DNA of 64,000 nt from positions 481 through 64,480 of the forward strand of contig CAJFQQ010000007.1 in the NCBI GenBank assembly GCA_904419145.1. The letters are read 5' to 3'. Shown here in pieces: positions 1 to 64,000 of the stretch (positions within the stretch are counted from its first letter, which is position 1; each line of letters opens with the position of its first letter). This DNA comes from an uncultured Oscillospiraceae bacterium. Its GTDB lineage: Bacteria; Bacillota; Clostridia; Oscillospirales; Oscillospiraceae. The notes below the pieces were generated by a model that was not told where the DNA came from, searched no databases, and worked only from the letters and a program-made list of their open reading frames with translations. A program made the position numbers and the translations under genes.

Positions 1-386
1 ATGGCCTTTGGCTCACCGCCGGATACCGGGGCGTCCATCATCTGCACGCCGTGCTTGGCACACTCTTCAGCAATGGCCTTGGACTCCAGAGGTGCGATGG
101 AGCTCATGTCAATGATATCCAGCCCATCTTTCGCGCCCTCCAGAACGCCGCCCTCACCCAGAACGGCCTCCCGAACGTTGGGGGAGTTGGGCACCATGGT
201 GATGACCACATCGCTCTTGCTGGCCACATCGGCGTTGCTGGTGCCGCGGTGGGCGCCGCAGGACACCACATCATCCAGTGCACCAGGGGCATAGGGATCA
301 AAGGCCGTGACCTCATACCCGGCCTTCAGAAGATTCTTGCACATGGGACGTCCCATAATGCCCAGTCCTACAAATCCTACCTTCAT
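1..386 (-). CDS. NAD(P)-dependent 3-hydroxyisobutyrate / tartronate-semialdehyde reductase family dehydrogenase (C-terminus off window)
   Basis: Not in the ORF track because it runs off the left edge. My reverse-strand translation from ATG 386-384 reads MKVGFVGLGIMGRPMCKNLLKAGYEVTAFD...SDVVITMVPNSP...MMDAPVSGGEPKA. That gives a GxGxxG Rossmann N-terminus and the DAPVSGG motif of the HIBADH family. There is an ATGA start/stop overlap with the upstream gene and a GGAGGA SD. Confidence 0.75.
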   Translation of the reverse strand, partial: MKVGFVGLGIMGRPMCKNLLKAGYEVTAFDPYAPGALDDVVSCGAHRGTSNADVASKSDVVITMVPNSPNVREAVLGEGGVLEGAKDGLDIIDMSSIAPLESKAIAEECAKHGVQMMDAPVSGGEPKA

Positions 387-1306
387 TTTGTCATCCTCCA
401 CTTTCTGATATTCTGATATTTTGGGGTTGACATATAGGCCAGAAGCTCCGGATAATTGTGGGCACTGCAGCCAAAGTGATCCTCAATCCCCACAAAGGCC
501 ATGGGTTTGGGCTGGCGGGACAGGGCTTCTGCGATGGCGCTGCCGAGGCCGCCCTGGATGTTGTGTTCCTCTGCTGTCACTACAGCCTTGCAGGATGCGG
601 CCAGTTCAATAATGGCATCCCGGTTCAAGGGCTTGATCGTGGGAACGTTGATGACCTTCACAGAGATACGGTCTGCCAGGGCCTCTGCCGCCTCCAGCGC
701 CACGCCCACCATAACACCACAGGCAAACAGCGCGATATCCGTGCCATCCCGCAGGACATAGGGCATCCCAATGGTGAAGGGCCGGTCCTCCGGCGTGACG
801 TTGGGGTAGTCGTTGCGGTTGAGGCGCATATAGCAGGGACCCACATACTCCGCAATGGCTTTGGTGGCCGCCACGGTCTCGTTGGCGTCCGCCGGGCAGA
901 TCACCGTCATATTGGGAACGGCACGGAAAATCGCCATATCCTCCACACACTGGTGGGTGGCGCCATCGCCGAAGTCCGACAGGCCCGAAGAGGAGCCGCA
1001 GATCTTCACGTTGAGCTTTCCGATGGCGATGGTCTGGCGGATCTGGTCAAAGGCCCGTCCGCCGGCAAATACTGCAAAGGAGTTGGTAAAGGGGATCTTG
1101 CCGGTCTGGGCAAGGCCCGCCGCCACAGAGGTCATATTAGCCTCTGCAATCCCCATCTCAAAGTGGCGCTGGGGATAGGCGGCCTCGAAATATTTTCCCA
1201 TAGTGGATCCGCCCAAATCGGCATCCAGGACCACCAAGTCCTCATTTTCTTTTCCGAGCTCTACAAGCGTACGGCCGTAAGCCTCTCTCTGATTTGTATA
1301 AGCCAT
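383..1306 (-). CDS. transketolase, C-terminal (pyrimidine-binding) subunit
   Basis: 307 aa. EMGIAEANMTSVAAGLA and GATHQCVEDMAIFRAVPNM are typical of split transketolase subunit B. It lies directly downstream of the N-terminal subunit. Confidence 0.9.
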   Translation of the reverse strand: MAYTNQREAYGRTLVELGKENEDLVVLDADLGGSTMGKYFEAAYPQRHFEMGIAEANMTSVAAGLAQTGKIPFTNSFAVFAGGRAFDQIRQTIAIGKLNVKICGSSSGLSDFGDGATHQCVEDMAIFRAVPNMTVICPADANETVAATKAIAEYVGPCYMRLNRNDYPNVTPEDRPFTIGMPYVLRDGTDIALFACGVMVGVALEAAEALADRISVKVINVPTIKPLNRDAIIELAASCKAVVTAEEHNIQGGLGSAIAEALSRQPKPMAFVGIEDHFGCSAHNYPELLAYMSTPKYQNIRKWRMTK

Positions 1307-1323
1307 ATCACATCCTCCTTCCC

Positions 1324-2154
1324 TCAGGCCAGCTCCGACAGAGCCTGCTGATAGGTCTCCTCCGTCAAGGTTCCGTTGTGGAACTTCACCTGGTTTTCTG
1401 CAAAGCTGAGACCCTTGCCCTTGACCGTGTGGGCAATAATGACAGTGGGCTGCCCCTTTACGCTGTCCGCGGCATCCAGGGCGTCCACGATCTGGCCCAT
1501 GTCGTGCCCGTCAATCTCTATGACATGCCATCCAAAAGCGGTCCACTTCTCCGGCAGAGGATTGGTGTTGAAGCGATCAACAACCTTGCCGTTGGCCTGC
1601 AGGCCGTTCTGATCCACAATGGCTACCAGATTGTCCACATGGAATGCGGAAGCCGCCATGGCGGCCTCCCAGATCTGGCCTTCTGCAAGCTCGCCGTCGC
1701 CACACAGCACATATACCTTGCGCGGGATCTGGTTCAGGCGCAGGCCAAGGGCCATGCCCAGGCCGATGGACAGCCCCTGCCCCAGAGAGCCGGTGCCGGC
1801 TTCAATGCCGGGGGTCTTGATGACATCGGGGTGCCCCTGGAGATAGGAGCCGATTTCTTTGGTATGCTTCAGATCCTCCACCGGGAAGTAGCCGCACTCC
1901 GCCAGCGCAGCGTACTGCAGGACGCCCACATGGCCCTTGCTCAAAAGAAAGCGGTCCCGATCCGGCATATGGGGATTCTTGGGGTCGTGGTGCATTTTGT
2001 AGAAATATAGTGCAGAGACAATATCGGCGCTGGAGAAAGAACCGCCAATATGCCCGGCTACGCCTACGCCGATGCTGTAAATCACATCCCGGCGCAGCTG
2101 CTTGGCTTTCTGGGAAAGCCCTGTGAGAAGTTCCTGACGGTCTGCCATAATCAT
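1324..2154 (-). CDS. transketolase, N-terminal (TPP-binding) subunit
   Basis: 276 aa. GHIGGSFSSADIV, LSKGH and the GDGELAEGQIWEA TPP-binding motif are present. Confidence 0.9.
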   Translation of the reverse strand: MIMADRQELLTGLSQKAKQLRRDVIYSIGVGVAGHIGGSFSSADIVSALYFYKMHHDPKNPHMPDRDRFLLSKGHVGVLQYAALAECGYFPVEDLKHTKEIGSYLQGHPDVIKTPGIEAGTGSLGQGLSIGLGMALGLRLNQIPRKVYVLCGDGELAEGQIWEAAMAASAFHVDNLVAIVDQNGLQANGKVVDRFNTNPLPEKWTAFGWHVIEIDGHDMGQIVDALDAADSVKGQPTVIIAHTVKGKGLSFAENQVKFHNGTLTEETYQQALSELA

Positions 2155-2163
2155 TCCTCCTGA

Positions 2164-2892
2164 TTATCCATCTGTTTTGTCAGTTGTTGACTGGTCCTCA
2201 TTCTCGGACAAGAAGCGCCAGTTGTTGGAAAGATGCTCTTTCATCAGTGCGGCCGCCCGGTCAGCGTCTCTGCGGGCAATCGCCTCCAGGATTTCCTTGT
2301 GGTATTTCAGGCCCATATAGCCCATCCTGCTGACCACGTCCTGCATGGCGCGCATCAGAATCGTCCCCAGGATCTCATGGATCTTGAAGATGATGCTGTT
2401 GCGGGTCATATGGGCGATCAGTTCATGGAATTCCATGTCTACCTGGGCAAATCCCTTGCAGTCATCTGCATTGGCCATCAGCTCCATACGGGCCACATTT
2501 TCCCGCAGCGCCTCCAGATCTTCCGGCTGCGCCCGCTCCGCTGCCAGCCGACAGGACTGCACCTCGAGGATCTCACGGTACTCCAGGACCTCCTGCATGG
2601 CGTTTTCGTCGCCCCGGAGATAGATGTCCGGCATCAGTGCAGTCATACTGCTGCCGGGGGAGACCGATTTGATAAACGACCCCTCCCCGTGACGGGTTTC
2701 CACCAGATCCAAGGCAGCCAGCTTTTGGATCGCCTGCCGGATAGTGACCCGACTGACGCCAAACAAACTGCACAGCTCGGCTTCCGAAGGCAGACGATCC
2801 TCCGGCTTCCACTGGCCGCTGTAGATCAGCTCCAACATCTGGTCAAAAACTTGTTTGCTTACATTAATTTTACGAATTGGTTCAATGAGCAT
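2164..2892 (-). CDS. GntR family transcriptional regulator (FadR subfamily, FCD domain)
   Basis: 242 aa. It has an N-terminal winged HTH (LPSEAELCSLFGVSRVTIRQAIQKL) and a helical FCD-type C-terminal domain. Confidence 0.9.
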   Translation of the reverse strand: MLIEPIRKINVSKQVFDQMLELIYSGQWKPEDRLPSEAELCSLFGVSRVTIRQAIQKLAALDLVETRHGEGSFIKSVSPGSSMTALMPDIYLRGDENAMQEVLEYREILEVQSCRLAAERAQPEDLEALRENVARMELMANADDCKGFAQVDMEFHELIAHMTRNSIIFKIHEILGTILMRAMQDVVSRMGYMGLKYHKEILEAIARRDADRAAALMKEHLSNNWRFLSENEDQSTTDKTDG

Positions 2893-2951
2893 CGTCAGGC
2901 CCCTTTTGCTTTAGCGTTCCCGTCAGTCATAAAATTCTTGTCGGTTGTCAG

Positions 2952-2962
2952 TTGTAATACAA
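2952..2962. promoter_or_regulatory. putative GntR/FadR-type operator TTGTAATACAA (site 1)
   Basis: Palindromic and fits TnGTnnnACnA. It lies about 60 nt upstream of the GntR gene start. An identical copy is at 3260-3270. Confidence 0.45.
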
Positions 2963-3186
2963 CAATAGTATACCTACAGGATACCTTGTTAAAAGTAAGC
3001 TGTCAACCTCTTTTTTAGCAGTTAAAAAAAATTGGTGGTTCCGGCAAAATTTTAGGATGGAATTGTACAATCCAAACAAGTTTTGACTGGTTTCTGCAGA
3101 AGCTGTTTGTACTAGGCAATGTTTATAAAGTTATTCAGTCAAATTGATGCGATATGTCAAATCTTTATCAAAATGAGAAAAAGTTA

Positions 3187-3220
3187 TTGACAGCTCTGAG
3201 ATTTTGTAGTAAGTATGTGG
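3187..3220 (+). promoter_or_regulatory. possible sigma-70-type promoter for the SDR gene
   Basis: TTGACA at 3187-3192. The -10 candidates about 17 nt downstream are only weak (TAAGTA-like). Confidence 0.25.
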
Positions 3221-3259
3221 ACAGAGCATAACATGTCAGGCGGGTTGTCGGTTTTTATC

Positions 3260-3270
3260 TTGTAATACAA
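3260..3270. promoter_or_regulatory. putative GntR/FadR-type operator TTGTAATACAA (site 2)
   Basis: Exact repeat of site 1, embedded in the larger inverted repeat CTTGTA-N8-TACAAG (3259-3278). It lies between the TTGACA box and the SDR start codon. Confidence 0.45.
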
Positions 3271-3393
3271 CATACAAGTTGCTGCGTGTCCGCAGCACAG
3301 CACAGGCCGCTGCCGGGGCCTTCCTGGCAGCGTGTTTCGGTACACGCGGAAAAGTGTTGCCACAGGTGGATGATTATTTAGGGAGGTCGAAAT

Positions 3394-4224
3394 ATGTCCC
3401 GTATTGGAGAGTATTTGGAGAGCGTATTTTCCCTGGAGGGGAAAATTATTTTGATGACTGGAGCGGCAGGCGGCCTGGGAGCGGCTATGGCGGAGGCGTT
3501 GGCAAAGGCTGGCGGCACGGTTTTGATCGGCGATTTGGCGCAGTCTCCTGCCAAGGATTTGGCTCGTCGGATGACAGAGGACGGCTTGAAGGCCAAGGCC
3601 TATGATTTGGATGTGACAGACACGGTGCAGATCAAGGCGTGTGTTGACGCTGTGATCGAGGAGTTTGGCCGGATTGACGTGCTGATCAATGTTGCGGGCA
3701 TCAACCGCCGGGAGGGGATTCTGGATGTGGCGGAATCTACCTATGACCGGATTATGAATGTCAACTTGAAGGGAGTCTTTTTGATGTCCCAGGAGGTTGG
3801 CAAGCACATGTTCCGCCAGCGCAGCGGCAATATTATCAACATCGGCTCCCACAACGATGAAGACATGCTGGGCGGCTGTTCGGTGTACGGTGCTAGCAAG
3901 AGCGGCGTACGGGCGCTGACTCGGTCGATGGCGGTGGAATGGGCCCAGTATGGGATCCGTGCCAACTGCATCAGTCCTGGACACTTCCTGACTCCCCTGA
4001 GCCAGGTGACTTGGGATCATCCGACGCGTTCTGTCTGGCTGCGGGATCGCATTGCTATGCGCCGCCCTGGGGAACCCAGCGAACTGATTGGAATGGTGCT
4101 GATGCTGGCTTCTGATGCCTCCAGCTACATGACTGGGCAGGCCTATCATGTTGATGGCGGCTGCCTGGTGGGTGGAAGTCCCTGGGACTTTGATACAGCG
4201 TACCATATCGAAGATGACCAGTAA
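3394..4224 (+). CDS. short-chain dehydrogenase/reductase (gluconate-5-dehydrogenase / KduD-like)
   Basis: 276 aa. TGAAGGLG cofactor motif, NVAG and YGASK catalytic motif are present. AGGGAGG SD upstream. Confidence 0.9.
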   Translation: MSRIGEYLESVFSLEGKIILMTGAAGGLGAAMAEALAKAGGTVLIGDLAQSPAKDLARRMTEDGLKAKAYDLDVTDTVQIKACVDAVIEEFGRIDVLINVAGINRREGILDVAESTYDRIMNVNLKGVFLMSQEVGKHMFRQRSGNIINIGSHNDEDMLGGCSVYGASKSGVRALTRSMAVEWAQYGIRANCISPGHFLTPLSQVTWDHPTRSVWLRDRIAMRRPGEPSELIGMVLMLASDASSYMTGQAYHVDGGCLVGGSPWDFDTAYHIEDDQ

Positions 4225-4275
4225 TGGGGATACGGCAAAGGAAAAGCATATCAAAGTTGTCCTATAGATAGAAAT

Positions 4276-4326
4276 CTGCCGCGGACGAAGGGAAATCAGC
4301 TTCCTTTGTCCGCGGCAGTATTTTTA
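4276..4326 (+). terminator. intrinsic terminator after the SDR gene
   Basis: CTGCCGCGGAC...GTCCGCGGCAG hairpin (4276-4318) followed by TATTTTTAT. Confidence 0.7.
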
Positions 4327-4335
4327 TGCTGCCGC

Positions 4336-5541
4336 TTAAAGGGTGCCTGCAGAAGCAGATTTGTGGTCGATTGCCTGTTTCAGCCGTTCCAAAGTGCTTT
4401 CCAAGGCACTGGTGGGGCAGGCGAGGTTGATCCGCTGGAACAGAGCGCTGTCTGCGCCGAACAGAGATCCAGGATCCGTAAACCAGTAAGCCTCATCCCG
4501 CATAAACCGATCCAGCTCCATGCCGGTCATGCCAAGTCCCTTGCAGTCCAGCCACTGCAGATAGGTTGCCTCCAGGGGCACAGGACGGATTTGGGGGATA
4601 TTGTCTCTCAAAAACTGTTCTACAAGATCCCGGTTGGCACGCAACACTTCCAGCAGCTCCTCCAACCAGTCTTCACACGCATCATATGCGATCTCCAACG
4701 CCCGGTATCCCGCAATATTGCAGTGAAAGGTGCCCTCTCTGCGCCGGCCGGCCAGAACCAGTGCCCGGATTTCCGGATTTGGGATGACAAGATAGGAGGT
4801 AATCATACCCGCCAGATTAAAGGTTTTGCTGGGGGCGTTGCAGGTCACTATATTCTGGGCCAAATCCTCCGACAGGGAAGCAAAGGGGATGTGACGGCGT
4901 TTTTTTGTCAGGACCAGGTCTGAGTGGATTTCGTCGGAAATGATCCGCACACCATTTTCCAGGCAGATCTGCCCCACCTTCTCCAGCTCTTCCTGGGTCC
5001 ACAGGCGGCCCACAGGGTTATGCGGGCTGCAGAACAGCAGAAGCTTTGTCCTGGGATCTTGCGCCTTGGACTCCAGATCGGCAAAGTCAATCGTATAGTA
5101 CCCGTCCTGATAGAGAAGTGCACTTTCCACCAGCGTCCGGCCGCTGTTGCGGACTGCCTCGTAGAACGGATAGTAGACTGGCGTCAGGAGAAGAACGCCG
5201 TCTCCGGGCTGAGTTAAAAATTTAGTCAGGTGAAAAAAGGCCGGAACTACACCGGGGTAGTCCACAATCCATTCCGGTTGAATGTCCCACTGGTTGCGGC
5301 GCTTCTGCCAATGCACAATTGCATCGTAAAAGCGCGGTGTCGGATCCGTGTAGCCCAGGACGGAATTTTTGAGATACTCCCCTACGCCCTCCGCAATTTG
5401 AGGCGGATTTTTCAGCTCCATGTCCGCTACAGACAGGGGAAAGACGCCCTCCGGTACATTCGGGTTTTGCTCATACATTGCATTCCACTTGGTGGATCCG
5501 GTTTGCTTTCTGGATACGATGGTAGTAAAATCATAAGCCAT
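4336..5541 (-). CDS. PLP-dependent MalY/PatB-type cystathionine beta-lyase / C-S lyase (aminotransferase class I/II)
   Basis: 401 aa. N-terminal SRKQTGSTKWN, CSPHNPVGR, and NAPSKTFNLAG containing the PLP lysine. Confidence 0.85.
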   Translation of the reverse strand: MAYDFTTIVSRKQTGSTKWNAMYEQNPNVPEGVFPLSVADMELKNPPQIAEGVGEYLKNSVLGYTDPTPRFYDAIVHWQKRRNQWDIQPEWIVDYPGVVPAFFHLTKFLTQPGDGVLLLTPVYYPFYEAVRNSGRTLVESALLYQDGYYTIDFADLESKAQDPRTKLLLFCSPHNPVGRLWTQEELEKVGQICLENGVRIISDEIHSDLVLTKKRRHIPFASLSEDLAQNIVTCNAPSKTFNLAGMITSYLVIPNPEIRALVLAGRRREGTFHCNIAGYRALEIAYDACEDWLEELLEVLRANRDLVEQFLRDNIPQIRPVPLEATYLQWLDCKGLGMTGMELDRFMRDEAYWFTDPGSLFGADSALFQRINLACPTSALESTLERLKQAIDHKSASAGTL

Positions 5542-5838
5542 TGCTTTGCACGCTCCTCTCTATGTCCTTCTATCTTAAAATATTTCCTGCTGCCTGGCAA
5601 GCCCTATAACAGCCCTTCCGCTTTTTCAAAAAAGAGCGGAAAGATTAGACATCTTGGGATGAATTGTTTATAATGGGCTTGAGGAAAAGTTGCGATTGAT
5701 CCATTGTCCCCGGGGGATATACAGATGTCCGGTGTTTTCCTGCAGGGAACCCAATTCGCGGGGCCGCAGCAAAGTTTTGACGGGCGGTATTCTGAGCGCA
5801 GAGCGCTGCAGATGACAAAGGGAAGGGAGATTGATTCC

Positions 5839-6483
5839 ATGCGACATATTGCTTTTGCGGCAGCCGCCGTTGCGCTTGCCGCGCTTCTGCTGGCAGGCTG
5901 CGGGCAGGGCGGAGAGGCTGTGCCGGGGGCGGCCGGTTCAGGTGAGGCGGCCCCAGGGCAAACGACACAGGCGGCCGACCCTCCAGCCGCGGATGACAGC
6001 CCGCTTGATCTGACAGGCCAGGAGGCTGCAGGCCACCAGGCAGACGGGATCAGCCGGGAAAACGCACTGTCGGTTGCTTTGGAAAATGCAGGTGTCCCCG
6101 AGGAGGATGCCTACAATATCAAAAATGAGATGGACGAAGATAACGGAATTCCCATCTACGATATTGAATTTGAAACAGAGTACGGCGACTACGATTTTTC
6201 CATTGCCAGAGAGGATGGCCGGATTGTGGGCGCAGACTACGAGGTTGATGAGGAGTGGCTGAGCGTATTAGGCGGCAGCGCCGTTACACTGGAAGAGGCG
6301 GTGACGGTGGTACAAGGGAAAGTGCCCGGCGTTTCCGCGGAGGAAATCCAGATTTGGGAGGAGCATGGAGACGGCAGGGGCCGCTATGAGGGAGAGCTGT
6401 TTTACGGCGGAATGAAGTATGAATTTGAGATCGACCCGCAGACAGGAATGATCTTTGATTGGAATGCGGACCTGCGTGACTAA
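5839..6483 (+). CDS. PepSY-domain lipoprotein
   Basis: I chose the internal ATG at 5839 (GGAAGGGAGA SD). MRHIAFAAAAVALAALLLAGC gives a signal peptide with a lipobox. Two PepSY-like repeats follow (ISRENALSVALENAGV..., VTLEEAVTVVQGKVPG...). Confidence 0.7.
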   Translation: MRHIAFAAAAVALAALLLAGCGQGGEAVPGAAGSGEAAPGQTTQAADPPAADDSPLDLTGQEAAGHQADGISRENALSVALENAGVPEEDAYNIKNEMDEDNGIPIYDIEFETEYGDYDFSIAREDGRIVGADYEVDEEWLSVLGGSAVTLEEAVTVVQGKVPGVSAEEIQIWEEHGDGRGRYEGELFYGGMKYEFEIDPQTGMIFDWNADLRD

Positions 6484-6775
6484 GGCACCCTGTGATGGCA
6501 GCCCTTGGTCAGGCATGCGGGCCGAGGGAGAATTTAACGGTCCCTTTACCTGATGGCGGTGGTTTTTTGTGGGGATGCAGTCTATACTGAAATCATACCC
6601 AGCAAACCATCAGCTAGATTGGGAGCGGTTGCATGCGGCTGCATTCGGGACGGCCTGTATCTGTTTTTGAATACGATTCAGCGCCGGTTTGCGCCCTCGG
6701 GCGGCAAGCCGGTGCTGTTTTTTTGGATCAGACGTCCGAAAATCCCGAACATCAAACGGAAAGGCAGGAGCAACG

Positions 6776-8143
6776 ATGCAAAAAACCTATGTGTTGGATA
6801 CCAACGTATTGATTCAGGCACCCTACGCCCTGGAGTCTTTTGAAGACAATCATATTGTGCTGCCGCTGGCGGTGTTGGAAGAACTGGACGGCCTGCAGCG
6901 CGCGGAGGGGGAGCAGGGAGGTAATGCCAGGCAGGTGATCCGATTTCTGGAACGGCTGCGCCTGAGGGGGAACCTTGTTGAGGGGGTATCCCTGCCGGGC
7001 GGCGGGACGCTCCGCCTGGAGGTCAATCATGCGGATGTTATTCTGCCGCGGGGAATGGCGCAGGAAAGCCCGAGCAGCCGTGTCCTGAAGGTATGCAAGG
7101 GGCTGATTGAGGAGGGCAGTGCGACAATCCTGGTCAGCCGGGATATTGTGACCCGCATTCGTGCGCAGATGATGGGGGTTCCGGCAGAGGATTTTACCAC
7201 CGATCAGATCCCGGATGATACGGTCCCCTATACCGGGCGAGCAGAGGCATATGTCCCCGATGATCTGTTCTCCGGCTTCAGGAAGAGAGGGATTGCGGCG
7301 GAGGAATTGTATACTGTGGATGGAGCAGGGCAGCGACAGCCGGTTTCCATGACAGAGAATCAGTTTGTCCTTCTGCGCTCGGACACGGCAGAAAAACGGA
7401 CGATGCTGGGCCGCTATCACGGCGGGAAAGTGACCGCCCTCTCTCACAGTGGACGGCGTCCTTTTGGCGCAAAGGCGCGCAATGTCGGACAGCAATTTTT
7501 GCAGGAGGCCCTGTTGCTGCGCGCAGACGAGGCCCCGCTGGTCATTGTAAAGGGGCCGGCCGGCACGGCTAAAACGTTCTACGCGCTGGCGGCTGGGTTG
7601 GAACAGGTGCTGGAGGAGGATCGAGCCTACCGAAAGCTATTGATCTGCCGGCCCAACGCCCAGTTTGATCAGGATATTGGCTTTTTGCCAGGCAGTGAGC
7701 AGGAAAAAATCTCCCCCTTGATGCGTCCCATCGTGGATAATCTGGAAATTCTCATGGACTTGGAGGGAAAGAAAGAGAAACGCAGTGAGGAGGAGCTGAG
7801 GAGTCGGATCGACTATCTGTTTGAAACGGGCGTGATTGCTACCGAGGCGATGAACTTTATGCGGGGCCGTTCCATCACCGATACTTGGCTGATGATTGAC
7901 GAGGCGCAGAATCTGACGCCGCGACAGGTTAAAGGCATTATTACTCGGGTGGGACGGGGTACCAAGGTCGTTTTGCTGGGAGATCCGGCACAGATTGACC
8001 ATCCTCTTTTGGATGAGCGGAGCAATGGGTTGAGCTACGCGTCCCAGCGCATGCGGGGCAGCCCGCTGTGCGTCCAGATTTCTATGCAGGCCGATGAATG
8101 TGAGCGCTCCGCACTGGCACTGGATGCTGCGCTGCGGATGTAA
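6776..8143 (+). CDS. PIN-domain / PhoH-like ATPase (YlaK/PhoH2 type)
   Basis: Start taken at ATG 6776 (AGGAG SD). N-terminal PIN domain (YVLDTNVLIQ...LEELD), Walker A GPAGTAKT and PhoH-like C-terminus. Confidence 0.85.
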   Translation: MQKTYVLDTNVLIQAPYALESFEDNHIVLPLAVLEELDGLQRAEGEQGGNARQVIRFLERLRLRGNLVEGVSLPGGGTLRLEVNHADVILPRGMAQESPSSRVLKVCKGLIEEGSATILVSRDIVTRIRAQMMGVPAEDFTTDQIPDDTVPYTGRAEAYVPDDLFSGFRKRGIAAEELYTVDGAGQRQPVSMTENQFVLLRSDTAEKRTMLGRYHGGKVTALSHSGRRPFGAKARNVGQQFLQEALLLRADEAPLVIVKGPAGTAKTFYALAAGLEQVLEEDRAYRKLLICRPNAQFDQDIGFLPGSEQEKISPLMRPIVDNLEILMDLEGKKEKRSEEELRSRIDYLFETGVIATEAMNFMRGRSITDTWLMIDEAQNLTPRQVKGIITRVGRGTKVVLLGDPAQIDHPLLDERSNGLSYASQRMRGSPLCVQISMQADECERSALALDAALRM

Positions 8144-8225
8144 GATAAGCAGCAGGGGCCTTTGCCGGACGGCGCGCAGGTCAGGGGCCCCACGGGGATG
8201 CACCACGCGCAGGATCCTGTTCCAC

Positions 8226-8264
8226 GAAAAAGCCCCCCTGACGGCCAATCGCCGCCAGGGGGGC
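8226..8264 (-). terminator. intrinsic terminator ending the minus-strand Mo-enzyme operon
   Basis: GCCCCCCTG / CAGGGGGGC stem. On the minus strand it is followed by TTTTTCG, just downstream of the mobA stop. Confidence 0.65.
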
Positions 8265-8304
8265 CTGGACTGCTTGTGTGGAGCGGTTTGGATTATGAAT
8301 TCGG

Positions 8305-8904
8305 TCATTCAGATACTGGAGGAAGGCGGATGGGGCGATTCCCTGCCAAGTGCTGATAATCTTCCGGTGTGTTGACATTTTGGAATGTTTGGCTATTTAA
8401 GGCCGGGACAGATTGCAGCTCCGGGAGCTGTTTCAGAAAATCCATCATCCGATACTTTCCGGCCTGGATCATGCGCCCCAGCACCGGCAGACAGCGCTTG
8501 GGATAGATACCGGGAAAAGGACGCGGTACATTTCCCTGCGTTACCACCGTCACCACCGGATAACGTTCATAGGCGCTGAGCAGTCTGTGGACAGTTGCCT
8601 GGCCGACCAGGGGCATATCGCAGGGCACGACCAGCAGAGCCTCTGAGGGGGTACTGCGGAGCCCACTGTAAAGCCCGCCCATGGGACCGATATCCGGGAT
8701 TTCATCCACAACCAGCTCCAGCCCCAGGTGCGCATAGGGCTCCGGGCGTTCCACCGACAGGCGCACCAAAGGAAGCGGGGACAGCGCACGAAGAATATGC
8801 TGGTAGAAGGGAATGCCGTCCAACAGAAGGAACAGCTTTTTCTCACCGTTCATCCGGCTGTTTTTTCCGCCGCTCAGGATATATCCACTGACCTGTCTTT
8901 CCAT
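8305..8904 (-). CDS. mobA: molybdenum cofactor guanylyltransferase
   Basis: 199 aa. The N-terminus GYILSGGKNSRMNGEKKLFLLLDG is typical of MobA. Confidence 0.85.
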   Translation of the reverse strand: MERQVSGYILSGGKNSRMNGEKKLFLLLDGIPFYQHILRALSPLPLVRLSVERPEPYAHLGLELVVDEIPDIGPMGGLYSGLRSTPSEALLVVPCDMPLVGQATVHRLLSAYERYPVVTVVTQGNVPRPFPGIYPKRCLPVLGRMIQAGKYRMMDFLKQLPELQSVPALNSQTFQNVNTPEDYQHLAGNRPIRLPPVSE

Positions 8905-8971
8905 GGTGGCCCCTCAAGAAATGCGCAGCTGCGGGACTTGGACAGTTGCCGAAGTCCGCAGAGCGGATTGG

Positions 8972-10051
8972 TTAGAGAATCATCAGCTCTTTGGGGAAGT
9001 CTGTCAGGTTTTGGGTTCCCTCCTCGGAGAGAAAAACCATGTCCTCAATGCGCACACCGAATTTGCCTTTCAGATAAATCCCGGGCTCCATAGTGATGAT
9101 GTTGCCTGTCTGGAACACATCGTTGCTGCCCTGGCCGGCCTGCATGCCATCGTGGCACACCAGCCCCACAGAGTGGCCCAGCCCGTGGCCAAAGGTACCG
9201 GCAAATTCGGTGGCATCAATTACCGCCCGGGCGGCCGCATCCACATCATGGCCCACCTTGCCGGGCGCGATGGCGGCAATCCCGGCCAGCTGGGCTTTCA
9301 GGACTGTGGCATAGACCTTTTTCATCTCCTCGCTGGCGTGGCCCAGAGCAAAGGTTCGGGTCATGTCGGAACAGTAGCCGCCCACCTTGACACCGATGTC
9401 CATAGTGATAAAGTCCCCATTTTCAATGGCACGGGATCCGGGAAAACCGTGGGGAAGGGAGGTGTTGGGGCCGCTGAGGATGATGACCGGGAAGGCCAGC
9501 CCCTCTGCGCCGTTTTTATAAAAGCGGTAGATCAGTTCTGCCACCAGATCCTGCTCGGTTACACCGGGGCGGATCAGGGGCAGCAGCTCGTGGAGGGATT
9601 TTTCCACGATCCGCTGGGCGCGGATGGTACACGCCACCTCCTGTGGGAATTTGACCTGACGCAGCGCCTCGATCCGTCCATCCAGCCCGGTGATTTCGAC
9701 AGGCAGCGCTGCCTTCCACCGGGCAAAGGCATCCACCGTCAGGGTGCGGTTCTCCATGGCCACCGACCGGATGCCCCGCCGGACAACCAGATCTTTGAGG
9801 TAGGGGATGAAGCTGCCTTTGCTCATTTCCAGGTGGATACCGGAACCGGCAAAGTGACGCTCGGCATCCTCAATGGTTCGAAAATCAGTGAAGTACCAGC
9901 TCTCCGACGGCGTAACCAGCATGGCGGCGCTGGCAAAAAAGTCTGTCAGATAGAACAGGTTAGTGGAGGAGGTGACGATTGCCGCCTCGATCCCATCCTG
10001 CTTCAGATGCTGTTGGAAGTTGTTCAGTTTTTCAAAGGACGCCATGCCCAA
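8972..10051 (-). CDS. M24 family Xaa-Pro aminopeptidase/dipeptidase
   Basis: 359 aa. Creatinase-like N-domain plus metal ligand motifs (DIGVKVGGYCSDMTRT, HGLGHSVGL, EPGIY). Confidence 0.85.
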   Translation of the reverse strand: MGMASFEKLNNFQQHLKQDGIEAAIVTSSTNLFYLTDFFASAAMLVTPSESWYFTDFRTIEDAERHFAGSGIHLEMSKGSFIPYLKDLVVRRGIRSVAMENRTLTVDAFARWKAALPVEITGLDGRIEALRQVKFPQEVACTIRAQRIVEKSLHELLPLIRPGVTEQDLVAELIYRFYKNGAEGLAFPVIILSGPNTSLPHGFPGSRAIENGDFITMDIGVKVGGYCSDMTRTFALGHASEEMKKVYATVLKAQLAGIAAIAPGKVGHDVDAAARAVIDATEFAGTFGHGLGHSVGLVCHDGMQAGQGSNDVFQTGNIITMEPGIYLKGKFGVRIEDMVFLSEEGTQNLTDFPKELMIL

Positions 10052-10089
10052 TCCTCCCTTTCCAGTTTTTGAAATTGTCGATGGATGGA

Positions 10090-10608
10090 TTAAATCTGAT
10101 CCTTGGCAATGGCCCGGGCCTCGGGGATGATGGAGCCGGAGCCGTGAGCGGCCTCATACTCCTCCTCGGTCACCATGCGCAGGGCGCCGGTGGGGCACAC
10201 CCGGACACAGGCGGGAGTGAGGCCATATTGAAGGCGGAGGTAACATCCGTTGCATTTCTCCATTTTCCCTGCGCTGTTAAATGAGGGGGCCCCAAAGGGG
10301 CAGGCCATGGCGCAGCTGTGACAGCCAATACAGTTGGTGTTGTCATAGACGGTGAGGTCGGTTTCCGGGTCTTTGCGCAGACAGCCTACCGGACAGGCGT
10401 TGATGCAGGGGGCCGGAGAACAGTGCATGCAGGCTACGGAGTAGTGAGTAAAGACCGGCCTGCCGTCGGCATGCTCTGTCTCAAAGATGGTGCGGAAGGG
10501 TGCGCTTCCGGTTTTAGGGTCGTAGTCGTTCTGATCCATACAGGCGATGGCGCATGCGCCGCAGGCGCAGCATTTGCTGGAATCAAAATCCAGAATCATC
10601 TTTTTCAT
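10090..10608 (-). CDS. 4Fe-4S dicluster electron-transfer subunit (DMSO-reductase-family beta-like)
   Basis: 172 aa with four Cys clusters (CCACGACAIAC, CMHC..APC, CIGCHSCAMAC, CVRVCPTG). Confidence 0.85.
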   Translation of the reverse strand: MKKMILDFDSSKCCACGACAIACMDQNDYDPKTGSAPFRTIFETEHADGRPVFTHYSVACMHCSPAPCINACPVGCLRKDPETDLTVYDNTNCIGCHSCAMACPFGAPSFNSAGKMEKCNGCYLRLQYGLTPACVRVCPTGALRMVTEEEYEAAHGSGSIIPEARAIAKDQI

Positions 10609-10614
10609 GGCGCA

Positions 10615-12747
10615 TCATCCTTTCTTGCTGACCCTGCAGCGGTTGGAGCGGCAGGCCGGAAAACCGGAATAGGGGTCCAGCCGGTCGGCGCTGATCAGGC
10701 TGCTGATGTCCGCCTCCCGGTAGCCGTGGTACAGGCTCACCAGCCCCTTCTGGATATGGCGGGAGAGAAGGGCCGCCGCGGTGATGCTCCCCAGGGGGGT
10801 GGAGATCTCCACCGTGTCCTGTTCCAGGATCCCCAGCGCTTGCGCATCCTCTGGGTTGAGCTCGACACAGGCTTTGGGGCGCAAGGTGCGCAGCCAGGGC
10901 ACATCATGGAGCCGGGAGTGGAGGGCAAAGGGAAGCCGCCCGCCGGAGGTCAAGGTCATGGGGTATTCCGCCGGGTCAATATTGTCCAGAGGTTCCCGAT
11001 AGGTGGGAAGGGCATCCAGCCCCCACTCGGGGTGGCCGGCGATGAGCTCGGATTTCAGCTCCAGCTTCCCTGTGGGAGTCTTGAGGCCGCGCCTCAGAGT
11101 GGCCAGGGGCTCGTGGGGCTTGAACTCCGGGACCCTGAGGGGGGTGTCTGCATCCTGCAGAGTCTGCACCGACAGGGAAATAGGGCTGAGAATATATTCC
11201 AGGCACGCCCGATAGCCGGATTTCAGCAGCGTGTCATCCAAATCCATCCGCCGGGCCAGCTCGCACATGACGTCGGCATCCGGGCGAGACTCGTACAGAG
11301 GCTGGATCACCGGCTTGGTATAGTAGGCCCAGCCGCCGGGGTAGGACTTGAACTCCTCCCGTTCAAAGGAGGTGCAGGCGGGGAGCACAATATCCGCGTA
11401 CTTGGCGCAGTCGGTCATGAACAGGTCCATGTCCACATAGAAGTCAACGGTTTCCAGGGCCTTGAGCATCCGTTTGCTGTCGGGGAACATGCGGTTGTTG
11501 ATGCCGAAGCACACCAGGGCCTTCAGTGGATAGGGGGTGCCCTCCAGGATCTGGCGGGACAGGTCCATGGCCTGGGCCTCGTGCTCCAGCTCGTTCCACA
11601 GCGGGAAACGCTGGGCCCCCACAGGGGCGGGCATGTTGAACACCCGGGCCTCCTTGACAAACTCGTGCTCCAGGGTGTGATAGCCGGAAGCCTGATGGGT
11701 GTAAGTGAACTCCACAGGGATCTGTCCACCCTTTACATCGTAGTTCCCGGTGATGATGGCCAGGGACATGATGGCCCGGTAATTCTGCATGCCGTTGATG
11801 TGATGGGCCAGAGGGGCGGAGCTCTCCTTGATGCTCATGGGATGTCCATAGTCATGGATCATCCGGGCGGCCTGCTGTACCTTCTCATAGGGGACGCCGG
11901 TGAGGGCCTCCACATTGGTGCGGTTGAAGCCCCTGCAGTAGGCGGCATATTCCTCGAAACCGTGGACATATTTACTGATGAAATCGTGGTCCACCCAGCC
12001 GTTTTCAATCAGCTCGTTGGCAATGGCCAGGGCCAGGGCGCCGTCGGTGCCGGGCCGGGGCTGCAGGAACAGGTCCGCGATCTTCTCCGCCGTCTGGGTG
12101 TACATGGTGTCCACAATGATGAACTTGACGCCCTTCTTTTTCAGATTTTCCGTGCTGCGGGCGCTGAGGTACCCGGTGTAGTAGGGGTTGTGGGCCCAGC
12201 CCAGGAAGAGCCTGCTGTTTTTCATGTCCGGGCGGCTGGGCGTAGCCGCGGCCACCTTCCAGGCCATGAGTCCCGAGGTGAAGCAGGAGCTGGACTCGGT
12301 GCCGTAGTTAGGCGTGCCGAAGGAGTAGGCCAGGCGCTGGAGGATGGGGCGGAACCACTTGGTGTAGCCGCCGAAGAAAAAGACGGACTGGGCGCCGTAT
12401 TGGGCCTTATATCCCTGGAGCTTCTTTGCGATGGTATCCAGGGCCTCGTCCCAGGTGATGGGTTCGTACTGCCCGCTGCCCCGGGGACCGGTCCGCTTCA
12501 GGGGCGTCTTGATGCGGTCCTCCCGGTAGACATATTGCCGGTTGGATGCCCCCTTGGTGCAGAGCAATCCCTGGTTCAGAGGATGGTTTTCGTCTCCCTC
12601 CACCTTGATGATCACGCCGTCCTTCACATAGCAGTTGACGCCGCAGTGGGAGGTGGGGGAACAGATATCACACAAACTGTGCCGGATTTCGATGCCGGTC
12701 TCCGCACAGGGAATCTTTGCCTTCAGAAGCTCTTCCTTAGTTGCCAT
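10615..12747 (-). CDS. molybdopterin (bis-MGD type) oxidoreductase catalytic subunit, cytoplasmic
   Basis: Start taken at ATG 12747 (AGGAGG SD). N-terminal FeS motif CDICSPTSHCGVNC. Molybdopterin oxidoreductase and C-terminal MopB-barrel-like regions are present. No twin-arginine signal is seen. Confidence 0.85.
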   Translation of the reverse strand: MATKEELLKAKIPCAETGIEIRHSLCDICSPTSHCGVNCYVKDGVIIKVEGDENHPLNQGLLCTKGASNRQYVYREDRIKTPLKRTGPRGSGQYEPITWDEALDTIAKKLQGYKAQYGAQSVFFFGGYTKWFRPILQRLAYSFGTPNYGTESSSCFTSGLMAWKVAAATPSRPDMKNSRLFLGWAHNPYYTGYLSARSTENLKKKGVKFIIVDTMYTQTAEKIADLFLQPRPGTDGALALAIANELIENGWVDHDFISKYVHGFEEYAAYCRGFNRTNVEALTGVPYEKVQQAARMIHDYGHPMSIKESSAPLAHHINGMQNYRAIMSLAIITGNYDVKGGQIPVEFTYTHQASGYHTLEHEFVKEARVFNMPAPVGAQRFPLWNELEHEAQAMDLSRQILEGTPYPLKALVCFGINNRMFPDSKRMLKALETVDFYVDMDLFMTDCAKYADIVLPACTSFEREEFKSYPGGWAYYTKPVIQPLYESRPDADVMCELARRMDLDDTLLKSGYRACLEYILSPISLSVQTLQDADTPLRVPEFKPHEPLATLRRGLKTPTGKLELKSELIAGHPEWGLDALPTYREPLDNIDPAEYPMTLTSGGRLPFALHSRLHDVPWLRTLRPKACVELNPEDAQALGILEQDTVEISTPLGSITAAALLSRHIQKGLVSLYHGYREADISSLISADRLDPYSGFPACRSNRCRVSKKG

Positions 12748-14014
12748 AAGTGCCTCCTTCCAGTAAGCGCAGGAACGCCTCGCTGAGTCCCTCCCGCAGC
12801 AGCACGCCCCGCTGCATCTCCGAAATGGTGTGGCCGCCGTGCTCAATCACGGCAAGAATGTGATTTTTAAGGATGCCGCTGATGCGGTAGTTGCCCAGGA
12901 TATTGATGCCGGCCAGTCTGTGGTCCTGCAGCACTGCCTGGACATAGAGCCCCTTCTCCTTGTTTTCAAAGGTGACCGTTTCGCCGGTGATGCGGTTATC
13001 GCCAAAGCCAATGAAATCCATGTGGAAGAAGTGCGTGATATTGTGGAGAATATTGCCGCGGAAGGCACTGGAGCTTCCGGCCATATTGGCCCCGGCCGTG
13101 TGCCCCTGATAGGCGGCGTTGGCCCACAGGCCGATGATCATGGTCTGCCCGCTCTGCAAATTGCAGCCCTCGCAGCAGTCTCCGGCGGCGTAGATGCCGG
13201 GAGCGGATGTCTCCATCTTCTCGTTGATCACGATACCCCGGTTGACCTGGATGCCTGCGTTGACGGCCAGTTCTGTGGCTGCCCGGGTGCCGATGCACAG
13301 GGCTACCAGGTCGGCGGGGAGGACGGTTCCGTCGGAAAATTCCACGGCGGCCGCCATTTCACTGCCTGCGCGGACGGCGGACAGGCCGGAGCGGAACCGG
13401 AGCTCCACGCCGTCGGCAGCAAGCTGCCGCTCAATCCTCTTGGCGGTTTCGGGATAGGCCGCAAGCGGGAAAATGTGAGGGGCCATATCCGCCAGCACCA
13501 CATGGACGCCGTTGTTATGAAGGACCTCCGCCACCTTGATGCCGGCCATGGACGCGCCGATCACGACAGCCTGCTTCAAATCCCGCTCCTCCAGGATTTG
13601 CTTCAGCGCCCGTGCGTCGTCCAGCGTACGCATGGAGACAGTGGCCTCGGGACATTCGATGGGGATGGGCGGAGTGAAGGAGCGGGCCCCGGTGGCCAGC
13701 AGGATCTTGTCATAGGAGCGCTTCGTCCCATCCTCCAGCGTCAGCGTACGGGTATCCGCATCCAGGGCAGTGATCCGCGAGTTGGAAAAAATTTCGGCGC
13801 GATAGGCGGTGCGGATGGTGTCCAGATCCCCGAAAGGGAACATACCCTCATAGCACAGGCGGTTGGAGGCGTAGTAGGTGGTCAGCATCGGGTTATATGG
13901 GGCATCGGCGTGCTCGGAGTAGACGTGGATGGTGCCGGTCTGGTCGGCATCCCGAATGGCCGAGAGGGCATGAAAGCCTGCGCCGCCGAAGCCGATAATT
14001 GCATAAGTAGCCAT
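12737..14014 (-). CDS. FAD-dependent pyridine-nucleotide-disulfide-family oxidoreductase
   Basis: 425 aa. GFGGAG and GASMAG dinucleotide-binding motifs and AAGDC are present. Its 3' end overlaps the Mo-subunit start by 11 nt. Confidence 0.85.
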   Translation of the reverse strand: MATYAIIGFGGAGFHALSAIRDADQTGTIHVYSEHADAPYNPMLTTYYASNRLCYEGMFPFGDLDTIRTAYRAEIFSNSRITALDADTRTLTLEDGTKRSYDKILLATGARSFTPPIPIECPEATVSMRTLDDARALKQILEERDLKQAVVIGASMAGIKVAEVLHNNGVHVVLADMAPHIFPLAAYPETAKRIERQLAADGVELRFRSGLSAVRAGSEMAAAVEFSDGTVLPADLVALCIGTRAATELAVNAGIQVNRGIVINEKMETSAPGIYAAGDCCEGCNLQSGQTMIIGLWANAAYQGHTAGANMAGSSSAFRGNILHNITHFFHMDFIGFGDNRITGETVTFENKEKGLYVQAVLQDHRLAGINILGNYRISGILKNHILAVIEHGGHTISEMQRGVLLREGLSEAFLRLLEGGTYGN

Positions 14015-14037
14015 TTGTGTTCAGCAGCTCCTTCCTG

Positions 14038-15225
14038 TCAGAATTGAGGGAAATGAGCCCGATGCATCTGCACCAGCTGGTCCAGAGCCCGGTTGAGCAG
14101 CTCCCTGCGGCAGCCGATGTTCATACGCATAAAGCCGTCGCCGCCGGAGCCGAAGTGCCAGCCGTCGTTCATGCCCAGGTGCCAGGTATGTACCAGCTCA
14201 TTGTGGAGAGCATCGTTGGCGAGACCAAAATCCCGGAAGTTCAACCACATCAGGAAGGTTCCCTCATGGCGGGCAGGTACAATATGGGGAGCCTCCTCCC
14301 GCAGCCGTTTCTGCACAAGCGCCGAGTTTTCCTCCAGGTAGCGCAGCTGAGCATCCATCCAGTCACCGCCATGGGTGTAGGCCGCCGCTGAAGCCACCAA
14401 ACCTAAAACGTTGGGGTTGATAAGCCAGGCGGTGCGGAGTTGATCCAGAAGCCGTTGGTTCAGCGTGCTGTCCGGGACCAGTGTTGTGGAGACAGAGAGC
14501 CCGGAAACATTGAAGGTCTTTCCAGGGGCGATGCAGCAAATAGCCAGAGGATGGATCTCCGGGAAGGCCAGAATGGACGTATAATGATTTCCAAATAGCG
14601 CAAAATCGCAGTGGATTTCATCAGAAATCAAATAGACGTGGTATTTGACGCACAGCTCCACCAGCTGTTTGAGCTCACCGGCGGTCCACACACGGCCTAC
14701 CGGATTGTGGGGGTTGCACAGCAGCATGAGACGAACACCGCCGCGGAACTGGGACTCCAGATCCGTAAAATCCATGGCATAGGAATTGCCGACAGGCTGC
14801 AGAGGGCTCTCTACCACAGTTCGTCCAGTACCCTCGGCAATGGCGTGGAACGGATCATACACCGGCGTCTGGATCAGCACCTTATCGCCGGGCTTTGTCA
14901 GAGCCTGGATTCCATAGCTGAGGGACGTCACAACCCCACAGGCGGGACGCATCCACTCCCTCTGGATCGTCAGGTCATGCCGTGTTTTGAACCAATGGAT
15001 GATGCTGGTATAGTAGTCCTCGGCGGCAAAGCTGTATCCCAGAACGGGATGCGCGCACCGGTGCTCAATGGCTTTTATTACCTCCGGTGGGCAGGGGAAA
15101 TCGGTGTCTGCAATCCAAAGAGGCAGGATGTCCTCCTCCTGGAATTTACCCTTTCGGCGGTCCCACTTGAGGCAGCAGCTGCCCTCCCGGTCAATGGGAG
15201 TATCGAAATGAAATGTTGCGTTCAT
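14038..15225 (-). CDS. PLP-dependent MalY/PatB-type C-S lyase (second paralogue)
   Basis: 395 aa. REGSCCLKWD, CNPHNPVGR and APGKTFNVSG (PLP Lys). AAGGAG SD. Confidence 0.85.
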   Translation of the reverse strand: MNATFHFDTPIDREGSCCLKWDRRKGKFQEEDILPLWIADTDFPCPPEVIKAIEHRCAHPVLGYSFAAEDYYTSIIHWFKTRHDLTIQREWMRPACGVVTSLSYGIQALTKPGDKVLIQTPVYDPFHAIAEGTGRTVVESPLQPVGNSYAMDFTDLESQFRGGVRLMLLCNPHNPVGRVWTAGELKQLVELCVKYHVYLISDEIHCDFALFGNHYTSILAFPEIHPLAICCIAPGKTFNVSGLSVSTTLVPDSTLNQRLLDQLRTAWLINPNVLGLVASAAAYTHGGDWMDAQLRYLEENSALVQKRLREEAPHIVPARHEGTFLMWLNFRDFGLANDALHNELVHTWHLGMNDGWHFGSGGDGFMRMNIGCRRELLNRALDQLVQMHRAHFPQF

Positions 15226-15303
15226 GGCGCAGGATCTCCTTATTTATTTGAATCAGTATTGAGATTATCATACCGTCTAAATGGTTCCCGTGTCCAATAC
15301 TAA

Positions 15304-15335
15304 CTCATAATTAATTGATTATAGAAATGTATGAA
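15304..15335. promoter_or_regulatory. candidate LysR-type operator (CTCATAA-N8-TTATAGA plus gTATGAA half-site)
   Basis: Inverted repeat in the AT-rich divergent region between the Mo-enzyme operon and the LysR gene. The same architecture recurs at 16545-16577. Confidence 0.4.
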
Positions 15336-15547
15336 TGGATCATTTTGAAAAGAAATTTGGGAAATAATGTAAAATTTTTGTAAAATTCAACAATTTTTTA
15401 AGTTAAAAAATGGCGCGTGCAGCTACCTGCCGGAGCAAAGACACGGAACGATGCGCTATATGCAGATGCCGCCGGAAACTCCGACTTGCGAAGCCTATAG
15501 ACGAATGCTATAATGATGAAATTAAAACAAGAGGGGCGGTGTGAAGC

Positions 15548-16453
15548 GTGGATCTTGTGCAGCTCAGATATTTTATGACAGTGGCGGAGGCCGGTCACTT
15601 GACCAATGCGGCAAAAAAGCTGAATGTGGCACAGCCTGCTTTGAGCGTCAGCATTGCCAGGCTGGAAAAGGAGGTCGGCGTCCCGTTGTTTGATCGGGTG
15701 GGCCGGAATATTTATCTGAATAAATGCGGGGAAATTTATCTGGAATATGTGGAACAGGTGCTGGATATTATGAATCGAGCACAGAAAGAAGTGGACACCT
15801 ATTGCCAGAAACTGGAAAATGTACTGAATCTGGGTATTGTCAGCAAGCCGTTCTCATGGCAAATTTTATCTGCGTTTAAGGAGCGTTATCCGGACAGCAA
15901 GATCCGCCAGGTAGAGATTGGGGCTGACAGCGTGGAGGAGGAGCTGCGTAAGGATGAGGTGGATTATGTGATCTCCAGCTGCCTGAATTCAGCTCCAGGC
16001 ATTGTGGCAGAGGTGATCTGGGAGGAAACCATGGTGCTGGCGGTACCGGCGGGCCATCCGCTGGCAAATCGGGAATGGGTTCGCCTGAAGGACGCCCGCA
16101 ACGAGGAATTCATCAACCTGCCAAAGGCCTATGAATACCGTACGATCACTGACGCCATGTGTCAGGATTCCGGCTTTACGGCCAATGTGACAACAGAATG
16201 CTTTCACTGCTACATGACAGAGATGATTGCAGCCGGCAAAGGCGTAGCGCTGATGACGCGGGGAAGGGCAATCCAGAATGCCGGGAATCCGCAGGTCGTT
16301 TTTATCCCGATCAAGGAACCGGAATACACCAGAAACCACTACATTATGTGGAAAGCCGGGCATCACTTTAATAAGATGGCCCGGGAATTTAGAAAATTCC
16401 TGCGGGCATACTATGAAGAACATATGGATGGCGAGGGGTTCAGCTGTATTTGA
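15548..16453 (+). CDS. LysR family transcriptional regulator
   Basis: 301 aa with a GTG start. N-terminal HTH: LVQLRYFMTVAEAGHLTNAAKKLNVAQPALSVSIARLEKEVG. Confidence 0.9.
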   Translation: MDLVQLRYFMTVAEAGHLTNAAKKLNVAQPALSVSIARLEKEVGVPLFDRVGRNIYLNKCGEIYLEYVEQVLDIMNRAQKEVDTYCQKLENVLNLGIVSKPFSWQILSAFKERYPDSKIRQVEIGADSVEEELRKDEVDYVISSCLNSAPGIVAEVIWEETMVLAVPAGHPLANREWVRLKDARNEEFINLPKAYEYRTITDAMCQDSGFTANVTTECFHCYMTEMIAAGKGVALMTRGRAIQNAGNPQVVFIPIKEPEYTRNHYIMWKAGHHFNKMAREFRKFLRAYYEEHMDGEGFSCI

Positions 16454-16488
16454 GAGACGCAGAGCGGCTGGGCTGCATCCTGATGGAA

Positions 16489-16540
16489 GGAAAACCGCAC
16501 AGACGATTCATTTTGGATCGCCTGTGCGGTTTTCCTTCTG
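16489..16540 (+). terminator. probable terminator after the LysR gene
   Basis: GGAAAACCGCACAG ... CTGTGCGGTTTTCC stem with a large loop, followed by TTCTGT. Confidence 0.45.
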
Positions 16541-16544
16541 TAAA

Positions 16545-16577
16545 TTCATAACAGATAAATTATGAACTAATTATGAA
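16545..16577. promoter_or_regulatory. candidate LysR-type operator (TTCATAA-N8-TTATGAA plus TTATGAA half-site)
   Basis: 7-nt inverted repeat with an 8-nt spacer and a third half-site 11 nt further on. It lies upstream of the ABC importer operon. Confidence 0.4.
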
Positions 16578-16683
16578 TATGTATTAGACGCAGAACCGGA
16601 TTTGCGATACATTATTTCCATTAAAATTGTGAAATAGACAGGCCCAGGCAAAGGCTGGCAAAATTTACCAGGAGGGAGTATGT

Positions 16684-18102
16684 ATGAAGGAAAAGCTTGA
16701 TAAACTGATTGGCCGGGCATTTGGCAAACCGCTTTATCGGATTGCTGTTATCCTGCTGGGGTTGCCTACAATGCTTGTGGCATTCGTCATGTTCCTGGCG
16801 ACTGGCGGACGGGACAAGGAAGAAAATCAGAAGTATATGTCCCAGGTGCGGGACGCAGCGGAACAGGATGGAAGCCTATCCAGGATCCGGAAAAATGCGG
16901 AGGCCTACCTGACCAAGAAATATGAGCACTTTGGGAAAAACACGGCAGATGCTGAATTCCGTAAGGAACTGGAAAAGCAGATAAAAGAGGACGAGGACGC
17001 AGAGATCGCCTCCCGGATGGACGCCCTGTATCACAGTATGGGCAAAGAGCGCCGGCGCAGTTTTACCCAGTTCCTTTGTAAAGCGCTGGACAACAAAGCG
17101 CTGCTGGTGCTCTCTGTGCTCTCCTCTCTGCCCATGTATCTGCTGCTGCTGATTTTCTCCAACCCTTACACCCGCTATATTTTTGAGCGGCTGATTATGA
17201 TGGTGTTTGTGGCTTTCGGTGTGGTGCTGGTGGTATTTACCATTCTGCACTTCGCCTCCTCTGATCCGGCGGCCAACGTTTTGGGCGAGACGGCCAGCCA
17301 GGAGCAGATCGACGACTTCAACCGCGTCCACGGACTGGACCAGCCCTATATCGTACAGCTGTGGAACAACTTCAAGAAGCTGGCCACCTTTGACCTGGGC
17401 AACTCCTACTCGGGCAACGAGGATGTCATGGATGCCATTCTGAGAAGATTCCCGGTAACCATTGAGCTGACAGTATATGGATTCCTGATTGCTGTAGCCA
17501 TATCCCTGCCCATCGGCATCATCTCGGCCGTCAAGCCCAACACAGCCTTTGACTATATTTTCATGTTCCTGGCTCTGGTTGGTTTGTCCCTGCCGGCATT
17601 CTGGTTTGGCATGATGATGATTCTGAATCTTTCGATCAATCATCATATTCTTCCGTCAAGTTATGTCCCAGGTGTCTTTATATCGCTGTTGATGCCCGCG
17701 CTGGTAACCGGGACGCGCCTGGCGGCGACGTTAACCCGGAATACCCGGTCGGCCCTGCTGGAAGTCCTGAACCAGGACTACATCGTGACCGCCAAGGCCA
17801 AGGGATTGAGCAAGGCCCGTGTCATCATCAAGCACGGCCTTGGCAATGCTATGATCCCCATTGTTACTGTAGCCGGCCTGCAGTTCGGCGGTTCCCTGGG
17901 CGGTTCTGCAGTGATTGAGCAGGTATTCAATATTCAGGGTATTGGCAGCTATATCATTGACAAGCAGTTCCTGCCGGATATTCCTGCCATCCTGGGAGGC
18001 GTGGTCTACGTTTCCATCATCATCAGCGTGGTAAACCTGCTGGTGGATCTGCTGTATGTATGGCTGGATCCCCGGATCAAGTCCAGACTGAAGAGTCAGT
18101 AA
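16684..18102 (+). CDS. peptide ABC transporter permease (OppB/DppB-like) with about 150-aa N-terminal extension
   Basis: 472 aa. The C-terminal about 320 aa carry the typical DppB motifs (TAKAKGLSKARVIIKHGLGNAMIPIVT). The N-terminus adds a TM segment and a charged region. Confidence 0.85.
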   Translation: MKEKLDKLIGRAFGKPLYRIAVILLGLPTMLVAFVMFLATGGRDKEENQKYMSQVRDAAEQDGSLSRIRKNAEAYLTKKYEHFGKNTADAEFRKELEKQIKEDEDAEIASRMDALYHSMGKERRRSFTQFLCKALDNKALLVLSVLSSLPMYLLLLIFSNPYTRYIFERLIMMVFVAFGVVLVVFTILHFASSDPAANVLGETASQEQIDDFNRVHGLDQPYIVQLWNNFKKLATFDLGNSYSGNEDVMDAILRRFPVTIELTVYGFLIAVAISLPIGIISAVKPNTAFDYIFMFLALVGLSLPAFWFGMMMILNLSINHHILPSSYVPGVFISLLMPALVTGTRLAATLTRNTRSALLEVLNQDYIVTAKAKGLSKARVIIKHGLGNAMIPIVTVAGLQFGGSLGGSAVIEQVFNIQGIGSYIIDKQFLPDIPAILGGVVYVSIIISVVNLLVDLLYVWLDPRIKSRLKSQ

Positions 18103-18114
18103 GGGGTGGGGCAG

Positions 18115-19626
18115 ATGAAAAAAGAGAGCTTCTTTGTTAAAAAAGCAAATCAGAGGAAGTTGAAACGCCACCAGGAGCCCAGTGTGCTGGCTTTCGGAGC
18201 CGGTGCCTCTGGGATTGTAGGCGCAGCGCTTGCGCTGATGATCTACGATTCAAAGACCGGAACCATCAGTACAGTTCCGCTGCTGATCTCCCTCCTCTTT
18301 CTGGTGGAGGCAGCAATCGCCCTGCTGGCGCTGCTGCTGGCAAACGGCCAGATTATCAAACACAACGAGATCTCCCGGCCGGTGCGCCTGATCGGTGTAC
18401 TGCTGGCGGTGACCATTGCAAATGGAAACATTTTCTGTTCTCTTGCCGGGTTGATTTTGCTCATAAAGAAGAAAAACCTGGAATACCAGGTGGGCTGCTA
18501 CATGTTGCTGGTAGAGGTCCTGATCCTGCTGGTGTCCTGCCTGAACTTTTTCAAACCCTGGGTCTGCGATACCTTTTTCCTGGGCATGGGCCTGCTGGGG
18601 GCGGTTGCTGCAATCCATCTCATCTCGCTGCCCCTGGTTGCCGCCTATGTGAAGGGCAATCGGGCGGATAAAAAAATGATCCCCCTGGGGATTGTCCTGA
18701 TCCTTACCGCCTTGACAGGGAATCTGTTTTCCCTGCTGCTGGGCGTACTGCTGATCCGCAAGGCGCTCACCAAGGATGACCATGTCTCCATCAGCTGGGT
18801 GGATGTGATCAAGCGCCTGTTCCGCAGTCAGATGGCTGTTCTGGGTGCATTCATCATCGTGTTTTTGCTGGCCCTGTCCATCTGTGCGAATCTGACCTTT
18901 GACTACGGTATTGCCGTGGACAACGACTACTCCATGATTCTGCAGAACCCCAGCTTGGTTTACCCCTTCGGCACGGATGATTATGGCCGGTGCGTATTCA
19001 CCCGAGTGGTTTTCGGCGCCCGAATTTCCCTGACGGTCGGCATTTTCTCCACAGCCATCTCCATTGTAGTGGGGATCCTGCTGGGCGCCATCGCAGGATT
19101 TTACTCCGGTGCTACGGATAATGTTATCATGCGTATTCTGGATGTGTTCATGGCGATTCCCGGCCTGCTGCTGCCCATCGCAATCATTGCAGCCTTTGGC
19201 ACCAGCACGGCAAATATTACCTTTGCGCTGGGGGTCGGCGCCATTCCGAGCTATGCCAGAACCATCCGGGCCTCCGTCCTGCAGCTGCAGGATTCAGAGT
19301 TTGTGGAAGCGGCCCGGGCCTGCGGTGCAAAGGATAATATCATTATTTTCAAACATATCCTGCCTAACTCCATGGCCCCCCTGATTATCCGCGCCACGCT
19401 GGGAATCGGCGCCGGTGTCACCGCCGTCAGCTCTTTGAGCTATCTGGGCCTGGGCATCGCACCCCATATCCCCGAGTGGGGCAATATCCTCAAGGCGGGA
19501 AGCTCGTATCTGGAAAGCAATCCATATATGGCAATTTTCCCAGGCTTTGCCATTGTGATTCTAGTGCTGGCGTTTAACTTCCTGGGCGATGGTTTCCGCG
19601 ATGCGTTGGATCCCAAGTTGAAATAA
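18115..19626 (+). CDS. peptide ABC transporter permease (OppC/DppC-like) with polytopic N-terminal extension
   Basis: ATG 18115 is preferred over GTG 18106. The DppC core begins near LVYPFGTDDYGRCVFTRVVFGARISL. It is preceded by more than 200 aa of extra hydrophobic segments. Confidence 0.85.
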   Translation: MKKESFFVKKANQRKLKRHQEPSVLAFGAGASGIVGAALALMIYDSKTGTISTVPLLISLLFLVEAAIALLALLLANGQIIKHNEISRPVRLIGVLLAVTIANGNIFCSLAGLILLIKKKNLEYQVGCYMLLVEVLILLVSCLNFFKPWVCDTFFLGMGLLGAVAAIHLISLPLVAAYVKGNRADKKMIPLGIVLILTALTGNLFSLLLGVLLIRKALTKDDHVSISWVDVIKRLFRSQMAVLGAFIIVFLLALSICANLTFDYGIAVDNDYSMILQNPSLVYPFGTDDYGRCVFTRVVFGARISLTVGIFSTAISIVVGILLGAIAGFYSGATDNVIMRILDVFMAIPGLLLPIAIIAAFGTSTANITFALGVGAIPSYARTIRASVLQLQDSEFVEAARACGAKDNIIIFKHILPNSMAPLIIRATLGIGAGVTAVSSLSYLGLGIAPHIPEWGNILKAGSSYLESNPYMAIFPGFAIVILVLAFNFLGDGFRDALDPKLK

Positions 19627-19649
19627 AATGGGGGAAAGGGAGGTTGCAC

Positions 19650-20654
19650 ATGGCGCAACAGGAGAAAAAATGTATCCTGCAGGTAAAAAACCTGCATGTG
19701 CATTACATAACCGATGAAGAGGAAGTCTTTGCCGTAAACGGCATCAGTTTTGATCTGGACGAGGGCGACAGCATTGGCCTTGTGGGGGAGACTGGCGCCG
19801 GCAAGACTACCACGGCAATGGCAATCATGCAGCTGGTGCCGGATCCGCCGGGGGTTATCACGGAAGGAGAGATTCTCTTCCAGGGCCGGGATATGATCCT
19901 GAACACCGATGCAGAAAACCAGAAAATCCGCGGCAACGGGATTTCCATGATCTTTCAGGATCCCATGACGGCTTTGAACCCCACCATGACAGTGGGGGAT
20001 CAGCTGATTGAGGTGCTGCGCCGCCACAACAAATCCATGTCCAAGGCGGAAGCGAAAAAGCAGGCCATTGAGATGCTGGAGATGGTGGGTGTGAAGGCCG
20101 AGCGCTTTAACGACTATCCCCATCAGTTCTCCGGAGGCATGAAGCAGCGCGTCGTGATTACCATGGCGCTGCTGTGCAATCCGGATCTGTTGATCGCCGA
20201 CGAACCGACCACCGCTCTGGATGTGACGATTCAGGCCCAGGTGCTGGACATTATGCGCAATCTGCGGGAAAAGTTCCACATGGGACTGATTATGATTACC
20301 CACGATCTGGGCGTTGTGGCGGAGACGTGCGACAAGGTTGCCATTATTTATGCCGGTGAAGTTGTAGAGGCCGGTTCCGTGACAGAGGTGTACCTTAATC
20401 CGCGCCACCCCTATACCCGAGGGCTGTTTGACTCGATCCCCAAACTGGATGAGGACAGCACCCGCCTAATCCCCATTGAGGGGATGACACCCAACATGGC
20501 GGAGCCTCCTACCGGCTGTTATTTCCATCCCCGGTGCAAGTACTGCCAGGAGAGGTGCAGAACGCAGTCCCCGGAGATGGTGCAGATGGCGGGCGGAACC
20601 CATCGGTTCAAGTGCTTTTACCCACTGGGGAATGAGCAGGATGAGGAGGTGTAA
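19650..20654 (+). CDS. peptide ABC transporter ATP-binding protein (OppD/DppD-like)
   Basis: Walker A GETGAGKT, signature FSGGMKQR, Walker [13 protein letters not shown]. It has the C-terminal oligopeptide-ABC Cys-containing tail. ATG 19650 has better SD spacing than TTG 19644. Confidence 0.9.
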
Positions 20655-20657
20655 GCC

Positions 20658-21635
20658 ATGAGTACAATGCTGGAAGTTATCAACCTGAAAAAATATTTCA
20701 ATGTGGCTAATGGCGGGCATCTCCATGCCGTGGACGACGTCAGCTTCAAGATTGAAAAAGGCGAGACCTTGGGAATTGTCGGCGAATCCGGCTGCGGGAA
20801 AAGCACCCTGGGCCGTACAATTCTCCGCCTCCATGAGCCTACCGGCGGAAAAGTGATCTTTGACGGCATGGACATCGTCTCCTTTGACAAAGAAGAGATG
20901 CGCCAGATGCGCAAAGAGATGCAGATTATCTTCCAGGACCCCTATGCCTCGCTGAATCCCCGCTTTACGATTTCTCAGATCATTGAGGAGCCCCTGAAGC
21001 TCCACAATCTCTATCCATCCGCTGCAGAGCGCAAAGAGCGGGTGGAGCAGATGATGGCGTTGACCGGGCTGTCCCACCGTATGTCCAATATGTACCCCCA
21101 CGAGTTTGACGGCGGGCGCCGTCAGCGCGTGGTCATCGCCCGGGCGCTGTCCCTTAACCCCAAGTTTATTATCTGCGATGAGCCGGTCAGCGCCCTGGAT
21201 GTATCCGTACAGGCGCAGATCATCAACCTGATGATGGACCTGCAGGAGCGGCTGGGCCTGACCTATGTGTTTATCTCCCACGACATGTCTGTCATCAAAC
21301 ACATTTCTACCAATATCGGCGTTATGTATCTGGGGCAGATGATTGAAAAAGCCAGCAAACACGAGATGTTCAAGCGCCCCATCCATCCCTACACCATCGC
21401 GCTTCTCTCCGCTATTCCTTCCACGAATATCCGGGAAAAGAAGGAAAAAATTATTCTGAAGGGTGAAATTGGTTCTCCGGTGAACCCCAAGCCCGGATGC
21501 CGCTTTGCCCCCCGGTGCCCCTTTGCCACGGACCGCTGCCGCACGGAAAACCCCTCTTTTGAGGAGGCACTGCCCGGGCATTTTGTGGCCTGCCACCGAA
21601 CCGGGGAAATGCTGGAGGGGAAGCTGAGATTCTAA
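20658..21635 (+). CDS. peptide ABC transporter ATP-binding protein (OppF/DppF-like)
   Basis: Walker A GESGCGKS, signature FDGGRRQR, Walker B FIICDEPVSALD. Confidence 0.9.
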   Translation: MSTMLEVINLKKYFNVANGGHLHAVDDVSFKIEKGETLGIVGESGCGKSTLGRTILRLHEPTGGKVIFDGMDIVSFDKEEMRQMRKEMQIIFQDPYASLNPRFTISQIIEEPLKLHNLYPSAAERKERVEQMMALTGLSHRMSNMYPHEFDGGRRQRVVIARALSLNPKFIICDEPVSALDVSVQAQIINLMMDLQERLGLTYVFISHDMSVIKHISTNIGVMYLGQMIEKASKHEMFKRPIHPYTIALLSAIPSTNIREKKEKIILKGEIGSPVNPKPGCRFAPRCPFATDRCRTENPSFEEALPGHFVACHRTGEMLEGKLRF

Positions 21636-21721
21636 GACAGATGAATATTTTGGCGGAACTCCGCTGAGATAGAGGCGATACCCCAAAATCTTTCCACAAG
21701 GAAAAGGAGGAACCGAAGAAG

Positions 21722-23539
21722 ATGAAAAAGAAGAAATTAGCCGCGTTATTCCTGAGTGCGGTGATGCTGCTGTCCCTGGTAGGCTGCAACACCCAGACCC
21801 GCAGCGAGGCCACCGGCAGTGACGGCAGCACCGTCAGCGGGAGCGTCACGCTGAATCTGCTGTACCAGAGCAGTGACGAGGTCGTGGCCAACGTCATCCG
21901 CGACGAGCTGACCCGCGCAGGTATGACAGTGGAGATGTCTGCTGCTTCCGATGGTGGTACTTTCCGGGAGCAGATGGGTAACGGCAACTTTGACATCGCC
22001 ATTTACAGCTGGGCTAACGTGATGGGCAACCCCGACTACAGCGTTCGCGGCACATGGTACAGCACCGGCGCCAGCAACTACGCCGGGATCAATGACACCA
22101 CAGTGGACAGCCTGATTGAAGAGGCTGCTGCCCAGACCGCTGAGGAGTATGTAGAGACCTATGGTGAGCTGGAGCGCTATGTGGTGGAGGAGCAGACTTA
22201 TATGACTCCGCTATATCAGAAGATCACCGGCCGCGGGTTCAGCAATGTTCTGGATGCCAATACAATTACCAACAACCAGCGCTGGGAGGATTTCTCCTAT
22301 GCGGACTCCTCTCAGAATTCTACCCGCCCCCTGATCCTTTCCCAGACCGCAGGCAGCGTGTCGACCTGGGATCCTATCCGCGCCAACGACCAGACTACCG
22401 GCTATGCGCTGGATCACATGTATATTCATCTGCTGACCCTGCAGCCCGACTGGTCCGTTTCCACGGATGAGTCCCTGTCCTACAGCTATGCAGTCTCCGA
22501 GGACAATACCCAGTACTATTTCCTGCTGCGTGACGACTGCAACTTTGCCCGCGTGGATGAGAACGGCGAGGTGTATGACTCCGGCGTGATGGTCTCCGGC
22601 GAAGATGTGGTTTACTCCCTGGAACGGGCGAGAGACCCCAACTCTACCCCGCTGCATCAGACTTACTCCGTCTATGAGAACCTGGCTTCCACTGAGATTG
22701 TTACCGACATCTCCGTCCTGGACAGCACCATGACCGCCGACGGCCGCAGCGTCCGCGAGGTCCTGGAGGCCGAGGGACAGACCATCGGCTCCCTGGTAGC
22801 CACCAGAGACGAGGTGGACAATGCTGCCGGAAATTATCAGGTGGTCTGCTGCACCACGTCTATCCCCTATCCTCAGATCCTCAACGGCTTGACATTCCAT
22901 GGCGCTGGCATTGTGGACAGCGAGTGGGTGGAAGCTATGAATGCCGATGTGGACGTGGCAAACTATGATGCCACCACCGACAGCCTGTACGGTGACGCTG
23001 TTACCACCATGGAAGGAGACGGCTATGCCAACCATCTGTCCCTGAGCGGGAACTATGTGTTGACCTCCATGAACGACTACCAGATGAATTTTGTGGCAAA
23101 CCCCTACATCCGTACCAATGATACCGAGAAGAACCCTATCACTACGATCACGGACCGTTTCATGAGCGATACCGAAGCCGCCCTGTCCGCCCTGCGCAGC
23201 GGTGAAGTGGATTTCCCCTATAACCTGCCTGAAACCAAGTACGATACCATCGAGCAGGATGAGAACCTGGACATGACCTACTTCGACGGCACCCGTGTCT
23301 ATATGCTGGCTTTCAACATGCACGGCAATTCTGCGGTGTCCGAGTCCCTTGACCTGCGCAAGGCGGTCGCCTCCTGCATCAAGTATGAAGACATCAGCGC
23401 GGTTCTCGCCGGCAACACGGTGGAGTGCGACAGCTTCCTCAGCGCCTGCCTGGACTGCGGAAACACTTTCAGCTATGAGGACGGCGCGACCCAGCAGTAT
23501 CTGGAGGCCTATTTTGCAAGCCAGGAGGCCGCAGCGTAA
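21722..23539 (+). CDS. ABC transporter substrate-binding lipoprotein (family 5, peptide/nickel type)
   Basis: 605 aa. MKKKKLAALFLSAVMLLSLVGC gives a lipoprotein signal. SBP-5-like body. Confidence 0.8.
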   Translation: MKKKKLAALFLSAVMLLSLVGCNTQTRSEATGSDGSTVSGSVTLNLLYQSSDEVVANVIRDELTRAGMTVEMSAASDGGTFREQMGNGNFDIAIYSWANVMGNPDYSVRGTWYSTGASNYAGINDTTVDSLIEEAAAQTAEEYVETYGELERYVVEEQTYMTPLYQKITGRGFSNVLDANTITNNQRWEDFSYADSSQNSTRPLILSQTAGSVSTWDPIRANDQTTGYALDHMYIHLLTLQPDWSVSTDESLSYSYAVSEDNTQYYFLLRDDCNFARVDENGEVYDSGVMVSGEDVVYSLERARDPNSTPLHQTYSVYENLASTEIVTDISVLDSTMTADGRSVREVLEAEGQTIGSLVATRDEVDNAAGNYQVVCCTTSIPYPQILNGLTFHGAGIVDSEWVEAMNADVDVANYDATTDSLYGDAVTTMEGDGYANHLSLSGNYVLTSMNDYQMNFVANPYIRTNDTEKNPITTITDRFMSDTEAALSALRSGEVDFPYNLPETKYDTIEQDENLDMTYFDGTRVYMLAFNMHGNSAVSESLDLRKAVASCIKYEDISAVLAGNTVECDSFLSACLDCGNTFSYEDGATQQYLEAYFASQEAAA

Positions 23540-23598
23540 GCCCTGTCATCCATTTGAAGATAGAGTGGGCTTGGCTGTGTGTTCAATGCTTTCTTACG

Positions 23599-23638
23599 GA
23601 TCGGGGCCTGCGTGTTTCAGCAGGCCCCGATCTTTCAC
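23599..23638 (+). terminator. hairpin/terminator after the SBP gene
   Basis: GATCGGGGCCTGC / GCAGGCCCCGATC stem followed by TTTCAC (short U-tract). Confidence 0.5.
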
Positions 23639-23764
23639 TGAGGGATGGGGATAAAAAGAAGATCGTGACAGTTGCCGCCAATTGGTGTACGATAGGGTAC
23701 ACAAAAAACGGCGGGCACAGCATATATCCGCTGCAGATATGGAGATTAAGGAGATGAGGAAAGT

Positions 23765-25219
23765 ATGGATCGACAGGAGTTGATCGGTCGGATCGACCAA
23801 TATATCCACGCGCATCGAAATGATATTGTGGAGGATCTGAAAAAACTGGTCAGGATTCCCAGCGTCAGCCGCGAGGGTGAGGATGGGAAGCCCTTTGGTA
23901 TGGAGTGTGCAAAGGTGCTGGCCCTGGCCTTGAAAATGGCAAAAGAGCGGGGGTTCTATGTAAACAACCATGAGGATTGGTATGGGACGGCCTGCTATGG
24001 AAATAACCAGCCCGGCAGAGGGCTGATCGGGATTTTTTCCCACTTGGACGTGGTGGAGGCCGGAGAAGGCTGGACCTATGACCCTTGGGAGCCGACGGAA
24101 GTCAATGGGTTTTTGATCGGTCGTGGCGCCGGCGACAACAAGAGCGGCGCCATCATCGGGCTGTACACCATGCAGGTTCTGAAAGAGCTGAAAATTCCGC
24201 TGAAAAGCAATGTCATGCTGTATTTCGGGACCAATGAAGAAAAGGGAATGAAGGATGCGGAGCGCTTCGCCAAGGAGCACATCATGCCGGATTACTCCAT
24301 GGTGCCGGATCTGTTTTTCCCTGTCTGCTATGGGGAGAAAGGCAACTATAAGGTGAAAATCCAGTCAAAGGTGGGATTTCGGCAAATCAGCCGGTTCCAC
24401 AGCGGAACGGCGGACAATGTGATCCCGGCTAAAGCGGTGGCGGAGATCCGCTGCACGGAGGAGCTGTACGCGCAGGCTGTGGATCTGGCGCGGGAAAATG
24501 AGAACATTGCGCTGAAGCGGGAGGGCCGGGCTCTCACTGTAACAGCCAGGGGCACAGGGGGGCACAGTGCCATGCCCCAGGGAAAAATTAACGCCATTCA
24601 GGTGCTGACCGCATTTTTGAAAGGACTAACCACACTGGATCCGCAGGACCGCAGGATCTGCGAGGCATTTGCTGATTTTAGCGGGGACTGCGATGGCAAG
24701 GCGTTGGGGATCGCTATTTCCGATGAGCCGTCCGGTGCATTGGTCTGTTCCGCCGTTCGGGCGGACATGGACGGCCTGATCCCGGAGGTGATGATCTCTT
24801 CCCGCTACCCTGTCACAGATTGCCGGGAGAGGATTGAGTCGGCGCTGCTTGCGACGCTCCATGAAAGGGGCTTTGAACTGAAGGATATTGTCAACAGCGA
24901 TCCGCTGTATATTTCAAAGGATGACCCATTTGTCCAGCGGCTTACCAAGGTTTATCAGGAAACCACGGGGAATGACCGGGAGCCCTATGTCATTGACGGC
25001 GGAACCTATGCCAGAAAGCTGAAGCATGCCGTCGGGTTTGGAGGCGGCACTGGAATCCGGGCGGATTTCCTGCCGGAGGGCCATGGTGCCGTGCACCAGC
25101 CTGATGAGGCTCGCAGCATTGATGGCATTTTAGAGGCAATCAAGATTTATGTGCTGTCTGTGATGGAAATTGACCAGATGATCCAGGAGGAGCAAAAAAC
25201 AGAGGCACACAGGCAGTAG
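23765..25219 (+). CDS. M20 family dipeptidase (PepV/Sapep-like)
   Basis: 484 aa. IPSVS, SHLDVVEAGEGWTYDPWEP and RGAGDNK motifs. AAGGAG SD. Confidence 0.85.
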   Translation: MDRQELIGRIDQYIHAHRNDIVEDLKKLVRIPSVSREGEDGKPFGMECAKVLALALKMAKERGFYVNNHEDWYGTACYGNNQPGRGLIGIFSHLDVVEAGEGWTYDPWEPTEVNGFLIGRGAGDNKSGAIIGLYTMQVLKELKIPLKSNVMLYFGTNEEKGMKDAERFAKEHIMPDYSMVPDLFFPVCYGEKGNYKVKIQSKVGFRQISRFHSGTADNVIPAKAVAEIRCTEELYAQAVDLARENENIALKREGRALTVTARGTGGHSAMPQGKINAIQVLTAFLKGLTTLDPQDRRICEAFADFSGDCDGKALGIAISDEPSGALVCSAVRADMDGLIPEVMISSRYPVTDCRERIESALLATLHERGFELKDIVNSDPLYISKDDPFVQRLTKVYQETTGNDREPYVIDGGTYARKLKHAVGFGGGTGIRADFLPEGHGAVHQPDEARSIDGILEAIKIYVLSVMEIDQMIQEEQKTEAHRQ

Positions 25220-25311
25220 GGCTTCTGGGGCCGATGCCAGAGGGGCCTGCCCGAAAAGAAGTTTCCGGCGGGCCGGGGCTGCGCTTGTTGAAACCTGCTG
25301 CAGCGCATTGC

Positions 25312-25338
25312 AAAAGCCGCCCTGCCGGGGCGGCTTTT
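25312..25338. terminator. bidirectional terminator between convergent genes
   Basis: AAAAGCCGCCC-loop-GGGCGGCTTTT between the M20 gene (+) and the enolase-superfamily gene (-). Confidence 0.7.
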
Positions 25339-25348
25339 GTGCCGGTGC

Positions 25349-26491
25349 CTACAGATCCCGCACCGAGCCGTCAAAGGAAATCTGGCATTGAATGCTGCGC
25401 GGGGCCGGCGGGAACCTCTCTGCAAGATCCTCCGCCAGTTCAATTCCTATGCCCGGCGCATCGGGAACGACCAGGAAGCCGTGATCCAGTTCCAGCAGCG
25501 AGGTAATCATATCTCTTTCACCGCCAGATAGGTAGAAACTGGGAAACTCCTGGATACACACGTTGGGCACAGCTGCATCCAGCTGCAGACAGGCTGCTGT
25601 GGACACGGGGCCCAGCGGATTGTGAGGGACGATGTCCACATAGTGGCTTTCGGCAATGGCGGCCACTTTTTTGCAGGCGGTGATGCCGCCCATGGTGCAC
25701 AGATCCGGGCGGACATACCGGGCGGCTTTTTTCATCAGCAGGTTTTCAAATTCCTGAATGGTGATAAACCGCTCTCCTGTGGCAATGGGAAGCCAAGTTT
25801 TGGCGGCGATCTCAGCCATGACCTCATCGCTGTCCGGTGCGATGGGATCCTCCAAAAACAGGGGGGTGTATGGCTCCACTCCCTTGGCAAAGGCAAGGGC
25901 ATCGGGAACGGACATGGAGCGGTGGATTTCCAGAATCAGGTCGAAATCCGATCCGACCGCTTCCCGGCAGGCCCGGACCCGCTCTATCTGGGCAGATATC
26001 CGGCTGGAAAAAATGCTCTCCTCAGGACCGCAGGTTCGCTGGCGGGCATCCCCGGTAATCATCAGCCGGGCAGCCGTAAATCCCTGGGCCTTGATCTCCC
26101 GGCAGGCCCTGGCCATATCCTCCGGGGTGAACTGAAATACGGCAGGATATGTGCGCACTTTGTCCCGGCATTTGCCGCCAAGCAGTTCATATACTGGGAC
26201 GCCCAGCGCTTTCCCTTTAATATCCCAGAGGGCGATGTCCACAGCGGCAATGGCGCTCATAATAATGCTGCCCCGGAAATACATGCTGCGGTACATATAC
26301 TGCCAGTGATGTTCAATCCGGCGGGGGTCCTGGCCGATCAGGTACGCCTCCAATTTTTTCAGGACGCCCAGAGCACCGTCCAGATAGCCCCAGACACCTA
26401 CTTCGCCAATCCCGGTGATCCCCTCGTTGGTGTGGATCTTGAGGAACAGATATTTGCTGGCGGGGATATATTCCATTTGCGTGATTTTCAA
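25349..26491 (-). CDS. enolase-superfamily sugar-acid dehydratase (mandelate racemase / D-galactonate-mannonate dehydratase family)
   Basis: 380 aa. GITGIGEVG, AIAAVDIALWDIKGKALGVPVYELLGG. The metal-ligand acidic residues are spaced as in the MR subgroup. Confidence 0.85.
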   Translation of the reverse strand: MKITQMEYIPASKYLFLKIHTNEGITGIGEVGVWGYLDGALGVLKKLEAYLIGQDPRRIEHHWQYMYRSMYFRGSIIMSAIAAVDIALWDIKGKALGVPVYELLGGKCRDKVRTYPAVFQFTPEDMARACREIKAQGFTAARLMITGDARQRTCGPEESIFSSRISAQIERVRACREAVGSDFDLILEIHRSMSVPDALAFAKGVEPYTPLFLEDPIAPDSDEVMAEIAAKTWLPIATGERFITIQEFENLLMKKAARYVRPDLCTMGGITACKKVAAIAESHYVDIVPHNPLGPVSTAACLQLDAAVPNVCIQEFPSFYLSGGERDMITSLLELDHGFLVVPDAPGIGIELAEDLAERFPPAPRSIQCQISFDGSVRDL

Positions 26492-26700
26492 AGCAATCGC
26501 CTCCTTACCAGAAATTTTTACACGCAGGCGCCATGCTGTTCCTATCTATCATAGCGAAAAAAAGGTGTCCCGTCCAATATCAATATATCATGTGATCATA
26601 ACGATCTGTGATGAAAGGGATGTGCTGCGATAGAGTTCGCTCCTGCCTCCAAGGGGAGAGATTTTCGGATTGGACAGCGATAGAGATTTGAATCGCCGGC

Positions 26701-26728
26701 TTGACAGAAATTAAGAACAAGATATAAT
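26701..26728 (+). promoter_or_regulatory. sigma-70-type promoter TTGACA-16-TATAAT
   Basis: Consensus hexamers at 26701-26706 and 26723-26728, upstream of the Moco leader. Confidence 0.6.
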
Positions 26729-26764
26729 AAAAATATATCCATAATAGCCGGGATGTTTGAACAA

Positions 26765-26882
26765 TATGTTTCCGAGCCCCAGGACCTACGGCAAACGCTA
26801 CGGTCCTCCGGCCAGGCCCTTTTCGGGCCTACGAGTGATGCTGGAAACGGCATGGCTTTCCGTGTTTGAGAAGGAAACCGCA
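26765..26882 (+). promoter_or_regulatory. candidate Moco (molybdenum cofactor) riboswitch aptamer
   Basis: GUUUCC-GAGCC at 26768-26778 closes with GGAAAC at 26873-26878 (P1). Internal hairpins and the CCUCCGGCC and GGAAACGG segments resemble the Moco RNA motif as I remember it. It sits immediately upstream of moeA. Confidence 0.55.
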
Positions 26883-26927
26883 TTGTGGCGATATGCTTGC
26901 TTTGTATATCTGTCTTGTATGATTTGG

Positions 26928-26966
26928 CGGACTGCCCTTCCTGCGGGGCAAGTCCGCATTTTTATT
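26928..26966 (+). terminator. intrinsic terminator/attenuator between the Moco leader and moeA
   Basis: GCGGACTGCCC...GGGCAAGTCCGC hairpin followed by ATTTTTATT, 30 nt before the moeA start. Confidence 0.7.
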
Positions 26967-26996
26967 GATGGATGACTCGCTTCAAGGAGTGAATTG

Positions 26997-28211
26997 ATGG
27001 AAGAGAATTTAGAGTATCAACAGGCCAGGGCTCTGCTGCTGGAACAGGTGGGGGCCCTGGATACGGAGCGCATCCCGCTGGAGCAGTGCGGCGGCCGGGT
27101 GTTGGCGGAGGACATTGTAGCCGGGGAAGATATTCCGCCGTTCGACCGTTCCCCCTATGATGGATACGCCTTCCGCGCTGCCGACACCGCCGGCGCATCT
27201 GCAGACGCACCGGCGATACTGCGGGTGTTGGAGGAGATTCCGGCTGGCGGTGTCTCCCATATCCCGGTTACTGCGGGCACGGCGGTCCGGGTGATGACCG
27301 GTGCCCCAATCCCCTTGGGGGCAGACGCAGTGGTTATGTACGAAAAAACGCACTTTACACAGGACACAGTCGCTGTTTTTCAACAATTTACCCCGGGCAC
27401 CAATATAGTCCGGGCGGGCGAGGATGTCCGCCGGGGGGAGGTGCTGGCCCGCCGGGGCATGCGAATTGACCCGGGGCTTGCCGGGACGCTGGCATCCCTT
27501 GGGATCGGGAGGCCCGCGGTGTACCGGCTTCCCAGGATCGGTATTCTTTCCACTGGAAGCGAGTTGGTGGAGGTCGGTCGGAAGCCTGAACCCGGGCAGA
27601 TCCGCAATGCCAACCGATATGCGTTAACAGCGGCCGTGGATCGAGAGGGCTGGGAGGCCGTCTACTTGGGGGCGGCTGGGGATGATGTGGAGGAGATTGC
27701 CCGGCTTGTTGAGCAAGGACTTTCCTCCTGCGATGCGGTGATCTCTACCGGCGGCGTATCTGCCGGGGATTTTGACTTGACGCCGGCGGCTATGGAGCGG
27801 GCAGGGGTTTGTATGCTGTTTCAAAGAGTAGCCATCAAGCCGGGCATGTCCTGCGCCTATGGGGTGCGGGCGGGGAAGCCGGTGTGCGCGCTATCGGGGA
27901 ACCCGGCCTCCGCCCTCACCAATTTCTATGTGCTGACGCTGCCGGCTCTCCGGAAACTAGCCGGCTATTGCGAGCCGCTTCCGGCAGAATTCCCGGCTTC
28001 GCTGGAGTATGGATTCGGAAAGGCCAGCCCGGCCGCCCGTTTCCTCCGGGGACGGCTGGAAATCCGGGACGGCAGGACATGGATCGTCCCACCGGGCGGC
28101 CAGGGAAATGTGGTGCTAAGCAGCGCCATTGGCTGTGATATGATGGCGGAGATTCCCGCCGGCAGCGGACCAGTGGCTGCAGGAACAGAATTGAGAGGGT
28201 TTATGCTATGA
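26997..28211 (+). CDS. moeA: molybdopterin molybdotransferase
   Basis: 404 aa from ATG 26997 (AAGGAG SD). PPFDRSPYDGYA, VMTGAPIP and STGGVSAGDFD motifs. Confidence 0.9.
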   Translation: MEENLEYQQARALLLEQVGALDTERIPLEQCGGRVLAEDIVAGEDIPPFDRSPYDGYAFRAADTAGASADAPAILRVLEEIPAGGVSHIPVTAGTAVRVMTGAPIPLGADAVVMYEKTHFTQDTVAVFQQFTPGTNIVRAGEDVRRGEVLARRGMRIDPGLAGTLASLGIGRPAVYRLPRIGILSTGSELVEVGRKPEPGQIRNANRYALTAAVDREGWEAVYLGAAGDDVEEIARLVEQGLSSCDAVISTGGVSAGDFDLTPAAMERAGVCMLFQRVAIKPGMSCAYGVRAGKPVCALSGNPASALTNFYVLTLPALRKLAGYCEPLPAEFPASLEYGFGKASPAARFLRGRLEIRDGRTWIVPPGGQGNVVLSSAIGCDMMAEIPAGSGPVAAGTELRGFML

Positions 28212-29224
28212 AGAAGATCAAAGTGGAAGATGCGGTGGGAATGGAGCTGTGCCACGATATCACCGCCATGCGGGATGGCTTCAAGGGCGCGGCATTCCGG
28301 CGGGGCCATGTGATCCGGCAGGAGGATATCCCGGCACTGCTGGATCTGGGCAAGCGCGCGGTGTTCGTATGGGAACCGGAGGCCGGGGAAATCCATGAGG
28401 AGGATGCCGCCCGGCGTATGGCGGCTATGGCTCCCGTGGCAGGAGCCTGCTACACCGAGCCGTCAGAGGGGAAAGTGCAGCTGATTGCACAGGAGCGGGG
28501 GATGTTCCGCGTGGATACAGAGCTGCTGAGGCAGATCAATACCATCGGGGATATCACCATTACTACTCTGCCGGATCACTATCCGGTGGAACCGGGGGCC
28601 CGCTTGGCTTCCATGCGTATAGTTCCGCTGGTAACTGAGGAGGCGCAGATCCTGGCGGCAGAAGCGCTGTGCCGGGAGCGGACGCTCCTGCGTTTGCTTC
28701 CCTACCAGCCTCGAAAGGCTGGCATCATCATTACCGGATCGGAAGTCTACAGCGGTCGGATCCGGGATAAATTTGAGCCGGTAGCCAGGGAGAAGCTGTC
28801 CCACTATCCCGGAGAAGTCCTGGGGGCGACCATTTGCGACGACGACCAGGAGATGATTGCAGCAGCGGCCCGTCGCTACCTTGAGGAAGGGGCGGATCTC
28901 CTGATTTTCACAGGCGGTATGTCTGTGGACCCAGACGATGTAACGCCATCAGCAATCCGGAGCCTGGGGGCGGAAGTGGTGAGCCATGGCGTGCCATCCC
29001 AGCCTGGGAATATGACACTGGTGGCCTACCTCGGAAATGTGGAAATTCTGGGAATTCCCGGAGCTGCCATCAGCCTGCCGACTACCATTTTTGACGTGCT
29101 GCTGCCTCAGATTTTTTCCGGGGAGCGGCTGAGCAAGGCAGACCTTGTCCGGCTGGGGGAGGGCGGACTGTGCCAGCAGTGCGCTGCCTGCCATTTCCCG
29201 AACTGCACCTTTGGGCGGTATTGA
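28208..29224 (+). CDS. molybdopterin-binding (MoeA-related / MoCF-biosynthesis domain) protein
   Basis: 338 aa. ATGA overlap with moeA. The central IIITGSEVYSG...FTGGMSVDPDD resembles the MoCF_biosynth fold. Confidence 0.65.
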   Translation: MKKIKVEDAVGMELCHDITAMRDGFKGAAFRRGHVIRQEDIPALLDLGKRAVFVWEPEAGEIHEEDAARRMAAMAPVAGACYTEPSEGKVQLIAQERGMFRVDTELLRQINTIGDITITTLPDHYPVEPGARLASMRIVPLVTEEAQILAAEALCRERTLLRLLPYQPRKAGIIITGSEVYSGRIRDKFEPVAREKLSHYPGEVLGATICDDDQEMIAAAARRYLEEGADLLIFTGGMSVDPDDVTPSAIRSLGAEVVSHGVPSQPGNMTLVAYLGNVEILGIPGAAISLPTTIFDVLLPQIFSGERLSKADLVRLGEGGLCQQCAACHFPNCTFGRY

Positions 29225-29317
29225 TAAAATACTGCCGGATGAAATAGGAAGATACATGCATTAGGCGTTCCGGCAGGGACGGTGTCGGGCAAATCCTTCA
29301 AGCGGGTGGTGTCAACC

Positions 29318-30268
29318 ATGCAAGATTTATATGGCCGGAGCATTACCTATCTGCGCCTATCGGTGACAGAGCGGTGCAATCTCCGCTGCCGGTACTGCAT
29401 GCCGGAGGACGGCATTGAAAAAAAGCCCCGGGCGGCTATGCTCACCGAGGACGAAATGGTCTGGGCGGTGGCGGCGGCAGCCTCCCTTGGCATCTATAAA
29501 CTCCGGATTACCGGCGGGGAGCCGCTGGTGAAGAAAAATATCCTGTCCATTTGCCGTCGCTGCGCTTCTGTTGAGGGGATCAAGGAGGTATGCATCACGA
29601 CCAACGGCGTGCTCCTGCCAGAGCTGGCGGGAGCATTGCGGGAGGCCGGGGTTGCGCGGGTAAACCTGAGCCTGGATACCCTGGACCGGGAAAAGTACGC
29701 CTTCATCACCCGGCGGGGCCGCCTGGAGGACGCCATGCGAGGGTTGGAGGCGGCACTGGAGGCGGGATTTGAGAAGGTCAAGATCAACACCGTGCTGATC
29801 GGGGGATTTAACGACACGGAGATACCGGCTTTGGCGGACTTGACCCGGCAATATCCGGTGGATGTGCGGTTCATTGAGCTTATGCCTATGGGCGGGTTCG
29901 GCTTTGGGCCAGAGGCGTATCTCCCCTGTGGCGCGGTATTGAAGCGATTGCCGGAAATGGAGGCCCTGCCGGCGGACGGTGGTGTGGCGAGGCGGTACCG
30001 GCTCCCGGGGGGTCAGGGGAGCATCGGATTGATTACCCCGGTGAGCACCCAATTCTGCGCGCAATGCAACCGTATCCGGCTGACAGCTGATGGGAATGTG
30101 AAGCCATGCCTTCACGCGGCGGAGGAATTTCCTTTGAAAGGCCTCTCCCGTGAGGAAATGGCAGCACAAATGAAACGGGCGATCCTGGCCAAGCCCCAGT
30201 GCCATGGACTGCTGACATATGGCCATCATAGCCATGCTGAGCGAAACATGAATCAGATTGGAGGATGA
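29318..30268 (+). CDS. moaA: GTP 3',8-cyclase (radical SAM)
   Basis: Start taken at ATG 29318. LRLSVTERCNLRCRYC radical-SAM motif and C-terminal CAQCNRIRLTADG cluster motif. Confidence 0.9.
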   Translation: MQDLYGRSITYLRLSVTERCNLRCRYCMPEDGIEKKPRAAMLTEDEMVWAVAAAASLGIYKLRITGGEPLVKKNILSICRRCASVEGIKEVCITTNGVLLPELAGALREAGVARVNLSLDTLDREKYAFITRRGRLEDAMRGLEAALEAGFEKVKINTVLIGGFNDTEIPALADLTRQYPVDVRFIELMPMGGFGFGPEAYLPCGAVLKRLPEMEALPADGGVARRYRLPGGQGSIGLITPVSTQFCAQCNRIRLTADGNVKPCLHAAEEFPLKGLSREEMAAQMKRAILAKPQCHGLLTYGHHSHAERNMNQIGG

Positions 30269-30269
30269 G

Positions 30270-30824
30270 ATGAGGCTGGCAGGGGGACAAAGCCGGGGAA
30301 TTGCGGTGGTGGCTTTTGCGGCTTGGTCGGGCACGGGGAAAACAACCGTGTTGGAGGGGGTAATCCGGCACCTGGCAGGCCAGGGGTTGCGCGTGGCGGT
30401 GCTGAAGCACGATGCCCATGGACTGGACTTGGATCGGAAAGGTAAGGACACTTGGCGCTTTGCCCGGGCTGGGGCGGCAATAACAGCGGCGAGCGGACCG
30501 GGGGGCAGCGTGGTGATGGAGCGGCGGGAATGGCCGCTGCTGGAGGCGCTGGGCCATATCCGGAATGTGGATCTGATTCTGGTTGAGGGGTACAAAGATG
30601 TGCCTCTGACACAGATTGGACTGTGCCGCGCCGCCACGGGGAAAGGATTCACAGCACCGCTGGAGCGGTTTGCTGCTATTGTCACCGATCTGGAAGAAAT
30701 CCAGGCATCTGTGCCGGTATTTGCTTTCCAGGATACAGATAAGATTGCAGGGTTTCTGCTGAACAACCTGAACAATTTTACCCATTTCTACAACGGCGCC
30801 ATAGAAGAGAAAACGGCGCTATAG
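30270..30824 (+). CDS. mobB: molybdopterin-guanine dinucleotide biosynthesis adapter protein
   Basis: P-loop AAWSGTGKTT, then LKHDAHG. Start is ATG 30270 (GGAGGA SD) or TTG 30258. Confidence 0.8.
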   Translation: MRLAGGQSRGIAVVAFAAWSGTGKTTVLEGVIRHLAGQGLRVAVLKHDAHGLDLDRKGKDTWRFARAGAAITAASGPGGSVVMERREWPLLEALGHIRNVDLILVEGYKDVPLTQIGLCRAATGKGFTAPLERFAAIVTDLEEIQASVPVFAFQDTDKIAGFLLNNLNNFTHFYNGAIEEKTAL

Positions 30825-30841
30825 AAGCAGGAGGAACAGCT

Positions 30842-31729
30842 ATGCAGTATACAGCGGCAGTTATTACCATCAGCGACAAGGGGGCGCGGGGAGAACGAAC
30901 AGATACCAGCGGCCCGTCACTGGTTCACATGTTGGAGGGGGCGGGCTACCATGTGGTGCACACAGCCATCCTCCCCGATGAACAATCACAAATCCAGCAG
31001 GAACTGATCCGCTGCGCTGATGAAAGGCAGGTTTCCCTGGTGTTGACGACCGGCGGTACTGGCTTTTCCCCCAGGGATGTGACGCCGGAGGCCACACTGG
31101 CTGTAGTGGAGCGGGCAACGCCGGGAATCCCGGAGGCCATGCGTGCAGAGAGTATGCGTATTACTCCAAGAGGCTGCCTCTCACGGGAGGCGGCGGGAAT
31201 CCGCGGCCGCACGCTGATTGTGAACCTCCCCGGCAGTGAAAAAGCATCCAGAGAGAATCTCAATGCTGTACTGGGCGCGATCGGCCACGGATTGGATATG
31301 CTCTCTTCCCAAGGGTCGGCGGACTGTGCCGCACCGATATCGGGGGAGAAGCCGCCCTCTGTTGACGCCTGGCTCCGGGAAGCAAAGGCGCTGGAGCATG
31401 CAGGGGAAATAGGTATGTATTTGCTCCACAACGGTGTGGTGCGGGAGACGGCCCGTTCCCAGGTTCGGGAGGGGGACAGGCAGGCAAAACGGGTATCCGG
31501 GATGCGCTTCTCCTATGACGAGGAAAAGGTAAAGGAGGCGGTGGAAGAAGCCCGCCGCCTTCCGGGAATCTACCATATTCGTGTCTGGCTGAACCACGGG
31601 GAACTGAACGTGGGAGATGATCTGATGCAGGTGCTGGTGGGCGGGGATATCCGGCCCCATGTGGTCGCTGCATTGGAGTCTCTGGTGACGGCGCTGAAAA
31701 TCCGCTGTGTAAAAGAAGAGGAGCTGTGA
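30842..31729 (+). CDS. MoaB/MogA-family domain fused to a MoaE-like C-terminal domain
   Basis: N-terminal TISDKGARGERTDTSGP...LTTGGTGFSPRDVTPEA matches the MoaB/Mog family. The C-terminal GELNVGDDLMQVLVGGDIRPHVVAALESLVTALKIRCVKEEE resembles the MoaE C-terminal pattern. Confidence 0.7.
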   Translation: MQYTAAVITISDKGARGERTDTSGPSLVHMLEGAGYHVVHTAILPDEQSQIQQELIRCADERQVSLVLTTGGTGFSPRDVTPEATLAVVERATPGIPEAMRAESMRITPRGCLSREAAGIRGRTLIVNLPGSEKASRENLNAVLGAIGHGLDMLSSQGSADCAAPISGEKPPSVDAWLREAKALEHAGEIGMYLLHNGVVRETARSQVREGDRQAKRVSGMRFSYDEEKVKEAVEEARRLPGIYHIRVWLNHGELNVGDDLMQVLVGGDIRPHVVAALESLVTALKIRCVKEEEL

Positions 31730-31886
31730 AACCGGCTGCAGGGCAGGGATCCCGCGGGATTTCCTGCCCTGTGGCCTTGCCGCCGGTTGGCTGCTCGCCT
31801 TATGCCCATATCCCGTGCAGCTGAGGGACCGGACATTTCCGGGCGCCGCTTTCTGCGGCTCGCGGCGGGCCCCTATCAAGCGGCCA

Positions 31887-31915
31887 TTGACAGGGCTTCC
31901 GCATCCCTGTAAAAT
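31887..31915 (+). promoter_or_regulatory. sigma-70-type promoter TTGACA-17-TAAAAT
   Basis: Hexamers at 31887-31892 and 31910-31915. It lies about 195 nt upstream of the DUF368 ATG. Confidence 0.5.
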
Positions 31916-32110
31916 AGCAAATAGACACGTGGCGGCGAAATGACCCGGCGTATTTCAGCAAAGGGATCAGGACGCCTGATACTGGAAGAACTTGGCGGAA
32001 GGGAGTCTTTGGCCCCGGTTGTGGCGCTGGGGTACATTTTGCGTGCTTTTCTGGGCCGCTGTCGTCCTAATTCCACGGAACCACGCATATCAATCAGCAG
32101 GGTGAAACAC

Positions 32111-32935
32111 ATGCAGCATAACAATCTATTGGTTCTATTGAAAGGTGTTATTGTAGGCGGGACGATGTTAGTGCCGGGAGTAAGCGGCGGCTCCATGGCG
32201 ATGATTCTGGGAGTCTATGATCGGCTGGTGTTTGCAGTCAGCTCCTTTATGAGGCAAAAACGGAAAAATTTTATCTTCCTTGTGTTGTTTGCGGTTGGAG
32301 CCGGCCTTGGCATGGTGTTGTTTTCCAGGCCGCTGCTCCATCTCTTGACCCGCTATCCCATGCCGGTGCTGTACTTCTTCTTTGGCACGGTTGCGGGGGG
32401 AGTCCCGCTGATTGTCCGGCGGACAGCCATCCGAAGGTTTTCCTGGCGGGCGCTGTTCTACATTGTGATGGGGATTTTGGCGGTGTTCCTTTTCCAGTTG
32501 CTTCCCACTGGGACGTTCCAATTGGGGGGAGAGACCGGCTCCCTTGGCGCTTTGCTGCTTCTGCTGGTGGGAATTCTATCCGCAGTGCCGCTAGTCCTGC
32601 CGGGGATCAGCATCTCCTATCTGCTCCTGCTCATGGGGCTGTATGAGCGGATGGTGCAGGCGATCAGCACCTGTGATCTTCGCATTTTGGTGCCCTTTGG
32701 GGTTGGGCTGCTTATTGGGACTGTGCTGACGGCAAAAGCGCTGGAATATGCCATGACGGTGCACCCGCACCCCACTTACTTGGGAATCCTTGGATTTATT
32801 CTCGGATCCATGGCAGAAGTGTTTCCGGGGATTCCCTCTCAGGAAGAGCTCCTTCCATGTGTGGTCCTGCTGGCAGCAGGATTTCTGGCGATCAGGCTGC
32901 CCTCCCGGAGGAGTGCGCCCCGCGAGGGCGATTGA
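32111..32935 (+). CDS. DUF368 family polytopic membrane protein
   Basis: Start taken at ATG 32111. LLKGVIVGGTMLVPGVSGGSMAMILGVYDRL is the DUF368 signature. Multiple TM segments. Confidence 0.8.
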   Translation: MQHNNLLVLLKGVIVGGTMLVPGVSGGSMAMILGVYDRLVFAVSSFMRQKRKNFIFLVLFAVGAGLGMVLFSRPLLHLLTRYPMPVLYFFFGTVAGGVPLIVRRTAIRRFSWRALFYIVMGILAVFLFQLLPTGTFQLGGETGSLGALLLLLVGILSAVPLVLPGISISYLLLLMGLYERMVQAISTCDLRILVPFGVGLLIGTVLTAKALEYAMTVHPHPTYLGILGFILGSMAEVFPGIPSQEELLPCVVLLAAGFLAIRLPSRRSAPREGD

Positions 32936-33072
32936 GCTTTGGACATGCAGCTTCAAGACGATTTTTCCATATGGCCGGCCTCCCGCGGACGCCCAATGAT
33001 ACCATGGCGTACCGGCTGGAGGCCGGCCGTTTTTGTACTCCTGGACAGGCGGGCGGGGGCAGGCCGATATCC

Positions 33073-33101
33073 TTGACAGCATCTGCTTGCTTTTATATAA
33101 T
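33073..33101 (+). promoter_or_regulatory. perfect sigma-70 consensus promoter TTGACA-17-TATAAT
   Basis: Hexamers at 33073-33078 and 33096-33101. The kinase ATG (33107) lies only 6 nt after the -10 box. Confidence 0.6.
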
Positions 33102-33106
33102 ATATT

Positions 33107-35212
33107 ATGTCGAATGTCGGGCAGATTTGGCTAGCCCGTACAGTGCGAGAGAGGTGGAGCGGCTTGGTAGAATATTCCGTATCTGTACTCGGTCCGGACT
33201 ACGATCAGGTGTCATTGATGTCCACTGGCGGTATGGGAGAGCTCTTCCGTGCCCATAAGCGCGGCTTGGATGTGGACGTGGTGGTCAAGCGTGTACAGAC
33301 GCAATATCGCGGCAGGATCAACGAGGCCAGAGAGGCCAATATTCTGAAAAATCTCCGCCACCAGTTTCTGCCCCGGATTTACGACATCATCTATGCCGCA
33401 GATGGGTTTGTATATACCGTCATGGATTATATCCCGGGCTGCAATCTGCAGGAATATGTGGAGAAATATGGCGCGCTTTCCCAAAAGCAGAGCCTGAAGT
33501 GGCTGAAACAGCTGTGCGAGGTCGTGACTTACCTCCATCAGCAGAAGCCGGCGGTGATCCATTGCGATATCAAGCCTCAGAACATTATGATTACGCCGGA
33601 TGGGGATATCTGCCTGATTGACTTCAATACCTCGCTGATTTTTGAGGATGCGGAAATGAACGCCCTGGGGGTGACCCACGGGTATGCTGCGCCGGAGCAG
33701 TACAATGTGTCTCAGGCAGTTCTGGAGCGTGTTCCCCAGCAGGCGCGCACCCGCTGGGCGGCCTGGAGCAAAGCGGCCTCACCTTATGGCAGGATTTCAG
33801 AGCGTACGGATATTTACGGCATCGGCGCAGTGGGGTATTTTATGCTCACCGGCTACGCACCCGCCCACAGCTTGGGAACCGTGATCCCCCTGTCCCGGTA
33901 CAATATCAAGCTGACGGATGCGCTGCGGGATGTGCTGGAGCGGGCCATGTCCCCGGCGTCCAGGGCGCGCTTCCCCAGTGCGCAGGCCATGCGCGCTGCA
34001 CTGGATCATCTGAAAAAAGCGGATCGGCGCTATCGCAGCTGGCGCAGGCGCTGTCAGATTTGTGCTGTGGCGCTGGGATCTTTGGCGTTGGTAAGCGTGT
34101 TTTGCATCTGGATGGGCTTTGAACTGCGCGGGCAGGAAGCGGGAGACGCCTATCTTCAGGTCATCACTCAAGCTGACGAACTGATCGCCCAGCAGCAGTA
34201 TGAGGAGAGCCTGGATGTGCTGGGTGGTGCTGTTGCCATGGATGACCACCGAATTGAAGCATATATCCGTATGGCCACAGTGCTCTACCGTTTGGGACGG
34301 TATAATGAGTGCATTGATCTGCTGTCCGGCCTCACTTTTGTTTATGATGAGAATGTAATGACCCAGGAGGCATTTGATTTTGCCCAGGCTGAACTGAATT
34401 ACGTTCTGGGCTCCTGCTATTTTCAGGAGGAGGAATACGTGGAGGCGGTTCAAACCCTGGAGCTGGCGGCCTGGTTTGCCCCCCAAGAACCACTTTACCG
34501 CCGAGACCTGGCGATAGCCCAGGCGATGCGCGGCAATCTGGAGGAGGCGGAGGAGACCTATGAAGCATTGAAGGCTATGGGAACAGCCAGCCAGGAGGAT
34601 TTGCTGCTGGTAGAGGGGGAACTGGCTTATGCCAACGGGCGGTATGAGGAGGCACTGACGCCGCTATTGCAGCTGGCACGTGGGCAGGATAATACCTTGA
34701 CGGGCAGAAGTTACCTGCTGGCAGCCCAATGTTACCGCTATCTTGGGGAACTTGACCAGGAAATCGGAATTTTGGAGGAGGCGTGTGCGGTATTGGATGT
34801 GTCCGCCAGTACAACTCACACGGAACTTCTGGCGGAAGCATACCTGCAACGGGGGATTGCCAACAGCTCCATGGAGGATTATGAACAGGCATATGAGCTG
34901 TGCAGCGGCCTGATGGAGCGCGGGACGGCAACCCTGTCCGTTCGGTTGAATGCCGGATTGGCCCTGCAGTATCTGGGGCGGGTCCAGGAGGCTCTGGAGA
35001 TCGTGGAGGCAGTGACAGCGGACTACCCCAACAACTATCGGGGATACGCCCGGTTGGCGCTGCTCTGCCTGGACAGTCAGGTAAACGATTACGCGAGGGC
35101 GCAGGCAGCCTATGAGCAGGCTGCGGCCCTCTACAGCGGTACTGGCGTGCAGGACGGTGAAATGACCTATTTGGCATCGCTGATGCGGGATCTGGGGCTT
35201 GCTTCAAACTGA
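33107..35212 (+). CDS. membrane Ser/Thr protein kinase with extracytoplasmic TPR repeats
   Basis: Hanks motifs are present: STGGMGELF, VVVKRV, HCDIKPQN, DFN, YAAPEQ. One TM segment (ICAVALGSLALVSVFCIWMGF) is followed by about 350 aa of TPR-like repeats. An alternative TTG start at 33164 has a GAGGTGGAG SD. Confidence 0.85.
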   Translation: MSNVGQIWLARTVRERWSGLVEYSVSVLGPDYDQVSLMSTGGMGELFRAHKRGLDVDVVVKRVQTQYRGRINEAREANILKNLRHQFLPRIYDIIYAADGFVYTVMDYIPGCNLQEYVEKYGALSQKQSLKWLKQLCEVVTYLHQQKPAVIHCDIKPQNIMITPDGDICLIDFNTSLIFEDAEMNALGVTHGYAAPEQYNVSQAVLERVPQQARTRWAAWSKAASPYGRISERTDIYGIGAVGYFMLTGYAPAHSLGTVIPLSRYNIKLTDALRDVLERAMSPASRARFPSAQAMRAALDHLKKADRRYRSWRRRCQICAVALGSLALVSVFCIWMGFELRGQEAGDAYLQVITQADELIAQQQYEESLDVLGGAVAMDDHRIEAYIRMATVLYRLGRYNECIDLLSGLTFVYDENVMTQEAFDFAQAELNYVLGSCYFQEEEYVEAVQTLELAAWFAPQEPLYRRDLAIAQAMRGNLEEAEETYEALKAMGTASQEDLLLVEGELAYANGRYEEALTPLLQLARGQDNTLTGRSYLLAAQCYRYLGELDQEIGILEEACAVLDVSASTTHTELLAEAYLQRGIANSSMEDYEQAYELCSGLMERGTATLSVRLNAGLALQYLGRVQEALEIVEAVTADYPNNYRGYARLALLCLDSQVNDYARAQAAYEQAAALYSGTGVQDGEMTYLASLMRDLGLASN

Positions 35213-35230
35213 GGAGGCTTAGGTAGGGCT

Positions 35231-35368
35231 ATGGGAAATATTTTAATTATTGTAGGCATTGCGGGCCTGCTCCTGACGGCGGTGGCAGCACCCATTGCGG
35301 CCATGGTGCTGCGCAGGCAGGCGAAGCAGCTGAGTGAGCGTATTCAGCAGGAGTACGATCAAACATAG
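35231..35368 (+). CDS. small (45 aa) single-TM protein
   Basis: Below the ORF-track cutoff. My translation is MGNILIIVGIAGLLLTAVAAPIAAMVLRRQAKQLSERIQQEYDQT. A GAGGAGG SD lies upstream. It sits between the kinase and the next gene. Confidence 0.4.
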   Translation: MGNILIIVGIAGLLLTAVAAPIAAMVLRRQAKQLSERIQQEYDQT

Positions 35369-35396
35369 AACCACAAATGAAAAAGCTTAGGAGGGA

Positions 35397-35783
35397 ATGT
35401 ATATGAAATTTGAGCAGGTATGTCAAACGGCGCTAGCATATTTTCAGCAGCATCCAGTATTCAAGATTCTCCTTCCCATTTCCATGCCGTTGATGCTGGT
35501 CTGCGTAGTACTGCGGCTGGTGCAGAACTTGGTCAGCTTGGGCAGTTTTGTTTCAGCGCTGATCTTTTTCGCCTTCCTTTTGATGCTGTTTTTAACGGTA
35601 GCCCAATGCAACTTCCGCATGGCGGCAGTAGGGCTGGCCGGCTTTGCGCTGGATTATCTCCTGTCATTTGTGGTCAGCCTCATCCGCTACCACAGCCTGG
35701 CTTACGGTACACTGCTCTATCTGGTGGTATATGGGGGCCTGGCGTTTCTCAGCTATAAGAAGTCCATGACCTTTAATTGCTAA
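35397..35783 (+). CDS. hypothetical 4-TM membrane protein
   Basis: 128 aa with four hydrophobic segments and an AGGAGG SD. No family recognised. Confidence 0.55.
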   Translation: MYMKFEQVCQTALAYFQQHPVFKILLPISMPLMLVCVVLRLVQNLVSLGSFVSALIFFAFLLMLFLTVAQCNFRMAAVGLAGFALDYLLSFVVSLIRYHSLAYGTLLYLVVYGGLAFLSYKKSMTFNC

Positions 35784-35824
35784 GGGAACGACAAATTTTA
35801 ATCAGACACAAGGAGTGTAGAAAA

Positions 35825-36280
35825 ATGGGTTGGGGAGACAAACTGAATCAAATAACGAAGTCCGCGGTTTCCAAAAGCAAAGAGATGGCAGAAATTACCC
35901 GGCTGAACATGGAAAACAGCAGCAGCGAACAGAAAATCAAGGAACTGGCTGTCCAGATCGGCACATTGGTGGTGGATCAACAGCTGCTGATGGACAATGT
36001 CCAGGTTGCCGAGTGGGCCGCCCAGATCGCGAAACTGAGGGAGGCCGTCGCCAAGAACCAGGAGACCATTCGTGAGATTCGAAACATCAATATCTGTTCC
36101 AACTGTGGTGCTGAGGTATCACGTACCAGCAAGTTCTGCGATAAATGCGGCAGTCCCATGGATCGGTCGGTTCTGGAGGAGTCCATGGCCGCCGCGGTTC
36201 CCACCTGTCCTAATTGCGGTGAGCGGCTGGAGCCCGGCGCGCTGTTCTGCACTAATTGTGGGACAAAGGTTTCCAGCTGA
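35825..36280 (+). CDS. double zinc-ribbon protein with N-terminal coiled coil
   Basis: Start taken at ATG 35825 (AAGGAG SD). Two zinc ribbons: CSNCGAEV...FCDKCGSPM and CPNCGERL...FCTNCGTKV. Confidence 0.7.
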   Translation: MGWGDKLNQITKSAVSKSKEMAEITRLNMENSSSEQKIKELAVQIGTLVVDQQLLMDNVQVAEWAAQIAKLREAVAKNQETIREIRNINICSNCGAEVSRTSKFCDKCGSPMDRSVLEESMAAAVPTCPNCGERLEPGALFCTNCGTKVSS

Positions 36281-36339
36281 ATACAACCATAGAAAGGCCG
36301 GCTGGATCAGTCGGCCTTTTTTCAGGAGGAGGGAGAACA

Positions 36340-37131
36340 ATGAAACGAAAGCTGTTTGCTGCTGTGCTGGTGCTGGCGCTGCTTGTGTCAGGCTATACCC
36401 TCTATGCCTATCTCTCTACTCGGGGGCTGCGGGTCTATCTTATGGGCACACAGATGGGGGCTGTCCTGGCCGGGAGCTGGCAATTCACCTTCCTGGCAGC
36501 TGTAGTGCTGTGGAGCCCGGGCGTTGTGGCGCTGGTCCGGAAGGCGGCCGGGCTGCGGGGGCGCAAGATGGCTCCCGGGCAGGCTGAGGACGCTACAGAA
36601 ATCTTGCAGCAGGGGGGGATGGAGGCAACAGAGCGCCTCGAACCGCGAAAAGGGGAGGCGGATGCTGCTGGAAACCGGGGCATACGGAAACGCAAAAAGG
36701 CAGCGCAGGCGCTGCGTGAAACTGCTGCAGCGACAGAGCCGGATGGAGGGAGCAATGGCCCCCTGGCGCCCACAGAGCTGTTGGAGCCGCGGCGCGGCAG
36801 TGTGGAGGCGACAGAGATTTTGGAGCCTGATGGGGATGGAGAGCTCCCGCTGACGCCGCCGGGAACGGCAGGTACGCCTTCGGAATCTGAAAAGGGATCC
36901 GACATGTCGGAAATTGGTGCGGCAACAGAGCTGATGGAGGAGCCGCCTGCGCGGGAACCTATGCCCGAGGAGAAGGGGGAAGCCATACCATTCCCCGCCG
37001 GCCAGGTCTATCAGGGGGAGAAAATAACGGCCGCCCCGCCCCGGCCGACGGCTCCGCGGCTCTGCCCCCACTGCGGGCACCCGGTTACGGGAAGGTTCTG
37101 TGCCAAATGCGGTGCAAAAGTGGGTGAATAA
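36340..37131 (+). CDS. 2-TM protein with cytoplasmic (A/P)TExLEP repeats and C-terminal zinc ribbon
   Basis: Start taken at ATG 36340 (GGGAGA SD). The MKRK N-terminus is followed by two hydrophobic segments and a repeat region. C-terminal zinc ribbon CPHCGHPVTGRFCAKCGAKV. Confidence 0.65.
   Translation: MKRKLFAAVLVLALLVSGYTLYAYLSTRGLRVYLMGTQMGAVLAGSWQFTFLAAVVLWSPGVVALVRKAAGLRGRKMAPGQAEDATEILQQGGMEATERLEPRKGEADAAGNRGIRKRKKAAQALRETAAATEPDGGSNGPLAPTELLEPRRGSVEATEILEPDGDGELPLTPPGTAGTPSESEKGSDMSEIGAATELMEEPPAREPMPEEKGEAIPFPAGQVYQGEKITAAPPRPTAPRLCPHCGHPVTGRFCAKCGAKVGE
36592..36945 (+). repeat. intragenic degenerate repeats encoding (A/P)-T-E-x-L/M-E-P
   Basis: DATEILQQ, EATERLEP, AATEPDGG, APTELLEP, EATEILEP and AATELMEE. 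The nucleotide core is ACAGAG-N4/5-TGGAGCC. Confidence 0.7.
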
Positions 37132-37137
37132 GGAGGG

Positions 37138-39936
37138 ATGGCCATGATTATAGCAGCTGTGGCGGCGGCTGCCGGCTTACTGGGATGTGTACTGGCAGTG
37201 CTGCTGCTTTGGAAAAAGAAACTGTCCAAAACATGGGGGATTTCTCTGCTGGCCTGTGCTTTGGTTATAGCTGGCGCAGGAGGGATCGGGGTTGTCCGAC
37301 AGATTCAGAACCGGGCAGAGGAATACGGAAACATTTATTTGGCCCTGTGCTATCTGGAGCGAGGGCAGACAGACCCTGCCGCACTGTATTTAAAGCGGGT
37401 AACCAATCAAACAGGGTACCATTTAACTGCGGCACAGACGCTGCTGGAGCAGATGCGGGGCAATAACACGGTAGCCAAGCTGCGGCTGGATGTGCTGGAA
37501 CATATCCAGGATGGCAGTGAGGATCAAAGCGGCGGGATCGAGCGGCTGCGCAGCTGGCAGCAGATGGATGACGGCCTACGGATCGTGACAACAGCTCTGC
37601 AGGAACAACTGCCGCTGTCCAGCGGCCGGCGGGAAGAATTGGACCGCTTGTTTTCCCTGGAGACGGGCGGCTGGTACGAAGATGCCCCTGAAGATCTGTC
37701 CGATGCCCTGCTGCTGCAGATCAATCAGGCTCTAGGCGCAGAGGACTGGTATAGTGCGCTGAACGGAGCTGTCCAGCTCGTGTGGGAGGATGCATCCGTC
37801 TCCAATCGCCTGTTGCTGGCGGAAGTCATTGCAGATGTGACATATAGCGGCATGTCCCTCAGTACGGCAGAGTTTTCTGCCGGAGAGCCGTCCGACACCG
37901 ACACCCAGGCCCGGGAGTCCGAGAAGCTGATGGAGCAGTATGCTGATTTGATGGATGAGCTGGCGGTGCTGGAGCAGAAGATGACAGCGGCGGGTGAGGA
38001 GGAACAGGCGGAGCTGGCGGAACAGAGCGCCGCCCTGACGGAGGAGGCAGAGGAGGCCCAGCGCCGGGCGGAGAATATTTTTGCCCTGCGGGCGCTGAAC
38101 TCTATTGCTGATATCCACTCCCTTGAGGCGCAGGTGGTGCGGGCCCGCTTGTACTACGCCATGCGCAGCTATCAGGAGGCGGTGGATACCCTCCGCGGCG
38201 CGGCAGCGTCCGTTCAGGCTGTGCTGTCCGGGAATCAATCCCTTGTAAGTGGGCTGCAGCTTGTGAATCAGATCTATGAGACGGAGGGCGAGGCTGGGGT
38301 CGATACCCCGGAATTCCGGGAGGAGTTGCAGGTCCTGTTTGGCAGTGTGCACCCCAATTTGATTTATCTTGGCCTCACCCCATTAGCCACAGATTTTGCT
38401 GAGCGGATTATCAGCGATCAAAAGACTTACGGCGCGGGATTGTACATTGTGAATTTGGACGCCAGCCAGTACCCACAGGTCCGGGTGCGCCTGGGCGGAC
38501 AGGCAGCGGTTGTGGAGTCCATTGTGAATAGAGATCTGGTTGTGGTAAAAGACACCCGGGAAGTGGTAGATACCTATGAGGTGAGCACGGATACCACCTC
38601 CGAGAGCCTGAACAGCATTTGCTTTGTAGTGGATACCAGCGGAAGCATGAATGGCTATCCCATTGAGGACGCCAAAGAAGCGCTGGACCAGTTCCTTGGC
38701 GATCTGACGGGAAACGCGGAGCTGGCACTGGTCAAATTTGAATCCGGGGCGGAGACATTGGTGGGCATGACGGCCAGCGTGAGTGCCCTTAAAACAGCGG
38801 TCGGCAGCCTGGCCGCCGGCGGCGGCACAGATATCACCGCCGGTATCCAAGAAGGAACTGCAGCTCTGGACAGCGCCAGCGGCGCCCGCACCATGATTGT
38901 GATGACAGATGGTCAGAGCGATGTGGACTTGAGCGTAGTGCAGGCTGCAGCGGATCAGGGGATTACTATTTTTACGATAGGGTTCGGCGATGTAAATGAT
39001 GATCTGCTCCAGACCATTGCAGACATGAGCGGCGGGCAGTATCTTCGGGCTGATTCTTCCACGGAGCTGATGAACGTCTACAGCAGCCTTCAGGGGATTA
39101 TCGGGAATACGGTTACCTTGACATACACGGTGGAGGACACGGCGGAAGAAGAACGATACTTTTTCCTGATGGACGAGAATCGCAATCTGAGCGTGCGCAG
39201 GGAATACTATGTGGGAGAGGAGGAGTGGATCACAGAGGAACCGGCAGTAGCGCTGACCAGTGTCCCAGTGATGACGACGCGCACCTATTTGGACCGCCTC
39301 GCCCAACAGCAGGATGGTACCTTCCGCGCCTCCTACAGCGGCATGGGGCTGGATACTGTGGCATCGGCCTATGTGGGGGATCAGGCCTGCATCATTGCCG
39401 GACAGAGTGAAAGTTCCCTGCAGCTGGATGTATCGGCGCAGCTTCCCAACGGCATGTATGAAATTCGGCTGGAAACCCAGGATGGCATTGTATACAGCTT
39501 TCCGAATATGTTGGTCATCGGCGACCAATTGAACTGCCGTAACTACCGGGCAGGCAGCCTGCAGATCTCCACCGCCCAGGCGCTGTGGCTGGACAACACC
39601 CTTGTACTGGGGAACCGCTTGGAGATGAGGGAGCTGCCGGCCGATGACGGGACAGTCAACACGCTGGATCTCCAGTTGGACGGTGTGCTGGTGTTCCCGG
39701 GGGACAGCCTTCCGGCAGGGGTGATCGGAGCGGATGGGACGGTCCAACAGGATCTGCCGGATCAGATTGATCTGGGCGGCACCGGATCCAGTCAGGGACG
39801 CGGAACCCTACGGATCAACCGGGGGGATAAAGCGTATGCGGATTCGGTTGATACCATAATCCTGAGGGATGCGATTTTGCTGGAGTATGACACAGAAAAT
39901 AGCCGGTTTGTTGCCGGAGAGGAGGTGGCACAATGA
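37138..39936 (+). CDS. large membrane-anchored vWA-domain protein
   Basis: 932 aa. Two N-terminal TM segments and a long helical region. The vWA domain has an intact MIDAS (FVVDTSGSMNG...GGGTDI...VMTDGQSD). The C-terminus is beta-rich. Confidence 0.8.
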   Translation: MAMIIAAVAAAAGLLGCVLAVLLLWKKKLSKTWGISLLACALVIAGAGGIGVVRQIQNRAEEYGNIYLALCYLERGQTDPAALYLKRVTNQTGYHLTAAQTLLEQMRGNNTVAKLRLDVLEHIQDGSEDQSGGIERLRSWQQMDDGLRIVTTALQEQLPLSSGRREELDRLFSLETGGWYEDAPEDLSDALLLQINQALGAEDWYSALNGAVQLVWEDASVSNRLLLAEVIADVTYSGMSLSTAEFSAGEPSDTDTQARESEKLMEQYADLMDELAVLEQKMTAAGEEEQAELAEQSAALTEEAEEAQRRAENIFALRALNSIADIHSLEAQVVRARLYYAMRSYQEAVDTLRGAAASVQAVLSGNQSLVSGLQLVNQIYETEGEAGVDTPEFREELQVLFGSVHPNLIYLGLTPLATDFAERIISDQKTYGAGLYIVNLDASQYPQVRVRLGGQAAVVESIVNRDLVVVKDTREVVDTYEVSTDTTSESLNSICFVVDTSGSMNGYPIEDAKEALDQFLGDLTGNAELALVKFESGAETLVGMTASVSALKTAVGSLAAGGGTDITAGIQEGTAALDSASGARTMIVMTDGQSDVDLSVVQAAADQGITIFTIGFGDVNDDLLQTIADMSGGQYLRADSSTELMNVYSSLQGIIGNTVTLTYTVEDTAEEERYFFLMDENRNLSVRREYYVGEEEWITEEPAVALTSVPVMTTRTYLDRLAQQQDGTFRASYSGMGLDTVASAYVGDQACIIAGQSESSLQLDVSAQLPNGMYEIRLETQDGIVYSFPNMLVIGDQLNCRNYRAGSLQISTAQALWLDNTLVLGNRLEMRELPADDGTVNTLDLQLDGVLVFPGDSLPAGVIGADGTVQQDLPDQIDLGGTGSSQGRGTLRINRGDKAYADSVDTIILRDAILLEYDTENSRFVAGEEVAQ

Positions 39937-41267
39937 AGCTGCGGATCAAAAAACTGCCGATTCTGCTGCCGCTCCTCCTGGTGGCTGTGGCTTTGATTGC
40001 TGCAGCGGTAATGGCCCGCCTGAGCTGGGACAGTGCGGCAGCTCACACGGATTTGGGACAGAAATATCTGAATGATATGGATTATACCGGCGCTGTCACA
40101 GAGTTTTTGCAGAGCCTGTCCATGGATCCCACCGACCAGGAGGCCCGGTTGGGATTGGCGGAGGCATACGCGGCCTCCGGCAGCGCGGAAATAGTGCCGG
40201 AAATCCTGGAACCGCTTACTGAGGCCCAGTCTCCAGAGGCCTGCCGCCTGCTGATCGAAAGCCTGCGGGGCAGTGATTTGCACCGGGCACTGCTGGTGGC
40301 GCAGGAGCTGGCAGAGCACACAGACAGTGATGAGGATTATGCGCTCCGTGATGAGCTGCTGGGACAGGTATTGCTGGAGGCTCATACCTATGCGGTAGGC
40401 GAGGATCAGCGGCTCATGGTGGATGAGGGGGCGGTCCTCTCCTCTGGCAGCAATACATTTGGCCAGCTGGGAACCGGGCAGGGGCTCGCAACAGAGGCTG
40501 TGCAGGATGGATTTCAGTCCGCTCAGTTTTCTGGGCAGGCAGCCCGTGTCTATTGTGCGGGCCGTACCAGCTATGTGGTGGATCAGAGCGGCAATCTCTG
40601 GGCAGCTGGGGAGAACCGCTGGGGGCAGCTTGGAATGGACTATGCCTCAGCAGACCCCCAGAGTGGGTGGTTTCAAATTGTGGACAGCGGCGATGTGGCT
40701 GCGGTGGCAGGAACAGTCGGGATGCTGTATGTGCTGAAAACGGATGGCAGCCTCTGGTATGCCGGCCAGGGCGGTGTTATGGAGCTTCGGCAGATCCGGG
40801 ATTTTGGAGAGGTTGCCGCAGTGGAGTCCGGAGAGCGGCAGACGGCGGTCCTGACAGCCGACGGCCTGCTCTATGTGAGTGATACTGAGGATCCGCTGCG
40901 CTGGACACGGCAGGCGAGCGGGGTAAAGCTTTTCTGCTTTGGCGGCAGCGGACTGGTCTGGGTGACCGCAGAAAATCAGATCGGTTTTTCGTCGTCTGTA
41001 CCGCAGCTGCCGGATACATGGGTGCAGAATGGCGGAAGTACCACTCCGGATTTTGCGGTCTGTGATATCGCTGCTGATTCTGACGGGCTCCTTCTGCTGG
41101 ATGCCGCTGGGCAGCTGCATCGGGTCTATAATGGCCAAGTGGCGGAAGTGGATGGCCTGACAGCGGTTAATATCTACTCCACCGGCGGCACGGTAGTTGT
41201 GGAGCAGGAGGGCGGCGGAGCGATGCTTTGGACGCTCAGCGCTCCGACGCCCACGGCTGCAGCGTGA
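39933..41267 (+). CDS. signal-anchored TPR + RCC1-repeat (beta-propeller) protein
   Basis: 444 aa. ATGA overlap with the upstream gene. N-terminal anchor LPILLPLLLVAVALIAAAV. RCC1-like repeats GSNTFGQLGTG and GENRWGQLGMD. Confidence 0.75.
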   Translation: MKLRIKKLPILLPLLLVAVALIAAAVMARLSWDSAAAHTDLGQKYLNDMDYTGAVTEFLQSLSMDPTDQEARLGLAEAYAASGSAEIVPEILEPLTEAQSPEACRLLIESLRGSDLHRALLVAQELAEHTDSDEDYALRDELLGQVLLEAHTYAVGEDQRLMVDEGAVLSSGSNTFGQLGTGQGLATEAVQDGFQSAQFSGQAARVYCAGRTSYVVDQSGNLWAAGENRWGQLGMDYASADPQSGWFQIVDSGDVAAVAGTVGMLYVLKTDGSLWYAGQGGVMELRQIRDFGEVAAVESGERQTAVLTADGLLYVSDTEDPLRWTRQASGVKLFCFGGSGLVWVTAENQIGFSSSVPQLPDTWVQNGGSTTPDFAVCDIAADSDGLLLLDAAGQLHRVYNGQVAEVDGLTAVNIYSTGGTVVVEQEGGGAMLWTLSAPTPTAAA

Positions 41268-41325
41268 GGCGGCATGAACACACCATTCATCCTGTGGCGG
41301 TGTTCTGCCTGTCCCGGTTGAGGAA

Positions 41326-41376
41326 ATCCCCCAAAGCGGCGCGCTGACTCTGCGCCGCTTTGGGGGATATTTTTAT
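41326..41376 (+). terminator. strong intrinsic terminator
   Basis: 17-bp perfect stem ATCCCCCAAAGCGGCGC / GCGCCGCTTTGGGGGAT followed by ATTTTTAT. Confidence 0.85.
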
Positions 41377-41416
41377 CAAAATGCCCGGTAATCGGAGCGG
41401 GGTATCCTTTTGGTCA

Positions 41417-41445
41417 TTGACAATTATAGCCCTTTTTCCTATAAT
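41417..41445 (+). promoter_or_regulatory. perfect sigma-70 consensus promoter TTGACA-17-TATAAT
   Basis: Hexamers at 41417-41422 and 41440-41445, followed by a roughly 190-nt leader before the first T7SS-unit gene. Confidence 0.65.
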
Positions 41446-41633
41446 TTTTAGTGAAAGATACAAAAGAAACAGGGGGCGGGGCCACCTTGGCGTTGAGCAA
41501 AGGGGAGAAGCCTTGGATGTTGGAACCATTTGTCAGCTTTCAGGCGCCGTTCGTCGCATCTCCCAGCACAGGCAGTTCCTGACGGATATGATGGTGTCAG
41601 CTGAAAGCAAGAAAAACCACTTCGGAGGTTGAC

Positions 41634-42938
41634 ATGGCAAAGATACAGATTGAGCCGGTGAGGGCAAAGAGCGCGTTGAACCTGGAGGATGCGCTGGAAC
41701 AGGCGCTGCGTTCCATGTCCAATGAGGTGGATGGGGTTCGAAGCGGCCTGCGTTATAAAATTTCAGGCCAGGAGCAGATTGCGGCGCGCCTCAAAGACGT
41801 GGTGGAGCAGTTGGCCAAGGAGGCAAACGCCACTGGCGCTATGCGGGACGGGCTGGAGCAGATCATTGCGCGGTATGAGCAGGCCGAGAGCAGCAACCGG
41901 GAGCGCACCGTGGCAGATGGGACCACCATACAGCAGGGCGCAGATGGCAGCAGCGGGGCGGGAACGGGGACGGATATCTGGGATCGCTTCAAGGAGGCAT
42001 TGGAAGTCCTGCTCGATCCCGAAGAGGCCGGCCGTTTGCCCGGGCCCATCAGTGCTGCTGTACCGTGGCTCATACAGCCGTTCTACCAGTTCACCGAAAA
42101 TGACGGGGAAGCGGACAATCCCTGGTTCAAAATAAAGGGAGAACTCGACAACAAGCACGAGGGCGAGGGAGAGCTCTGGGACTATGAAAAAAAGAAAGAT
42201 GTCGAAGATTTTCCCTATCAGAAGCACTACTATAAGGATGTGGAAACCGGCGAGATTATAGAGGTGGATCCCAATGGGAAAGAGGACATGGAAGCCCTTA
42301 AGAAGCACAGCAAGGGCACAATCCCCGTTGATCTGACCGTAGCAGGGATCGGCGTCTCCGGCAGTGCAGCGATTTTTGACAATGATTTTGGCGGGAAATA
42401 CGATTGGGGCGGACATGAAGGGAATGTCTCGGTTGGAAAGATCGAGGGCCATGCGGATGCTTACCTGGGCGCGCTGGCCATAGGCGCTGAGGTCGGCGCC
42501 AGTATCACAGCGTTTTCTGCCAAAGAAAAAGCATACTTGGGGACAGAAGACTTCAACCTTTATGGGGAAGCCAGCGTGACAGCAGGCCGGGCCGAGGCAA
42601 AGGCCGGTGCCAGTGCAGGGCTTTTGGATAAGGAGGGGAATTTTAATCCAAGCGCATATGTCGGCGCCTCGGCAGAGGCGATTGCTGGCGAGATTACCGG
42701 AAAGGCCGGTGTGGATATTGCCGGCGTAGATGTAGGCGTGGAGGGGAGCCTGAACGTTGGCGTAGGCGCCCACGCCAACGTGGGGCTGCATGACGGCAAG
42801 CTCAGTGTGGACATTGGCGCTTCACTGGGGGTCGGCGCCAGCATCAAGCTGGAAGTAGATGTGTCAGGTGCAATTGATGCTATGGCGGATACAGCGGACG
42901 CCATCTGGTCCGGCGTTACAAATTTGTTCAACTGGTAA
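41634..42938 (+). CDS. putative T7SS substrate/effector: N-terminal WXG100-like helical hairpin with YxxxE, C-terminal Gly/Ala-rich repeat domain
   Basis: 434 aa. The first about 90 aa are helical and end in ARYEQAES. The C-terminal 150 aa contain repeated (V/I)GAS and GxxxG-type segments (KAGASAGLL, YVGASAEAIAGEITGKAG, GVGAHANVG, DIGASLGVGASIKLE). It is followed by DUF4176 genes. Confidence 0.55.
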   Translation: MAKIQIEPVRAKSALNLEDALEQALRSMSNEVDGVRSGLRYKISGQEQIAARLKDVVEQLAKEANATGAMRDGLEQIIARYEQAESSNRERTVADGTTIQQGADGSSGAGTGTDIWDRFKEALEVLLDPEEAGRLPGPISAAVPWLIQPFYQFTENDGEADNPWFKIKGELDNKHEGEGELWDYEKKKDVEDFPYQKHYYKDVETGEIIEVDPNGKEDMEALKKHSKGTIPVDLTVAGIGVSGSAAIFDNDFGGKYDWGGHEGNVSVGKIEGHADAYLGALAIGAEVGASITAFSAKEKAYLGTEDFNLYGEASVTAGRAEAKAGASAGLLDKEGNFNPSAYVGASAEAIAGEITGKAGVDIAGVDVGVEGSLNVGVGAHANVGLHDGKLSVDIGASLGVGASIKLEVDVSGAIDAMADTADAIWSGVTNLFNW

Positions 42939-42972
42939 TTACAGAGCGAAATCAATAAGGGGTGTTTGAGCT

Positions 42973-43332
42973 ATGGATAAAGAGCTATTACCGATTGGCA
43001 GCGTGGTGCAGCTGGAAAATTCCACCGCATTGGTGATGGTGGCAGGGTATCTTCCTGTCGCGCCGTCCCGCCCGGATTATATCTGGGATTATTCCGGGTT
43101 TCGTTTCCCGATTGGGTTTACAGACAATGACGCTGTATACTGCTTTGACCACAGGCAGATCCAGGTGGTGTACGCCTATGGATACAAGGATATCGAAGAA
43201 GACATCTTTATGGGCAAGCTGATGGGCGCCCAGGGACGTGTGGCAGATATGGTGAAGTCCGGACAAGCGGGGCCGGCGGCGCACCGGGCGGAGAGAGCGG
43301 CAGCTCCTCAAAAATCTGACAAGGAGGCCTGA
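42973..43332 (+). CDS. DUF4176 family protein
   Basis: LLPIGSVVQLENSTALVMVAGY...WDYSGFRFPIG...FDHRQI matches my memory of the DUF4176 pattern. This family is commonly linked to T7SSb loci. Confidence 0.7.
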   Translation: MDKELLPIGSVVQLENSTALVMVAGYLPVAPSRPDYIWDYSGFRFPIGFTDNDAVYCFDHRQIQVVYAYGYKDIEEDIFMGKLMGAQGRVADMVKSGQAGPAAHRAERAAAPQKSDKEA

Positions 43333-43334
43333 GC

Positions 43335-43625
43335 ATGTATTCCTATGACAAGGTTTTGCCCATCGGATCGGTGGTGCTGTTGAAAAACGCCAACAAGCGG
43401 CTCATGATTATTGGGTATCAGAGAAAAAAAGCTGATGGGGACGACAAAATTTATGACTACTGCGGCTGCCTGTATCCAGAGGGGTATACCAGCCCCAAGG
43501 ACACAGCCATTTTTGACCACGAGCAGATTGAGCGTATCATTTCCATTGGGCTTCAAAATGCAGCGCAGATCGAGTTCTCTGAAAAGCTGAAGGGGATCAT
43601 CGCGCAGAGAGAGGGCAAGCAATGA
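43335..43625 (+). CDS. DUF4176 family protein
   Basis: VLPIGSVVLLKNANKRLMIIGYQ...YDYCGCLYPEG...FDHEQIERI. AAGGAGG SD. Confidence 0.8.
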   Translation: MYSYDKVLPIGSVVLLKNANKRLMIIGYQRKKADGDDKIYDYCGCLYPEGYTSPKDTAIFDHEQIERIISIGLQNAAQIEFSEKLKGIIAQREGKQ

Positions 43626-44140
43626 GCCGCTGGGATGCAGGCAGCAAAGTTTTCCTGCTGTGCGGATGCATCTTTGTAACCGTAGGGGTGATCTTTCTGT
43701 GCGCATGCGCTTTGATGCTGACCCAGATAGATACGCTGGCCCTGGACCGACAGAACGACGCACGGTTCCTCCCGGTGATTTTCGGCGCGCTCGGGGGACT
43801 GATGGCGGCCATCGGGGGCGCACTGCTGGTGTGGCTGCGCCGCAAAAGAAAGAGGACGGAGCGTTTGCTGGAGCGGGGGGAATATGTAATCGCAAAGATT
43901 ACCGGCTTCCCTGTGGACTACCAGGTGACGATCAACGGTCGGCCCACCTATCGGGTGGAGTGCAGCTATCAAGACCCGGTGACGGGGATTCTCCATGTGT
44001 TTGAGAGTAAAAGGCTGCTGATTGACCCGGCCTACTGCGTGACGGCGGAGACCGTGCGCGTCTATGTAAACAGGGAGGCCGGATACCAGGACTACTATGT
44101 AGATGTGGATCCCATCCTGCCTCGTGTGGAGCGGCACTGA
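43622..44140 (+). CDS. DUF3592-like 2-TM membrane protein (candidate immunity protein)
   Basis: 172 aa. ATGA overlap with the upstream gene. Two TM segments followed by a beta-rich domain (GEYVIAKITGFPVDYQVTINGRPTYRVECSYQDP). Confidence 0.6.
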   Translation: MSRWDAGSKVFLLCGCIFVTVGVIFLCACALMLTQIDTLALDRQNDARFLPVIFGALGGLMAAIGGALLVWLRRKRKRTERLLERGEYVIAKITGFPVDYQVTINGRPTYRVECSYQDPVTGILHVFESKRLLIDPAYCVTAETVRVYVNREAGYQDYYVDVDPILPRVERH

Positions 44141-44323
44141 GCGATTCCCGGGCAGTAAAGGCAGATTATAGCGGACGGATGCAGTTCATCCCCATTGAAA
44201 TGACATTCGTCAGGAAAGACAGCCTTCCGGCCCGGCCTGTGTTAAGATGAAAGCACAACAAGGGAATACAAAATACTTGAGATACCAATTCCATTCAAAC
44301 TATCAAACAGGAGGAAGAGAACA

Positions 44324-44620
44324 ATGGCAGAGATCAAGGTAACCCCTCAGCAGCTGAAGGACAAGGCGACAGATCTGGAGAGCTACAACCGGAAATTCCG
44401 GGCCGAAGTAGAAAAAATGGTGGGCTATGAGCAGCAGCTGGCCAGTATGTGGGAAGGCGATGCGCAGAAGGCGTTCCGCAAGGCGTTCAATGATGACAAG
44501 CTCAAGATGGAGCAGTTCGCGCTGAATATTGATAAATATGTCCTGGCCCTGCGGGAAGACGCGCAGCGGTACGAGACGGCGGAAAACACAGCCACCAGCA
44601 TTGCCACTACCAGAAAGTAA
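44324..44620 (+). CDS. WXG100 family protein (Esx-like, W-E-G)
   Basis: 98 aa. MAEIKVTPQQL..., central SMWEGDAQKAF, C-terminal RYETAEN. GGAGGA SD. Confidence 0.85.
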   Translation: MAEIKVTPQQLKDKATDLESYNRKFRAEVEKMVGYEQQLASMWEGDAQKAFRKAFNDDKLKMEQFALNIDKYVLALREDAQRYETAENTATSIATTRK

Positions 44621-44695
44621 GCAGAGACAGGCCCCATTCGAGAAATCAGACCTGCCGCACAGCAGCAGGATACCGTTAAAAAGGAGAAGAATACG

Positions 44696-45010
44696 ATGAC
44701 TGGTAATTTGAGAGTAACACCTGAGAAATTGATCTCCACGGCCACCCAATTTTCCCAGAGCGACAACACAGTAAATACCCTGACCAACCAGATGATGGAT
44801 ATTGTCAATCAGCTGAACTCCACCTGGGCCGGCGAGGCAGCTACCGGCTTCTATACCAAGCTCAAAGGCCTTCAGGGGGATATGCAGAAGCTCCACAAGA
44901 TGATTCAGGAGCACACCACAGATCTGAACGATATGGCGAAGACGTATCAGCAGGCCGAAAAGGAAAACGTCCAGACGGCGAGTGCGCTTAAGACCAACGA
45001 GATTGTCTGA
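44696..45010 (+). CDS. WXG100 family protein (Esx-like, W-A-G)
   Basis: 104 aa. LRVTPEKL..., STWAGEAATGF, TYQQAEKEN, ends ALKTNEIV. Confidence 0.85.
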   Translation: MTGNLRVTPEKLISTATQFSQSDNTVNTLTNQMMDIVNQLNSTWAGEAATGFYTKLKGLQGDMQKLHKMIQEHTTDLNDMAKTYQQAEKENVQTASALKTNEIV

Positions 45011-45042
45011 GACCAACGGCGCCAGTGCTTGGAAAAGCGGCC

Positions 45043-45069
45043 GCCCGAAGCGCTCCCGGCGCTTCGGGC
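45043..45069 (+). other. stable GC hairpin without U-tract downstream of the esx pair
   Basis: GCCCGAAGCGC-TCCCG-GCGCTTCGGGC, an 11-bp perfect stem. Confidence 0.6.
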
Positions 45070-45180
45070 GCATTGGCGCTGTTTGGATACAACCGTCCCT
45101 TTCCGCCGGTCCTGTGTCAAGTTCTGCAGTCCCGGACAGGCTGAAAGGGATGGCTGCATCTGTATTTCAAGGCGGGGGAG

Positions 45181-45762
45181 GTGCGTTCTGCGTTGTTGCA
45201 GTTTCTACAGACCAATTGGTATTTTTGGGTGATCCCCCTGCTTTTGATCGTGGGCATACCCATCATTGCACGGCGGCGAAGGACAAGGCGGGAGTGGGAG
45301 GAGATGTCTCAGCGCAAACGGAGGGATGAGGCACTCAATGAGGCGCTGCGTAACCCGCACCTGGAGCGCGACAACAGCGGGCCTGAGCGGCCAATGGCGA
45401 TCAGCTGGGAGGATCGGGCTGTCAACGAGAAAAAGAAACGGGATAATTCTCCGCTGGTGGAGCTGGTGCTGCTGTCGGAGTATTCCCACAGGAAGTATGT
45501 CTACCGACTGGATCAGCCCATTCGGATTGGAAGCGGGGTGGACAACCAGATGGAACTCCACTGGGAGGGTGTGGCACCCCGGCACTGCGAGATTTTCCTC
45601 AACCAGGAGAAGCCCTGCGTCCGGAGCCTGATGGGCGCAGAGACGTGCCTGATAAGGGGGAAGGCCTCGGCTCCGGTAGGGAGTGGAGGCGTCTATCTAA
45701 ATAATGGGGACTATATCCGCCTGGGGGCGGCTGAGGTTCAGTTCCGCATGCTCAAGGGCTGA
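45181..45762 (+). CDS. single-TM protein with degenerate FHA domain
   Basis: 193 aa. The start is uncertain (GTG 45181 or TTG 45193/45196). TM segment WYFWVIPLLLIVGIPII. The C-terminal FHA-like fold (PIRIGSG...PRHCEI...YLNNGDYIRLG) lacks the canonical GR / SxxH / NG residues. Confidence 0.7.
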   Translation: MRSALLQFLQTNWYFWVIPLLLIVGIPIIARRRRTRREWEEMSQRKRRDEALNEALRNPHLERDNSGPERPMAISWEDRAVNEKKKRDNSPLVELVLLSEYSHRKYVYRLDQPIRIGSGVDNQMELHWEGVAPRHCEIFLNQEKPCVRSLMGAETCLIRGKASAPVGSGGVYLNNGDYIRLGAAEVQFRMLKG

Positions 45763-45839
45763 CCGCCGGATGGCTGACCGGGGCGGTGCCGGGGATACAC
45801 CGCAGAGAAAAGGGAACATCGGGGGGAGGATGGAACCGC

Positions 45840-48800
45840 ATGAGCATGGTACTTTCCATCTATAGTCAGAAGGGGTTTCGGGAGGTCACGCTGCCTGAGC
45901 GTGGGCAGCAGGCCCTGGAGGTACTGATTGAAAGGGAGCTCTTTGCATTGGATCAGGATCTCACGCTATCCTTGGCACAGGAGGATGGCCTGTGGGTGCT
46001 GCGTACCCAGGATGGCCTGCTGTCTATGTCCGGAGGGGAGCGGCCCGTTTCTGTCGCCATAACGGACGGCGCTCACTTCCAGGTGGAGACGCCGCAGGGC
46101 GGTCGGATCACCGTAATCAGTTTTGAACAGACCAATCCCTTCACGGTGTACCGCAAATATGCCCTGGCAGGCCTGCAGCAGATTAAAATTGGCCGGGGGA
46201 GCGGGAACGATATCTGTTATCAAAATGATTTCGTCTCCCATGAGCACTGTACCATTACCCTGCAGGGCGGCAGCGCCATACTGCACGATACTTCCAGCAA
46301 CGGCACATTCATTAACTTCCAGCGTGTGTCCGGCAGTACCGTGCTGCACTATGGCGACAGCATCCGAATTATGCGCCTTAATCTTATTTTCCTGGGCAAC
46401 ATGATTGCTATTGATGACTGTGACAACTTGACCATGAGGCTCCCGCAGCTTGGAAGCGAAGAAATTGCGCACCTCGCCGCGAATGCCCATGGGACAGGTT
46501 TGCGCCGGATCCTGTTCCACCGTTCACCGCGCAATCTCCGAAAGCTGCGTACGGAGGCCTTTGAAATCGAGGCGCCGCCTAGCCCTGCGGATCAGAAGGA
46601 GGCATCTCTGGCGATGGCCATCGGTCCGGCGCTGACGATGGCGATCCCCATGTTGTTGGGGAGCGGACTGTCTGTTCTGACCAGCCAGAGCGGTGGCGGA
46701 TTCATGTATGTGGGCCTGATTACAGCTGGTGCCTCGGCAATCATTGGCGCGGTGTGGGCGTTTGTCAATGTGCGCAGCGCCAGCAAGGCCCGTAAGCAGG
46801 AGGAGAATCGCCGCTTCGAGCGCTACAGCGAGTATCTCATCCAGATGCGCGACAGCATAGAAGCGGATTACAATAAAAATGCGGAGTCCCTGCGAGAACG
46901 GTATCTCAGTGCGGGGGAGTGCTGTGCCTTGAATGAGCATTCCCCTCTTCTGTGGAACCGGAATGACTCCTATGATGATTTCCTCAGTGTTCGGATCGGA
47001 ATAGGCGATGTGCCTTTTCAGGCACCTATCAATATCCCCAGGGAGCGGTTTACTCTGGTCAGCGACTCTCTGGCAGACAAACCCAAGGTGATCCGGGACA
47101 ACTTCAGCACACTGAAGGACGTCCCAGTGACAGTGGACCTTTTGACGCGCCGGCTGGTCGGACTTGCGGGCGGAGGCAGCAGGAAGAACGCTATCGCTGT
47201 TGCAAAGGCGATGATTGCTCAGATTGCCGTGGCCAACAGCTACACAGATGTCAAGATTGCTGTAGTTTATGATGGGACCAGCGATATCGACCGCGAGGCA
47301 TGGAAGTTTGCCCTGTGGCTGCCCCACGTCTGGTCCAGCGACAAGAAGATCCGGTATATTGCAACCACCCCATCCGAGAGGGCGGATGTGTTCCATGCGC
47401 TGGCACAGGTCCTGCGAAACCGCAGCGAGGAGGACGAGAAGGAGGGGCGGAACATCAAGCCGCGCTTTGTCCTGTTTGTCTCCAATCCGGCTCTGTTGGA
47501 CGGAGAGGGTGTGTCCCGCTATGTGTTTGGCCGGGAAATGGATCTTGGGCTCTCCACAATCCTGCTGGCATCCCGGCCGGAGGAGCTGCCCAATGAGTGT
47601 GAATATATTGTAGAGGACAGCGGCAATTATCAGGGGATCTATGATACCAGAGAGGGCCGCGATGCTGGAACATTGGTGAAGTATGACCGGGTTTCTGATG
47701 AGCTGCTCTGGACACTTTCCAAAAATTTGAGCCGGGTTGAGGTAGTGGAGGCGGAGCAGGATGGAGAGATTCCCAGCACGCTGACCTTTTTTGACATGTT
47801 CGGTGTAGAGCGCCCACAGGAGCTGGAAGCTGCGGAGCGCTGGAAAAAAGCGGATACCATTACCAGCATGAAGGCGCTGGTAGGATTTCGCAGCGGGAAT
47901 ACCCCGTGCTATCTGGACATCCATGAGCGTTACCATGGTCCCCACGGTTTGGTGGCAGGCACCACGGGCTCCGGAAAATCGGAGACCCTGCAGACCTATA
48001 TTCTTTCCCTGGCGGTGAATTTCAGCCCTGAGGATGTAGGTTTCTTTATCATTGACTACAAGGGCGGCGGCATGGCCAATTTGTTTGACGGTTTGCCCCA
48101 CATGATCGGCTCCATCTCCAACCTCTCTGGAAACCAGGTCAAACGGGCTATGGTATCCATTCAGGCAGAGAACCGACGCCGTCAGCGGATCTTCGCGGAC
48201 TATGGGGTCAACAATATCAACGGTTATACAGCCCTCTACAAAAACGGAGACACTTCCGAGCCGATCCCCCACCTGTTTATTATCATTGATGAGTTTGCTG
48301 AGCTCAAGCGGGAGGAATCGGAGTTCATGAAGGAGCTCATCAGCGTGGCTCAGGTAGGGCGCAGTCTGGGGGTTCATCTGATCCTCTCCACCCAGCGCCC
48401 CTCGGGCACAGTAGACGAGAATATCTGGGCCAACAGCAAGTTCCGCCTGTGTCTGCGGGTGCAGGACCGCCAGGACTCCATGGATATGCTCCACCGCCCG
48501 GAGGCGGCCTATCTGACTCAGGCTGGCCGCTGCTATCTCCAGGTGGGCAACGATGAAATCTTTGAGCTGTTCCAGAGCGGCTGGTCCGGCGCCACCTATG
48601 ACGAGGAGCTGGGCGGAGGAAGCCTGCTGATTGCCCAGATGCTCAGTGCGACCGGCAAAGTGGATCTGGCGGGGAACCACGCGAAGATCAAGCGGAAGGA
48701 GGAGATCAAACGGCGGTGGGTGACGCAGCTGGTGAATATCCTCCAGCAGACAGAGGAGGAAACAGGGATCTCTGCTCTGGCCTCAGGATTCCACTTCGAA

Positions 48801-50804
48801 GAGACCTGGCCCTTCCGGGAGCGCTTTTATCAGCATCTGCAGGCGCTGCAGCCGGATCTTGAGGATAACCAGTTCAATACAGCCCGGATCGCTGATTTCT
48901 GCGCGCTCTATCGGGAGCTGGCGGGAACAGCGGACAGCCGGCAGCTGGCAGAACAGCTGGTTTACAGGGCGGCACGGGAAGGAAAGCGCCTGCCGGAGCC
49001 CAAATCGAGGACGCAGCTGGAGGTTACAGTTGAATATTTGAAGGCCGAGGCGGAGAAGGCGGGAGTTGGCGCAATGCGGAAGCTTTGGCTGCCGGTATTG
49101 CCCAGTGTACTTTATCTGGACGCACTGGATGTGTTTGTACGCGCTGCCTTTGATGGGCAGAAATGGCAGGAAAAACCCCGCCGCTTCCAGCTCAATGCCA
49201 TCATTGGGATGGTGGACGACCCGGAGAATCAGGCCCAGATGCCGGTGTCCATGGATTTTGCCAATGGTGGCCACCACATGGTGATCGGTACGGTCTCCAC
49301 GGGCAAGTCCACCCTGCTGCAGACGGTCGTCTATTCCCTGGCCGCCTGCTACCCGCCGGATCTGTTGAATATCTATTGCCTGGATTTCAGCGCAAAGATG
49401 CTGTCCGTGTTCAATGGCCTCAAGCATGTTGGGGGATATCTGGACGAGTCGGATCTGGAAACCGACCATGTCGACAAATTCTTCACCATGATAGCCCACA
49501 TTCTGGATGAGCGGAAGGCCCGCTTTGCCGGCACCGGGTTTGAGGATGCCGTGAACCACGATGGGTGGGATACACCGGCGATCCTTATTGTCATCGACAA
49601 CTACGGCAGTTTCCACGAAAAAACCGGGGAAACCTATGAGGCGATTATGACCCGAATCGCTAAGGAGGGCATCGGATACGGCGTGTTCCTCCTGGTATCA
49701 GCAGGCGGCATCGGTATGCAGGAGCTGCCTAGCCGGCTGGCGGAAAACTTCCGGACAGGAGTGGCCCTGGAACTGCCGGATCCCTTCGCCTATGCGGATG
49801 TGCTGCGTGTTGTCCGGCCTCCGGTTCTGCCGGAGAGCAAGGTCAAGGGCCGCGGCCTGATCTACTATGGAGACCGGGTTCTGGAATTCCAGACAGCTTT
49901 GGCCGCCCATGCAGAGGGAGGACCGGAGCGAAACGACCTGCTGAAGGCCGCTGTGGCAGAAATGAACGCTGCCTATTCCGGGCCCCGCGCCCGGGCAATC
50001 CCCAGCATTCCTGCCAATCCCCATCGCACCGACTTTACGGCGCTGCCTGAGTATCAGCAAGCAATTGCGGATCCTGCACGGATGCCGGTAGGCTATGACT
50101 ATGAGTATGCGGACCCGTTTTCCTTTGATTTGACGGCCAATTACGTCTATTTGATTACCGGAACAAAGCAGAGTGGAAAATCGGTGCTGATGGAAAATCT
50201 CATGCTGAACGCTATGGATAAGGGTGACGAGGTTGTGATCCTGGAAGTGGGTGACAGCCGGTTTGCTCAGATTGCGCAGGAACATCAGCTGCTCCGCTGT
50301 ACAGATGGCCAGAGCGTATACGATTTCCTGGCGCGTATCCACGGGGAACTGCTCCAGCGGGCTGTTATCAAAAAAGCGTGTATGGATGCGCGGCAGTCCG
50401 ATCTGGAGATGTTTACAGCGGCGCTGGAGAACCGGCGGATCAATATTTTTATTGGTAATCTGCTGGCGCTGATAGAGGAACTGTACAGCTCCGAGTCCCC
50501 CGCATTCAATGCCCAGGGGCTGTTTGAGACCCTCTGTGAACGCGGCAAGGGATATAATATTTTCCTCTATGCCGAGGTAAGTGACCGGGATGAAGCAGAA
50601 TTGATGGGGTATACCTGCTTCGAGAGCATGCGCGGTTACCGTTCAGGAATCCGCTTCGGTGGCAGATTCAGCGAACAAAAGCTGTTCTCTTTTGAAAATG
50701 TAAATTACCTGGAGCAGGATCGGTCTATGAAAGCCGGGATCGGCATGATCCCAAGCGAGAATCGGGATGACCGGCAGGTCAAGGTGGTTGTACCCATGAG
50801 CTGA
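45840..50804 (+). CDS. essC: T7SS FtsK/SpoIIIE-family ATPase EssC/YukB-like
   Basis: 1654 aa from ATG 45840 (GGAGGA SD). The N-terminal FHA domain carries GR, SHEH and SSNGT. Two TM segments. Three P-loops: GTTGSGKSE, GTVSTGKST, GTKQSGKSV. Confidence 0.9.
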   Translation: MSMVLSIYSQKGFREVTLPERGQQALEVLIERELFALDQDLTLSLAQEDGLWVLRTQDGLLSMSGGERPVSVAITDGAHFQVETPQGGRITVISFEQTNPFTVYRKYALAGLQQIKIGRGSGNDICYQNDFVSHEHCTITLQGGSAILHDTSSNGTFINFQRVSGSTVLHYGDSIRIMRLNLIFLGNMIAIDDCDNLTMRLPQLGSEEIAHLAANAHGTGLRRILFHRSPRNLRKLRTEAFEIEAPPSPADQKEASLAMAIGPALTMAIPMLLGSGLSVLTSQSGGGFMYVGLITAGASAIIGAVWAFVNVRSASKARKQEENRRFERYSEYLIQMRDSIEADYNKNAESLRERYLSAGECCALNEHSPLLWNRNDSYDDFLSVRIGIGDVPFQAPINIPRERFTLVSDSLADKPKVIRDNFSTLKDVPVTVDLLTRRLVGLAGGGSRKNAIAVAKAMIAQIAVANSYTDVKIAVVYDGTSDIDREAWKFALWLPHVWSSDKKIRYIATTPSERADVFHALAQVLRNRSEEDEKEGRNIKPRFVLFVSNPALLDGEGVSRYVFGREMDLGLSTILLASRPEELPNECEYIVEDSGNYQGIYDTREGRDAGTLVKYDRVSDELLWTLSKNLSRVEVVEAEQDGEIPSTLTFFDMFGVERPQELEAAERWKKADTITSMKALVGFRSGNTPCYLDIHERYHGPHGLVAGTTGSGKSETLQTYILSLAVNFSPEDVGFFIIDYKGGGMANLFDGLPHMIGSISNLSGNQVKRAMVSIQAENRRRQRIFADYGVNNINGYTALYKNGDTSEPIPHLFIIIDEFAELKREESEFMKELISVAQVGRSLGVHLILSTQRPSGTVDENIWANSKFRLCLRVQDRQDSMDMLHRPEAAYLTQAGRCYLQVGNDEIFELFQSGWSGATYDEELGGGSLLIAQMLSATGKVDLAGNHAKIKRKEEIKRRWVTQLVNILQQTEEETGISALASGFHFEETWPFRERFYQHLQALQPDLEDNQFNTARIADFCALYRELAGTADSRQLAEQLVYRAAREGKRLPEPKSRTQLEVTVEYLKAEAEKAGVGAMRKLWLPVLPSVLYLDALDVFVRAAFDGQKWQEKPRRFQLNAIIGMVDDPENQAQMPVSMDFANGGHHMVIGTVSTGKSTLLQTVVYSLAACYPPDLLNIYCLDFSAKMLSVFNGLKHVGGYLDESDLETDHVDKFFTMIAHILDERKARFAGTGFEDAVNHDGWDTPAILIVIDNYGSFHEKTGETYEAIMTRIAKEGIGYGVFLLVSAGGIGMQELPSRLAENFRTGVALELPDPFAYADVLRVVRPPVLPESKVKGRGLIYYGDRVLEFQTALAAHAEGGPERNDLLKAAVAEMNAAYSGPRARAIPSIPANPHRTDFTALPEYQQAIADPARMPVGYDYEYADPFSFDLTANYVYLITGTKQSGKSVLMENLMLNAMDKGDEVVILEVGDSRFAQIAQEHQLLRCTDGQSVYDFLARIHGELLQRAVIKKACMDARQSDLEMFTAALENRRINIFIGNLLALIEELYSSESPAFNAQGLFETLCERGKGYNIFLYAEVSDRDEAELMGYTCFESMRGYRSGIRFGGRFSEQKLFSFENVNYLEQDRSMKAGIGMIPSENRDDRQVKVVVPMS

Positions 50805-50820
50805 TGGAAAGGCGGAGGCA

Positions 50821-51537
50821 ATGATTGCGATTCTTGTCTGTGACAGAGATGAGCGGGAGCGGGAAACGATTGGCACAGACTGCCGCAGGCGCATTGCGGT
50901 GGGCTGCGACGAGGCGCTGGAACTCACCGGCGCATCGGATGACGCGGAGCTCCTTTTGGTTGCGGAAGACGAGCGCTTGGTTCATCTGTTATACTATGAT
51001 TACCAGGCTGGCCAGCAAATGGAGGGACTGCGCCTGTTCCGCAGACGCTGCAGCGGCGCAATGGTTATGCTGATTACCGATGCTTCGGTTTCCCCACTGG
51101 AATATTTGCGCCCCGGAACAGCCCCTGATGCGCTGTTGCTGCGGCCGCTGAACGAGGAAATGTTAGATGCGGTCAATGGGGAGTTCATGGACAGTTTCTT
51201 CCAGCGGTTTCATGGCGGGAAAGCCGACGACAGCTTTGTGGTGGACACCCGGGAGGAAAAGGTGTTTCTTCCCTATTCCCAGATCTACTACTTTGAGGCC
51301 CGGGATAAAAAGCTGTTTGTCCGCACAAAAAATGAAGAGTACGCCTTCTATGATACCATAGAGGGATTGGAGCGTCGGCTCCCAAGCGCTTTCCGCCGCT
51401 GTCACCGGAGCTATATTGTCAATACAGAAAAAATCCAGCGGATCCTTTCGGCGGAAAATTTTATCGACCTGGGGAACCAGATCGGAGCCCCGATATCCAG
51501 AAGCTATAAAGGGGCATTCAAGGGAGTGGGGACATGA
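50821..51537 (+). CDS. receiver-like domain + LytTR DNA-binding domain regulator (orphan)
   Basis: 238 aa. The C-terminal LPYSQIYYFEARDKKLFVRTKNEEYAFYDTIEGLERRLP..FRRCHRSYIVN is a LytTR domain. The N-terminus has a CheY-like pattern (ILVCDRDE, YYDY, LITDAS, LLLRPL). Confidence 0.8.
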   Translation: MIAILVCDRDERERETIGTDCRRRIAVGCDEALELTGASDDAELLLVAEDERLVHLLYYDYQAGQQMEGLRLFRRRCSGAMVMLITDASVSPLEYLRPGTAPDALLLRPLNEEMLDAVNGEFMDSFFQRFHGGKADDSFVVDTREEKVFLPYSQIYYFEARDKKLFVRTKNEEYAFYDTIEGLERRLPSAFRRCHRSYIVNTEKIQRILSAENFIDLGNQIGAPISRSYKGAFKGVGT

Positions 51538-52196
51538 GAGCGGGCGAGCTGATGTATTTTACACCGGCGGAGCTTATTGTGATGATGGAGCTGGCCGACG
51601 GCGGGGCGTACTCCATGATCCGGTGGGATGCGCAGCCGGATGACATCGGCCTGGTGCAGGCACTGGCCAGTCTGTTTCAGCGGGGATTGATCCTCCGGGA
51701 AGGGGATAGATTGGCGCTGAGCGCGAAGGGGCGACCCTTTTCCGGCATGAAACAGGCCGGCACCGCACTGCTGCTGTCCGCCATGCCGTCAGGGCGAGTG
51801 GTTGTGTGCTATGTAGGGAAAGACGCGATTTGGCTGGTGGAGCCGGTGGATGAGGTTCTCACCCAGCGGTTTCGGCTGCAGCAGATAGAACGGGCAGCGA
51901 TCCGCGATTGGCTGACAGAGGCGGAATTTCTGGAATTCCCTCTCCTACACGACGCGGATGCCGCCGAACTAAGCCGACTGTTCGAGGATGAGCTCAGTGA
52001 GCCATCCGGTAGTGTGCACCTCCGCTTGGAGCGGTATGTCAACGGTGGCCCTCTGCTGTGCACATATGAGGTGACGGAAGGACGGGGCGGACGTCTGGTG
52101 ACCCGTCGGGACGACCAGGGCTGCGCCGCGGAAATTTACACGGATGAGGCGCTGTCGCGGATGCTGACGGAATGTTTTGGGGAGGAGCCGATATGA
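51534..52196 (+). CDS. hypothetical protein (T7SS-locus specific, no family recognised)
   Basis: 220 aa. ATGA-coupled to both neighbours. Soluble and acidic. Confidence 0.5.
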   Translation: MRAGELMYFTPAELIVMMELADGGAYSMIRWDAQPDDIGLVQALASLFQRGLILREGDRLALSAKGRPFSGMKQAGTALLLSAMPSGRVVVCYVGKDAIWLVEPVDEVLTQRFRLQQIERAAIRDWLTEAEFLEFPLLHDADAAELSRLFEDELSEPSGSVHLRLERYVNGGPLLCTYEVTEGRGGRLVTRRDDQGCAAEIYTDEALSRMLTECFGEEPI

Positions 52197-52441
52197 TTAT
52201 TGTCAATATTCATGCCCCCGCACTGGAAACGGTATATAATTTCTCTCTGGAGGAGACGGCAAAAATCGGCGATCTAATGGAGGAAATCGTGGAATTGATT
52301 GCCCAAAAGGAACATGTCCCCTTTGGCGGGGGCCTGGAGGAGATGGTACTGTGCTCAGTGGAGAACGGGGAGCAGTTTGATAAAAGCCGCTGCCTGGCTG
52401 ACTACGGTATTTCTGGTGGTGCGGAACTGATTTTGGTTTAG
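52193..52441 (+). CDS. yukD: YukD/EsaB-like ubiquitin-fold T7SS protein
   Basis: 82 aa from ATG 52193 (GGGGAGGAG SD). The C-terminus QFDKSRCLADYGISGGAELILV parallels the B. subtilis YukD end (...CKLSDCGITNGDRLEIL). Confidence 0.75.
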   Translation: MIIVNIHAPALETVYNFSLEETAKIGDLMEEIVELIAQKEHVPFGGGLEEMVLCSVENGEQFDKSRCLADYGISGGAELILV

Positions 52442-52566
52442 CCCTGGTGTGGGGCGCAGATATCTGTGACAGGTGTCATTCATCCTATTAACGGTGCGGT
52501 TCGTCGCAAAGGCGGATCCCATCTGGCACACCATGTTACCATAAGAATGTCAAAGGAGAATGTGCC

Positions 52567-52932
52567 ATGCAGATCATAGTCAATACAGGAAAAGCGAATA
52601 TTGCCAGTGCGGATCTGCTGGCCCTCTCCCGCACGATCCGCAATTTGCGGGAGGAGGTTGAGGATGTGCGCCGTCAGCTTCGGCAGCATACGCAGCTGGA
52701 TAGCTGCCGGGCAGAGCTGCGCAAGCAGGAGGAGGCACTGTCACTGCTCACAGCAAGGCTGGTCAATTTGTCTTCGGCTTTGCGTCAGATATCCGATGCC
52801 TACAGCCGGGCAGAGCGTCAAAATGTGGATCGGCTGGAGGAGGAAGGTGCTCATCACCAAGCTGCCGGTGTGACCATATATGAGGCGGGCAGCTATTATC
52901 GGGACAAGATCCATCAAATTTTATATCAATAG
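52567..52932 (+). CDS. helical-hairpin protein, WXG100-superfamily-like without WXG
   Basis: 121 aa with predicted coiled helices. It contains AYSRAERQN (a YxxxE motif). AAAGGAG SD. Confidence 0.5.
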   Translation: MQIIVNTGKANIASADLLALSRTIRNLREEVEDVRRQLRQHTQLDSCRAELRKQEEALSLLTARLVNLSSALRQISDAYSRAERQNVDRLEEEGAHHQAAGVTIYEAGSYYRDKIHQILYQ

Positions 52933-52948
52933 AGGGAGGACAATTCAG

Positions 52949-53254
52949 ATGGCCGGCAGAATCATAGAGGTGAATACCAGCACCTTGCGTTCGGATGTTT
53001 CCGCTATTGAGGAGGAGATCAGCGGCATTAACAGGGGGGCGGATCGGCTGGCACAGGCTCTGCGGGAACTGGAGAGTATGTGGGATGGGAATGCCAAGCA
53101 GGCATTTTCCGCGGCGGTCAATGATGATATTCGCCGTCTGCGGGAGCTGGCCAAAGCCCTTGCGCAGTTTACCGAGAAAACAAGCGAAGCCCGCCGGGAG
53201 TATGATACATGTGAAACTGCGGTTTCCCAGATTGTTTCATCAATTCGGGTATAG
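52949..53254 (+). CDS. WXG100 family protein (W-D-G), paralogue of 44324-44620
   Basis: 101 aa from ATG 52949. SMWDGNAKQAF..NDD is shared with SMWEGDAQKAF..NDD. C-terminal REYDTCE. Confidence 0.8.
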   Translation: MAGRIIEVNTSTLRSDVSAIEEEISGINRGADRLAQALRELESMWDGNAKQAFSAAVNDDIRRLRELAKALAQFTEKTSEARREYDTCETAVSQIVSSIRV

Positions 53255-53265
53255 GAGGAGAAGTT

Positions 53266-53583
53266 ATGGCAGATATGGTATTGCGTGTAACGCCTGAAAC
53301 GCTGGAACGGAAGGCAAGTGAATTCACTGATATAGTCCGTGACATCCAGCAGCGCTTTGACAAGATTGCAACCATCTCTTCCAAGACAAAGGGATACTGG
53401 CAGGGGGAAGCAGGTGACCAGGACCGTACCGGATATGCCTCCTATCAAGACGATATCGCCTTTATCCTCCGCCGCCTGCAGGAGCATCCGACGGATCTGC
53501 TGTCTATGGCGGGAATCTATCGGGAGGCGGAGCGCGACGTAGCCAGCACCAATGCGGCGTTGAAGACCGATCAGATTGTATAG
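53266..53583 (+). CDS. WXG100 family protein (W-Q-G), paralogue of 44696-45010
   Basis: 105 aa. LRVTPETL, GYWQGEAGD, IYREAERD, ends ALKTDQIV. Confidence 0.85.
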   Translation: MADMVLRVTPETLERKASEFTDIVRDIQQRFDKIATISSKTKGYWQGEAGDQDRTGYASYQDDIAFILRRLQEHPTDLLSMAGIYREAERDVASTNAALKTDQIV

Positions 53584-53599
53584 GGAGGGACGTGGTGTC

Positions 53600-53911
53600 A
53601 TGGCAAGTTTATCGGAAATCTATTTTAACTATAACCAGGCCATGGAGCAGGCCAAACAGCTGGATGAGATTGCCGTACGGCTGACCAATGCAGCCAACAA
53701 GGACATGGAGGATCTCTTAAACGATGTAAACAGCGCATGGAAAAGCGACAGCGCCCCACAGTACATTCGAAAGGGCCGAAAAGTCGGAGACGACATGCGG
53801 ACCACGTCGGGGAACCTCAAAAACATTGCCGCAGCGATCCGCACCATTGCCAAGCGGATTCTGGAGGCGGAGCTTGAGGCGTGGAGGATTGCAAATGAGC
53901 GCAGGAGCTGA
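53600..53911 (+). CDS. WXG100-like small helical protein (degenerate motif W-K-S)
   Basis: 103 aa from ATG 53600 (GGGAGGGA SD). SAWKSDSAPQY lies at the hairpin turn. No YxxxE. Confidence 0.55.
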   Translation: MASLSEIYFNYNQAMEQAKQLDEIAVRLTNAANKDMEDLLNDVNSAWKSDSAPQYIRKGRKVGDDMRTTSGNLKNIAAAIRTIAKRILEAELEAWRIANERRS

Positions 53912-55379
53912 GAGATGGATAAAAAAATGGATATCGCTTGCTGCTGCGGTGTGTTTGCTGTTCGCAGCGGCGCTTGATGTCCAAGCGGGGGAGACTGTCC
54001 CGGTGATGGAACAGTATGTGACCGCTGATGCGGTGCACTTGTATCTCAAATATGCCGGAGATGTGCAGGGCGTCGCTGCACAAATCGGCACAGAGGCGGC
54101 GGAACAGATTGAGATCGCAGATAGGGAGTCGATACCTATTGTTACCTGGCTGCTATTGGACAATTCCATCTCCATCAGCGATGCTGACCGGACCAAAGCG
54201 AAAGAACTGCTGACGAATCTGGTGGCCGGCAGGCTGGACAACGAGAGCTTCAACCTGTGTACATATGATGAGCATTTGAATGTTATTCTGCAGGACAGCC
54301 AGAGCTATGCCGACTTGAAGAGCCAGATTGACGCCATTGTCCATAATGATCAGGAGAGCTATCTGACAGATGTGCTGGATGAGCTGCTGGAGGCGGAGAG
54401 CGCTCGGACGGAGCCGGCGTACGTACGGGTTGTCGTAATCTGTGACGGTGTAGACAATAATCCGGAAGGCCTGACACGGGAGGAGCTGAATGACCGCCTC
54501 GCCAGGCAGAAGATCCCGGTTTATACGCTGGGCTGCGAAACTGGCGAAAATGAGACGCTGCTCAAAGAGCTGTATTCCCTTTCCCGTCAGACCGGCGCCT
54601 TAAGCTGGTCCCTCAGCGGCCTGACGGAGACCTTGGACGTGGTCAAGGCGATGAGCGGAGAGGAAGTCCCCATCTGTGCCACGGTTTCCATCCCAGAGGA
54701 CCTGAGGGATGGAAGCGTAAAGGGCATTCAGTTGACCTTCAGTGATGGCAGCATTGCAGAGACCCAGGCCGCAATGCCCTTTGGCCAGGTAGAAGAAGGG
54801 CAGGCCCATGTTCCAGTCCCGGCGCCGACAACCGAACCGGAAGCCGAGGCGGGATCATTGCTGGTGCAGTATTTGCCCTATATGATCGCTGGTGGAGCGG
54901 TGTTGCTGCTGGCGGGAATTGTTGTTGTCGTGATCCTTTTAGCCCGCAAGAAAAGGGAGCGCCAGCAGATCAAGCCGGTGTCAGACGACCTGCTTTCTTT
55001 TGCAGGGACCACAGATCTTCTCCCTGAACAGTATGGGAATGCTGGTGCCGGCGGTACACTGCCGCTGGTTGGAGATGAGAGGTGTACCGTGCTCTGCATC
55101 TCCGATATATCGCATCCGGAAAGGCGCTTTGAGGTGCCGCTGCGCGGCAGGGTTTCCATCGGCAGGGCGCCGTCGAATCAGATTGTCCTGGACTACGAGC
55201 GATCCATATCAGGGACACACTGCGAGATTTTTGCTGAGGGCAGCAACTGGAAGATCCGTGATCTCCATTCCAGCAATGGGACCTATCTCAACGGCATCCG
55301 CCTCACAGATGCGGCAGAACTTACCAGCGGAAGTGTTCTCAAGTTGGGGCGGCTGGAGCTGCTGGTTGAAATACGATGA
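53895..55379 (+). CDS. signal peptide - vWA - TM - FHA transmembrane protein
   Basis: 494 aa from ATG 53895. Signal-like WISLAAAVCLLFAAALDVQAGE. vWA MIDAS LLLDNSISIS. TM segment MIAGGAVLLLAGIVVVVILLA. The C-terminal FHA is canonical (IGRAPSN, SGTHCEI, SSNGTYLNG). Confidence 0.8.
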   Translation: MSAGAERWIKKWISLAAAVCLLFAAALDVQAGETVPVMEQYVTADAVHLYLKYAGDVQGVAAQIGTEAAEQIEIADRESIPIVTWLLLDNSISISDADRTKAKELLTNLVAGRLDNESFNLCTYDEHLNVILQDSQSYADLKSQIDAIVHNDQESYLTDVLDELLEAESARTEPAYVRVVVICDGVDNNPEGLTREELNDRLARQKIPVYTLGCETGENETLLKELYSLSRQTGALSWSLSGLTETLDVVKAMSGEEVPICATVSIPEDLRDGSVKGIQLTFSDGSIAETQAAMPFGQVEEGQAHVPVPAPTTEPEAEAGSLLVQYLPYMIAGGAVLLLAGIVVVVILLARKKRERQQIKPVSDDLLSFAGTTDLLPEQYGNAGAGGTLPLVGDERCTVLCISDISHPERRFEVPLRGRVSIGRAPSNQIVLDYERSISGTHCEIFAEGSNWKIRDLHSSNGTYLNGIRLTDAAELTSGSVLKLGRLELLVEIR

Positions 55380-56101
55380 AGATGAGCTATGCCGGCTGTT
55401 CACAGCGGGGACTGGTGCGCAGCACCAATGAGGACGTCTATTTGATGCGTTCAAGCGGCCATGCTGCGCTGTTCCTTGTTGCGGACGGCATTGGCGGAAG
55501 GGCCCACGGCGGAGTGGTCAGTGCCATGCTCCGGGATGGATATGACGCGTGGTTTCGGCGGCATATCCTGCTTCCGGGTGAAAATTTGGATTTCCAGGCC
55601 GCAGTTGACGGGCTCCGGGGCGTTCTGCTAGAGCAAAACAAAGAGGTTATCCGGCGCTTTGGGCCGGGGACGGCGGGATCTACCATAGTGCTTCTCTTTA
55701 TCCTGGGAAACCGTTACCTGTACTTTTGGTCCGGCGACAGCCGGATTTACCGGGGACACCGGCTGTCTGTCAAACAGATTACCATAGATGACGTCTATGA
55801 AAATTGGACGGACCGCCCCGCTAAATGGGAGCCTTCAAAGGTTGGAAAGCTGGTAGGGGCGGTGGGAATTTGCCCGGTGCCCAAGTTTACACTGGGAACC
55901 GGGGCACTGTGCCGTGGGGATCGCTTTTTCCTCTGTAGCGACGGGGTCTATCGGTATCTATCAGATCGGGATTTGCGGATGCGGCTGCGGTTCAGTCCGA
56001 AGGATCCGGGCCATTTGATTGCCGATCTTGCCGGAAGGGTGGAAGGCCACGGGGCTGGGGACAACTATTCTATGATTTTTGCACGGGTTGACAGCGTATG
56101 A
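55376..56101 (+). CDS. PP2C-family Ser/Thr protein phosphatase
   Basis: 241 aa. ATGA overlap with the vWA-FHA gene. RSTNEDV, VADGIGG, CSDGV and GDNYS motifs. Confidence 0.85.
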   Translation: MKMSYAGCSQRGLVRSTNEDVYLMRSSGHAALFLVADGIGGRAHGGVVSAMLRDGYDAWFRRHILLPGENLDFQAAVDGLRGVLLEQNKEVIRRFGPGTAGSTIVLLFILGNRYLYFWSGDSRIYRGHRLSVKQITIDDVYENWTDRPAKWEPSKVGKLVGAVGICPVPKFTLGTGALCRGDRFFLCSDGVYRYLSDRDLRMRLRFSPKDPGHLIADLAGRVEGHGAGDNYSMIFARVDSV

Positions 56102-56413
56102 GGACAGAGTGAGGACGGTCTCCAAAGAGTTTCATCGGATACAGAAAACTCTCCGGAAAAGCCGCGCGGAATATCCTCCCGAGAAGCCGGAAGGGCGTTT
56201 GTGTGCCTTTTTATCCCCCTTTAACCTCCTTATATGCCGCAGAGATTGCCCTGTATGGCACCCTGCGGCATATTCGCGTTCCCGAAGCGATTGCGCGGGA
56301 CGGCTGGCAGGGGACAAAAGGCAGAAACCAGCTTTTGCATTTCAGAGCGTTTTCTGGTACAGTGGGATTAGGGTCACACAAGGGAAACGGAATAAGGAGG
56401 GCGAGTATAGTAT

Positions 56414-57322
56414 ATGAACGCTCACATAGATTTGGCCCAATCAGAGGCGTTACGGCTCCGCTGGATTTCTGTGCAGTGTTATGAAATGGTGCTACCCAAT
56501 GGAAAGGTGATTGTTACAGACCCATTTTATTGGGATGGGAGCAATTACGATGCCCTGCCTTCACTGAACAGGCAGCAGGAGGCGGAACGAAAAGTCTACG
56601 CCCAGACAGGCTTTTCGGTAGAGTCCTTTACCGGCGCGGATTATATTTTAATCAGCCACGCCCACGGCGACCACACCAATCTGACAGGTAAACTGTGGAA
56701 TCGGTTTTATGGCCGTGTCCTGGTGCCGGCGGGAGCGGCGGAGGAGATTGCCCGGGTATACAATATTCCTTATGGAGCTGTGATGCCGCTCTATCCAGGC
56801 AACACCTATTATCTTGATGATTTCACCTTGACCGTATACCCCGGAGCCCACGATAATCGTGCATTTCGGGAGGGGCGCTTCCTGCGGCCGGACCGTTCAG
56901 AAAACCAGAATATGGGCAGCGACGCATTTGGAATTCCAAGCCCGAACCGTCTGGCTGGCCTGGGGTATATGTTCTGCTTTAACTTTTTGATTGAAACTCA
57001 ACAGAACTACCGCATTGATTTTTCAGCTGGGCGGGATTTTCCGGATCATGTGCGCCATGTAGCAGACAAGAGCCCCAATCTGATGCTTCGCCACCGGATT
57101 CGAACCTATACTCCCGAGGAATACGCACGGCAGATGGAGGCAATGGGGGCACAGCTGATGATGCCGCTGCACCACAACAATGCCCGGGCCTCAGATGAGG
57201 ATTTGGACGAATATTTCCAGAGGGTCAACCAAGTTCTGCAGGCAGACAAATATCCTGGGGTGGCATTTAACCCGAGACCCTACCAGTGGTACCGTATCTA
57301 TACCGGGATCTCGGGGATTTAA
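56414..57322 (+). CDS. MBL-fold metallo-hydrolase
   Basis: 302 aa with the ISHAHGDHTN (HxHxDH) motif. Confidence 0.8.
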   Translation: MNAHIDLAQSEALRLRWISVQCYEMVLPNGKVIVTDPFYWDGSNYDALPSLNRQQEAERKVYAQTGFSVESFTGADYILISHAHGDHTNLTGKLWNRFYGRVLVPAGAAEEIARVYNIPYGAVMPLYPGNTYYLDDFTLTVYPGAHDNRAFREGRFLRPDRSENQNMGSDAFGIPSPNRLAGLGYMFCFNFLIETQQNYRIDFSAGRDFPDHVRHVADKSPNLMLRHRIRTYTPEEYARQMEAMGAQLMMPLHHNNARASDEDLDEYFQRVNQVLQADKYPGVAFNPRPYQWYRIYTGISGI

Positions 57323-57518
57323 GAGACGCTATAGAAAAGTCCGACTCCGGCTTTTTCAGATCAGAGGCTTTTGTACCCGATCCTTCCTGATAAGGAGGGC
57401 TGCCTCTTTTGGCAGGGCGATGGATACAGGTTCACCTTGGAGGGGGTATGCCGCAGCTTCCGGGTGAAAACATATTTTCCGGCCTCCTAACGTGGAACTG
57501 CACAGGTGTGGCGGATGC

Positions 57519-57547
57519 TCATATTCTGGACAGGCCGGACATAGAGA
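57519..57547 (+). promoter_or_regulatory. possible sigma-E-type (mother-cell) promoter for spoIID
   Basis: TCATATT-N14-CATAGAGA resembles the Bacillus sigma-E pattern ATA-N16-CATACA-T. It lies about 35 nt upstream of the spoIID start. Confidence 0.3.
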
Positions 57548-57581
57548 TAGTTTGACCCCCTTTTAGAAAGAAGGTGCCCCC

Positions 57582-58598
57582 TTGCGAAAGAGCCTCATGG
57601 TCGCCGCCGTGCTGATCTTCCTGCTGTTTTTCCTGCCCTGGCTGTGGGGCGAGGAGATCCAGCGGGCGGAGACAGAGGAACCGGATGGCGGAAGCACAGC
57701 TTTGCCGGAGACGGAGGAGGTCCCTGCCACGGTCTACGACAGCGCCCGGACCCTCCGGGTCAAAATTGGGGACACCGTCCAGGAGATGGATCTGGAGACC
57801 TATCTCCGGGGGGTGGTACGGGCGGAGATGCCCGCCTCCTTTGAACTGGAGGCCCTGAAGGCCCAGGCCATTGCCGCCCGGACCTACACCTACTATAAGA
57901 TGGAAAACGGCCCCAGCGCCAACCACCCCGACGCCGATGCCTGCGACGACATCACCTGCTGCCAGGCCTACAAGAGCGAGGCGGATGCAGCGGTGGACTG
58001 GGGCATGTCCACCGCGGTATATGAGAACAAGATCCGCCGGGCGGTGGCGGAGACCGACGGTGAGGTGGTCCTCTATGAGGGCGCGCCGGTGCTGGCGGTG
58101 TTCCACTCCTCCTCCGCCGGGGCCACCCAGAACGTGGAGGACGTGTGGCAGAGCAGCCTCCCCTATCTCCAGAGTGTGGACTCCCCGGAGGGGGCGGATG
58201 CGGTGCCCAACTACCACAGCAAGGTCTCCTTCACCCTCACGGACTTCAAGGAGCGCTTTATCGCCCAGTATCCCACGGCCAACCTCTCCGGCAGCCCCTC
58301 CAACTGGTTTACCAATATCCAGCAGACGGAGACCGGGGCGGTGCTGTCCCTGGAGGTGGGGGGCGTGTCGGTCAGCGGGACACAGCTGCGCACCCTGCTG
58401 GGTCTGCGCAGTACCACCTTCACCATCGATTTCACCGACACGGAGGTCATCTTCTCTGTCACCGGCTACGGCCACGGCGTCGGCATGAGCCAGTACGGGG
58501 CCAACGTCCTGGCGGAGGAAGGGGCTACCTGTCAGGAGATTCTGGAGCATTACTACACCGGCGCCACTGTGGAGCTCTATCAGGATGACGGGGCATAA
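57582..58598 (+). CDS. spoIID: stage II sporulation protein D (SpoIID/LytB lytic transglycosylase family)
   Basis: 338 aa with a TTG start (alternative ATG at 57597). N-terminal TM/signal. LKAQAIAARTY, FHSSSAGAT and GHGVGMSQYGA motifs. Confidence 0.85.
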   Translation: MRKSLMVAAVLIFLLFFLPWLWGEEIQRAETEEPDGGSTALPETEEVPATVYDSARTLRVKIGDTVQEMDLETYLRGVVRAEMPASFELEALKAQAIAARTYTYYKMENGPSANHPDADACDDITCCQAYKSEADAAVDWGMSTAVYENKIRRAVAETDGEVVLYEGAPVLAVFHSSSAGATQNVEDVWQSSLPYLQSVDSPEGADAVPNYHSKVSFTLTDFKERFIAQYPTANLSGSPSNWFTNIQQTETGAVLSLEVGGVSVSGTQLRTLLGLRSTTFTIDFTDTEVIFSVTGYGHGVGMSQYGANVLAEEGATCQEILEHYYTGATVELYQDDGA

Positions 58599-58606
58599 AC
58601 AAAAAA

Positions 58607-58642
58607 CAGGGAGGGGTGCGCAAAAAGGCGCACCCCTCCCTG
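58607..58642. terminator. bidirectional terminator between convergent genes
   Basis: CAGGGAGGGGTGCGC-AAAAAG-GCGCACCCCTCCCTG with an A-run 5' of the stem. Confidence 0.7.
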
Positions 58643-58705
58643 TTAATAGCATCCCTGGGAAGGCATGGGATGAAAAAATGCCCAACTTGGAAAACGGAGA
58701 GATTT

Positions 58706-59827
58706 TTATTTCACTTCCACCAAAGTGTATTCCTGGCTTCCCAGCCCCAGGGCCTCCGCGTGCTCCACACAGGAGCGCCAGTTGGTCTCGGGGTGGTTGA
58801 CATGGAAGTGGTCGCCGGGGGTATGCTCAGCCTCCATGTGCTCCGCCAGGACGCTGCCGGTGTAGACGGGCATCCGGTTCACCGCATCGGCGCAGGCCAC
58901 GTCCAGGGCCACCGGGTCATAGGAGGCGAACATGCCTACATTGGGGACGATGGGCACGTCGTTCTCCCCGTGGCAGTCGCAGTTGGGGGAGACGTCCATG
59001 ACGAGATTGATGTGGAAGTTAGGCCGACCGGCAATGACCGCCTTGGTGTACTCGGCGATCTTGCAGTTTAAGATGTCGTTGCTCTCGTCCTGGGCGGGCT
59101 GGATGGCGTCCCTGGGGCAGATGCCGATGCACCGTCCGCAGCCCACGCACTTGTCGTGGTCGATGGTGATGCGCCGGTCCTCCCCCATCACCGGGGCGCC
59201 GTGGGCGCAGATGCGCTGGCAGGCGCCGCAGCCGATGCACGCCTCCTGGTCGCACCAGGGCTTGCCGGCGGAGTGCATCTCCATCTTCCCGGCCCGGGAG
59301 CCGCAGCCCATGCCCAGGTTCTTCAGCGCCCCGCCGAAGCCCGTGCACTCGTGGCCCTTGAAGTGGTTCAGGGAGATGACGATGTCCGCGTCCATCACCG
59401 CCCGGCCGATCTTGGCCTCCTTGACATAGGTGCCGCCCTCCACGGGCACATAGACCTCGTCCGTGCCCTTGAGCCCGTCGGCGATGATCAGGTGGCAGCC
59501 CACGGTAAAGGGGTTAAAGCCGTTGGTGTAGGCGCTCTCCAGGTGCTCCAGGGCGTGCTTGCGGCCGCCCACGTAGAGGGTGTTGCAGTCGGTGAGGAAA
59601 GGACGGCCGCCCCGCTCCTTCACAAAGTCCACCACCACCTTGGCGTAGTTGGGCCGCAGGTAGGAAAGGTTCCCCGGCTCGCCGAAGTGGATCTTGATGG
59701 CAACGAACTTATCCTGGAAGTCGATGTTCCCCATGCCCGCCTGTTCCATCAGGCGGCGGAGCTTTTGCAGCAGATTGTCTCCCGGCTTTGCCCGGAGGTT
59801 GGTAAAATAGACAGTAGATGGAGCCAT
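58706..59827 (-). CDS. DUF362 domain protein with 4Fe-4S ferredoxin insert
   Basis: 373 aa. VAIKIHFGE...LTDCNTLY (DUF362), plus CIGCGACQRIC and CVGCGRCIGICP. Confidence 0.8.
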   Translation of the reverse strand: MAPSTVYFTNLRAKPGDNLLQKLRRLMEQAGMGNIDFQDKFVAIKIHFGEPGNLSYLRPNYAKVVVDFVKERGGRPFLTDCNTLYVGGRKHALEHLESAYTNGFNPFTVGCHLIIADGLKGTDEVYVPVEGGTYVKEAKIGRAVMDADIVISLNHFKGHECTGFGGALKNLGMGCGSRAGKMEMHSAGKPWCDQEACIGCGACQRICAHGAPVMGEDRRITIDHDKCVGCGRCIGICPRDAIQPAQDESNDILNCKIAEYTKAVIAGRPNFHINLVMDVSPNCDCHGENDVPIVPNVGMFASYDPVALDVACADAVNRMPVYTGSVLAEHMEAEHTPGDHFHVNHPETNWRSCVEHAEALGLGSQEYTLVEVK

Positions 59828-59896
59828 AGTGACAGATTCCTTTCCTTCTCAAAATTTCTCGGGGCTGATTATATCACAATCTTTCCCAAATGCAAA

Positions 59897-59948
59897 GAAA
59901 ATCATCAAAGAACCCGGCAGGGGGGAACCATATCCCTGCCGGGTTCTT
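59897..59948 (-). terminator. intrinsic terminator after queT
   Basis: 15-bp stem AAGAACCCGGCAGGG / CCCTGCCGGGTTCTT. On the minus strand it is followed by TTTGATGATTTTC. Confidence 0.65.
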
Positions 59949-59996
59949 GCCTTTATACAAGGGGATCGGGGGCAAAAAAACTTATATGGGCCACTG

Positions 59997-60488
59997 TTAC
60001 CGGGCACCCAGCACGCTGCTCCGGCGGCGCAGGGCCTCATAGAGGACGGTGCCCAGCCCCCCAACAGAGATTACCTCACCGGCACCCACAGTGAGCATCA
60101 TGTACCAGATGGCATCGGGCATCCCGTAGCCATACCGCAGCACCCAGGGGACGATAATGACGTTGGCCAGGATGGGGGGCAGGATCGCCAGCCGGGGATG
60201 GCGGCGGAGGAGCCAGGTGCCGACGGCGCCGGCCAGGGTGGCCACCGGCCCCAGGACAATGTCCATCACCACGGCGCCGGTGAGGGCGTTGGCCAGCAGG
60301 CAGCCCACCGCGAGCCCCGGGATCGCCGCAGGCAGGAAGATGGGCAGGATGCACAGCGCCTCGCTCAGGCGCACCTGGATGACGCCGGAGGAGAGCCCCA
60401 GCAGGGAGGCCAGATACGTCAGCACCACGTACAGCGCGGCGATGACGGCGCCCTGGGTCAGGGCGCGGGTCGTGTTCTTTTGATGCAT
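59997..60488 (-). CDS. queT: queuosine-precursor transporter QueT
   Basis: 163 aa from ATG 60488 (AAGGAG SD at 60505-60500). GAVIAALYVVLTY...RLSEAL..LP and a polytopic profile typical of QueT. Confidence 0.8.
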   Translation of the reverse strand: MHQKNTTRALTQGAVIAALYVVLTYLASLLGLSSGVIQVRLSEALCILPIFLPAAIPGLAVGCLLANALTGAVVMDIVLGPVATLAGAVGTWLLRRHPRLAILPPILANVIIVPWVLRYGYGMPDAIWYMMLTVGAGEVISVGGLGTVLYEALRRRSSVLGAR

Positions 60489-60499
60489 TTGTTGTTCCA

Positions 60500-60567
60500 C
60501 TCCTTAGTTTTGTTTTTTCCCCGCAGAAGCTGCGGTTCGGTGAGGATGGTTCCGAACTCACCGCAGG
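60500..60567 (-). promoter_or_regulatory. structured queT leader; candidate preQ1-responsive riboswitch (class unresolved)
   Basis: RNA: CCUGCGGUGAGUUCGGAACCAUCCUCACCGAACCGCAGCUUCUGCGGGGAAAAAACAAAACUAAGGAG. CUGCGG/CCGCAG/CUGCGG give mutually exclusive helices. An A-rich tail runs into the SD, as in preQ1-I expression platforms. Confidence 0.35.
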
Positions 60568-60847
60568 CCATCATACCAGAAAAAGCCCCATAAATCAAGA
60601 GGATCCAGGTGAGGTCCCTTTTCAAGATATGTAGTGATGAGCCAAGCTCCGTCGGTTTCACCCAATAGCGGACTTGCCTGGAGAGTAGCTGTGCTGGATG
60701 GCTTACCGCACCTTGCCAAAGACACTTTCATATTCTAAAATGATTATTGAAATACCAGTCTATGCTCCGTAGATATTCAAAACTCTACGCTCCGTGTGTG
60801 GCAATTAAGTTTCTGATTCTCTACAATGCAAGCAGAAAGGAGAATAC

Positions 60848-61456
60848 ATGATGGATCAAATCCGAATCGGCAGATTTATAGCCGAATCAAGAAAATCAAG
60901 GAACCTTACTCAAAGGCAGCTTGCCGACGCACTTTCTATTAGCGACAAAACAATTTCCAAATGGGAGTGTGGAAAAGGGCTTCCCGAAGTTTCGCTCATG
61001 CTACCATTGTGTGCGGCATTAGACATTACTGTCAATGATCTGCTTTCGGGTGAAAAGGTTTCCTCAACTGATTATCAAAAGAAAGCGGAGGGAAACATGA
61101 TGAACTTGATGAAGGAAAACGAAGAAAATAGGAAAAGAATGGCGTTGTGCATCATTACCGTCGCAATCACGGCCATCGCTGTATGCGCCCTGATAGTGAT
61201 AGCATCCTATATTGACCTGCCTACGGTGGTACGAATCATATTGATTGTGGGTGCTGTTTTAGTGGCGGTAGCGGGCATAGCAGCGGGCGCAATGCTTGAC
61301 ATTAAGGCTGGCTATTTTGAGTGTCCTCATTGTAAAGAACTTTTTGTTCCGAGCATGAATGAGTATGTAAAAAGCTATCATACTTTTACAAAACGCAGAT
61401 TGACCTGTCCCAAATGCGGTAAAACAGGAATGTGCAAACATCGTGTCACAAGATAA
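60848..61456 (+). CDS. XRE-family HTH regulator with TM segments and C-terminal zinc ribbon
   Basis: 202 aa. HTH LTQRQLADALSISDKTISKWECGKG, two TM segments, CPHC...CPKCG. The gene is markedly AT-richer than its neighbours. Confidence 0.85.
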   Translation: MMDQIRIGRFIAESRKSRNLTQRQLADALSISDKTISKWECGKGLPEVSLMLPLCAALDITVNDLLSGEKVSSTDYQKKAEGNMMNLMKENEENRKRMALCIITVAITAIAVCALIVIASYIDLPTVVRIILIVGAVLVAVAGIAAGAMLDIKAGYFECPHCKELFVPSMNEYVKSYHTFTKRRLTCPKCGKTGMCKHRVTR

Positions 61457-61538
61457 ATATTACTTCTAACGATAGTAAAGTTAGCCAATTGTCAAAGCAG
61501 ATTACATACGAGCTATGCTGAGTAGCCATCAAAAGGAC

Positions 61539-61580
61539 AAGGCTCCCTCTCTTATAACGATAGAGGGAGCCTTGCTTTTG
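61539..61580. terminator. terminator hairpin after the XRE gene
   Basis: AAGGCTCCCTCT-loop-AGAGGGAGCCTT followed by GCTTTTG. Confidence 0.65.
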
Positions 61581-61747
61581 TCCATATTCACCAAGTGATT
61601 TCAATTTCCCTTGAAATCACTACTTTCCTTAAAAAGGGAGCAGGCGAGGGCGCCATTCCCCCTATGAATTCATTCTCCCGCGCCATGTCTGCACGCAGGG
61701 GGCAGGAAAGATCGAACCAAGGGCAGAGTGCCCTTGGTTCGAAGATT

Positions 61748-64000: not shown

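Follow-up and report, generated by a model that had tools for sequence, protein, structure and literature searches.

Introduction

The closest described counterparts of the locus reported here are, by their description, the accessory sets of the T7SS variants c-j (TsxD, TsxF, TsxJ, TsxK and TsxH; Garrett, Higginson & Palmer 2024, Microlife uqae013, PMC11217815). Sets of a kinase, a PPM phosphatase and an FHA protein were predicted for T7SSc, e, f and j, a TPR ectodomain is found on TsjD of T7SSj, T7SSi has the LytTR regulator TsiN, and phosphorylation-based regulation has already been proposed for these variants (PMC11217815). EssC of the canonical T7SSb is without the phosphothreonine-binding residues of its FHA domains (PMC11217815). 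In the T6SS of Agrobacterium, a membrane component phosphorylated by PpkA goes on to bind an FHA protein (cited in PMC11217815), and FHA proteins abound in the Kil system of Myxococcus, a Tad-like machine (PMC8460266). The text of PMC11217815 and the supplementary material covered name no Oscillospiraceae.

The window analysed here is a 64,000-nt stretch from an uncultured Oscillospiraceae bacterium. It contains the following features.

33013-33029, terminator-like hairpin closing the Moco/VCA0040 genes upstream of the promoter
33073..33101, + strand, perfect sigma-70-type promoter (TTGACA-17-TATAAT) 5' of the kinase gene
33107-41267, + strand, operon of the kinase gene followed by six genes, g1-g6
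33107..35212, + strand, membrane Hanks-type Ser/Thr kinase, 701 aa (Pfam Pkinase 2.5e-30)
35231..35368, + strand, g1, single-TM microprotein of 45 aa (tblastn matches)
35403 (or 35397)..35783, + strand, g2, 126 aa, four TM helices, without family match
35825..36280 (ATG 35825), + strand, g3, 151 aa, soluble cytoplasmic coiled-coil protein with double zinc ribbon
about 36297..36322, + strand, terminator-like hairpin with T6 between g3 and g4 (dG -22.4 kcal/mol)
36340..37131 (ATG 36340), + strand, g4, 263 aa, 2-TM zinc-ribbon protein
37138 (likelier ATG 37144)..39936, + strand, g5, vWA protein of 930-932 aa (VWA 1.6e-22)
39933..41267, + strand, g6, 444 aa, TPR and RCC1-like propeller protein with N-terminal signal anchor
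41326..41376, + strand, strong intrinsic terminator ending the operon (18-bp stem, dG -37.2 kcal/mol)
45786..50804, + strand, EssC-type T7SS ATPase (NCBIfam TIGR03928, 1010 bits, cut-off 778)
53826..55379, + strand, vWA-TM-FHA protein, 517 aa (signal peptide, extracellular vWA, TM helix, cytoplasmic FHA)
55376..56101, + strand, PP2C-type phosphatase at the right end of the T7SS island (Pfam PP2C_2 1.6e-8)

Results

Organization of the operon

Six consecutive + strand genes had been predicted between the kinase stop and a strong terminator, and all six ORFs and the terminator are present. From the kinase onwards the gaps up to g5 are 18, 34, 41, 59 and 6 nt, and g5 and g6 share an ATGA overlap, in keeping with the minimal spacing described earlier. 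Mechanical ORFs of g3 and g4 open at TTG codons further upstream, and it is the ATG starts with RBS support that give the lengths listed above. The hairpin between g3 and g4 is possibly a partial terminator or attenuator within the operon, so equal expression of the six genes is not required. In the final terminator, the hairpin occupies 41326-41368 and is followed by a T-tract.

Apart from generic domains (zinc ribbon, vWA, TPR, RCC1), the six proteins give no match above a curated family cut-off. The topologies of the original prediction agree with hydropathy and the positive-inside rule, and its picture of uncharacterised envelope proteins with outward vWA, TPR and RCC1 domains and inward zinc ribbons agrees with the topologies and family searches.

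The kinase and the small proteins

The kinase is predicted to consist of a cytoplasmic kinase domain (aa 34-300), a TM helix (318-336) and an extracellular TPR domain. It is of the non-RD type (HCD) and has DFN in place of DFG, with every catalytic residue kept; the motifs GGxGxxF, VV[IV]K, H[CS]D[IL]KPxN, DFN and APE are shared by 21 orthologues. On these residues we propose that the kinase is an active enzyme.

The tail of g1 is basic and cytoplasmic and ends in I-x-x-E-Y-D/E; a g1-like ORF of 42-60 aa lies directly 3' of the kinase gene in 18/20 loci. g2 is an accessory member, found in about 6-8 loci. Hydropathy gave no TM helix in g3, whose two zinc ribbons, each CxxC...CxxC, are encoded at 36095-36148 and 36206-36259 (Pfam DZR 5e-13, Zn_Ribbon_1 3e-17). 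A homologue of g3 occurs in the kinase-less cassette L073 (31.5% identity, 2.4e-21).

The threonine repeats of g4

g4 consists of an N-terminal 2-TM hairpin, a cytoplasmic linker predicted to be disordered, and a C-terminal zinc ribbon (37063-37110); hairpin and ribbon are predicted confidently. The linker carries five T-E-x-[LM] motifs (T86, T97, T145, T158 and T196; nt 36595-36936), with E-E-T-E-L-L-E-P as the tandem repeat unit. The Thr-rich repeats noted earlier are thus real as a repeated Thr-centred motif; Thr makes up only 6.9% of the protein overall. Among 50 members of the g4 family, Thr with a hydrophobic residue at +3 was observed 288 times against 84 expected (3.4-fold), a count that includes tandem repeats and related sequences and so is not one of independent events, while the Ser equivalent was depleted (33 against 48). 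The unit differs by clade (TELLEP, TELIPP, TVLMPE, TEKMPE, TAPMP, TMPMP, TEPIQP), T(0) and [LIMV](+3) being common to all, and copy number varies among near-identical proteins. The g4 orthologues of L016, L027 and L029 have few or no such motifs, and in two kinase-less cassettes the g4-like protein has 0-1. A hydrophobic residue three positions after Thr is the pattern that an FHA phospho-ligand would show. We propose from the motif that g4 may be a phospho-docking scaffold and a putative substrate of the kinase.

The predicted outward-facing proteins g5 and g6

Behind two N-terminal TM helices, g5 has a region predicted to be extracellular and all-helical (aa 60-428), then a small beta domain, the vWA domain (aa 492-654, nt about 38611-39099) with an invariant MIDAS motif (DxSxS...T...D), and an Ig-like beta-rich tail (658-926). 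Its extracellular placement is predicted from the positive-inside rule alone. The AlphaFold model is confident (pLDDT 80), and a PDB fold search returned vWA-domain structures only. An equivalence of g5 with EsaA was considered and is not supported, as EsaA has 1+5 TM helices and the fold matches are those of vWA domains.

g6 is predicted to expose TPR and RCC1-like beta-propeller repeats. The RCC1 propeller proposed earlier is borne out by PF00415, which passes its whole-protein cut-off, and by PDB RCC1-like domains (RPGR, RCC2, HERC1; 1e-8 to 1e-5); the match to PF25390 (RCC1-like) stays below the gathering score. The TPR regions of the three ectodomain proteins compared have no specific mutual similarity.

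FHA proteins and phosphatase of the T7SS locus

The T7SS locus of the window has EssC, YukD and several WXG100 genes, and no recognisable EssA, EssB or EsaA; it is of the non-canonical type of Garrett et al. 2024 (PMC11217815). The N-terminal FHA domain of EssC (aa 133-195, Pfam FHA 1.1e-15) keeps the canonical phosphothreonine-binding residues GR...SxxH...NG, which makes EssC a candidate reader of a phospho-signal. A second candidate is the vWA-TM-FHA protein, with the MIDAS sequence DNSIS and the same FHA residues, which recurs with the cassette in L005, L007, L008 and L026. The PP2C phosphatase also recurs with the cassette and is presumably the reset enzyme.

Conservation of the cassette

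The genes for the kinase, the 45-aa microprotein, the 2-TM zinc-ribbon protein g4, the ~930-aa g5 and the TPR-RCC1 protein g6 make up a syntenic cassette. Its order is conserved in 32 genomes, counted at species level, from Oscillospiraceae, Lachnospiraceae and their relatives, which is more than chance; the earlier view of one conserved kinase-led unit holds. These are the genomes, out of about 185,000 species representatives, that matched two peptide patterns, and the distribution is sporadic and island-like rather than housekeeping. g6 comes directly after g5 in 29-32 of the 32 loci, the kinase lies upstream of them wherever flank exists (21 loci), and g4 is present in 19 loci.

Whether the six genes always travel with essC had been raised earlier as a question. 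The cassette adjoins essC, WXG100 or YukD genes in about 8 loci, and in many genomes it has no T7SS gene within 10 kb. It lies inside or abuts a complete Tad-pilus locus in about 7 loci (at least 7); Tad-pilus loci with the cassette and no T7SS gene within 10 kb are L019, L020, L023, L027, L029, L032, L069 and L071. The cassette is therefore not T7SS-specific. It stands upstream of the T7SS genes in the window, L016 and L072, and downstream in Oscillibacter valericigenes; likewise it follows tadABC-flp-tadE-DUF5702-FHA-PP2C in L069 and precedes tadZABC-flp-tadE-DUF5702 in L019 and L071, so that the linkage to the machine survives rearrangement. Neither T7SS nor Tad genes are seen in about half of the 32 loci, in many cases because the contig stops, and some of these loci, such as L004 and L009, have flanks of 7-10 kb.

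FHA proteins, PP2C or both recur beside the cassette in T7SS and Tad contexts, and beside the related LRR-type cassette L075. Kinase-less homologous cassettes (DZR, vWA of ~1340 aa, Ig-like of ~500 aa, ZnR-TM) have no FHA, PP2C or secretion genes nearby, which indicates a kinase-independent function of the vWA/zinc-ribbon complex. The partner ectodomain differs by cassette class (RCC1, LRR, Ig-like).

Discussion

Most likely, this uncharacterised cassette of seven genes from gut Clostridia senses a cell-surface cue and turns on the adjoining export machine through threonine phosphorylation. In our proposal, to which we attach middling confidence, it is a signalling module built around a Ser/Thr kinase, portable and spanning the envelope, which licenses the machines beside it via pThr-FHA docking and does not belong to the structure of the T7SS. 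The TPR ectodomain of the kinase, g5 with its intact MIDAS, and g6 would associate as a surface receptor responding to contact, envelope damage or a ligand. The non-RD kinase would then phosphorylate the tandem repeats of the g4 tail, and the resulting pT-x-x-hydrophobic sites may recruit FHA domains of the adjoining machine: EssC and the vWA-TM-FHA protein in the window, the DUF6382-FHA protein of the Tad-pilus locus in other species. Recruitment would license assembly or firing, and the PP2C phosphatase would reset the switch. Of the original interpretation, the conserved kinase-led trans-envelope unit is retained, its readings as a sensory complex or a kinase-controlled surface apparatus being compatible with the data, and the EsaA-like T7SS scaffold is not supported.

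Several known systems resemble this arrangement. The cassette and the genes beside it share with the T7SS c-j sets a membrane Ser/Thr kinase whose active site is conserved and whose ectodomain is helical or of TPR type, a phosphatase (PPM/PP2C), an FHA protein of its own, a small single-TM protein, and a TM zinc-ribbon protein, part of which is cytoplasmic and unstructured; the window locus shares the phosphothreonine-binding residues of the EssC FHA and the lack of EssA, EssB and EsaA. It differs in its FHA partner, vWA-TM-FHA instead of DUF6382-FHA; the large Ig-like TsxI was not found in the window locus; and the cassette also serves Tad-pilus loci, unlike the T7SS c-j kinase sets as described, so that the kinase set at least is a portable module and not a core part of the T7SS.

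The T6SS pathway of Pseudomonas aeruginosa (PpkA-PppA-Fha1, TagQRST) has in common a Hanks kinase with accessory proteins of the envelope upstream of it, an extracytoplasmic vWA domain, a PP2C and an FHA reader. In Agrobacterium tumefaciens (PpkA-TssL-Fha), phospho-Thr on a membrane component recruits FHA and activates secretion (cited in PMC11217815), the role proposed for g4. PpkA is a kinase fused to a vWA domain, whereas the vWA domains of the cassette are on separate polypeptides (g5, vWA-TM-FHA). The cassette hosts are monoderm Clostridia (Bacillota), sequence orthology is lacking, docking would use an array of repeats in many copies instead of a single site, and the machines are T7SS and Tad, not T6SS.

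In Sulfolobus, ArnA (zinc finger and FHA), ArnB (vWA) and the kinases ArnC/ArnD control archaellum expression, so that here too zinc-ribbon, FHA, vWA and Hanks-kinase proteins govern a type-IV-filament-like machine. ArnB-type structures (8s05, 5a8j) are among the g5 fold matches, within the vWA domain only. Arn proteins work in the cytoplasm, at the level of transcription/expression, whereas the cassette vWA is predicted to be extracellular and membrane-anchored. The Bat operon (BatA/BatB, Bacteroides/Leptospira aerotolerance) also encodes membrane-anchored vWA and TPR proteins together, and the structures that closely match the g5 vWA include BatB (3ibs) and an aerotolerance-related vWA protein from B. 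fragilis (4jdu). The MoxR ATPase and DUF58 protein of Bat operons are absent from the cassette, Bat operons are without kinase, FHA and PP2C context, and g5, with its large helical region and Ig-like tail, is three to four times longer than BatA/BatB-type proteins.

The cassette could instead be an autonomous surface apparatus, an adhesin or matrix-binding complex that uses its vWA (MIDAS) and RCC1, LRR or Ig-like ectodomains to bind ligands on the host, the matrix or neighbouring cells and is anchored or organised by the zinc-ribbon proteins; the kinase would merely tune it, and T7SS/Tad adjacency would reflect co-regulated surface traits. The kinase-less class C cassettes, which keep g3-, g4- and g5-like proteins with an Ig/cadherin-like partner, speak for this, as do the swapped ectodomains, expected of ligand-binding modules, and the fold matches of the g5 vWA to pilus-tip adhesins and receptors (PilB minor pilin, Mfa5, ANTXR2). 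We consider it unlikely: it leaves unexplained the Thr(0)/hydrophobic(+3) repeats of g4, the recurrent FHA/PP2C partners and the canonical EssC FHA, and neither an S-layer domain nor a motif for cell-wall anchoring was seen.

Distinctly improbable is a PknB/StkP/IreK-type kinase pathway for general envelope stress or the cell wall, acting on growth or transcription and not by direct docking. In its favour, PknB-type models come nearest to the kinase domain (NCBIfam NF033483, 7e-35, a score far short of the cut-off), damage caused by phage in Enterococcus leads IreK to activate transcription of the T7SS (cited in PMC11217815), and a LytTR regulator, an example of such a route, comes after essC in the window and in L006, L007, L010, L016 and L031. 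However, the kinase has no PASTA domain, the sporadic distribution is not that of a housekeeping pathway, and a local circuit acting after translation is the better fit to the g4 repeats and to the tight linkage with FHA machine components and PP2C. That the six proteins, g5 above all, replace the missing EsaA/EssB/EssA scaffold or conduit is the least probable, even though cassette and T7SS genes travel as one island in L072 and L016 and the kinase topology matches the EssB pseudokinase, as remarked for TscD (Garrett et al., PMC11217815): the cassette occurs in Tad-pilus loci free of T7SS genes, its kinase-less homologues have no secretion genes nearby, and g5 is unlike EsaA in topology and predicted fold.

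The kinase-led docking module proposed here would be a further type among the kinase/phosphatase/FHA sets predicted for T7SSc-j, where proteins like its ~930-aa vWA, RCC1 propeller, 4-TM and DZR coiled-coil members are not described (PMC11217815).

Organization of the kinase operon

The membrane Ser/Thr kinase gene and g1 to g6 formed one plus-strand operon.

Features of the kinase operon and its surroundings
26758-26892 (+): Moco riboswitch RF01055, upstream of MoeA/MoaA/MoaB-E genes
33073-33101 (+): sigma-70 promoter, perfect TTGACA-17-TATAAT, 3' of a terminator-like hairpin closing the upstream genes
33107-35212 (+): Ser/Thr kinase, 701 aa (Pkinase, 2.5e-30), one TM helix at aa 318-336, C-terminal TPR repeats
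35231-35368 (+): g1, 45 aa, one TM
35403-35783 (+): g2, 126 aa, four TM, no family
35825-36280 (+): g3, 151 aa, soluble, coiled coil and two zinc ribbons (DZR, 5e-13)
~36297-36322 (+): terminator-like hairpin with T6, dG -22 kcal/mol, between g3 and g4
36340-37131 (+): g4, 263 aa, two TM, linker, zinc ribbon
37138/37144-39936 (+): g5, 930-932 aa, two TM (VWA, 1.6e-22)
39933-41267 (+): g6, 444 aa, signal anchor, TPR, RCC1-like
41326-41376 (+): terminator closing the operon, 18-bp stem, dG -37 kcal/mol
41417-41445 (+): further perfect promoter, 3' of the operon terminator
55376-56101: PP2C phosphatase, at the end of the T7SS island

Intergenic gaps were 6-59 nt, and g5 and g6 were joined by an ATGA overlap. 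The original prediction had described this six-gene operon accurately, but its start codons for g3 and g4 and its 'Thr-rich' label were wrong. Two in-frame ATGs are located within 37138-37146 at the start of g5; the one at 37144 has the better spacing to the AAGGAGG ribosome-binding site and agrees with the 930-aa database representative P0001. The ribosome-binding site of g4 lies directly 3' of the g3/g4 hairpin, which may attenuate read-through and give unequal levels of kinase-g1-g2-g3 and g4-g5-g6. Molybdenum-cofactor genes (MoeA, MoaA, MoaB/E-like) and a VCA0040-like gene are located upstream of the promoter. Their riboswitch (78 bits, gathering score 36) was the sole match in the Rfam scan of the window, which found no RNA element in the operon. 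A g1-like ORF of 42-60 aa, with a single TM and a basic tail ending in I-x-x-E-Y-[DE], was present 3' of the kinase in 18 of 20 loci, indicating that g1 is a real gene.

The adjacent T7SS island

The T7SS island downstream of the operon is non-canonical. Its 5' part starts with a Gly-rich helical protein of 434 aa, after which come a pair of DUF4176 proteins, a protein with two TM helices, a pair of WXG100 proteins and a TM protein whose FHA domain is degenerate; its 3' part contains EssC, a LytTR regulator, a 220-aa protein, YukD, WXG100-like genes, a vWA-TM-FHA protein and PP2C. The island is thus bracketed by the kinase operon and PP2C, which lie at its two ends. EssC matched TIGR03928 with 1010 bits (cut-off 778) and YukD was assigned by PF08817. 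In the vWA-TM-FHA protein (517 aa), a single TM helix separates an extracellular vWA domain from an FHA domain in the cytoplasm. EssC, LytTR, the 220-aa protein and YukD are contiguous at 45786-52441 (+), without EssA, EssB or EsaA; no match to these three families was obtained when the kinase, g1-g6 and the nearby T7SS ORFs were scanned with Pfam and NCBIfam. The layout is like that of T7SSi, in which the LytR-like TsiN lies by TsiC and an EspG-like protein is present (Garrett et al. 2024), but the window additionally has kinase, PP2C and FHA genes, as in T7SSe and T7SSj. It may be an undescribed arrangement.

Two of these island proteins were noted in more detail. Directly 5' of essC, a 193-aa protein (45181-45762, +) has one TM and an FHA domain (Pfam 1e-5) without the canonical GR, SxxH and NG residues, an arrangement kept in two other loci (L016, L072); it is possibly a phospho-independent FHA adaptor. 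The 434-aa protein (41634-42938, +), which had no family match, is helical in its N-terminal part and, in its C-terminal part, rich in Gly/Ala/Val and glycine-zipper-like. Its gene follows its own perfect promoter (41417-41445) and precedes the two DUF4176 genes; L008, L010 and L072 carry homologues at the equivalent position. The protein is a candidate for a T7SS substrate or a pore-forming toxin.

The kinase and the candidate FHA readers

The window kinase scored 106 bits against Pfam Pkinase and has the features of Hanks-type Ser/Thr kinases. A GGMGELF-type Gly-rich loop, the VVVK lysine, H[CS]D[IL]KPxN, DFN and APE were kept in 21 orthologues; the catalytic loop of the window kinase is HCDIKPQN. 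The kinase is non-RD, with Arg of HRD replaced by Cys or Ser and Gly of DFG by Asn. From these residues it is predicted to be active, unlike the EssB pseudokinase.

Two FHA partners of the window were considered besides EssC, the vWA-TM-FHA protein and the TM protein with a degenerate FHA domain; in Tad-type loci a DUF6382-FHA protein accompanies the cassette. The FHA domain of EssC keeps the phosphothreonine-binding residues (GR...SHEH...SSNG), as does that of the vWA-TM-FHA protein (GR...SGTH...SSNG). Such residues were also found in several partner FHA proteins of other loci, where the strict regular expression for canonical FHA motifs caught a subset of the FHA genes only. Canonical T7SSb EssC has lost these residues, while T7SSd, e and j retain them (Garrett et al. 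2024, PMC11217815).

A repeated TxxPhi motif in the g4 linker

In g4 orthologues, a conserved 2-TM hairpin is joined by a linker, whose length varies, to a C-terminal CxxC...CxxC ribbon. The linker contains tandem repeats whose unit varies by clade (ETELLEPRRG, EETELIPPA, AATVLMPEA, ETEKMPE, GTAPMP, PTMPMP, KTEPIQP, PTEFIPAEP), and all units keep Thr(0) and Leu/Ile/Met/Val(+3), that is, TxxPhi. Among 50 family members, whose repeat consensus is E-E-T-E-L-L-E-P-R-R, TxxPhi was counted 288 times, where shuffled linkers gave an expectation of 84; with Ser in place of Thr the motif was depleted (33 observed, 48 expected). The sites in the window protein are T86, T97, T145, T158 and T196. Near-identical g4 proteins (P0058-P0067; columns 150-225 of A3, the alignment of g4 relatives) carried one to six copies of ETELLEPRRG and were otherwise the same, indicating that the array expands and contracts rapidly between strains. 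Some orthologues had few or no TxxPhi motifs.

AlphaFold modelled the TM hairpin and the zinc ribbon of g4 with confidence and the linker between them as disordered (pLDDT 41-60). Threonine specificity and selection at +3 are the classical signature of FHA ligands, and the g4 linker agrees with it in having Thr over Ser, Leu/Ile/Val/Met at +3 and a predicted-disordered region. Preferences reported for bacterial Hanks kinases, acidic residues before Thr and a hydrophobic residue at +3, are similar to the g4 motif. The repeat statistics and the predicted structure support a functional motif in g4, a candidate scaffold for phospho-dependent docking.

The ectodomain proteins g5 and g6

In the AlphaFold model of g5 (pLDDT 80), two TM helices are followed by an all-helical region (aa 60-428), and a small beta domain precedes the vWA domain (492-654), behind which lies a beta-rich, Ig-like tail. 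The sequence has the DxSxS, downstream Thr and downstream Asp of a putative MIDAS, and these residues (D499, S501, S503, T564, D591) were invariant in 24 sequences. PDB matches were limited to the vWA domain and included ITIH1, BatB, ANTXR2, ArnB, the PilB minor pilin and Mfa5. The g6 protein matched the RCC1-like domains of RPGR, RCC2 and HERC1 at 1e-8 to 1e-5. It scored 26.8 bits against PF00415 as a whole protein (cut-off 21.7), single repeats all falling below passing, and 52 bits against PF25390 (cut-off 150). RCC1 propellers have seven blades built from ~50-aa repeats with G-x-N-x-x-G-Q-L-G signatures; GSNxxGQLG and GENRWGQ motifs are conserved in g6, which on this sequence evidence may form a beta-propeller.

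A common TPR 'handle' of the kinase, g5 and g6 ectodomains was unsupported, BLAST giving no significant similarity among them. Of the three, only g6 has a TPR like that found in the TPR-RHS lipoproteins encoded downstream and in the TPR-LRR proteins. At L019 (14329-17507) and L026 (1451-7094), the cassette adjoins an array of 3-5 paralogous genes for membrane-anchored proteins or lipoproteins. Each product has at its N-terminus a TPR unit resembling the one in g6, and the C-terminal domains vary (RHS/YD-like repeats, DUF2963 and others).

Conservation and genomic neighbourhoods

The g5 family is narrow and unnamed, with 36 clusters at 90% identity, all of 920-940 aa, and about 40 full-length representatives at 50% identity (1.84 billion proteins scanned); 478 related vWA proteins had E<=1e-30. 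None of g1-g6 reached the cut-off of any NCBIfam model, and all cluster members inspected were unnamed. A scan with one genome per species gave 32 full-length loci, carried by Oscillibacter, Flavonifractor, Dysosmobacter, Gemmiger, Angelakisella, other Oscillospiraceae, Lachnospiraceae and Clostridia MAGs. In all of them g6 lies directly 3' of g5, with the kinase upstream wherever the contig extends; g4 was present in 19, g3 in at least 10 and g2 in 6-8.

Neighbourhoods were surveyed over 10-kb flanks, and T7SS or Tad calls hold within that distance. The original prediction had asked whether the cassette always accompanies essC. T7SS genes were found in only about 8 of the 32 loci, and about seven others had Tad-pilus genes instead. 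EssC, YukD, WXG100 and LytTR genes lie within 10 kb in L005, L006, L007, L010, L016, L021 and L031, and L008 is probably an additional locus of this type. In L010 (O. valericigenes Sjm18-20) the cassette is downstream of the T7SS genes, and in L072 the gene order is that of the window with a different upstream neighbour.

Gene orders at Tad-type loci
L069 (all co-directional): tadA-tadB-tadC-small ORF-prepilin peptidase-TPR/WG-repeat-TadE-like-DUF5702-DUF6382/FHA-PP2C-kinase-g1-g2-g4-g5-g6-g3
L019, L071 (Angelakisella): kinase-g1-g3-g4-g5-g6, three TPR/RHS-repeat lipoproteins, tadZ-like-tadA-tadB-tadC-flp-tadE-DUF5702
L020, L023, L027, L028, L029, L032: parts of this Tad arrangement

The occurrence of more than one gene order with each machine within the 10-kb flanks speaks for a functional tie with both and against a structural role specific to the T7SS. 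A Tad locus without the kinase cassette (L070, 3393-5890) has a TadZ-like ATPase and, immediately 3' of it, DUF6382-FHA. Garrett et al. list proteins of these two kinds as the T7SSf components TsfV and TsfJ. Their origin may be Tad-associated.

Wider family classes

An exhaustive profile search brought up two further groups, more distant, whose alignment extends over most of g5.

Architectures of the three classes
Class A (window, L004-L035): kinase-g1-[4TM]-[DZR]-2TM/TxxPhi/ZnR-vWA(~930)-TPR/RCC1
Class B (L074, L075, L079): kinase(TPR)-TPR/LRR protein-vWA(~700)-2TM protein with T-V-L repeats
Class C (L073, L076, L078): [4TM]-DZR-[ZnR]-vWA(~1340)-Ig-like ~500 aa-ZnR/TM

The class C vWA protein carries TIG, and its ~500-aa partner is Ig/cadherin-like. 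No kinase, FHA, PP2C or secretion gene was found near the three class C loci, which are paralogous cassettes located among ordinary metabolic neighbours (L073 8921-15918, L076 10001-16175, L078 2-8333). Between g3 and the class C DZR protein homology is clear (2.4e-21). For the TM region of g4 the similarity to the class C ZnR/TM protein is weak (3e-5), and the anchor and TPR of g6 matched the class B TPR-LRR protein at 2.3e-7. Two class C g4-like linkers contained 0-1 TxxPhi motifs; in the few cases examined, Thr repeats accompany the kinase. Comparison of the classes therefore indicates that the vWA/zinc-ribbon membrane complex predates its coupling to the kinase. The partner ectodomain is swappable between classes.

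At the class B locus L075, an FHA protein is encoded upstream, and PP2C and a TIR-FHA protein on the opposite strand. The latter, a TIR_2 and FHA fusion at 11362-12720 (-), adjoins the kinase/TPR-LRR/vWA cassette together with PP2C. A TIR effector may also be fed by a similar phospho-signal here.

Comparison with known systems

T7SS variants with genes for a kinase, a phosphatase, FHA and zinc-ribbon proteins have been published (PMC11217815). The window kinase, with its conserved active site and extracytoplasmic TPR beside EssC, YukD and WXG100, matches TsxD by architecture, and the window also has a PPM phosphatase and an EssC FHA with a pThr-binding motif. Compared by description, g4, with a zinc ribbon and a disordered linker but two TM helices, could correspond to TsxK, a zinc-ribbon protein with one TM helix and an unstructured cytoplasmic stretch, and the 45-aa single-TM g1 could correspond to the small single-TM TsxH. 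A cytoplasmic DUF6382-FHA protein (TsxJ) and a large Ig-like protein (TsxI) were not found in the window. A homology search with DUF6382-FHA gave 12 close relatives only and no Clostridium T7SSj protein. Full-text searches gave no account of this vWA/RCC1/kinase cassette, the one relevant paper being Garrett et al. 2024. Features reported neither in PMC11217815 nor in the texts searched are the pairing of vWA and RCC1 proteins, the microprotein, partners of the DZR and 4-TM types, the array of TxxPhi repeats and the occurrence of one cassette at both T7SS and Tad loci.

A known anti-phage defence system was rejected as an identity, the PADLOC hits being generic kinase-domain matches (PD-T4-6, mad6). 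PADLOC gave no match for g2, g4, g5 or g6 and weak ones for g3 (coiled-coil LmuB, 18 bits) and PP2C (PDC-M21C, 26 bits).

Discussion

Four steps are proposed. The ectodomains would perceive a signal, the kinase would phosphorylate the g4 repeat array, FHA domains of the neighbouring machine would bind the phosphorylated sites, and PP2C would reset the system. This model is the best supported, and we judge it about evenly balanced between right and wrong. It follows the same logic as the T6SS threonine-phosphorylation pathway, without homology, and the FHA-rich Myxococcus Kil Tad-like system is an additional parallel. It also agrees with the regulation proposed by Garrett et al. for T7SSc, e, f and j (PMC11217815). 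Motif-poor g4 orthologues, kinase-less cassettes and limited genomic flanks are reservations.

A more specific form is put forward tentatively. The cassette could be a plug-in receptor through which Gram-positive nanomachines respond to contact or danger, in which an extracellular complex between a vWA protein and a swappable ligand-binding partner (RCC1, LRR or Ig-like) activates the non-RD kinase. The kinase would then place a multivalent pT-x-x-L array on g4, acting as a dedicated scaffold in the membrane, and FHA-tagged outputs of various kinds would be drawn to it. Candidate FHA-tagged outputs would be the EssC ATPase of the T7SS, the Tad DUF6382-FHA protein and possibly the TIR-FHA effector.

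An autonomous adhesion or surface complex is unlikely. We consider a general envelope-stress kinase pathway distinctly improbable. Least probable is a T7SS structural scaffold, the reading first preferred for this operon next to a T7SS: an EsaA/EssB-like role was rejected on family, topology, fold and essC co-occurrence within 10 kb, since g5 has only two N-terminal TM helices whereas EsaA has one N-terminal and several C-terminal, and Foldseek of the g5 model against the PDB gave vWA-domain matches only.

If true, the receptor reading would make the cassette a monoderm counterpart of TagQRST-PpkA-Fha1, and the kinase, phosphatase, FHA and zinc-ribbon 'core components' of T7SS variants would be a separable regulatory module common to Tad pili. 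Non-canonical T7SS and Tad pili are common in abundant, poorly studied gut Clostridia (Oscillibacter, Flavonifractor, Gemmiger, Angelakisella). The cassette offers a concrete candidate circuit, with a kinase, a multi-site EETELLEP motif, FHA readers, a phosphatase and two candidate extracellular receptor proteins, and a first functional hypothesis for several nameless families. If correct, it would account for the recurrent kinase, phosphatase and FHA genes in T7SS variants, imply a single sensor design common to two unrelated export machines, and provide a handle to trigger or block contact-dependent antagonism and adhesion in commensals.

Follow-up and report, generated by a model that had tools for sequence, protein, structure and literature searches.

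Type VII secretion system (T7SS) variants in which EssA, EssB and EsaA are absent were first described in 2024, when Garrett, Higginson and Palmer defined T7SSc-j (PMC11217815), and the components of these subtypes include kinases, PPM phosphatases, FHA, vWA, LytTR and EspG-like proteins (PMC11217815). T7SSi was reported solely from Vallitalea; its small WXG100 genes have no constant position, none could be designated TsxA, and for T7SSf-j the authors express lower confidence in the core components (PMC11217815). We report that a 64-kb stretch of DNA from an uncultured Oscillospiraceae bacterium (the whole stretch analysed, hereafter the window) carries a type VII protein-secretion locus without the usual Firmicute membrane partners, and that this locus, not listed before, is related to subtype T7SSi. 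The T7SS identity rests on its EssC, which scores 1010 bits on TIGR03928, together with WXG100 and YukD matches above the cut-offs. A first-pass annotation of the window had described a T7SSb-like locus at 41417-56101 without recognisable EssA, EssB and EsaA. Profile searches with Pfam and NCBIfam uphold this absence and all genes and domains that it named were found on the + strand at its coordinates, but the system reaches further upstream, to 33107.

The island (33107-56101) covers 23 kb and consists of two + strand units, 33107-41267 and a main unit starting from the promoter at 41417-41445; all features below are on the + strand. The upstream unit belongs to the same secretion system as the main unit, and it ends at a predicted intrinsic terminator (41326-41368; 18-bp stem with 12 GC pairs, then a T run). 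The main unit has a predicted sigma-70-type promoter just downstream of the terminator, TTGACA-17-TATAAT as previously noted (12/12 match), which is the only perfect promoter site in a 16.4-kb scan.

The EssC/TsxC ATPase (45840-50804; TIGR03928 cut-off 778 bits) has 1654 aa, also according to public gene calls. Pfam, NCBIfam and motif/TM scans confirm the architecture first proposed for it, i.e. an FHA domain (residues 115-177, E 1.1e-15), two TM segments (residues 255-273 and 291-309) and FtsK_SpoIIIE in three stretches, with the P-loops GTTGSGKS, GTVSTGKS and GTKQSGKS. The FHA domain of the window copy retains the canonical phosphothreonine-binding residues (GR, SxxH and NG); among 78 family members, however, only 13 have the Arg of the GR motif, so that EssC itself may not generally bind phosphothreonine. 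Downstream lies the gene for a 238-aa LytTR DNA-binding regulator (50821-51537; LytTR E 4e-22, residues 148-234). It had been read as a receiver-LytTR protein, of which the LytTR part stands, but Pfam gave no Response_reg match at E ≤ 0.01 and, judged from the sequence, the N-terminal half resembles a degenerate receiver. The following 220-aa protein (51534-52196), listed as unknown in the first-pass annotation, gave no match with sequence methods (including Pfam and NCBIfam). According to its AF2 model (pLDDT 89.1, pTM 0.86) it is a protein of predicted EspG fold and hence annotated as an EspG-like chaperone: in a Foldseek search against PDB, EspG3 and EspG1 account for the entire top 14 (best E 4.4e-6, probability 1.0, TM about 0.5). 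Finally, the predicted YukD/EsaB-like ubiquitin-fold protein (52193-52441; 82 aa, as in the public gene call) matches PF08817 with 29.2 bits (cut-off 27).

Conservation was counted in 53 related loci in which the sequence reaches at least 6 kb upstream and at least 8 kb downstream of EssC. YukD is present in all 53 and the EspG-like protein in 46, while the LytTR gene is located directly 3' of EssC in 47. The locus is no isolated case: the order EssC-LytTR-EspG-like-YukD is kept in 46/53 of these well-covered loci. We consider these four genes, with the FHA-bearing EssC, as the core of the lineage. YukD is followed by small WXG100-type genes in a constant arrangement, then by a gene for an ectodomain-TM-FHA protein and, in many loci, by one for a PP2C phosphatase. 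Dozens of Clostridia genomes have this partner set next to an EssC homologue, e.g. Lacrimispora sp. BS-2 (EssC 45% identical), which has the same genes around EssC. The family is distributed among gut and rumen Lachnospiraceae and Oscillospiraceae and is common in gut members of both.

To place the ATPase among the described subtypes its N-terminal ~650 residues were compared; for TsiC the sequence was machine-read from a supplementary figure and covers about 630-650 N-terminal residues only. The match to the window EssC was 210 bits for TsiC, 176 for TseC, 137 for TsfC, 136 for TsjC and 80 for S. aureus EssC, which is among the weakest of the ten subtype ATPases, while members of its own family scored at least 400 bits over the same region. 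In the other direction, the best matches of TsiC are members of the window EssC's family (158-262 bits), above TsjC (147). The N-terminal comparison suggests that TsiC is the closest described subtype ATPase, with the window EssC and its family as a sister group, and the label "T7SSb-like" is therefore not simply correct (80 bits for S. aureus EssC vs 210 for TsiC).

No Pfam match to YukC/EssB, EsaA, EssA, EccB/D/E or mycosin was obtained for any locus ORF in 33107-57322, or in NCBIfam for the ten locus proteins run, which agrees with the initial reading that no ORF resembles EssB, EsaA or EssA. In the source genome this search covered the 64-kb window, and genes for EssB, EsaA or EssA could lie elsewhere. 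Of 139 ORFs without assignment that flank EssC genes in related loci, six at most share any one Pfam family, and none of the missing components is among the families listed for these ORFs. An ordinary T7SSb, with EssB, EsaA and EssA encoded elsewhere or too divergent to detect, would fit the score above cut-off for the NCBIfam Firmicute EssC model and the restriction of the analysis to 64 kb of the genome. We consider it very improbable, given the low rank of S. aureus EssC in the N-terminal comparison and the lack of YukC, EsaA and EssA among locus and flanking ORFs. Moreover, the gene just upstream of essC in 38/53 loci encodes a TM-FHA protein and not EssB, whose gene occupies this position in S. 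aureus. T7SS variants that lack all three partners are also documented (PMC11217815).

The small WXG100-type proteins are encoded on both sides of EssC. WXG100 proteins 1 (44324-44620; 98 aa, W-E-G, PF06013 E 4.1e-13) and 2 (44696-45010; 104 aa, W-A-G, E 5.4e-16) are each present in 51/53 loci, with conserved WxG and YxxxE in the former and YxxxE in the latter. The first gene of the conserved array after YukD encodes a sixth small helical protein, omitted from the first-pass annotation (52567-52932; 121 aa, weak TIGR03930 WXG100 match, E 0.0017); its YxxxE is conserved and it is found in 45/53 loci, always after YukD. It is followed by WXG100 proteins 3 (52949-53254; 101 aa, W-D-G, E 1.9e-8, MWxG and YxxCE conserved) and 4 (53266-53583; 105 aa, W-Q-G, E 2.2e-7, YWxGeA and YxxxE conserved, with a C-terminal tail like that of protein 2), and by the degenerate WXG100-like protein 5 (53600-53911; 103 aa, 50/53 loci), where the family consensus has W.G and the window copy W-K-S. 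Hence, four of the five WXG100-type proteins named earlier match PF06013 above cut-off and the fifth weakly (E 7.4e-4, 20 bits, below cut-off); the five families are each present in 50-51 of the 53 loci. Five of the six small proteins have a YxxxE motif, as does the 434-aa protein considered next.

This 434-aa protein (41634-42938) is a candidate secreted effector on the basis of its family conservation, YxxxE and polymorphic family C-termini. It has a conserved N-terminal helical region with YxxxE (Y81 and E85 being nearly invariant in the family), then a Gly/Ala-rich C-terminal region, and the window copy gave no Pfam match. The family is present in 42/53 loci, mostly followed by DUF4176, and homologues carry differing C-terminal domains: Mbeg1-like (n=5), CHAP (n=2) and glycine zipper (n=1). 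Both predicted DUF4176 genes match PF13780 (42973-43332, 119 aa, E 1.3e-22; 43335-43625, 96 aa, E 1.4e-27), and the 119-aa protein is a candidate effector chaperone; in streptococci LXG toxins are stabilised by DUF4176 proteins (PMC12482557). The 172-aa protein encoded at 43622-44140 has two predicted TM segments and no significant Pfam or NCBIfam match. Its gene position makes it a candidate immunity protein, and in the two closest related loci its gene also follows the effector/DUF4176 pair.

Two membrane FHA proteins proposed at the outset were confirmed by their domains and TM segments. The 193-aa protein (45181-45762; FHA E 1e-5), whose gene is the one immediately upstream of EssC, has a TM segment (residues 12-30) followed by RRRRTRR, a charged linker and an FHA domain that Pfam detects but that is degenerate, with GR, SxxH and NG missing in both the window copy and the family consensus. 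The 494-aa protein (53895-55379; FHA E 1.4e-18, VWA E 2.1e-8) has hydrophobic segments at residues 9-27 (signal/TM) and 322-340, a predicted extracellular vWA domain with a DxSxS MIDAS motif and a cytoplasmic canonical FHA domain. An ectodomain-TM-FHA protein of ~500 aa is present in 44/53 loci; among positional homologues the FHA domain is canonical in 41/41, while the ectodomain is vWA (n=22) or trypsin-like (n=18). Adjacent is the PP2C/PPM phosphatase that had been predicted (55376-56101; 241 aa, PP2C_2 E 1.6e-8), which resembles TsxF and has metal-binding motifs conserved in 32 homologues.

The upstream unit starts with a membrane Ser/Thr kinase (33107-35212; Pkinase E 2.5e-30 and many TPR families in Pfam) that resembles TsxD/TsjD and has an N-terminal Hanks kinase, one TM segment (residues 318-336) and C-terminal TPR repeats. 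Its catalytic motifs (G-loop, Lys, HxDIKPxN, DFG and PE) are kept across 60 homologues, with DFN in place of DFG in the window copy. Then follow a 128-aa protein with four hydrophobic segments, predicted to be TM (35397-35783; no Pfam or NCBIfam match), which is accessory and poorly conserved, with a homologue found just in related locus L055, at the same position, and a predicted cytoplasmic coiled-coil double-Zn-ribbon protein (35825-36280; 151 aa, as in the public gene call; Zn_Ribbon_1 E 3e-17, DZR E 5e-13). The next protein (36340-37131; 263 aa, as in the public gene call) has two N-terminal hydrophobic segments and weak C-terminal DZR and Zn_Ribbon_1 matches and resembles TseK/TsjK; TseK was described as a TM protein with Zn-ribbon proteins as its BLAST/FoldSeek matches (PMC11217815). 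The unit ends with a 930-aa TM-TPR-vWA protein (37144-39936; two N-terminal TM segments, VWA E 1.6e-22 at residues 494-647, weak TPR matches), encoded directly upstream of TM-FHA/EssC in L055, and a 444-aa TM-TPR protein with an RCC1-like beta-propeller (39933-41267; TM at residues 10-28, WD40_RLD/RCC1 and TPR_19 matches).

The kinase was found in 36/53 loci and PP2C in 27/53 within 10-kb flanks, a shortfall that is partly due to this flank limit. That both are variable in position and absent from some loci, and that kinase/PP2C/vWA gene triads are known in unrelated contexts (PMC7159879), is what would be expected if kinase, PP2C, FHA and vWA formed an independent Ser/Thr signalling module beside a minimal T7SS (EssC, YukD and WXG100). 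This is improbable in our view: the TM-FHA gene abuts essC in 38/53 loci, in most loci the ectodomain-TM-FHA gene follows the WXG array within the operon, EssC has an FHA domain of its own, and T7SSc, e, f and j also have components of these classes (PMC11217815). The FHA proteins and the kinase/phosphatase pair sit in conserved positions, in support of the built-in phospho-signalling first suggested, and with intact catalytic motifs in both enzymes these parts look functional as far as motifs can tell.

The explanation that we favour, and hold to be fairly probable as a whole, is that 33107-56101 encodes a T7SS of a distinct conserved version, nearest T7SSi, working as follows. EssC and the YukD-like protein would constitute the membrane channel and motor, while EssB, EsaA and EssA would be replaced by the small TM-FHA protein and the bitopic extracellular-vWA/cytoplasmic-FHA protein. 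The six small WXG100-type proteins may be exported as pairs and co-secretion partners, some of them chaperoned by the EspG-like protein, and the 434-aa protein may be a polymorphic toxin whose helical N-terminal domain would serve for export, stabilised by the two DUF4176 proteins and neutralised by the adjacent two-TM protein. The kinase, with a putative extracellular TPR domain, would phosphorylate a component of the machine on a threonine; this residue would be bound by FHA domains, which would promote assembly or firing, and PP2C would reset the system, with the LytTR protein controlling transcription from inside the operon. Secretion, phospho-control and toxin activity are what we infer for this system, and the proposed kinase/FHA/PP2C control is similar to the way in which type VI secretion is controlled by threonine phosphorylation.

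With T7SSi the locus has in common the TsiC-like EssC(FHA), the TsiN-like LytTR protein, the TsiG-like EspG protein (which also resembles TshG) and the TsiB-like YukD. The core thus fits a described subtype and the remainder differs: TsiM, a T7SSi component, is lacking, the conserved FHA, PP2C and kinase genes are not listed for T7SSi, and Lachnospiraceae/Oscillospiraceae are the hosts as opposed to Vallitalea. These shared genes, the rank of TsiC as the closest described ATPase in searches both ways and the lower confidence stated for the T7SSf-j cores (PMC11217815) would also agree with the locus being T7SSi as described, the Vallitalea FHA, PP2C and kinase genes having not been called core owing to too few genomes. 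We find this rather unlikely. The window has no TsiM-like gene (C-terminal TM and MinD/ParA-type P-loop), nor does such a family recur among 81 loci; the array of small WXG100 genes is fixed here, as opposed to the variable placement and unnamed TsxA of T7SSi, and the EssC family scores at least 400 bits internally vs 210 for TsiC. Moreover, T7SSi was described from Vallitalea alone and the checked RefSeq accessions of close homologues (two in RefSeq by then, one a later record) are absent from the lists of that study (PMC11217815). The earlier proposal of an undescribed system is accordingly to be narrowed: T7SSc-j were already described (PMC11217815), but compared with T7SSi the locus has a separate EssC cluster, no TsiM and extra genes.

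We report that the 23 genes between 33107 and 56101 (+), arranged in two units, encode a T7SSi-related type VII secretion subtype that is widespread in gut Clostridia and so far uncharacterised. The upstream unit (33107-41267) begins with a Hanks-type kinase having one transmembrane (TM) segment and C-terminal TPR repeats, followed by a four-TM protein, two Zn-ribbon proteins, a TM-TPR-vWA protein and a TM-TPR protein with an RCC1-like propeller. The two units are divided by an 18-bp GC-rich terminator (41326-41368), after which come a perfect TTGACA-17-TATAAT promoter sequence (41417-41445) and a leader of ~190 nt to the first start codon (41446-41633), for which no Rfam family match was obtained. 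The downstream unit (41634-56101, +) encodes, in order, a 434-aa protein without family match (41634-42938), two DUF4176 proteins, a 172-aa protein with two TM segments, two WXG100 proteins (WXG1 and WXG2), a 193-aa TM-FHA protein (45181-45762), the 1654-aa ATPase EssC, a LytTR regulator, a 220-aa protein (51534-52196), an 82-aa YukD-like protein, a helical 121-aa protein (52567-52932), two WXG100 proteins and a degenerate one (WXG3-5), a 494-aa protein (53895-55379) that runs from a signal/TM segment through an extracellular vWA domain and a further TM segment to a cytoplasmic FHA domain, and, last, a PP2C phosphatase. The genes, domains, promoter and three P-loops listed in the first-pass annotation were all borne out by Pfam/NCBIfam domains, TM segments and reading of the sequence.

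On the left, the island is flanked by a molybdenum-cofactor riboswitch (26758-26892, +; Rfam RF01055, 78 bits) and the Moco operon behind it (26994-31729; MoeA, MoaA-like radical SAM, MobB and MoaB/MoaE), which is unrelated to type VII secretion and marks the island's left edge, and on the right by an MBL-fold gene (56414) and spoIID. The end of the PP2C gene is overlapped by a 112-aa TTG-start ORF (56079-56417); since it has no family match and is uncalled in public assemblies it is probably no gene, leaving a gap of ~310 bp to the MBL-fold gene at 56414.

EssC scores 1010 bits against TIGR03928, the NCBIfam EssC model (cut-off 778), and has the FHA domain, FtsK_SpoIIIE domains, three P-loops and two TM segments of a T7SSb ATPase; WXG100 (PF06013) is over the cut-off in four genes and YukD (PF08817) scores 29.2 bits against a cut-off of 27. 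The first-pass annotation had described 41417-56101 as a T7SSb-like locus lacking recognisable EssA, EssB and EsaA, and the profile searches, covering 64 kb of the genome, agree: YukC/EssB, EsaA and EssA gave no Pfam match in any locus ORF and no NCBIfam match among the ten locus proteins run. The same searches of the locus ORFs (Pfam, and NCBIfam for ten proteins) returned no match to EccB, EccD, EccE or mycosin. In related loci, the 139 unassigned flanking ORFs have no Pfam family common to more than six, and the missing components are not among the families listed.

Systems of this kind have already been described. The subtypes T7SSc-j, defined by EssC phylogeny and gene neighbourhood, are without EssA, EssB and EsaA and variously have membrane kinases (TsxD, with TPR in TsjD), PPM phosphatases (TsxF), FHA proteins (TsxJ), a vWA protein (TscE), TM proteins matching Zn-ribbon proteins (TsxK), EspG-like proteins (TshG, TsiG) and a LytR-like regulator, TsiN, which is unique to T7SSi (Garrett, Higginson and Palmer, Microlife 2024, PMC11217815). 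In that survey T7SSi is known only from Vallitalea. The earlier reading of a non-canonical type VII system with another set of membrane partners and built-in phospho-signalling stands, while its suggestion of a previously undescribed kind of system gives way to T7SSc-j.

The window EssC was compared with the machine-read N-terminal parts of ten ATPases (Fig. S2 of PMC11217815) using pairwise bit scores. TsiC, the T7SSi ATPase, scores highest (210 bits, 29% identity), followed by TseC (176 bits), TsfC (137 bits), TsjC (136 bits), TsdC (134 bits), TscC (118 bits), TsgC (104 bits), S. aureus EssC (80 bits, ~21% identity over the N-terminal ~650 residues) and TshC (79 bits), and by these pairwise scores the window EssC does not appear to group with T7SSb EssC. 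Members of its own family score at least 400 bits, with TsiC (machine-read N-terminal part only) outside at 210, and the best matches of this machine-read TsiC sequence are members of the window EssC family, ahead of all other subtypes. Judged from pairwise scores and the N-terminal part of TsiC, the window EssC family is thus predicted to be the sister group of TsiC.

In the public assembly collection, the exact EssC sequence turns up on contigs in 39 blocks, and the three places shown have the same called gene set. Homologues of 40-83% identity are numerous. At least 78 species-representative genomes have a close EssC homologue (40-72% identity), and scanning species-representative genomes with an EssC alignment gave 80 loci (L numbers below), mostly from Lachnospiraceae and Oscillospiraceae, including the cultured Blautia luti, Oribacterium sp. 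KHPX15 and Clostridium sp. chh4-2. The complete genome of Lacrimispora sp. BS-2 encodes a 45% identical EssC with the same neighbours. One Clostridia-type locus (L019, CAYUKT010000034.1) lies on a contig labelled as an 'uncultured Bacteroides sp.' MAG, probably a binning error.

ORFs were called in all loci and searched by iterated profiles of the window proteins, and genes were counted in the 53 loci whose sequence reaches at least 6 kb upstream and at least 8 kb downstream of EssC. The partner set of the first-pass annotation recurs around EssC homologues: the order EssC-LytTR-EspG-like-YukD is seen in 46 of the 53 loci, YukD in all 53, each of the five WXG families in 50-51, LytTR directly after EssC in 47, the 121-aa protein in 45, the ~500-aa TM-FHA protein in 44, the 434-aa family in 42, DUF4176 in 37, the kinase in 36 and PP2C in 27, while the TM-FHA gene is immediately upstream of EssC in 38. 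The upstream kinase unit recurs intact in one locus (L055), adjoining TM-FHA/EssC, which argues that it belongs to the system. The small genes form a fixed array in most loci: the 121-aa protein, WXG3, WXG4, WXG5, WXG1 and WXG2. In the window and its closest relatives (L005-L008, L010, L012, L084) the WXG1-WXG2 pair precedes TM-FHA/EssC, and in most Lachnospiraceae loci it comes after WXG5. Whole cassettes are duplicated in some loci (e.g. WXG1-WXG2-effector-DUF4176 in L029; WXG3-5 in L022 and L066).

The identity of the 220-aa protein (51534-52196) came from structure comparison only; neither Pfam and NCBIfam nor a profile of 54 sequences run against PDB sequences returned anything. For its AlphaFold2 model (13-sequence alignment; pLDDT 89.1, pTM 0.86) the 14 best PDB matches are all EspG3/EspG1, the mycobacterial ESX chaperones (best E 4.4e-6, probability 1.0, TM ~0.5), and on its modelled fold the protein is an EspG-like chaperone. 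Word-index searches found 10 and 13 homologous proteins and an exhaustive profile search 106. In a minority of loci (L015, L036, L037, L039, L041, L048, L053, L057, L058, L078, L080) the LytTR and EspG-like genes are both missing and YukD directly follows EssC, suggesting that the two are gained or lost together; L081 has a second EspG-like gene.

With respect to substrates, YxxxE is conserved in five of the six small proteins and in the N-terminal region of the 434-aa family, and this motif is needed for type VII substrate recognition (summarised in PMC12482557). The C-terminal domains of the 434-aa family vary (Mbeg1-like in 5, CHAP in 2 and glycine zipper in 1) and the next gene is usually DUF4176, which represents a chaperone family for LXG toxins (PMC12482557). 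Together, the varied C-termini and the adjacent DUF4176 gene fit a polymorphic toxin with its chaperone. A single-sequence AF2 model of the 434-aa protein (pLDDT 38) was left unused, and from its position the two-TM 172-aa protein is a candidate immunity protein. WXG2 (44696-45010) and WXG4 (53266-53583) have an EH(T/P)xDLxxMAxxYxxAE segment in common and near-identical C-terminal tails (ALKTNEIV and ALKTDQIV); these resemblances suggest that the two are paralogues, and the tail may serve as a signal for binding EssC.

The window kinase combines Pkinase, TM and TPR, corresponding to the membrane kinase TsxD of T7SSj/T7SSe (with a TPR C-terminus in TsjD). Its homologues conserve the glycine loop, HxDIKPxN, the catalytic Lys, PE and DFG, the last being DFN in the window protein. 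The phosphatase matches PP2C_2, corresponding to the PPM phosphatase TsxF, and the metal-binding motifs are kept in its homologues. All the downstream TM-FHA proteins have the canonical FHA residues GR, SxxH and NG, and the FHA domain of the small upstream TM-FHA protein is degenerate. DUF6382 gave no match in the two window FHA proteins or in 41 homologues. The ectodomain of the bitopic protein behind the WXG array is vWA in 22 and a trypsin-like peptidase in 18 of 41 homologues (e.g. L004:18983-20530 and L017:18983-20659; window 53895-55379), so that a sensor-like domain has been exchanged while the TM-FHA frame stayed constant. For the vWA/FHA/PP2C/kinase genes, the 'ternary systems' described by Kaur et al. 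(2020) were considered and dropped, as those are vWA-MoxR-VMAP systems. The FHA domain of the window EssC carries GR, SxxH and NG; across 78 EssC homologues the Arg is present in 13, the Ser in 68, the His in 75 and NG in 77, and for the T7SSi ATPase the reported figures are 20% for GR, 30% for SxxH and 90% for NG (PMC11217815).

We envisage that EssC and the YukD-like protein would form the channel and motor, the adjacent TM-FHA protein being the obvious candidate to take the place of the missing YukC. The TPR-kinase may phosphorylate a component of the machine, and the canonical FHA domains of the vWA-TM-FHA protein and of some EssC copies would then bind the phosphothreonine and favour assembly or firing, while PP2C would reverse the phosphorylation. 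Transcription would be regulated by the LytTR protein, the EspG-like protein may chaperone pairs of the small helical proteins, and the candidate 434-aa toxin would be exported with the help of the DUF4176 proteins. Going further, we tentatively suggest, with somewhat less than even confidence, that gut Lachnospiraceae and Oscillospiraceae have here their principal type VII system, an eleventh distinct subtype in which two FHA proteins with membrane anchors, together with a Hanks kinase and its PP2C counterpart, replace EssB/EsaA/EssA as a phosphorylation-gated scaffold round EssC. On this reading, one of the FHA proteins would sense the cell exterior through its vWA or trypsin-like ectodomain, and the six WXG100-type proteins, a fixed set, would have the EspG-like protein as their chaperone.

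Firmicutes type VII systems mediate contact-dependent killing and, to our knowledge, nearly all work on them concerns bacilli, staphylococci and streptococci. Our data indicate that in many abundant Clostridia of gut and rumen the version present is a different and well-conserved one. Its effector/DUF4176 cassettes point to an uncharacterised toxin reservoir in the gut microbiota, and its conserved kinase, phosphatase and FHA genes yield a concrete model, open to test, of how a Gram-positive secretion machine may be controlled post-translationally. Literature searches found no description of a type VII system of Lachnospiraceae or Oscillospiraceae, and no later paper treating T7SSc-j experimentally or describing the window arrangement. 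None of the accession lists of PMC11217815 contains the RefSeq accessions that were checked for close homologues. The 2024 survey, whose nearest subtype came only from Vallitalea, is thereby extended; after it such systems will not surprise specialists, and it is their prevalence in major gut taxa together with a conserved and well-defined list of components that makes the hypothesis of phospho-regulation directly testable.

Compared with T7SSb (S. aureus Ess, B. subtilis Yuk), the locus has the same EssC layout (FHA at the N-terminus, two TM segments, NTPase domains of FtsK type) and likewise encodes a YukD/EsaB-like protein, WXG100 proteins and, beside toxin genes, DUF4176 chaperones, but it is without EssB/YukC, EsaA/YueB and EssA/YueC. 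YukD of B. subtilis links YukB with the pseudokinase YukC (PMC12637312), the very partner that is missing here. With mycobacterial ESX (T7SSa) the predicted EspG fold is shared, at 10-16% sequence identity and in a protein ~50 residues shorter, whereas PE/PPE substrates, EccB, EccD, EccE and MycP are absent from the window locus. Threonine-phosphorylation control by analogy with type VI secretion was already proposed by Garrett et al., citing Agrobacterium (PMC11217815). As in type VI secretion, a membrane Hanks-type kinase, PP2C and FHA proteins are encoded with the secretion machine, although the machine is unrelated and the analogy would be functional only.

Among T7SSc-j, the locus resembles T7SSj/T7SSe in its membrane Ser/Thr kinase (TPR in TsjD), PPM phosphatase (TsxF), separate FHA protein and TM/Zn-ribbon protein (TsxK). 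It differs in that its FHA proteins are without DUF6382 and have another architecture than TsxJ (DUF6382 plus C-terminal FHA); moreover, T7SSj/T7SSe have no LytTR or EspG-like component and TsjC and TseC are more distant than TsiC. A giant protein of the TsxI type (signal peptide/Ig-like, C-terminal TM) was not found in the window. Eight loci (L074:497-5569, L043, L047, L060, L070, L071, L072, L077) encode a protein of 1674-2119 aa upstream of TM-FHA/EssC which resembles TsdI, TseI and TsjI by layout, having a signal peptide at one end, a TM segment at the C-terminus and, between them, a long body rich in repeats.

With T7SSi the locus shares an FHA-bearing EssC-type ATPase, a LytTR regulator (TsiN; LytTR match of the window protein at E 4e-22), EspG-like (TsiG) and YukD-like (TsiB) proteins and the absence of EssA, EssB and EsaA. 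For TsiM (C-terminal TM and MinD/ParA-like P-loop) no KGGxGK[ST] P-loop gene was found within the 64-kb window, and no such family recurs among the unassigned ORFs of 81 loci. Unlike T7SSi as published, the window locus adds two conserved membrane FHA proteins, PP2C and the TPR-kinase, thus having parts that otherwise characterise T7SSe and T7SSj, and it has six small WXG100-type genes in fixed order, whereas those of T7SSi are variably placed, with TsxA not assignable (PMC11217815). Its EssC exceeds that of T7SSi by ~130 residues and clusters separately, the FHA domain of the family shows good conservation of SxxH and NG with GR present in the window copy, and the hosts are gut and rumen Lachnospiraceae and Oscillospiraceae instead of Vallitalea.
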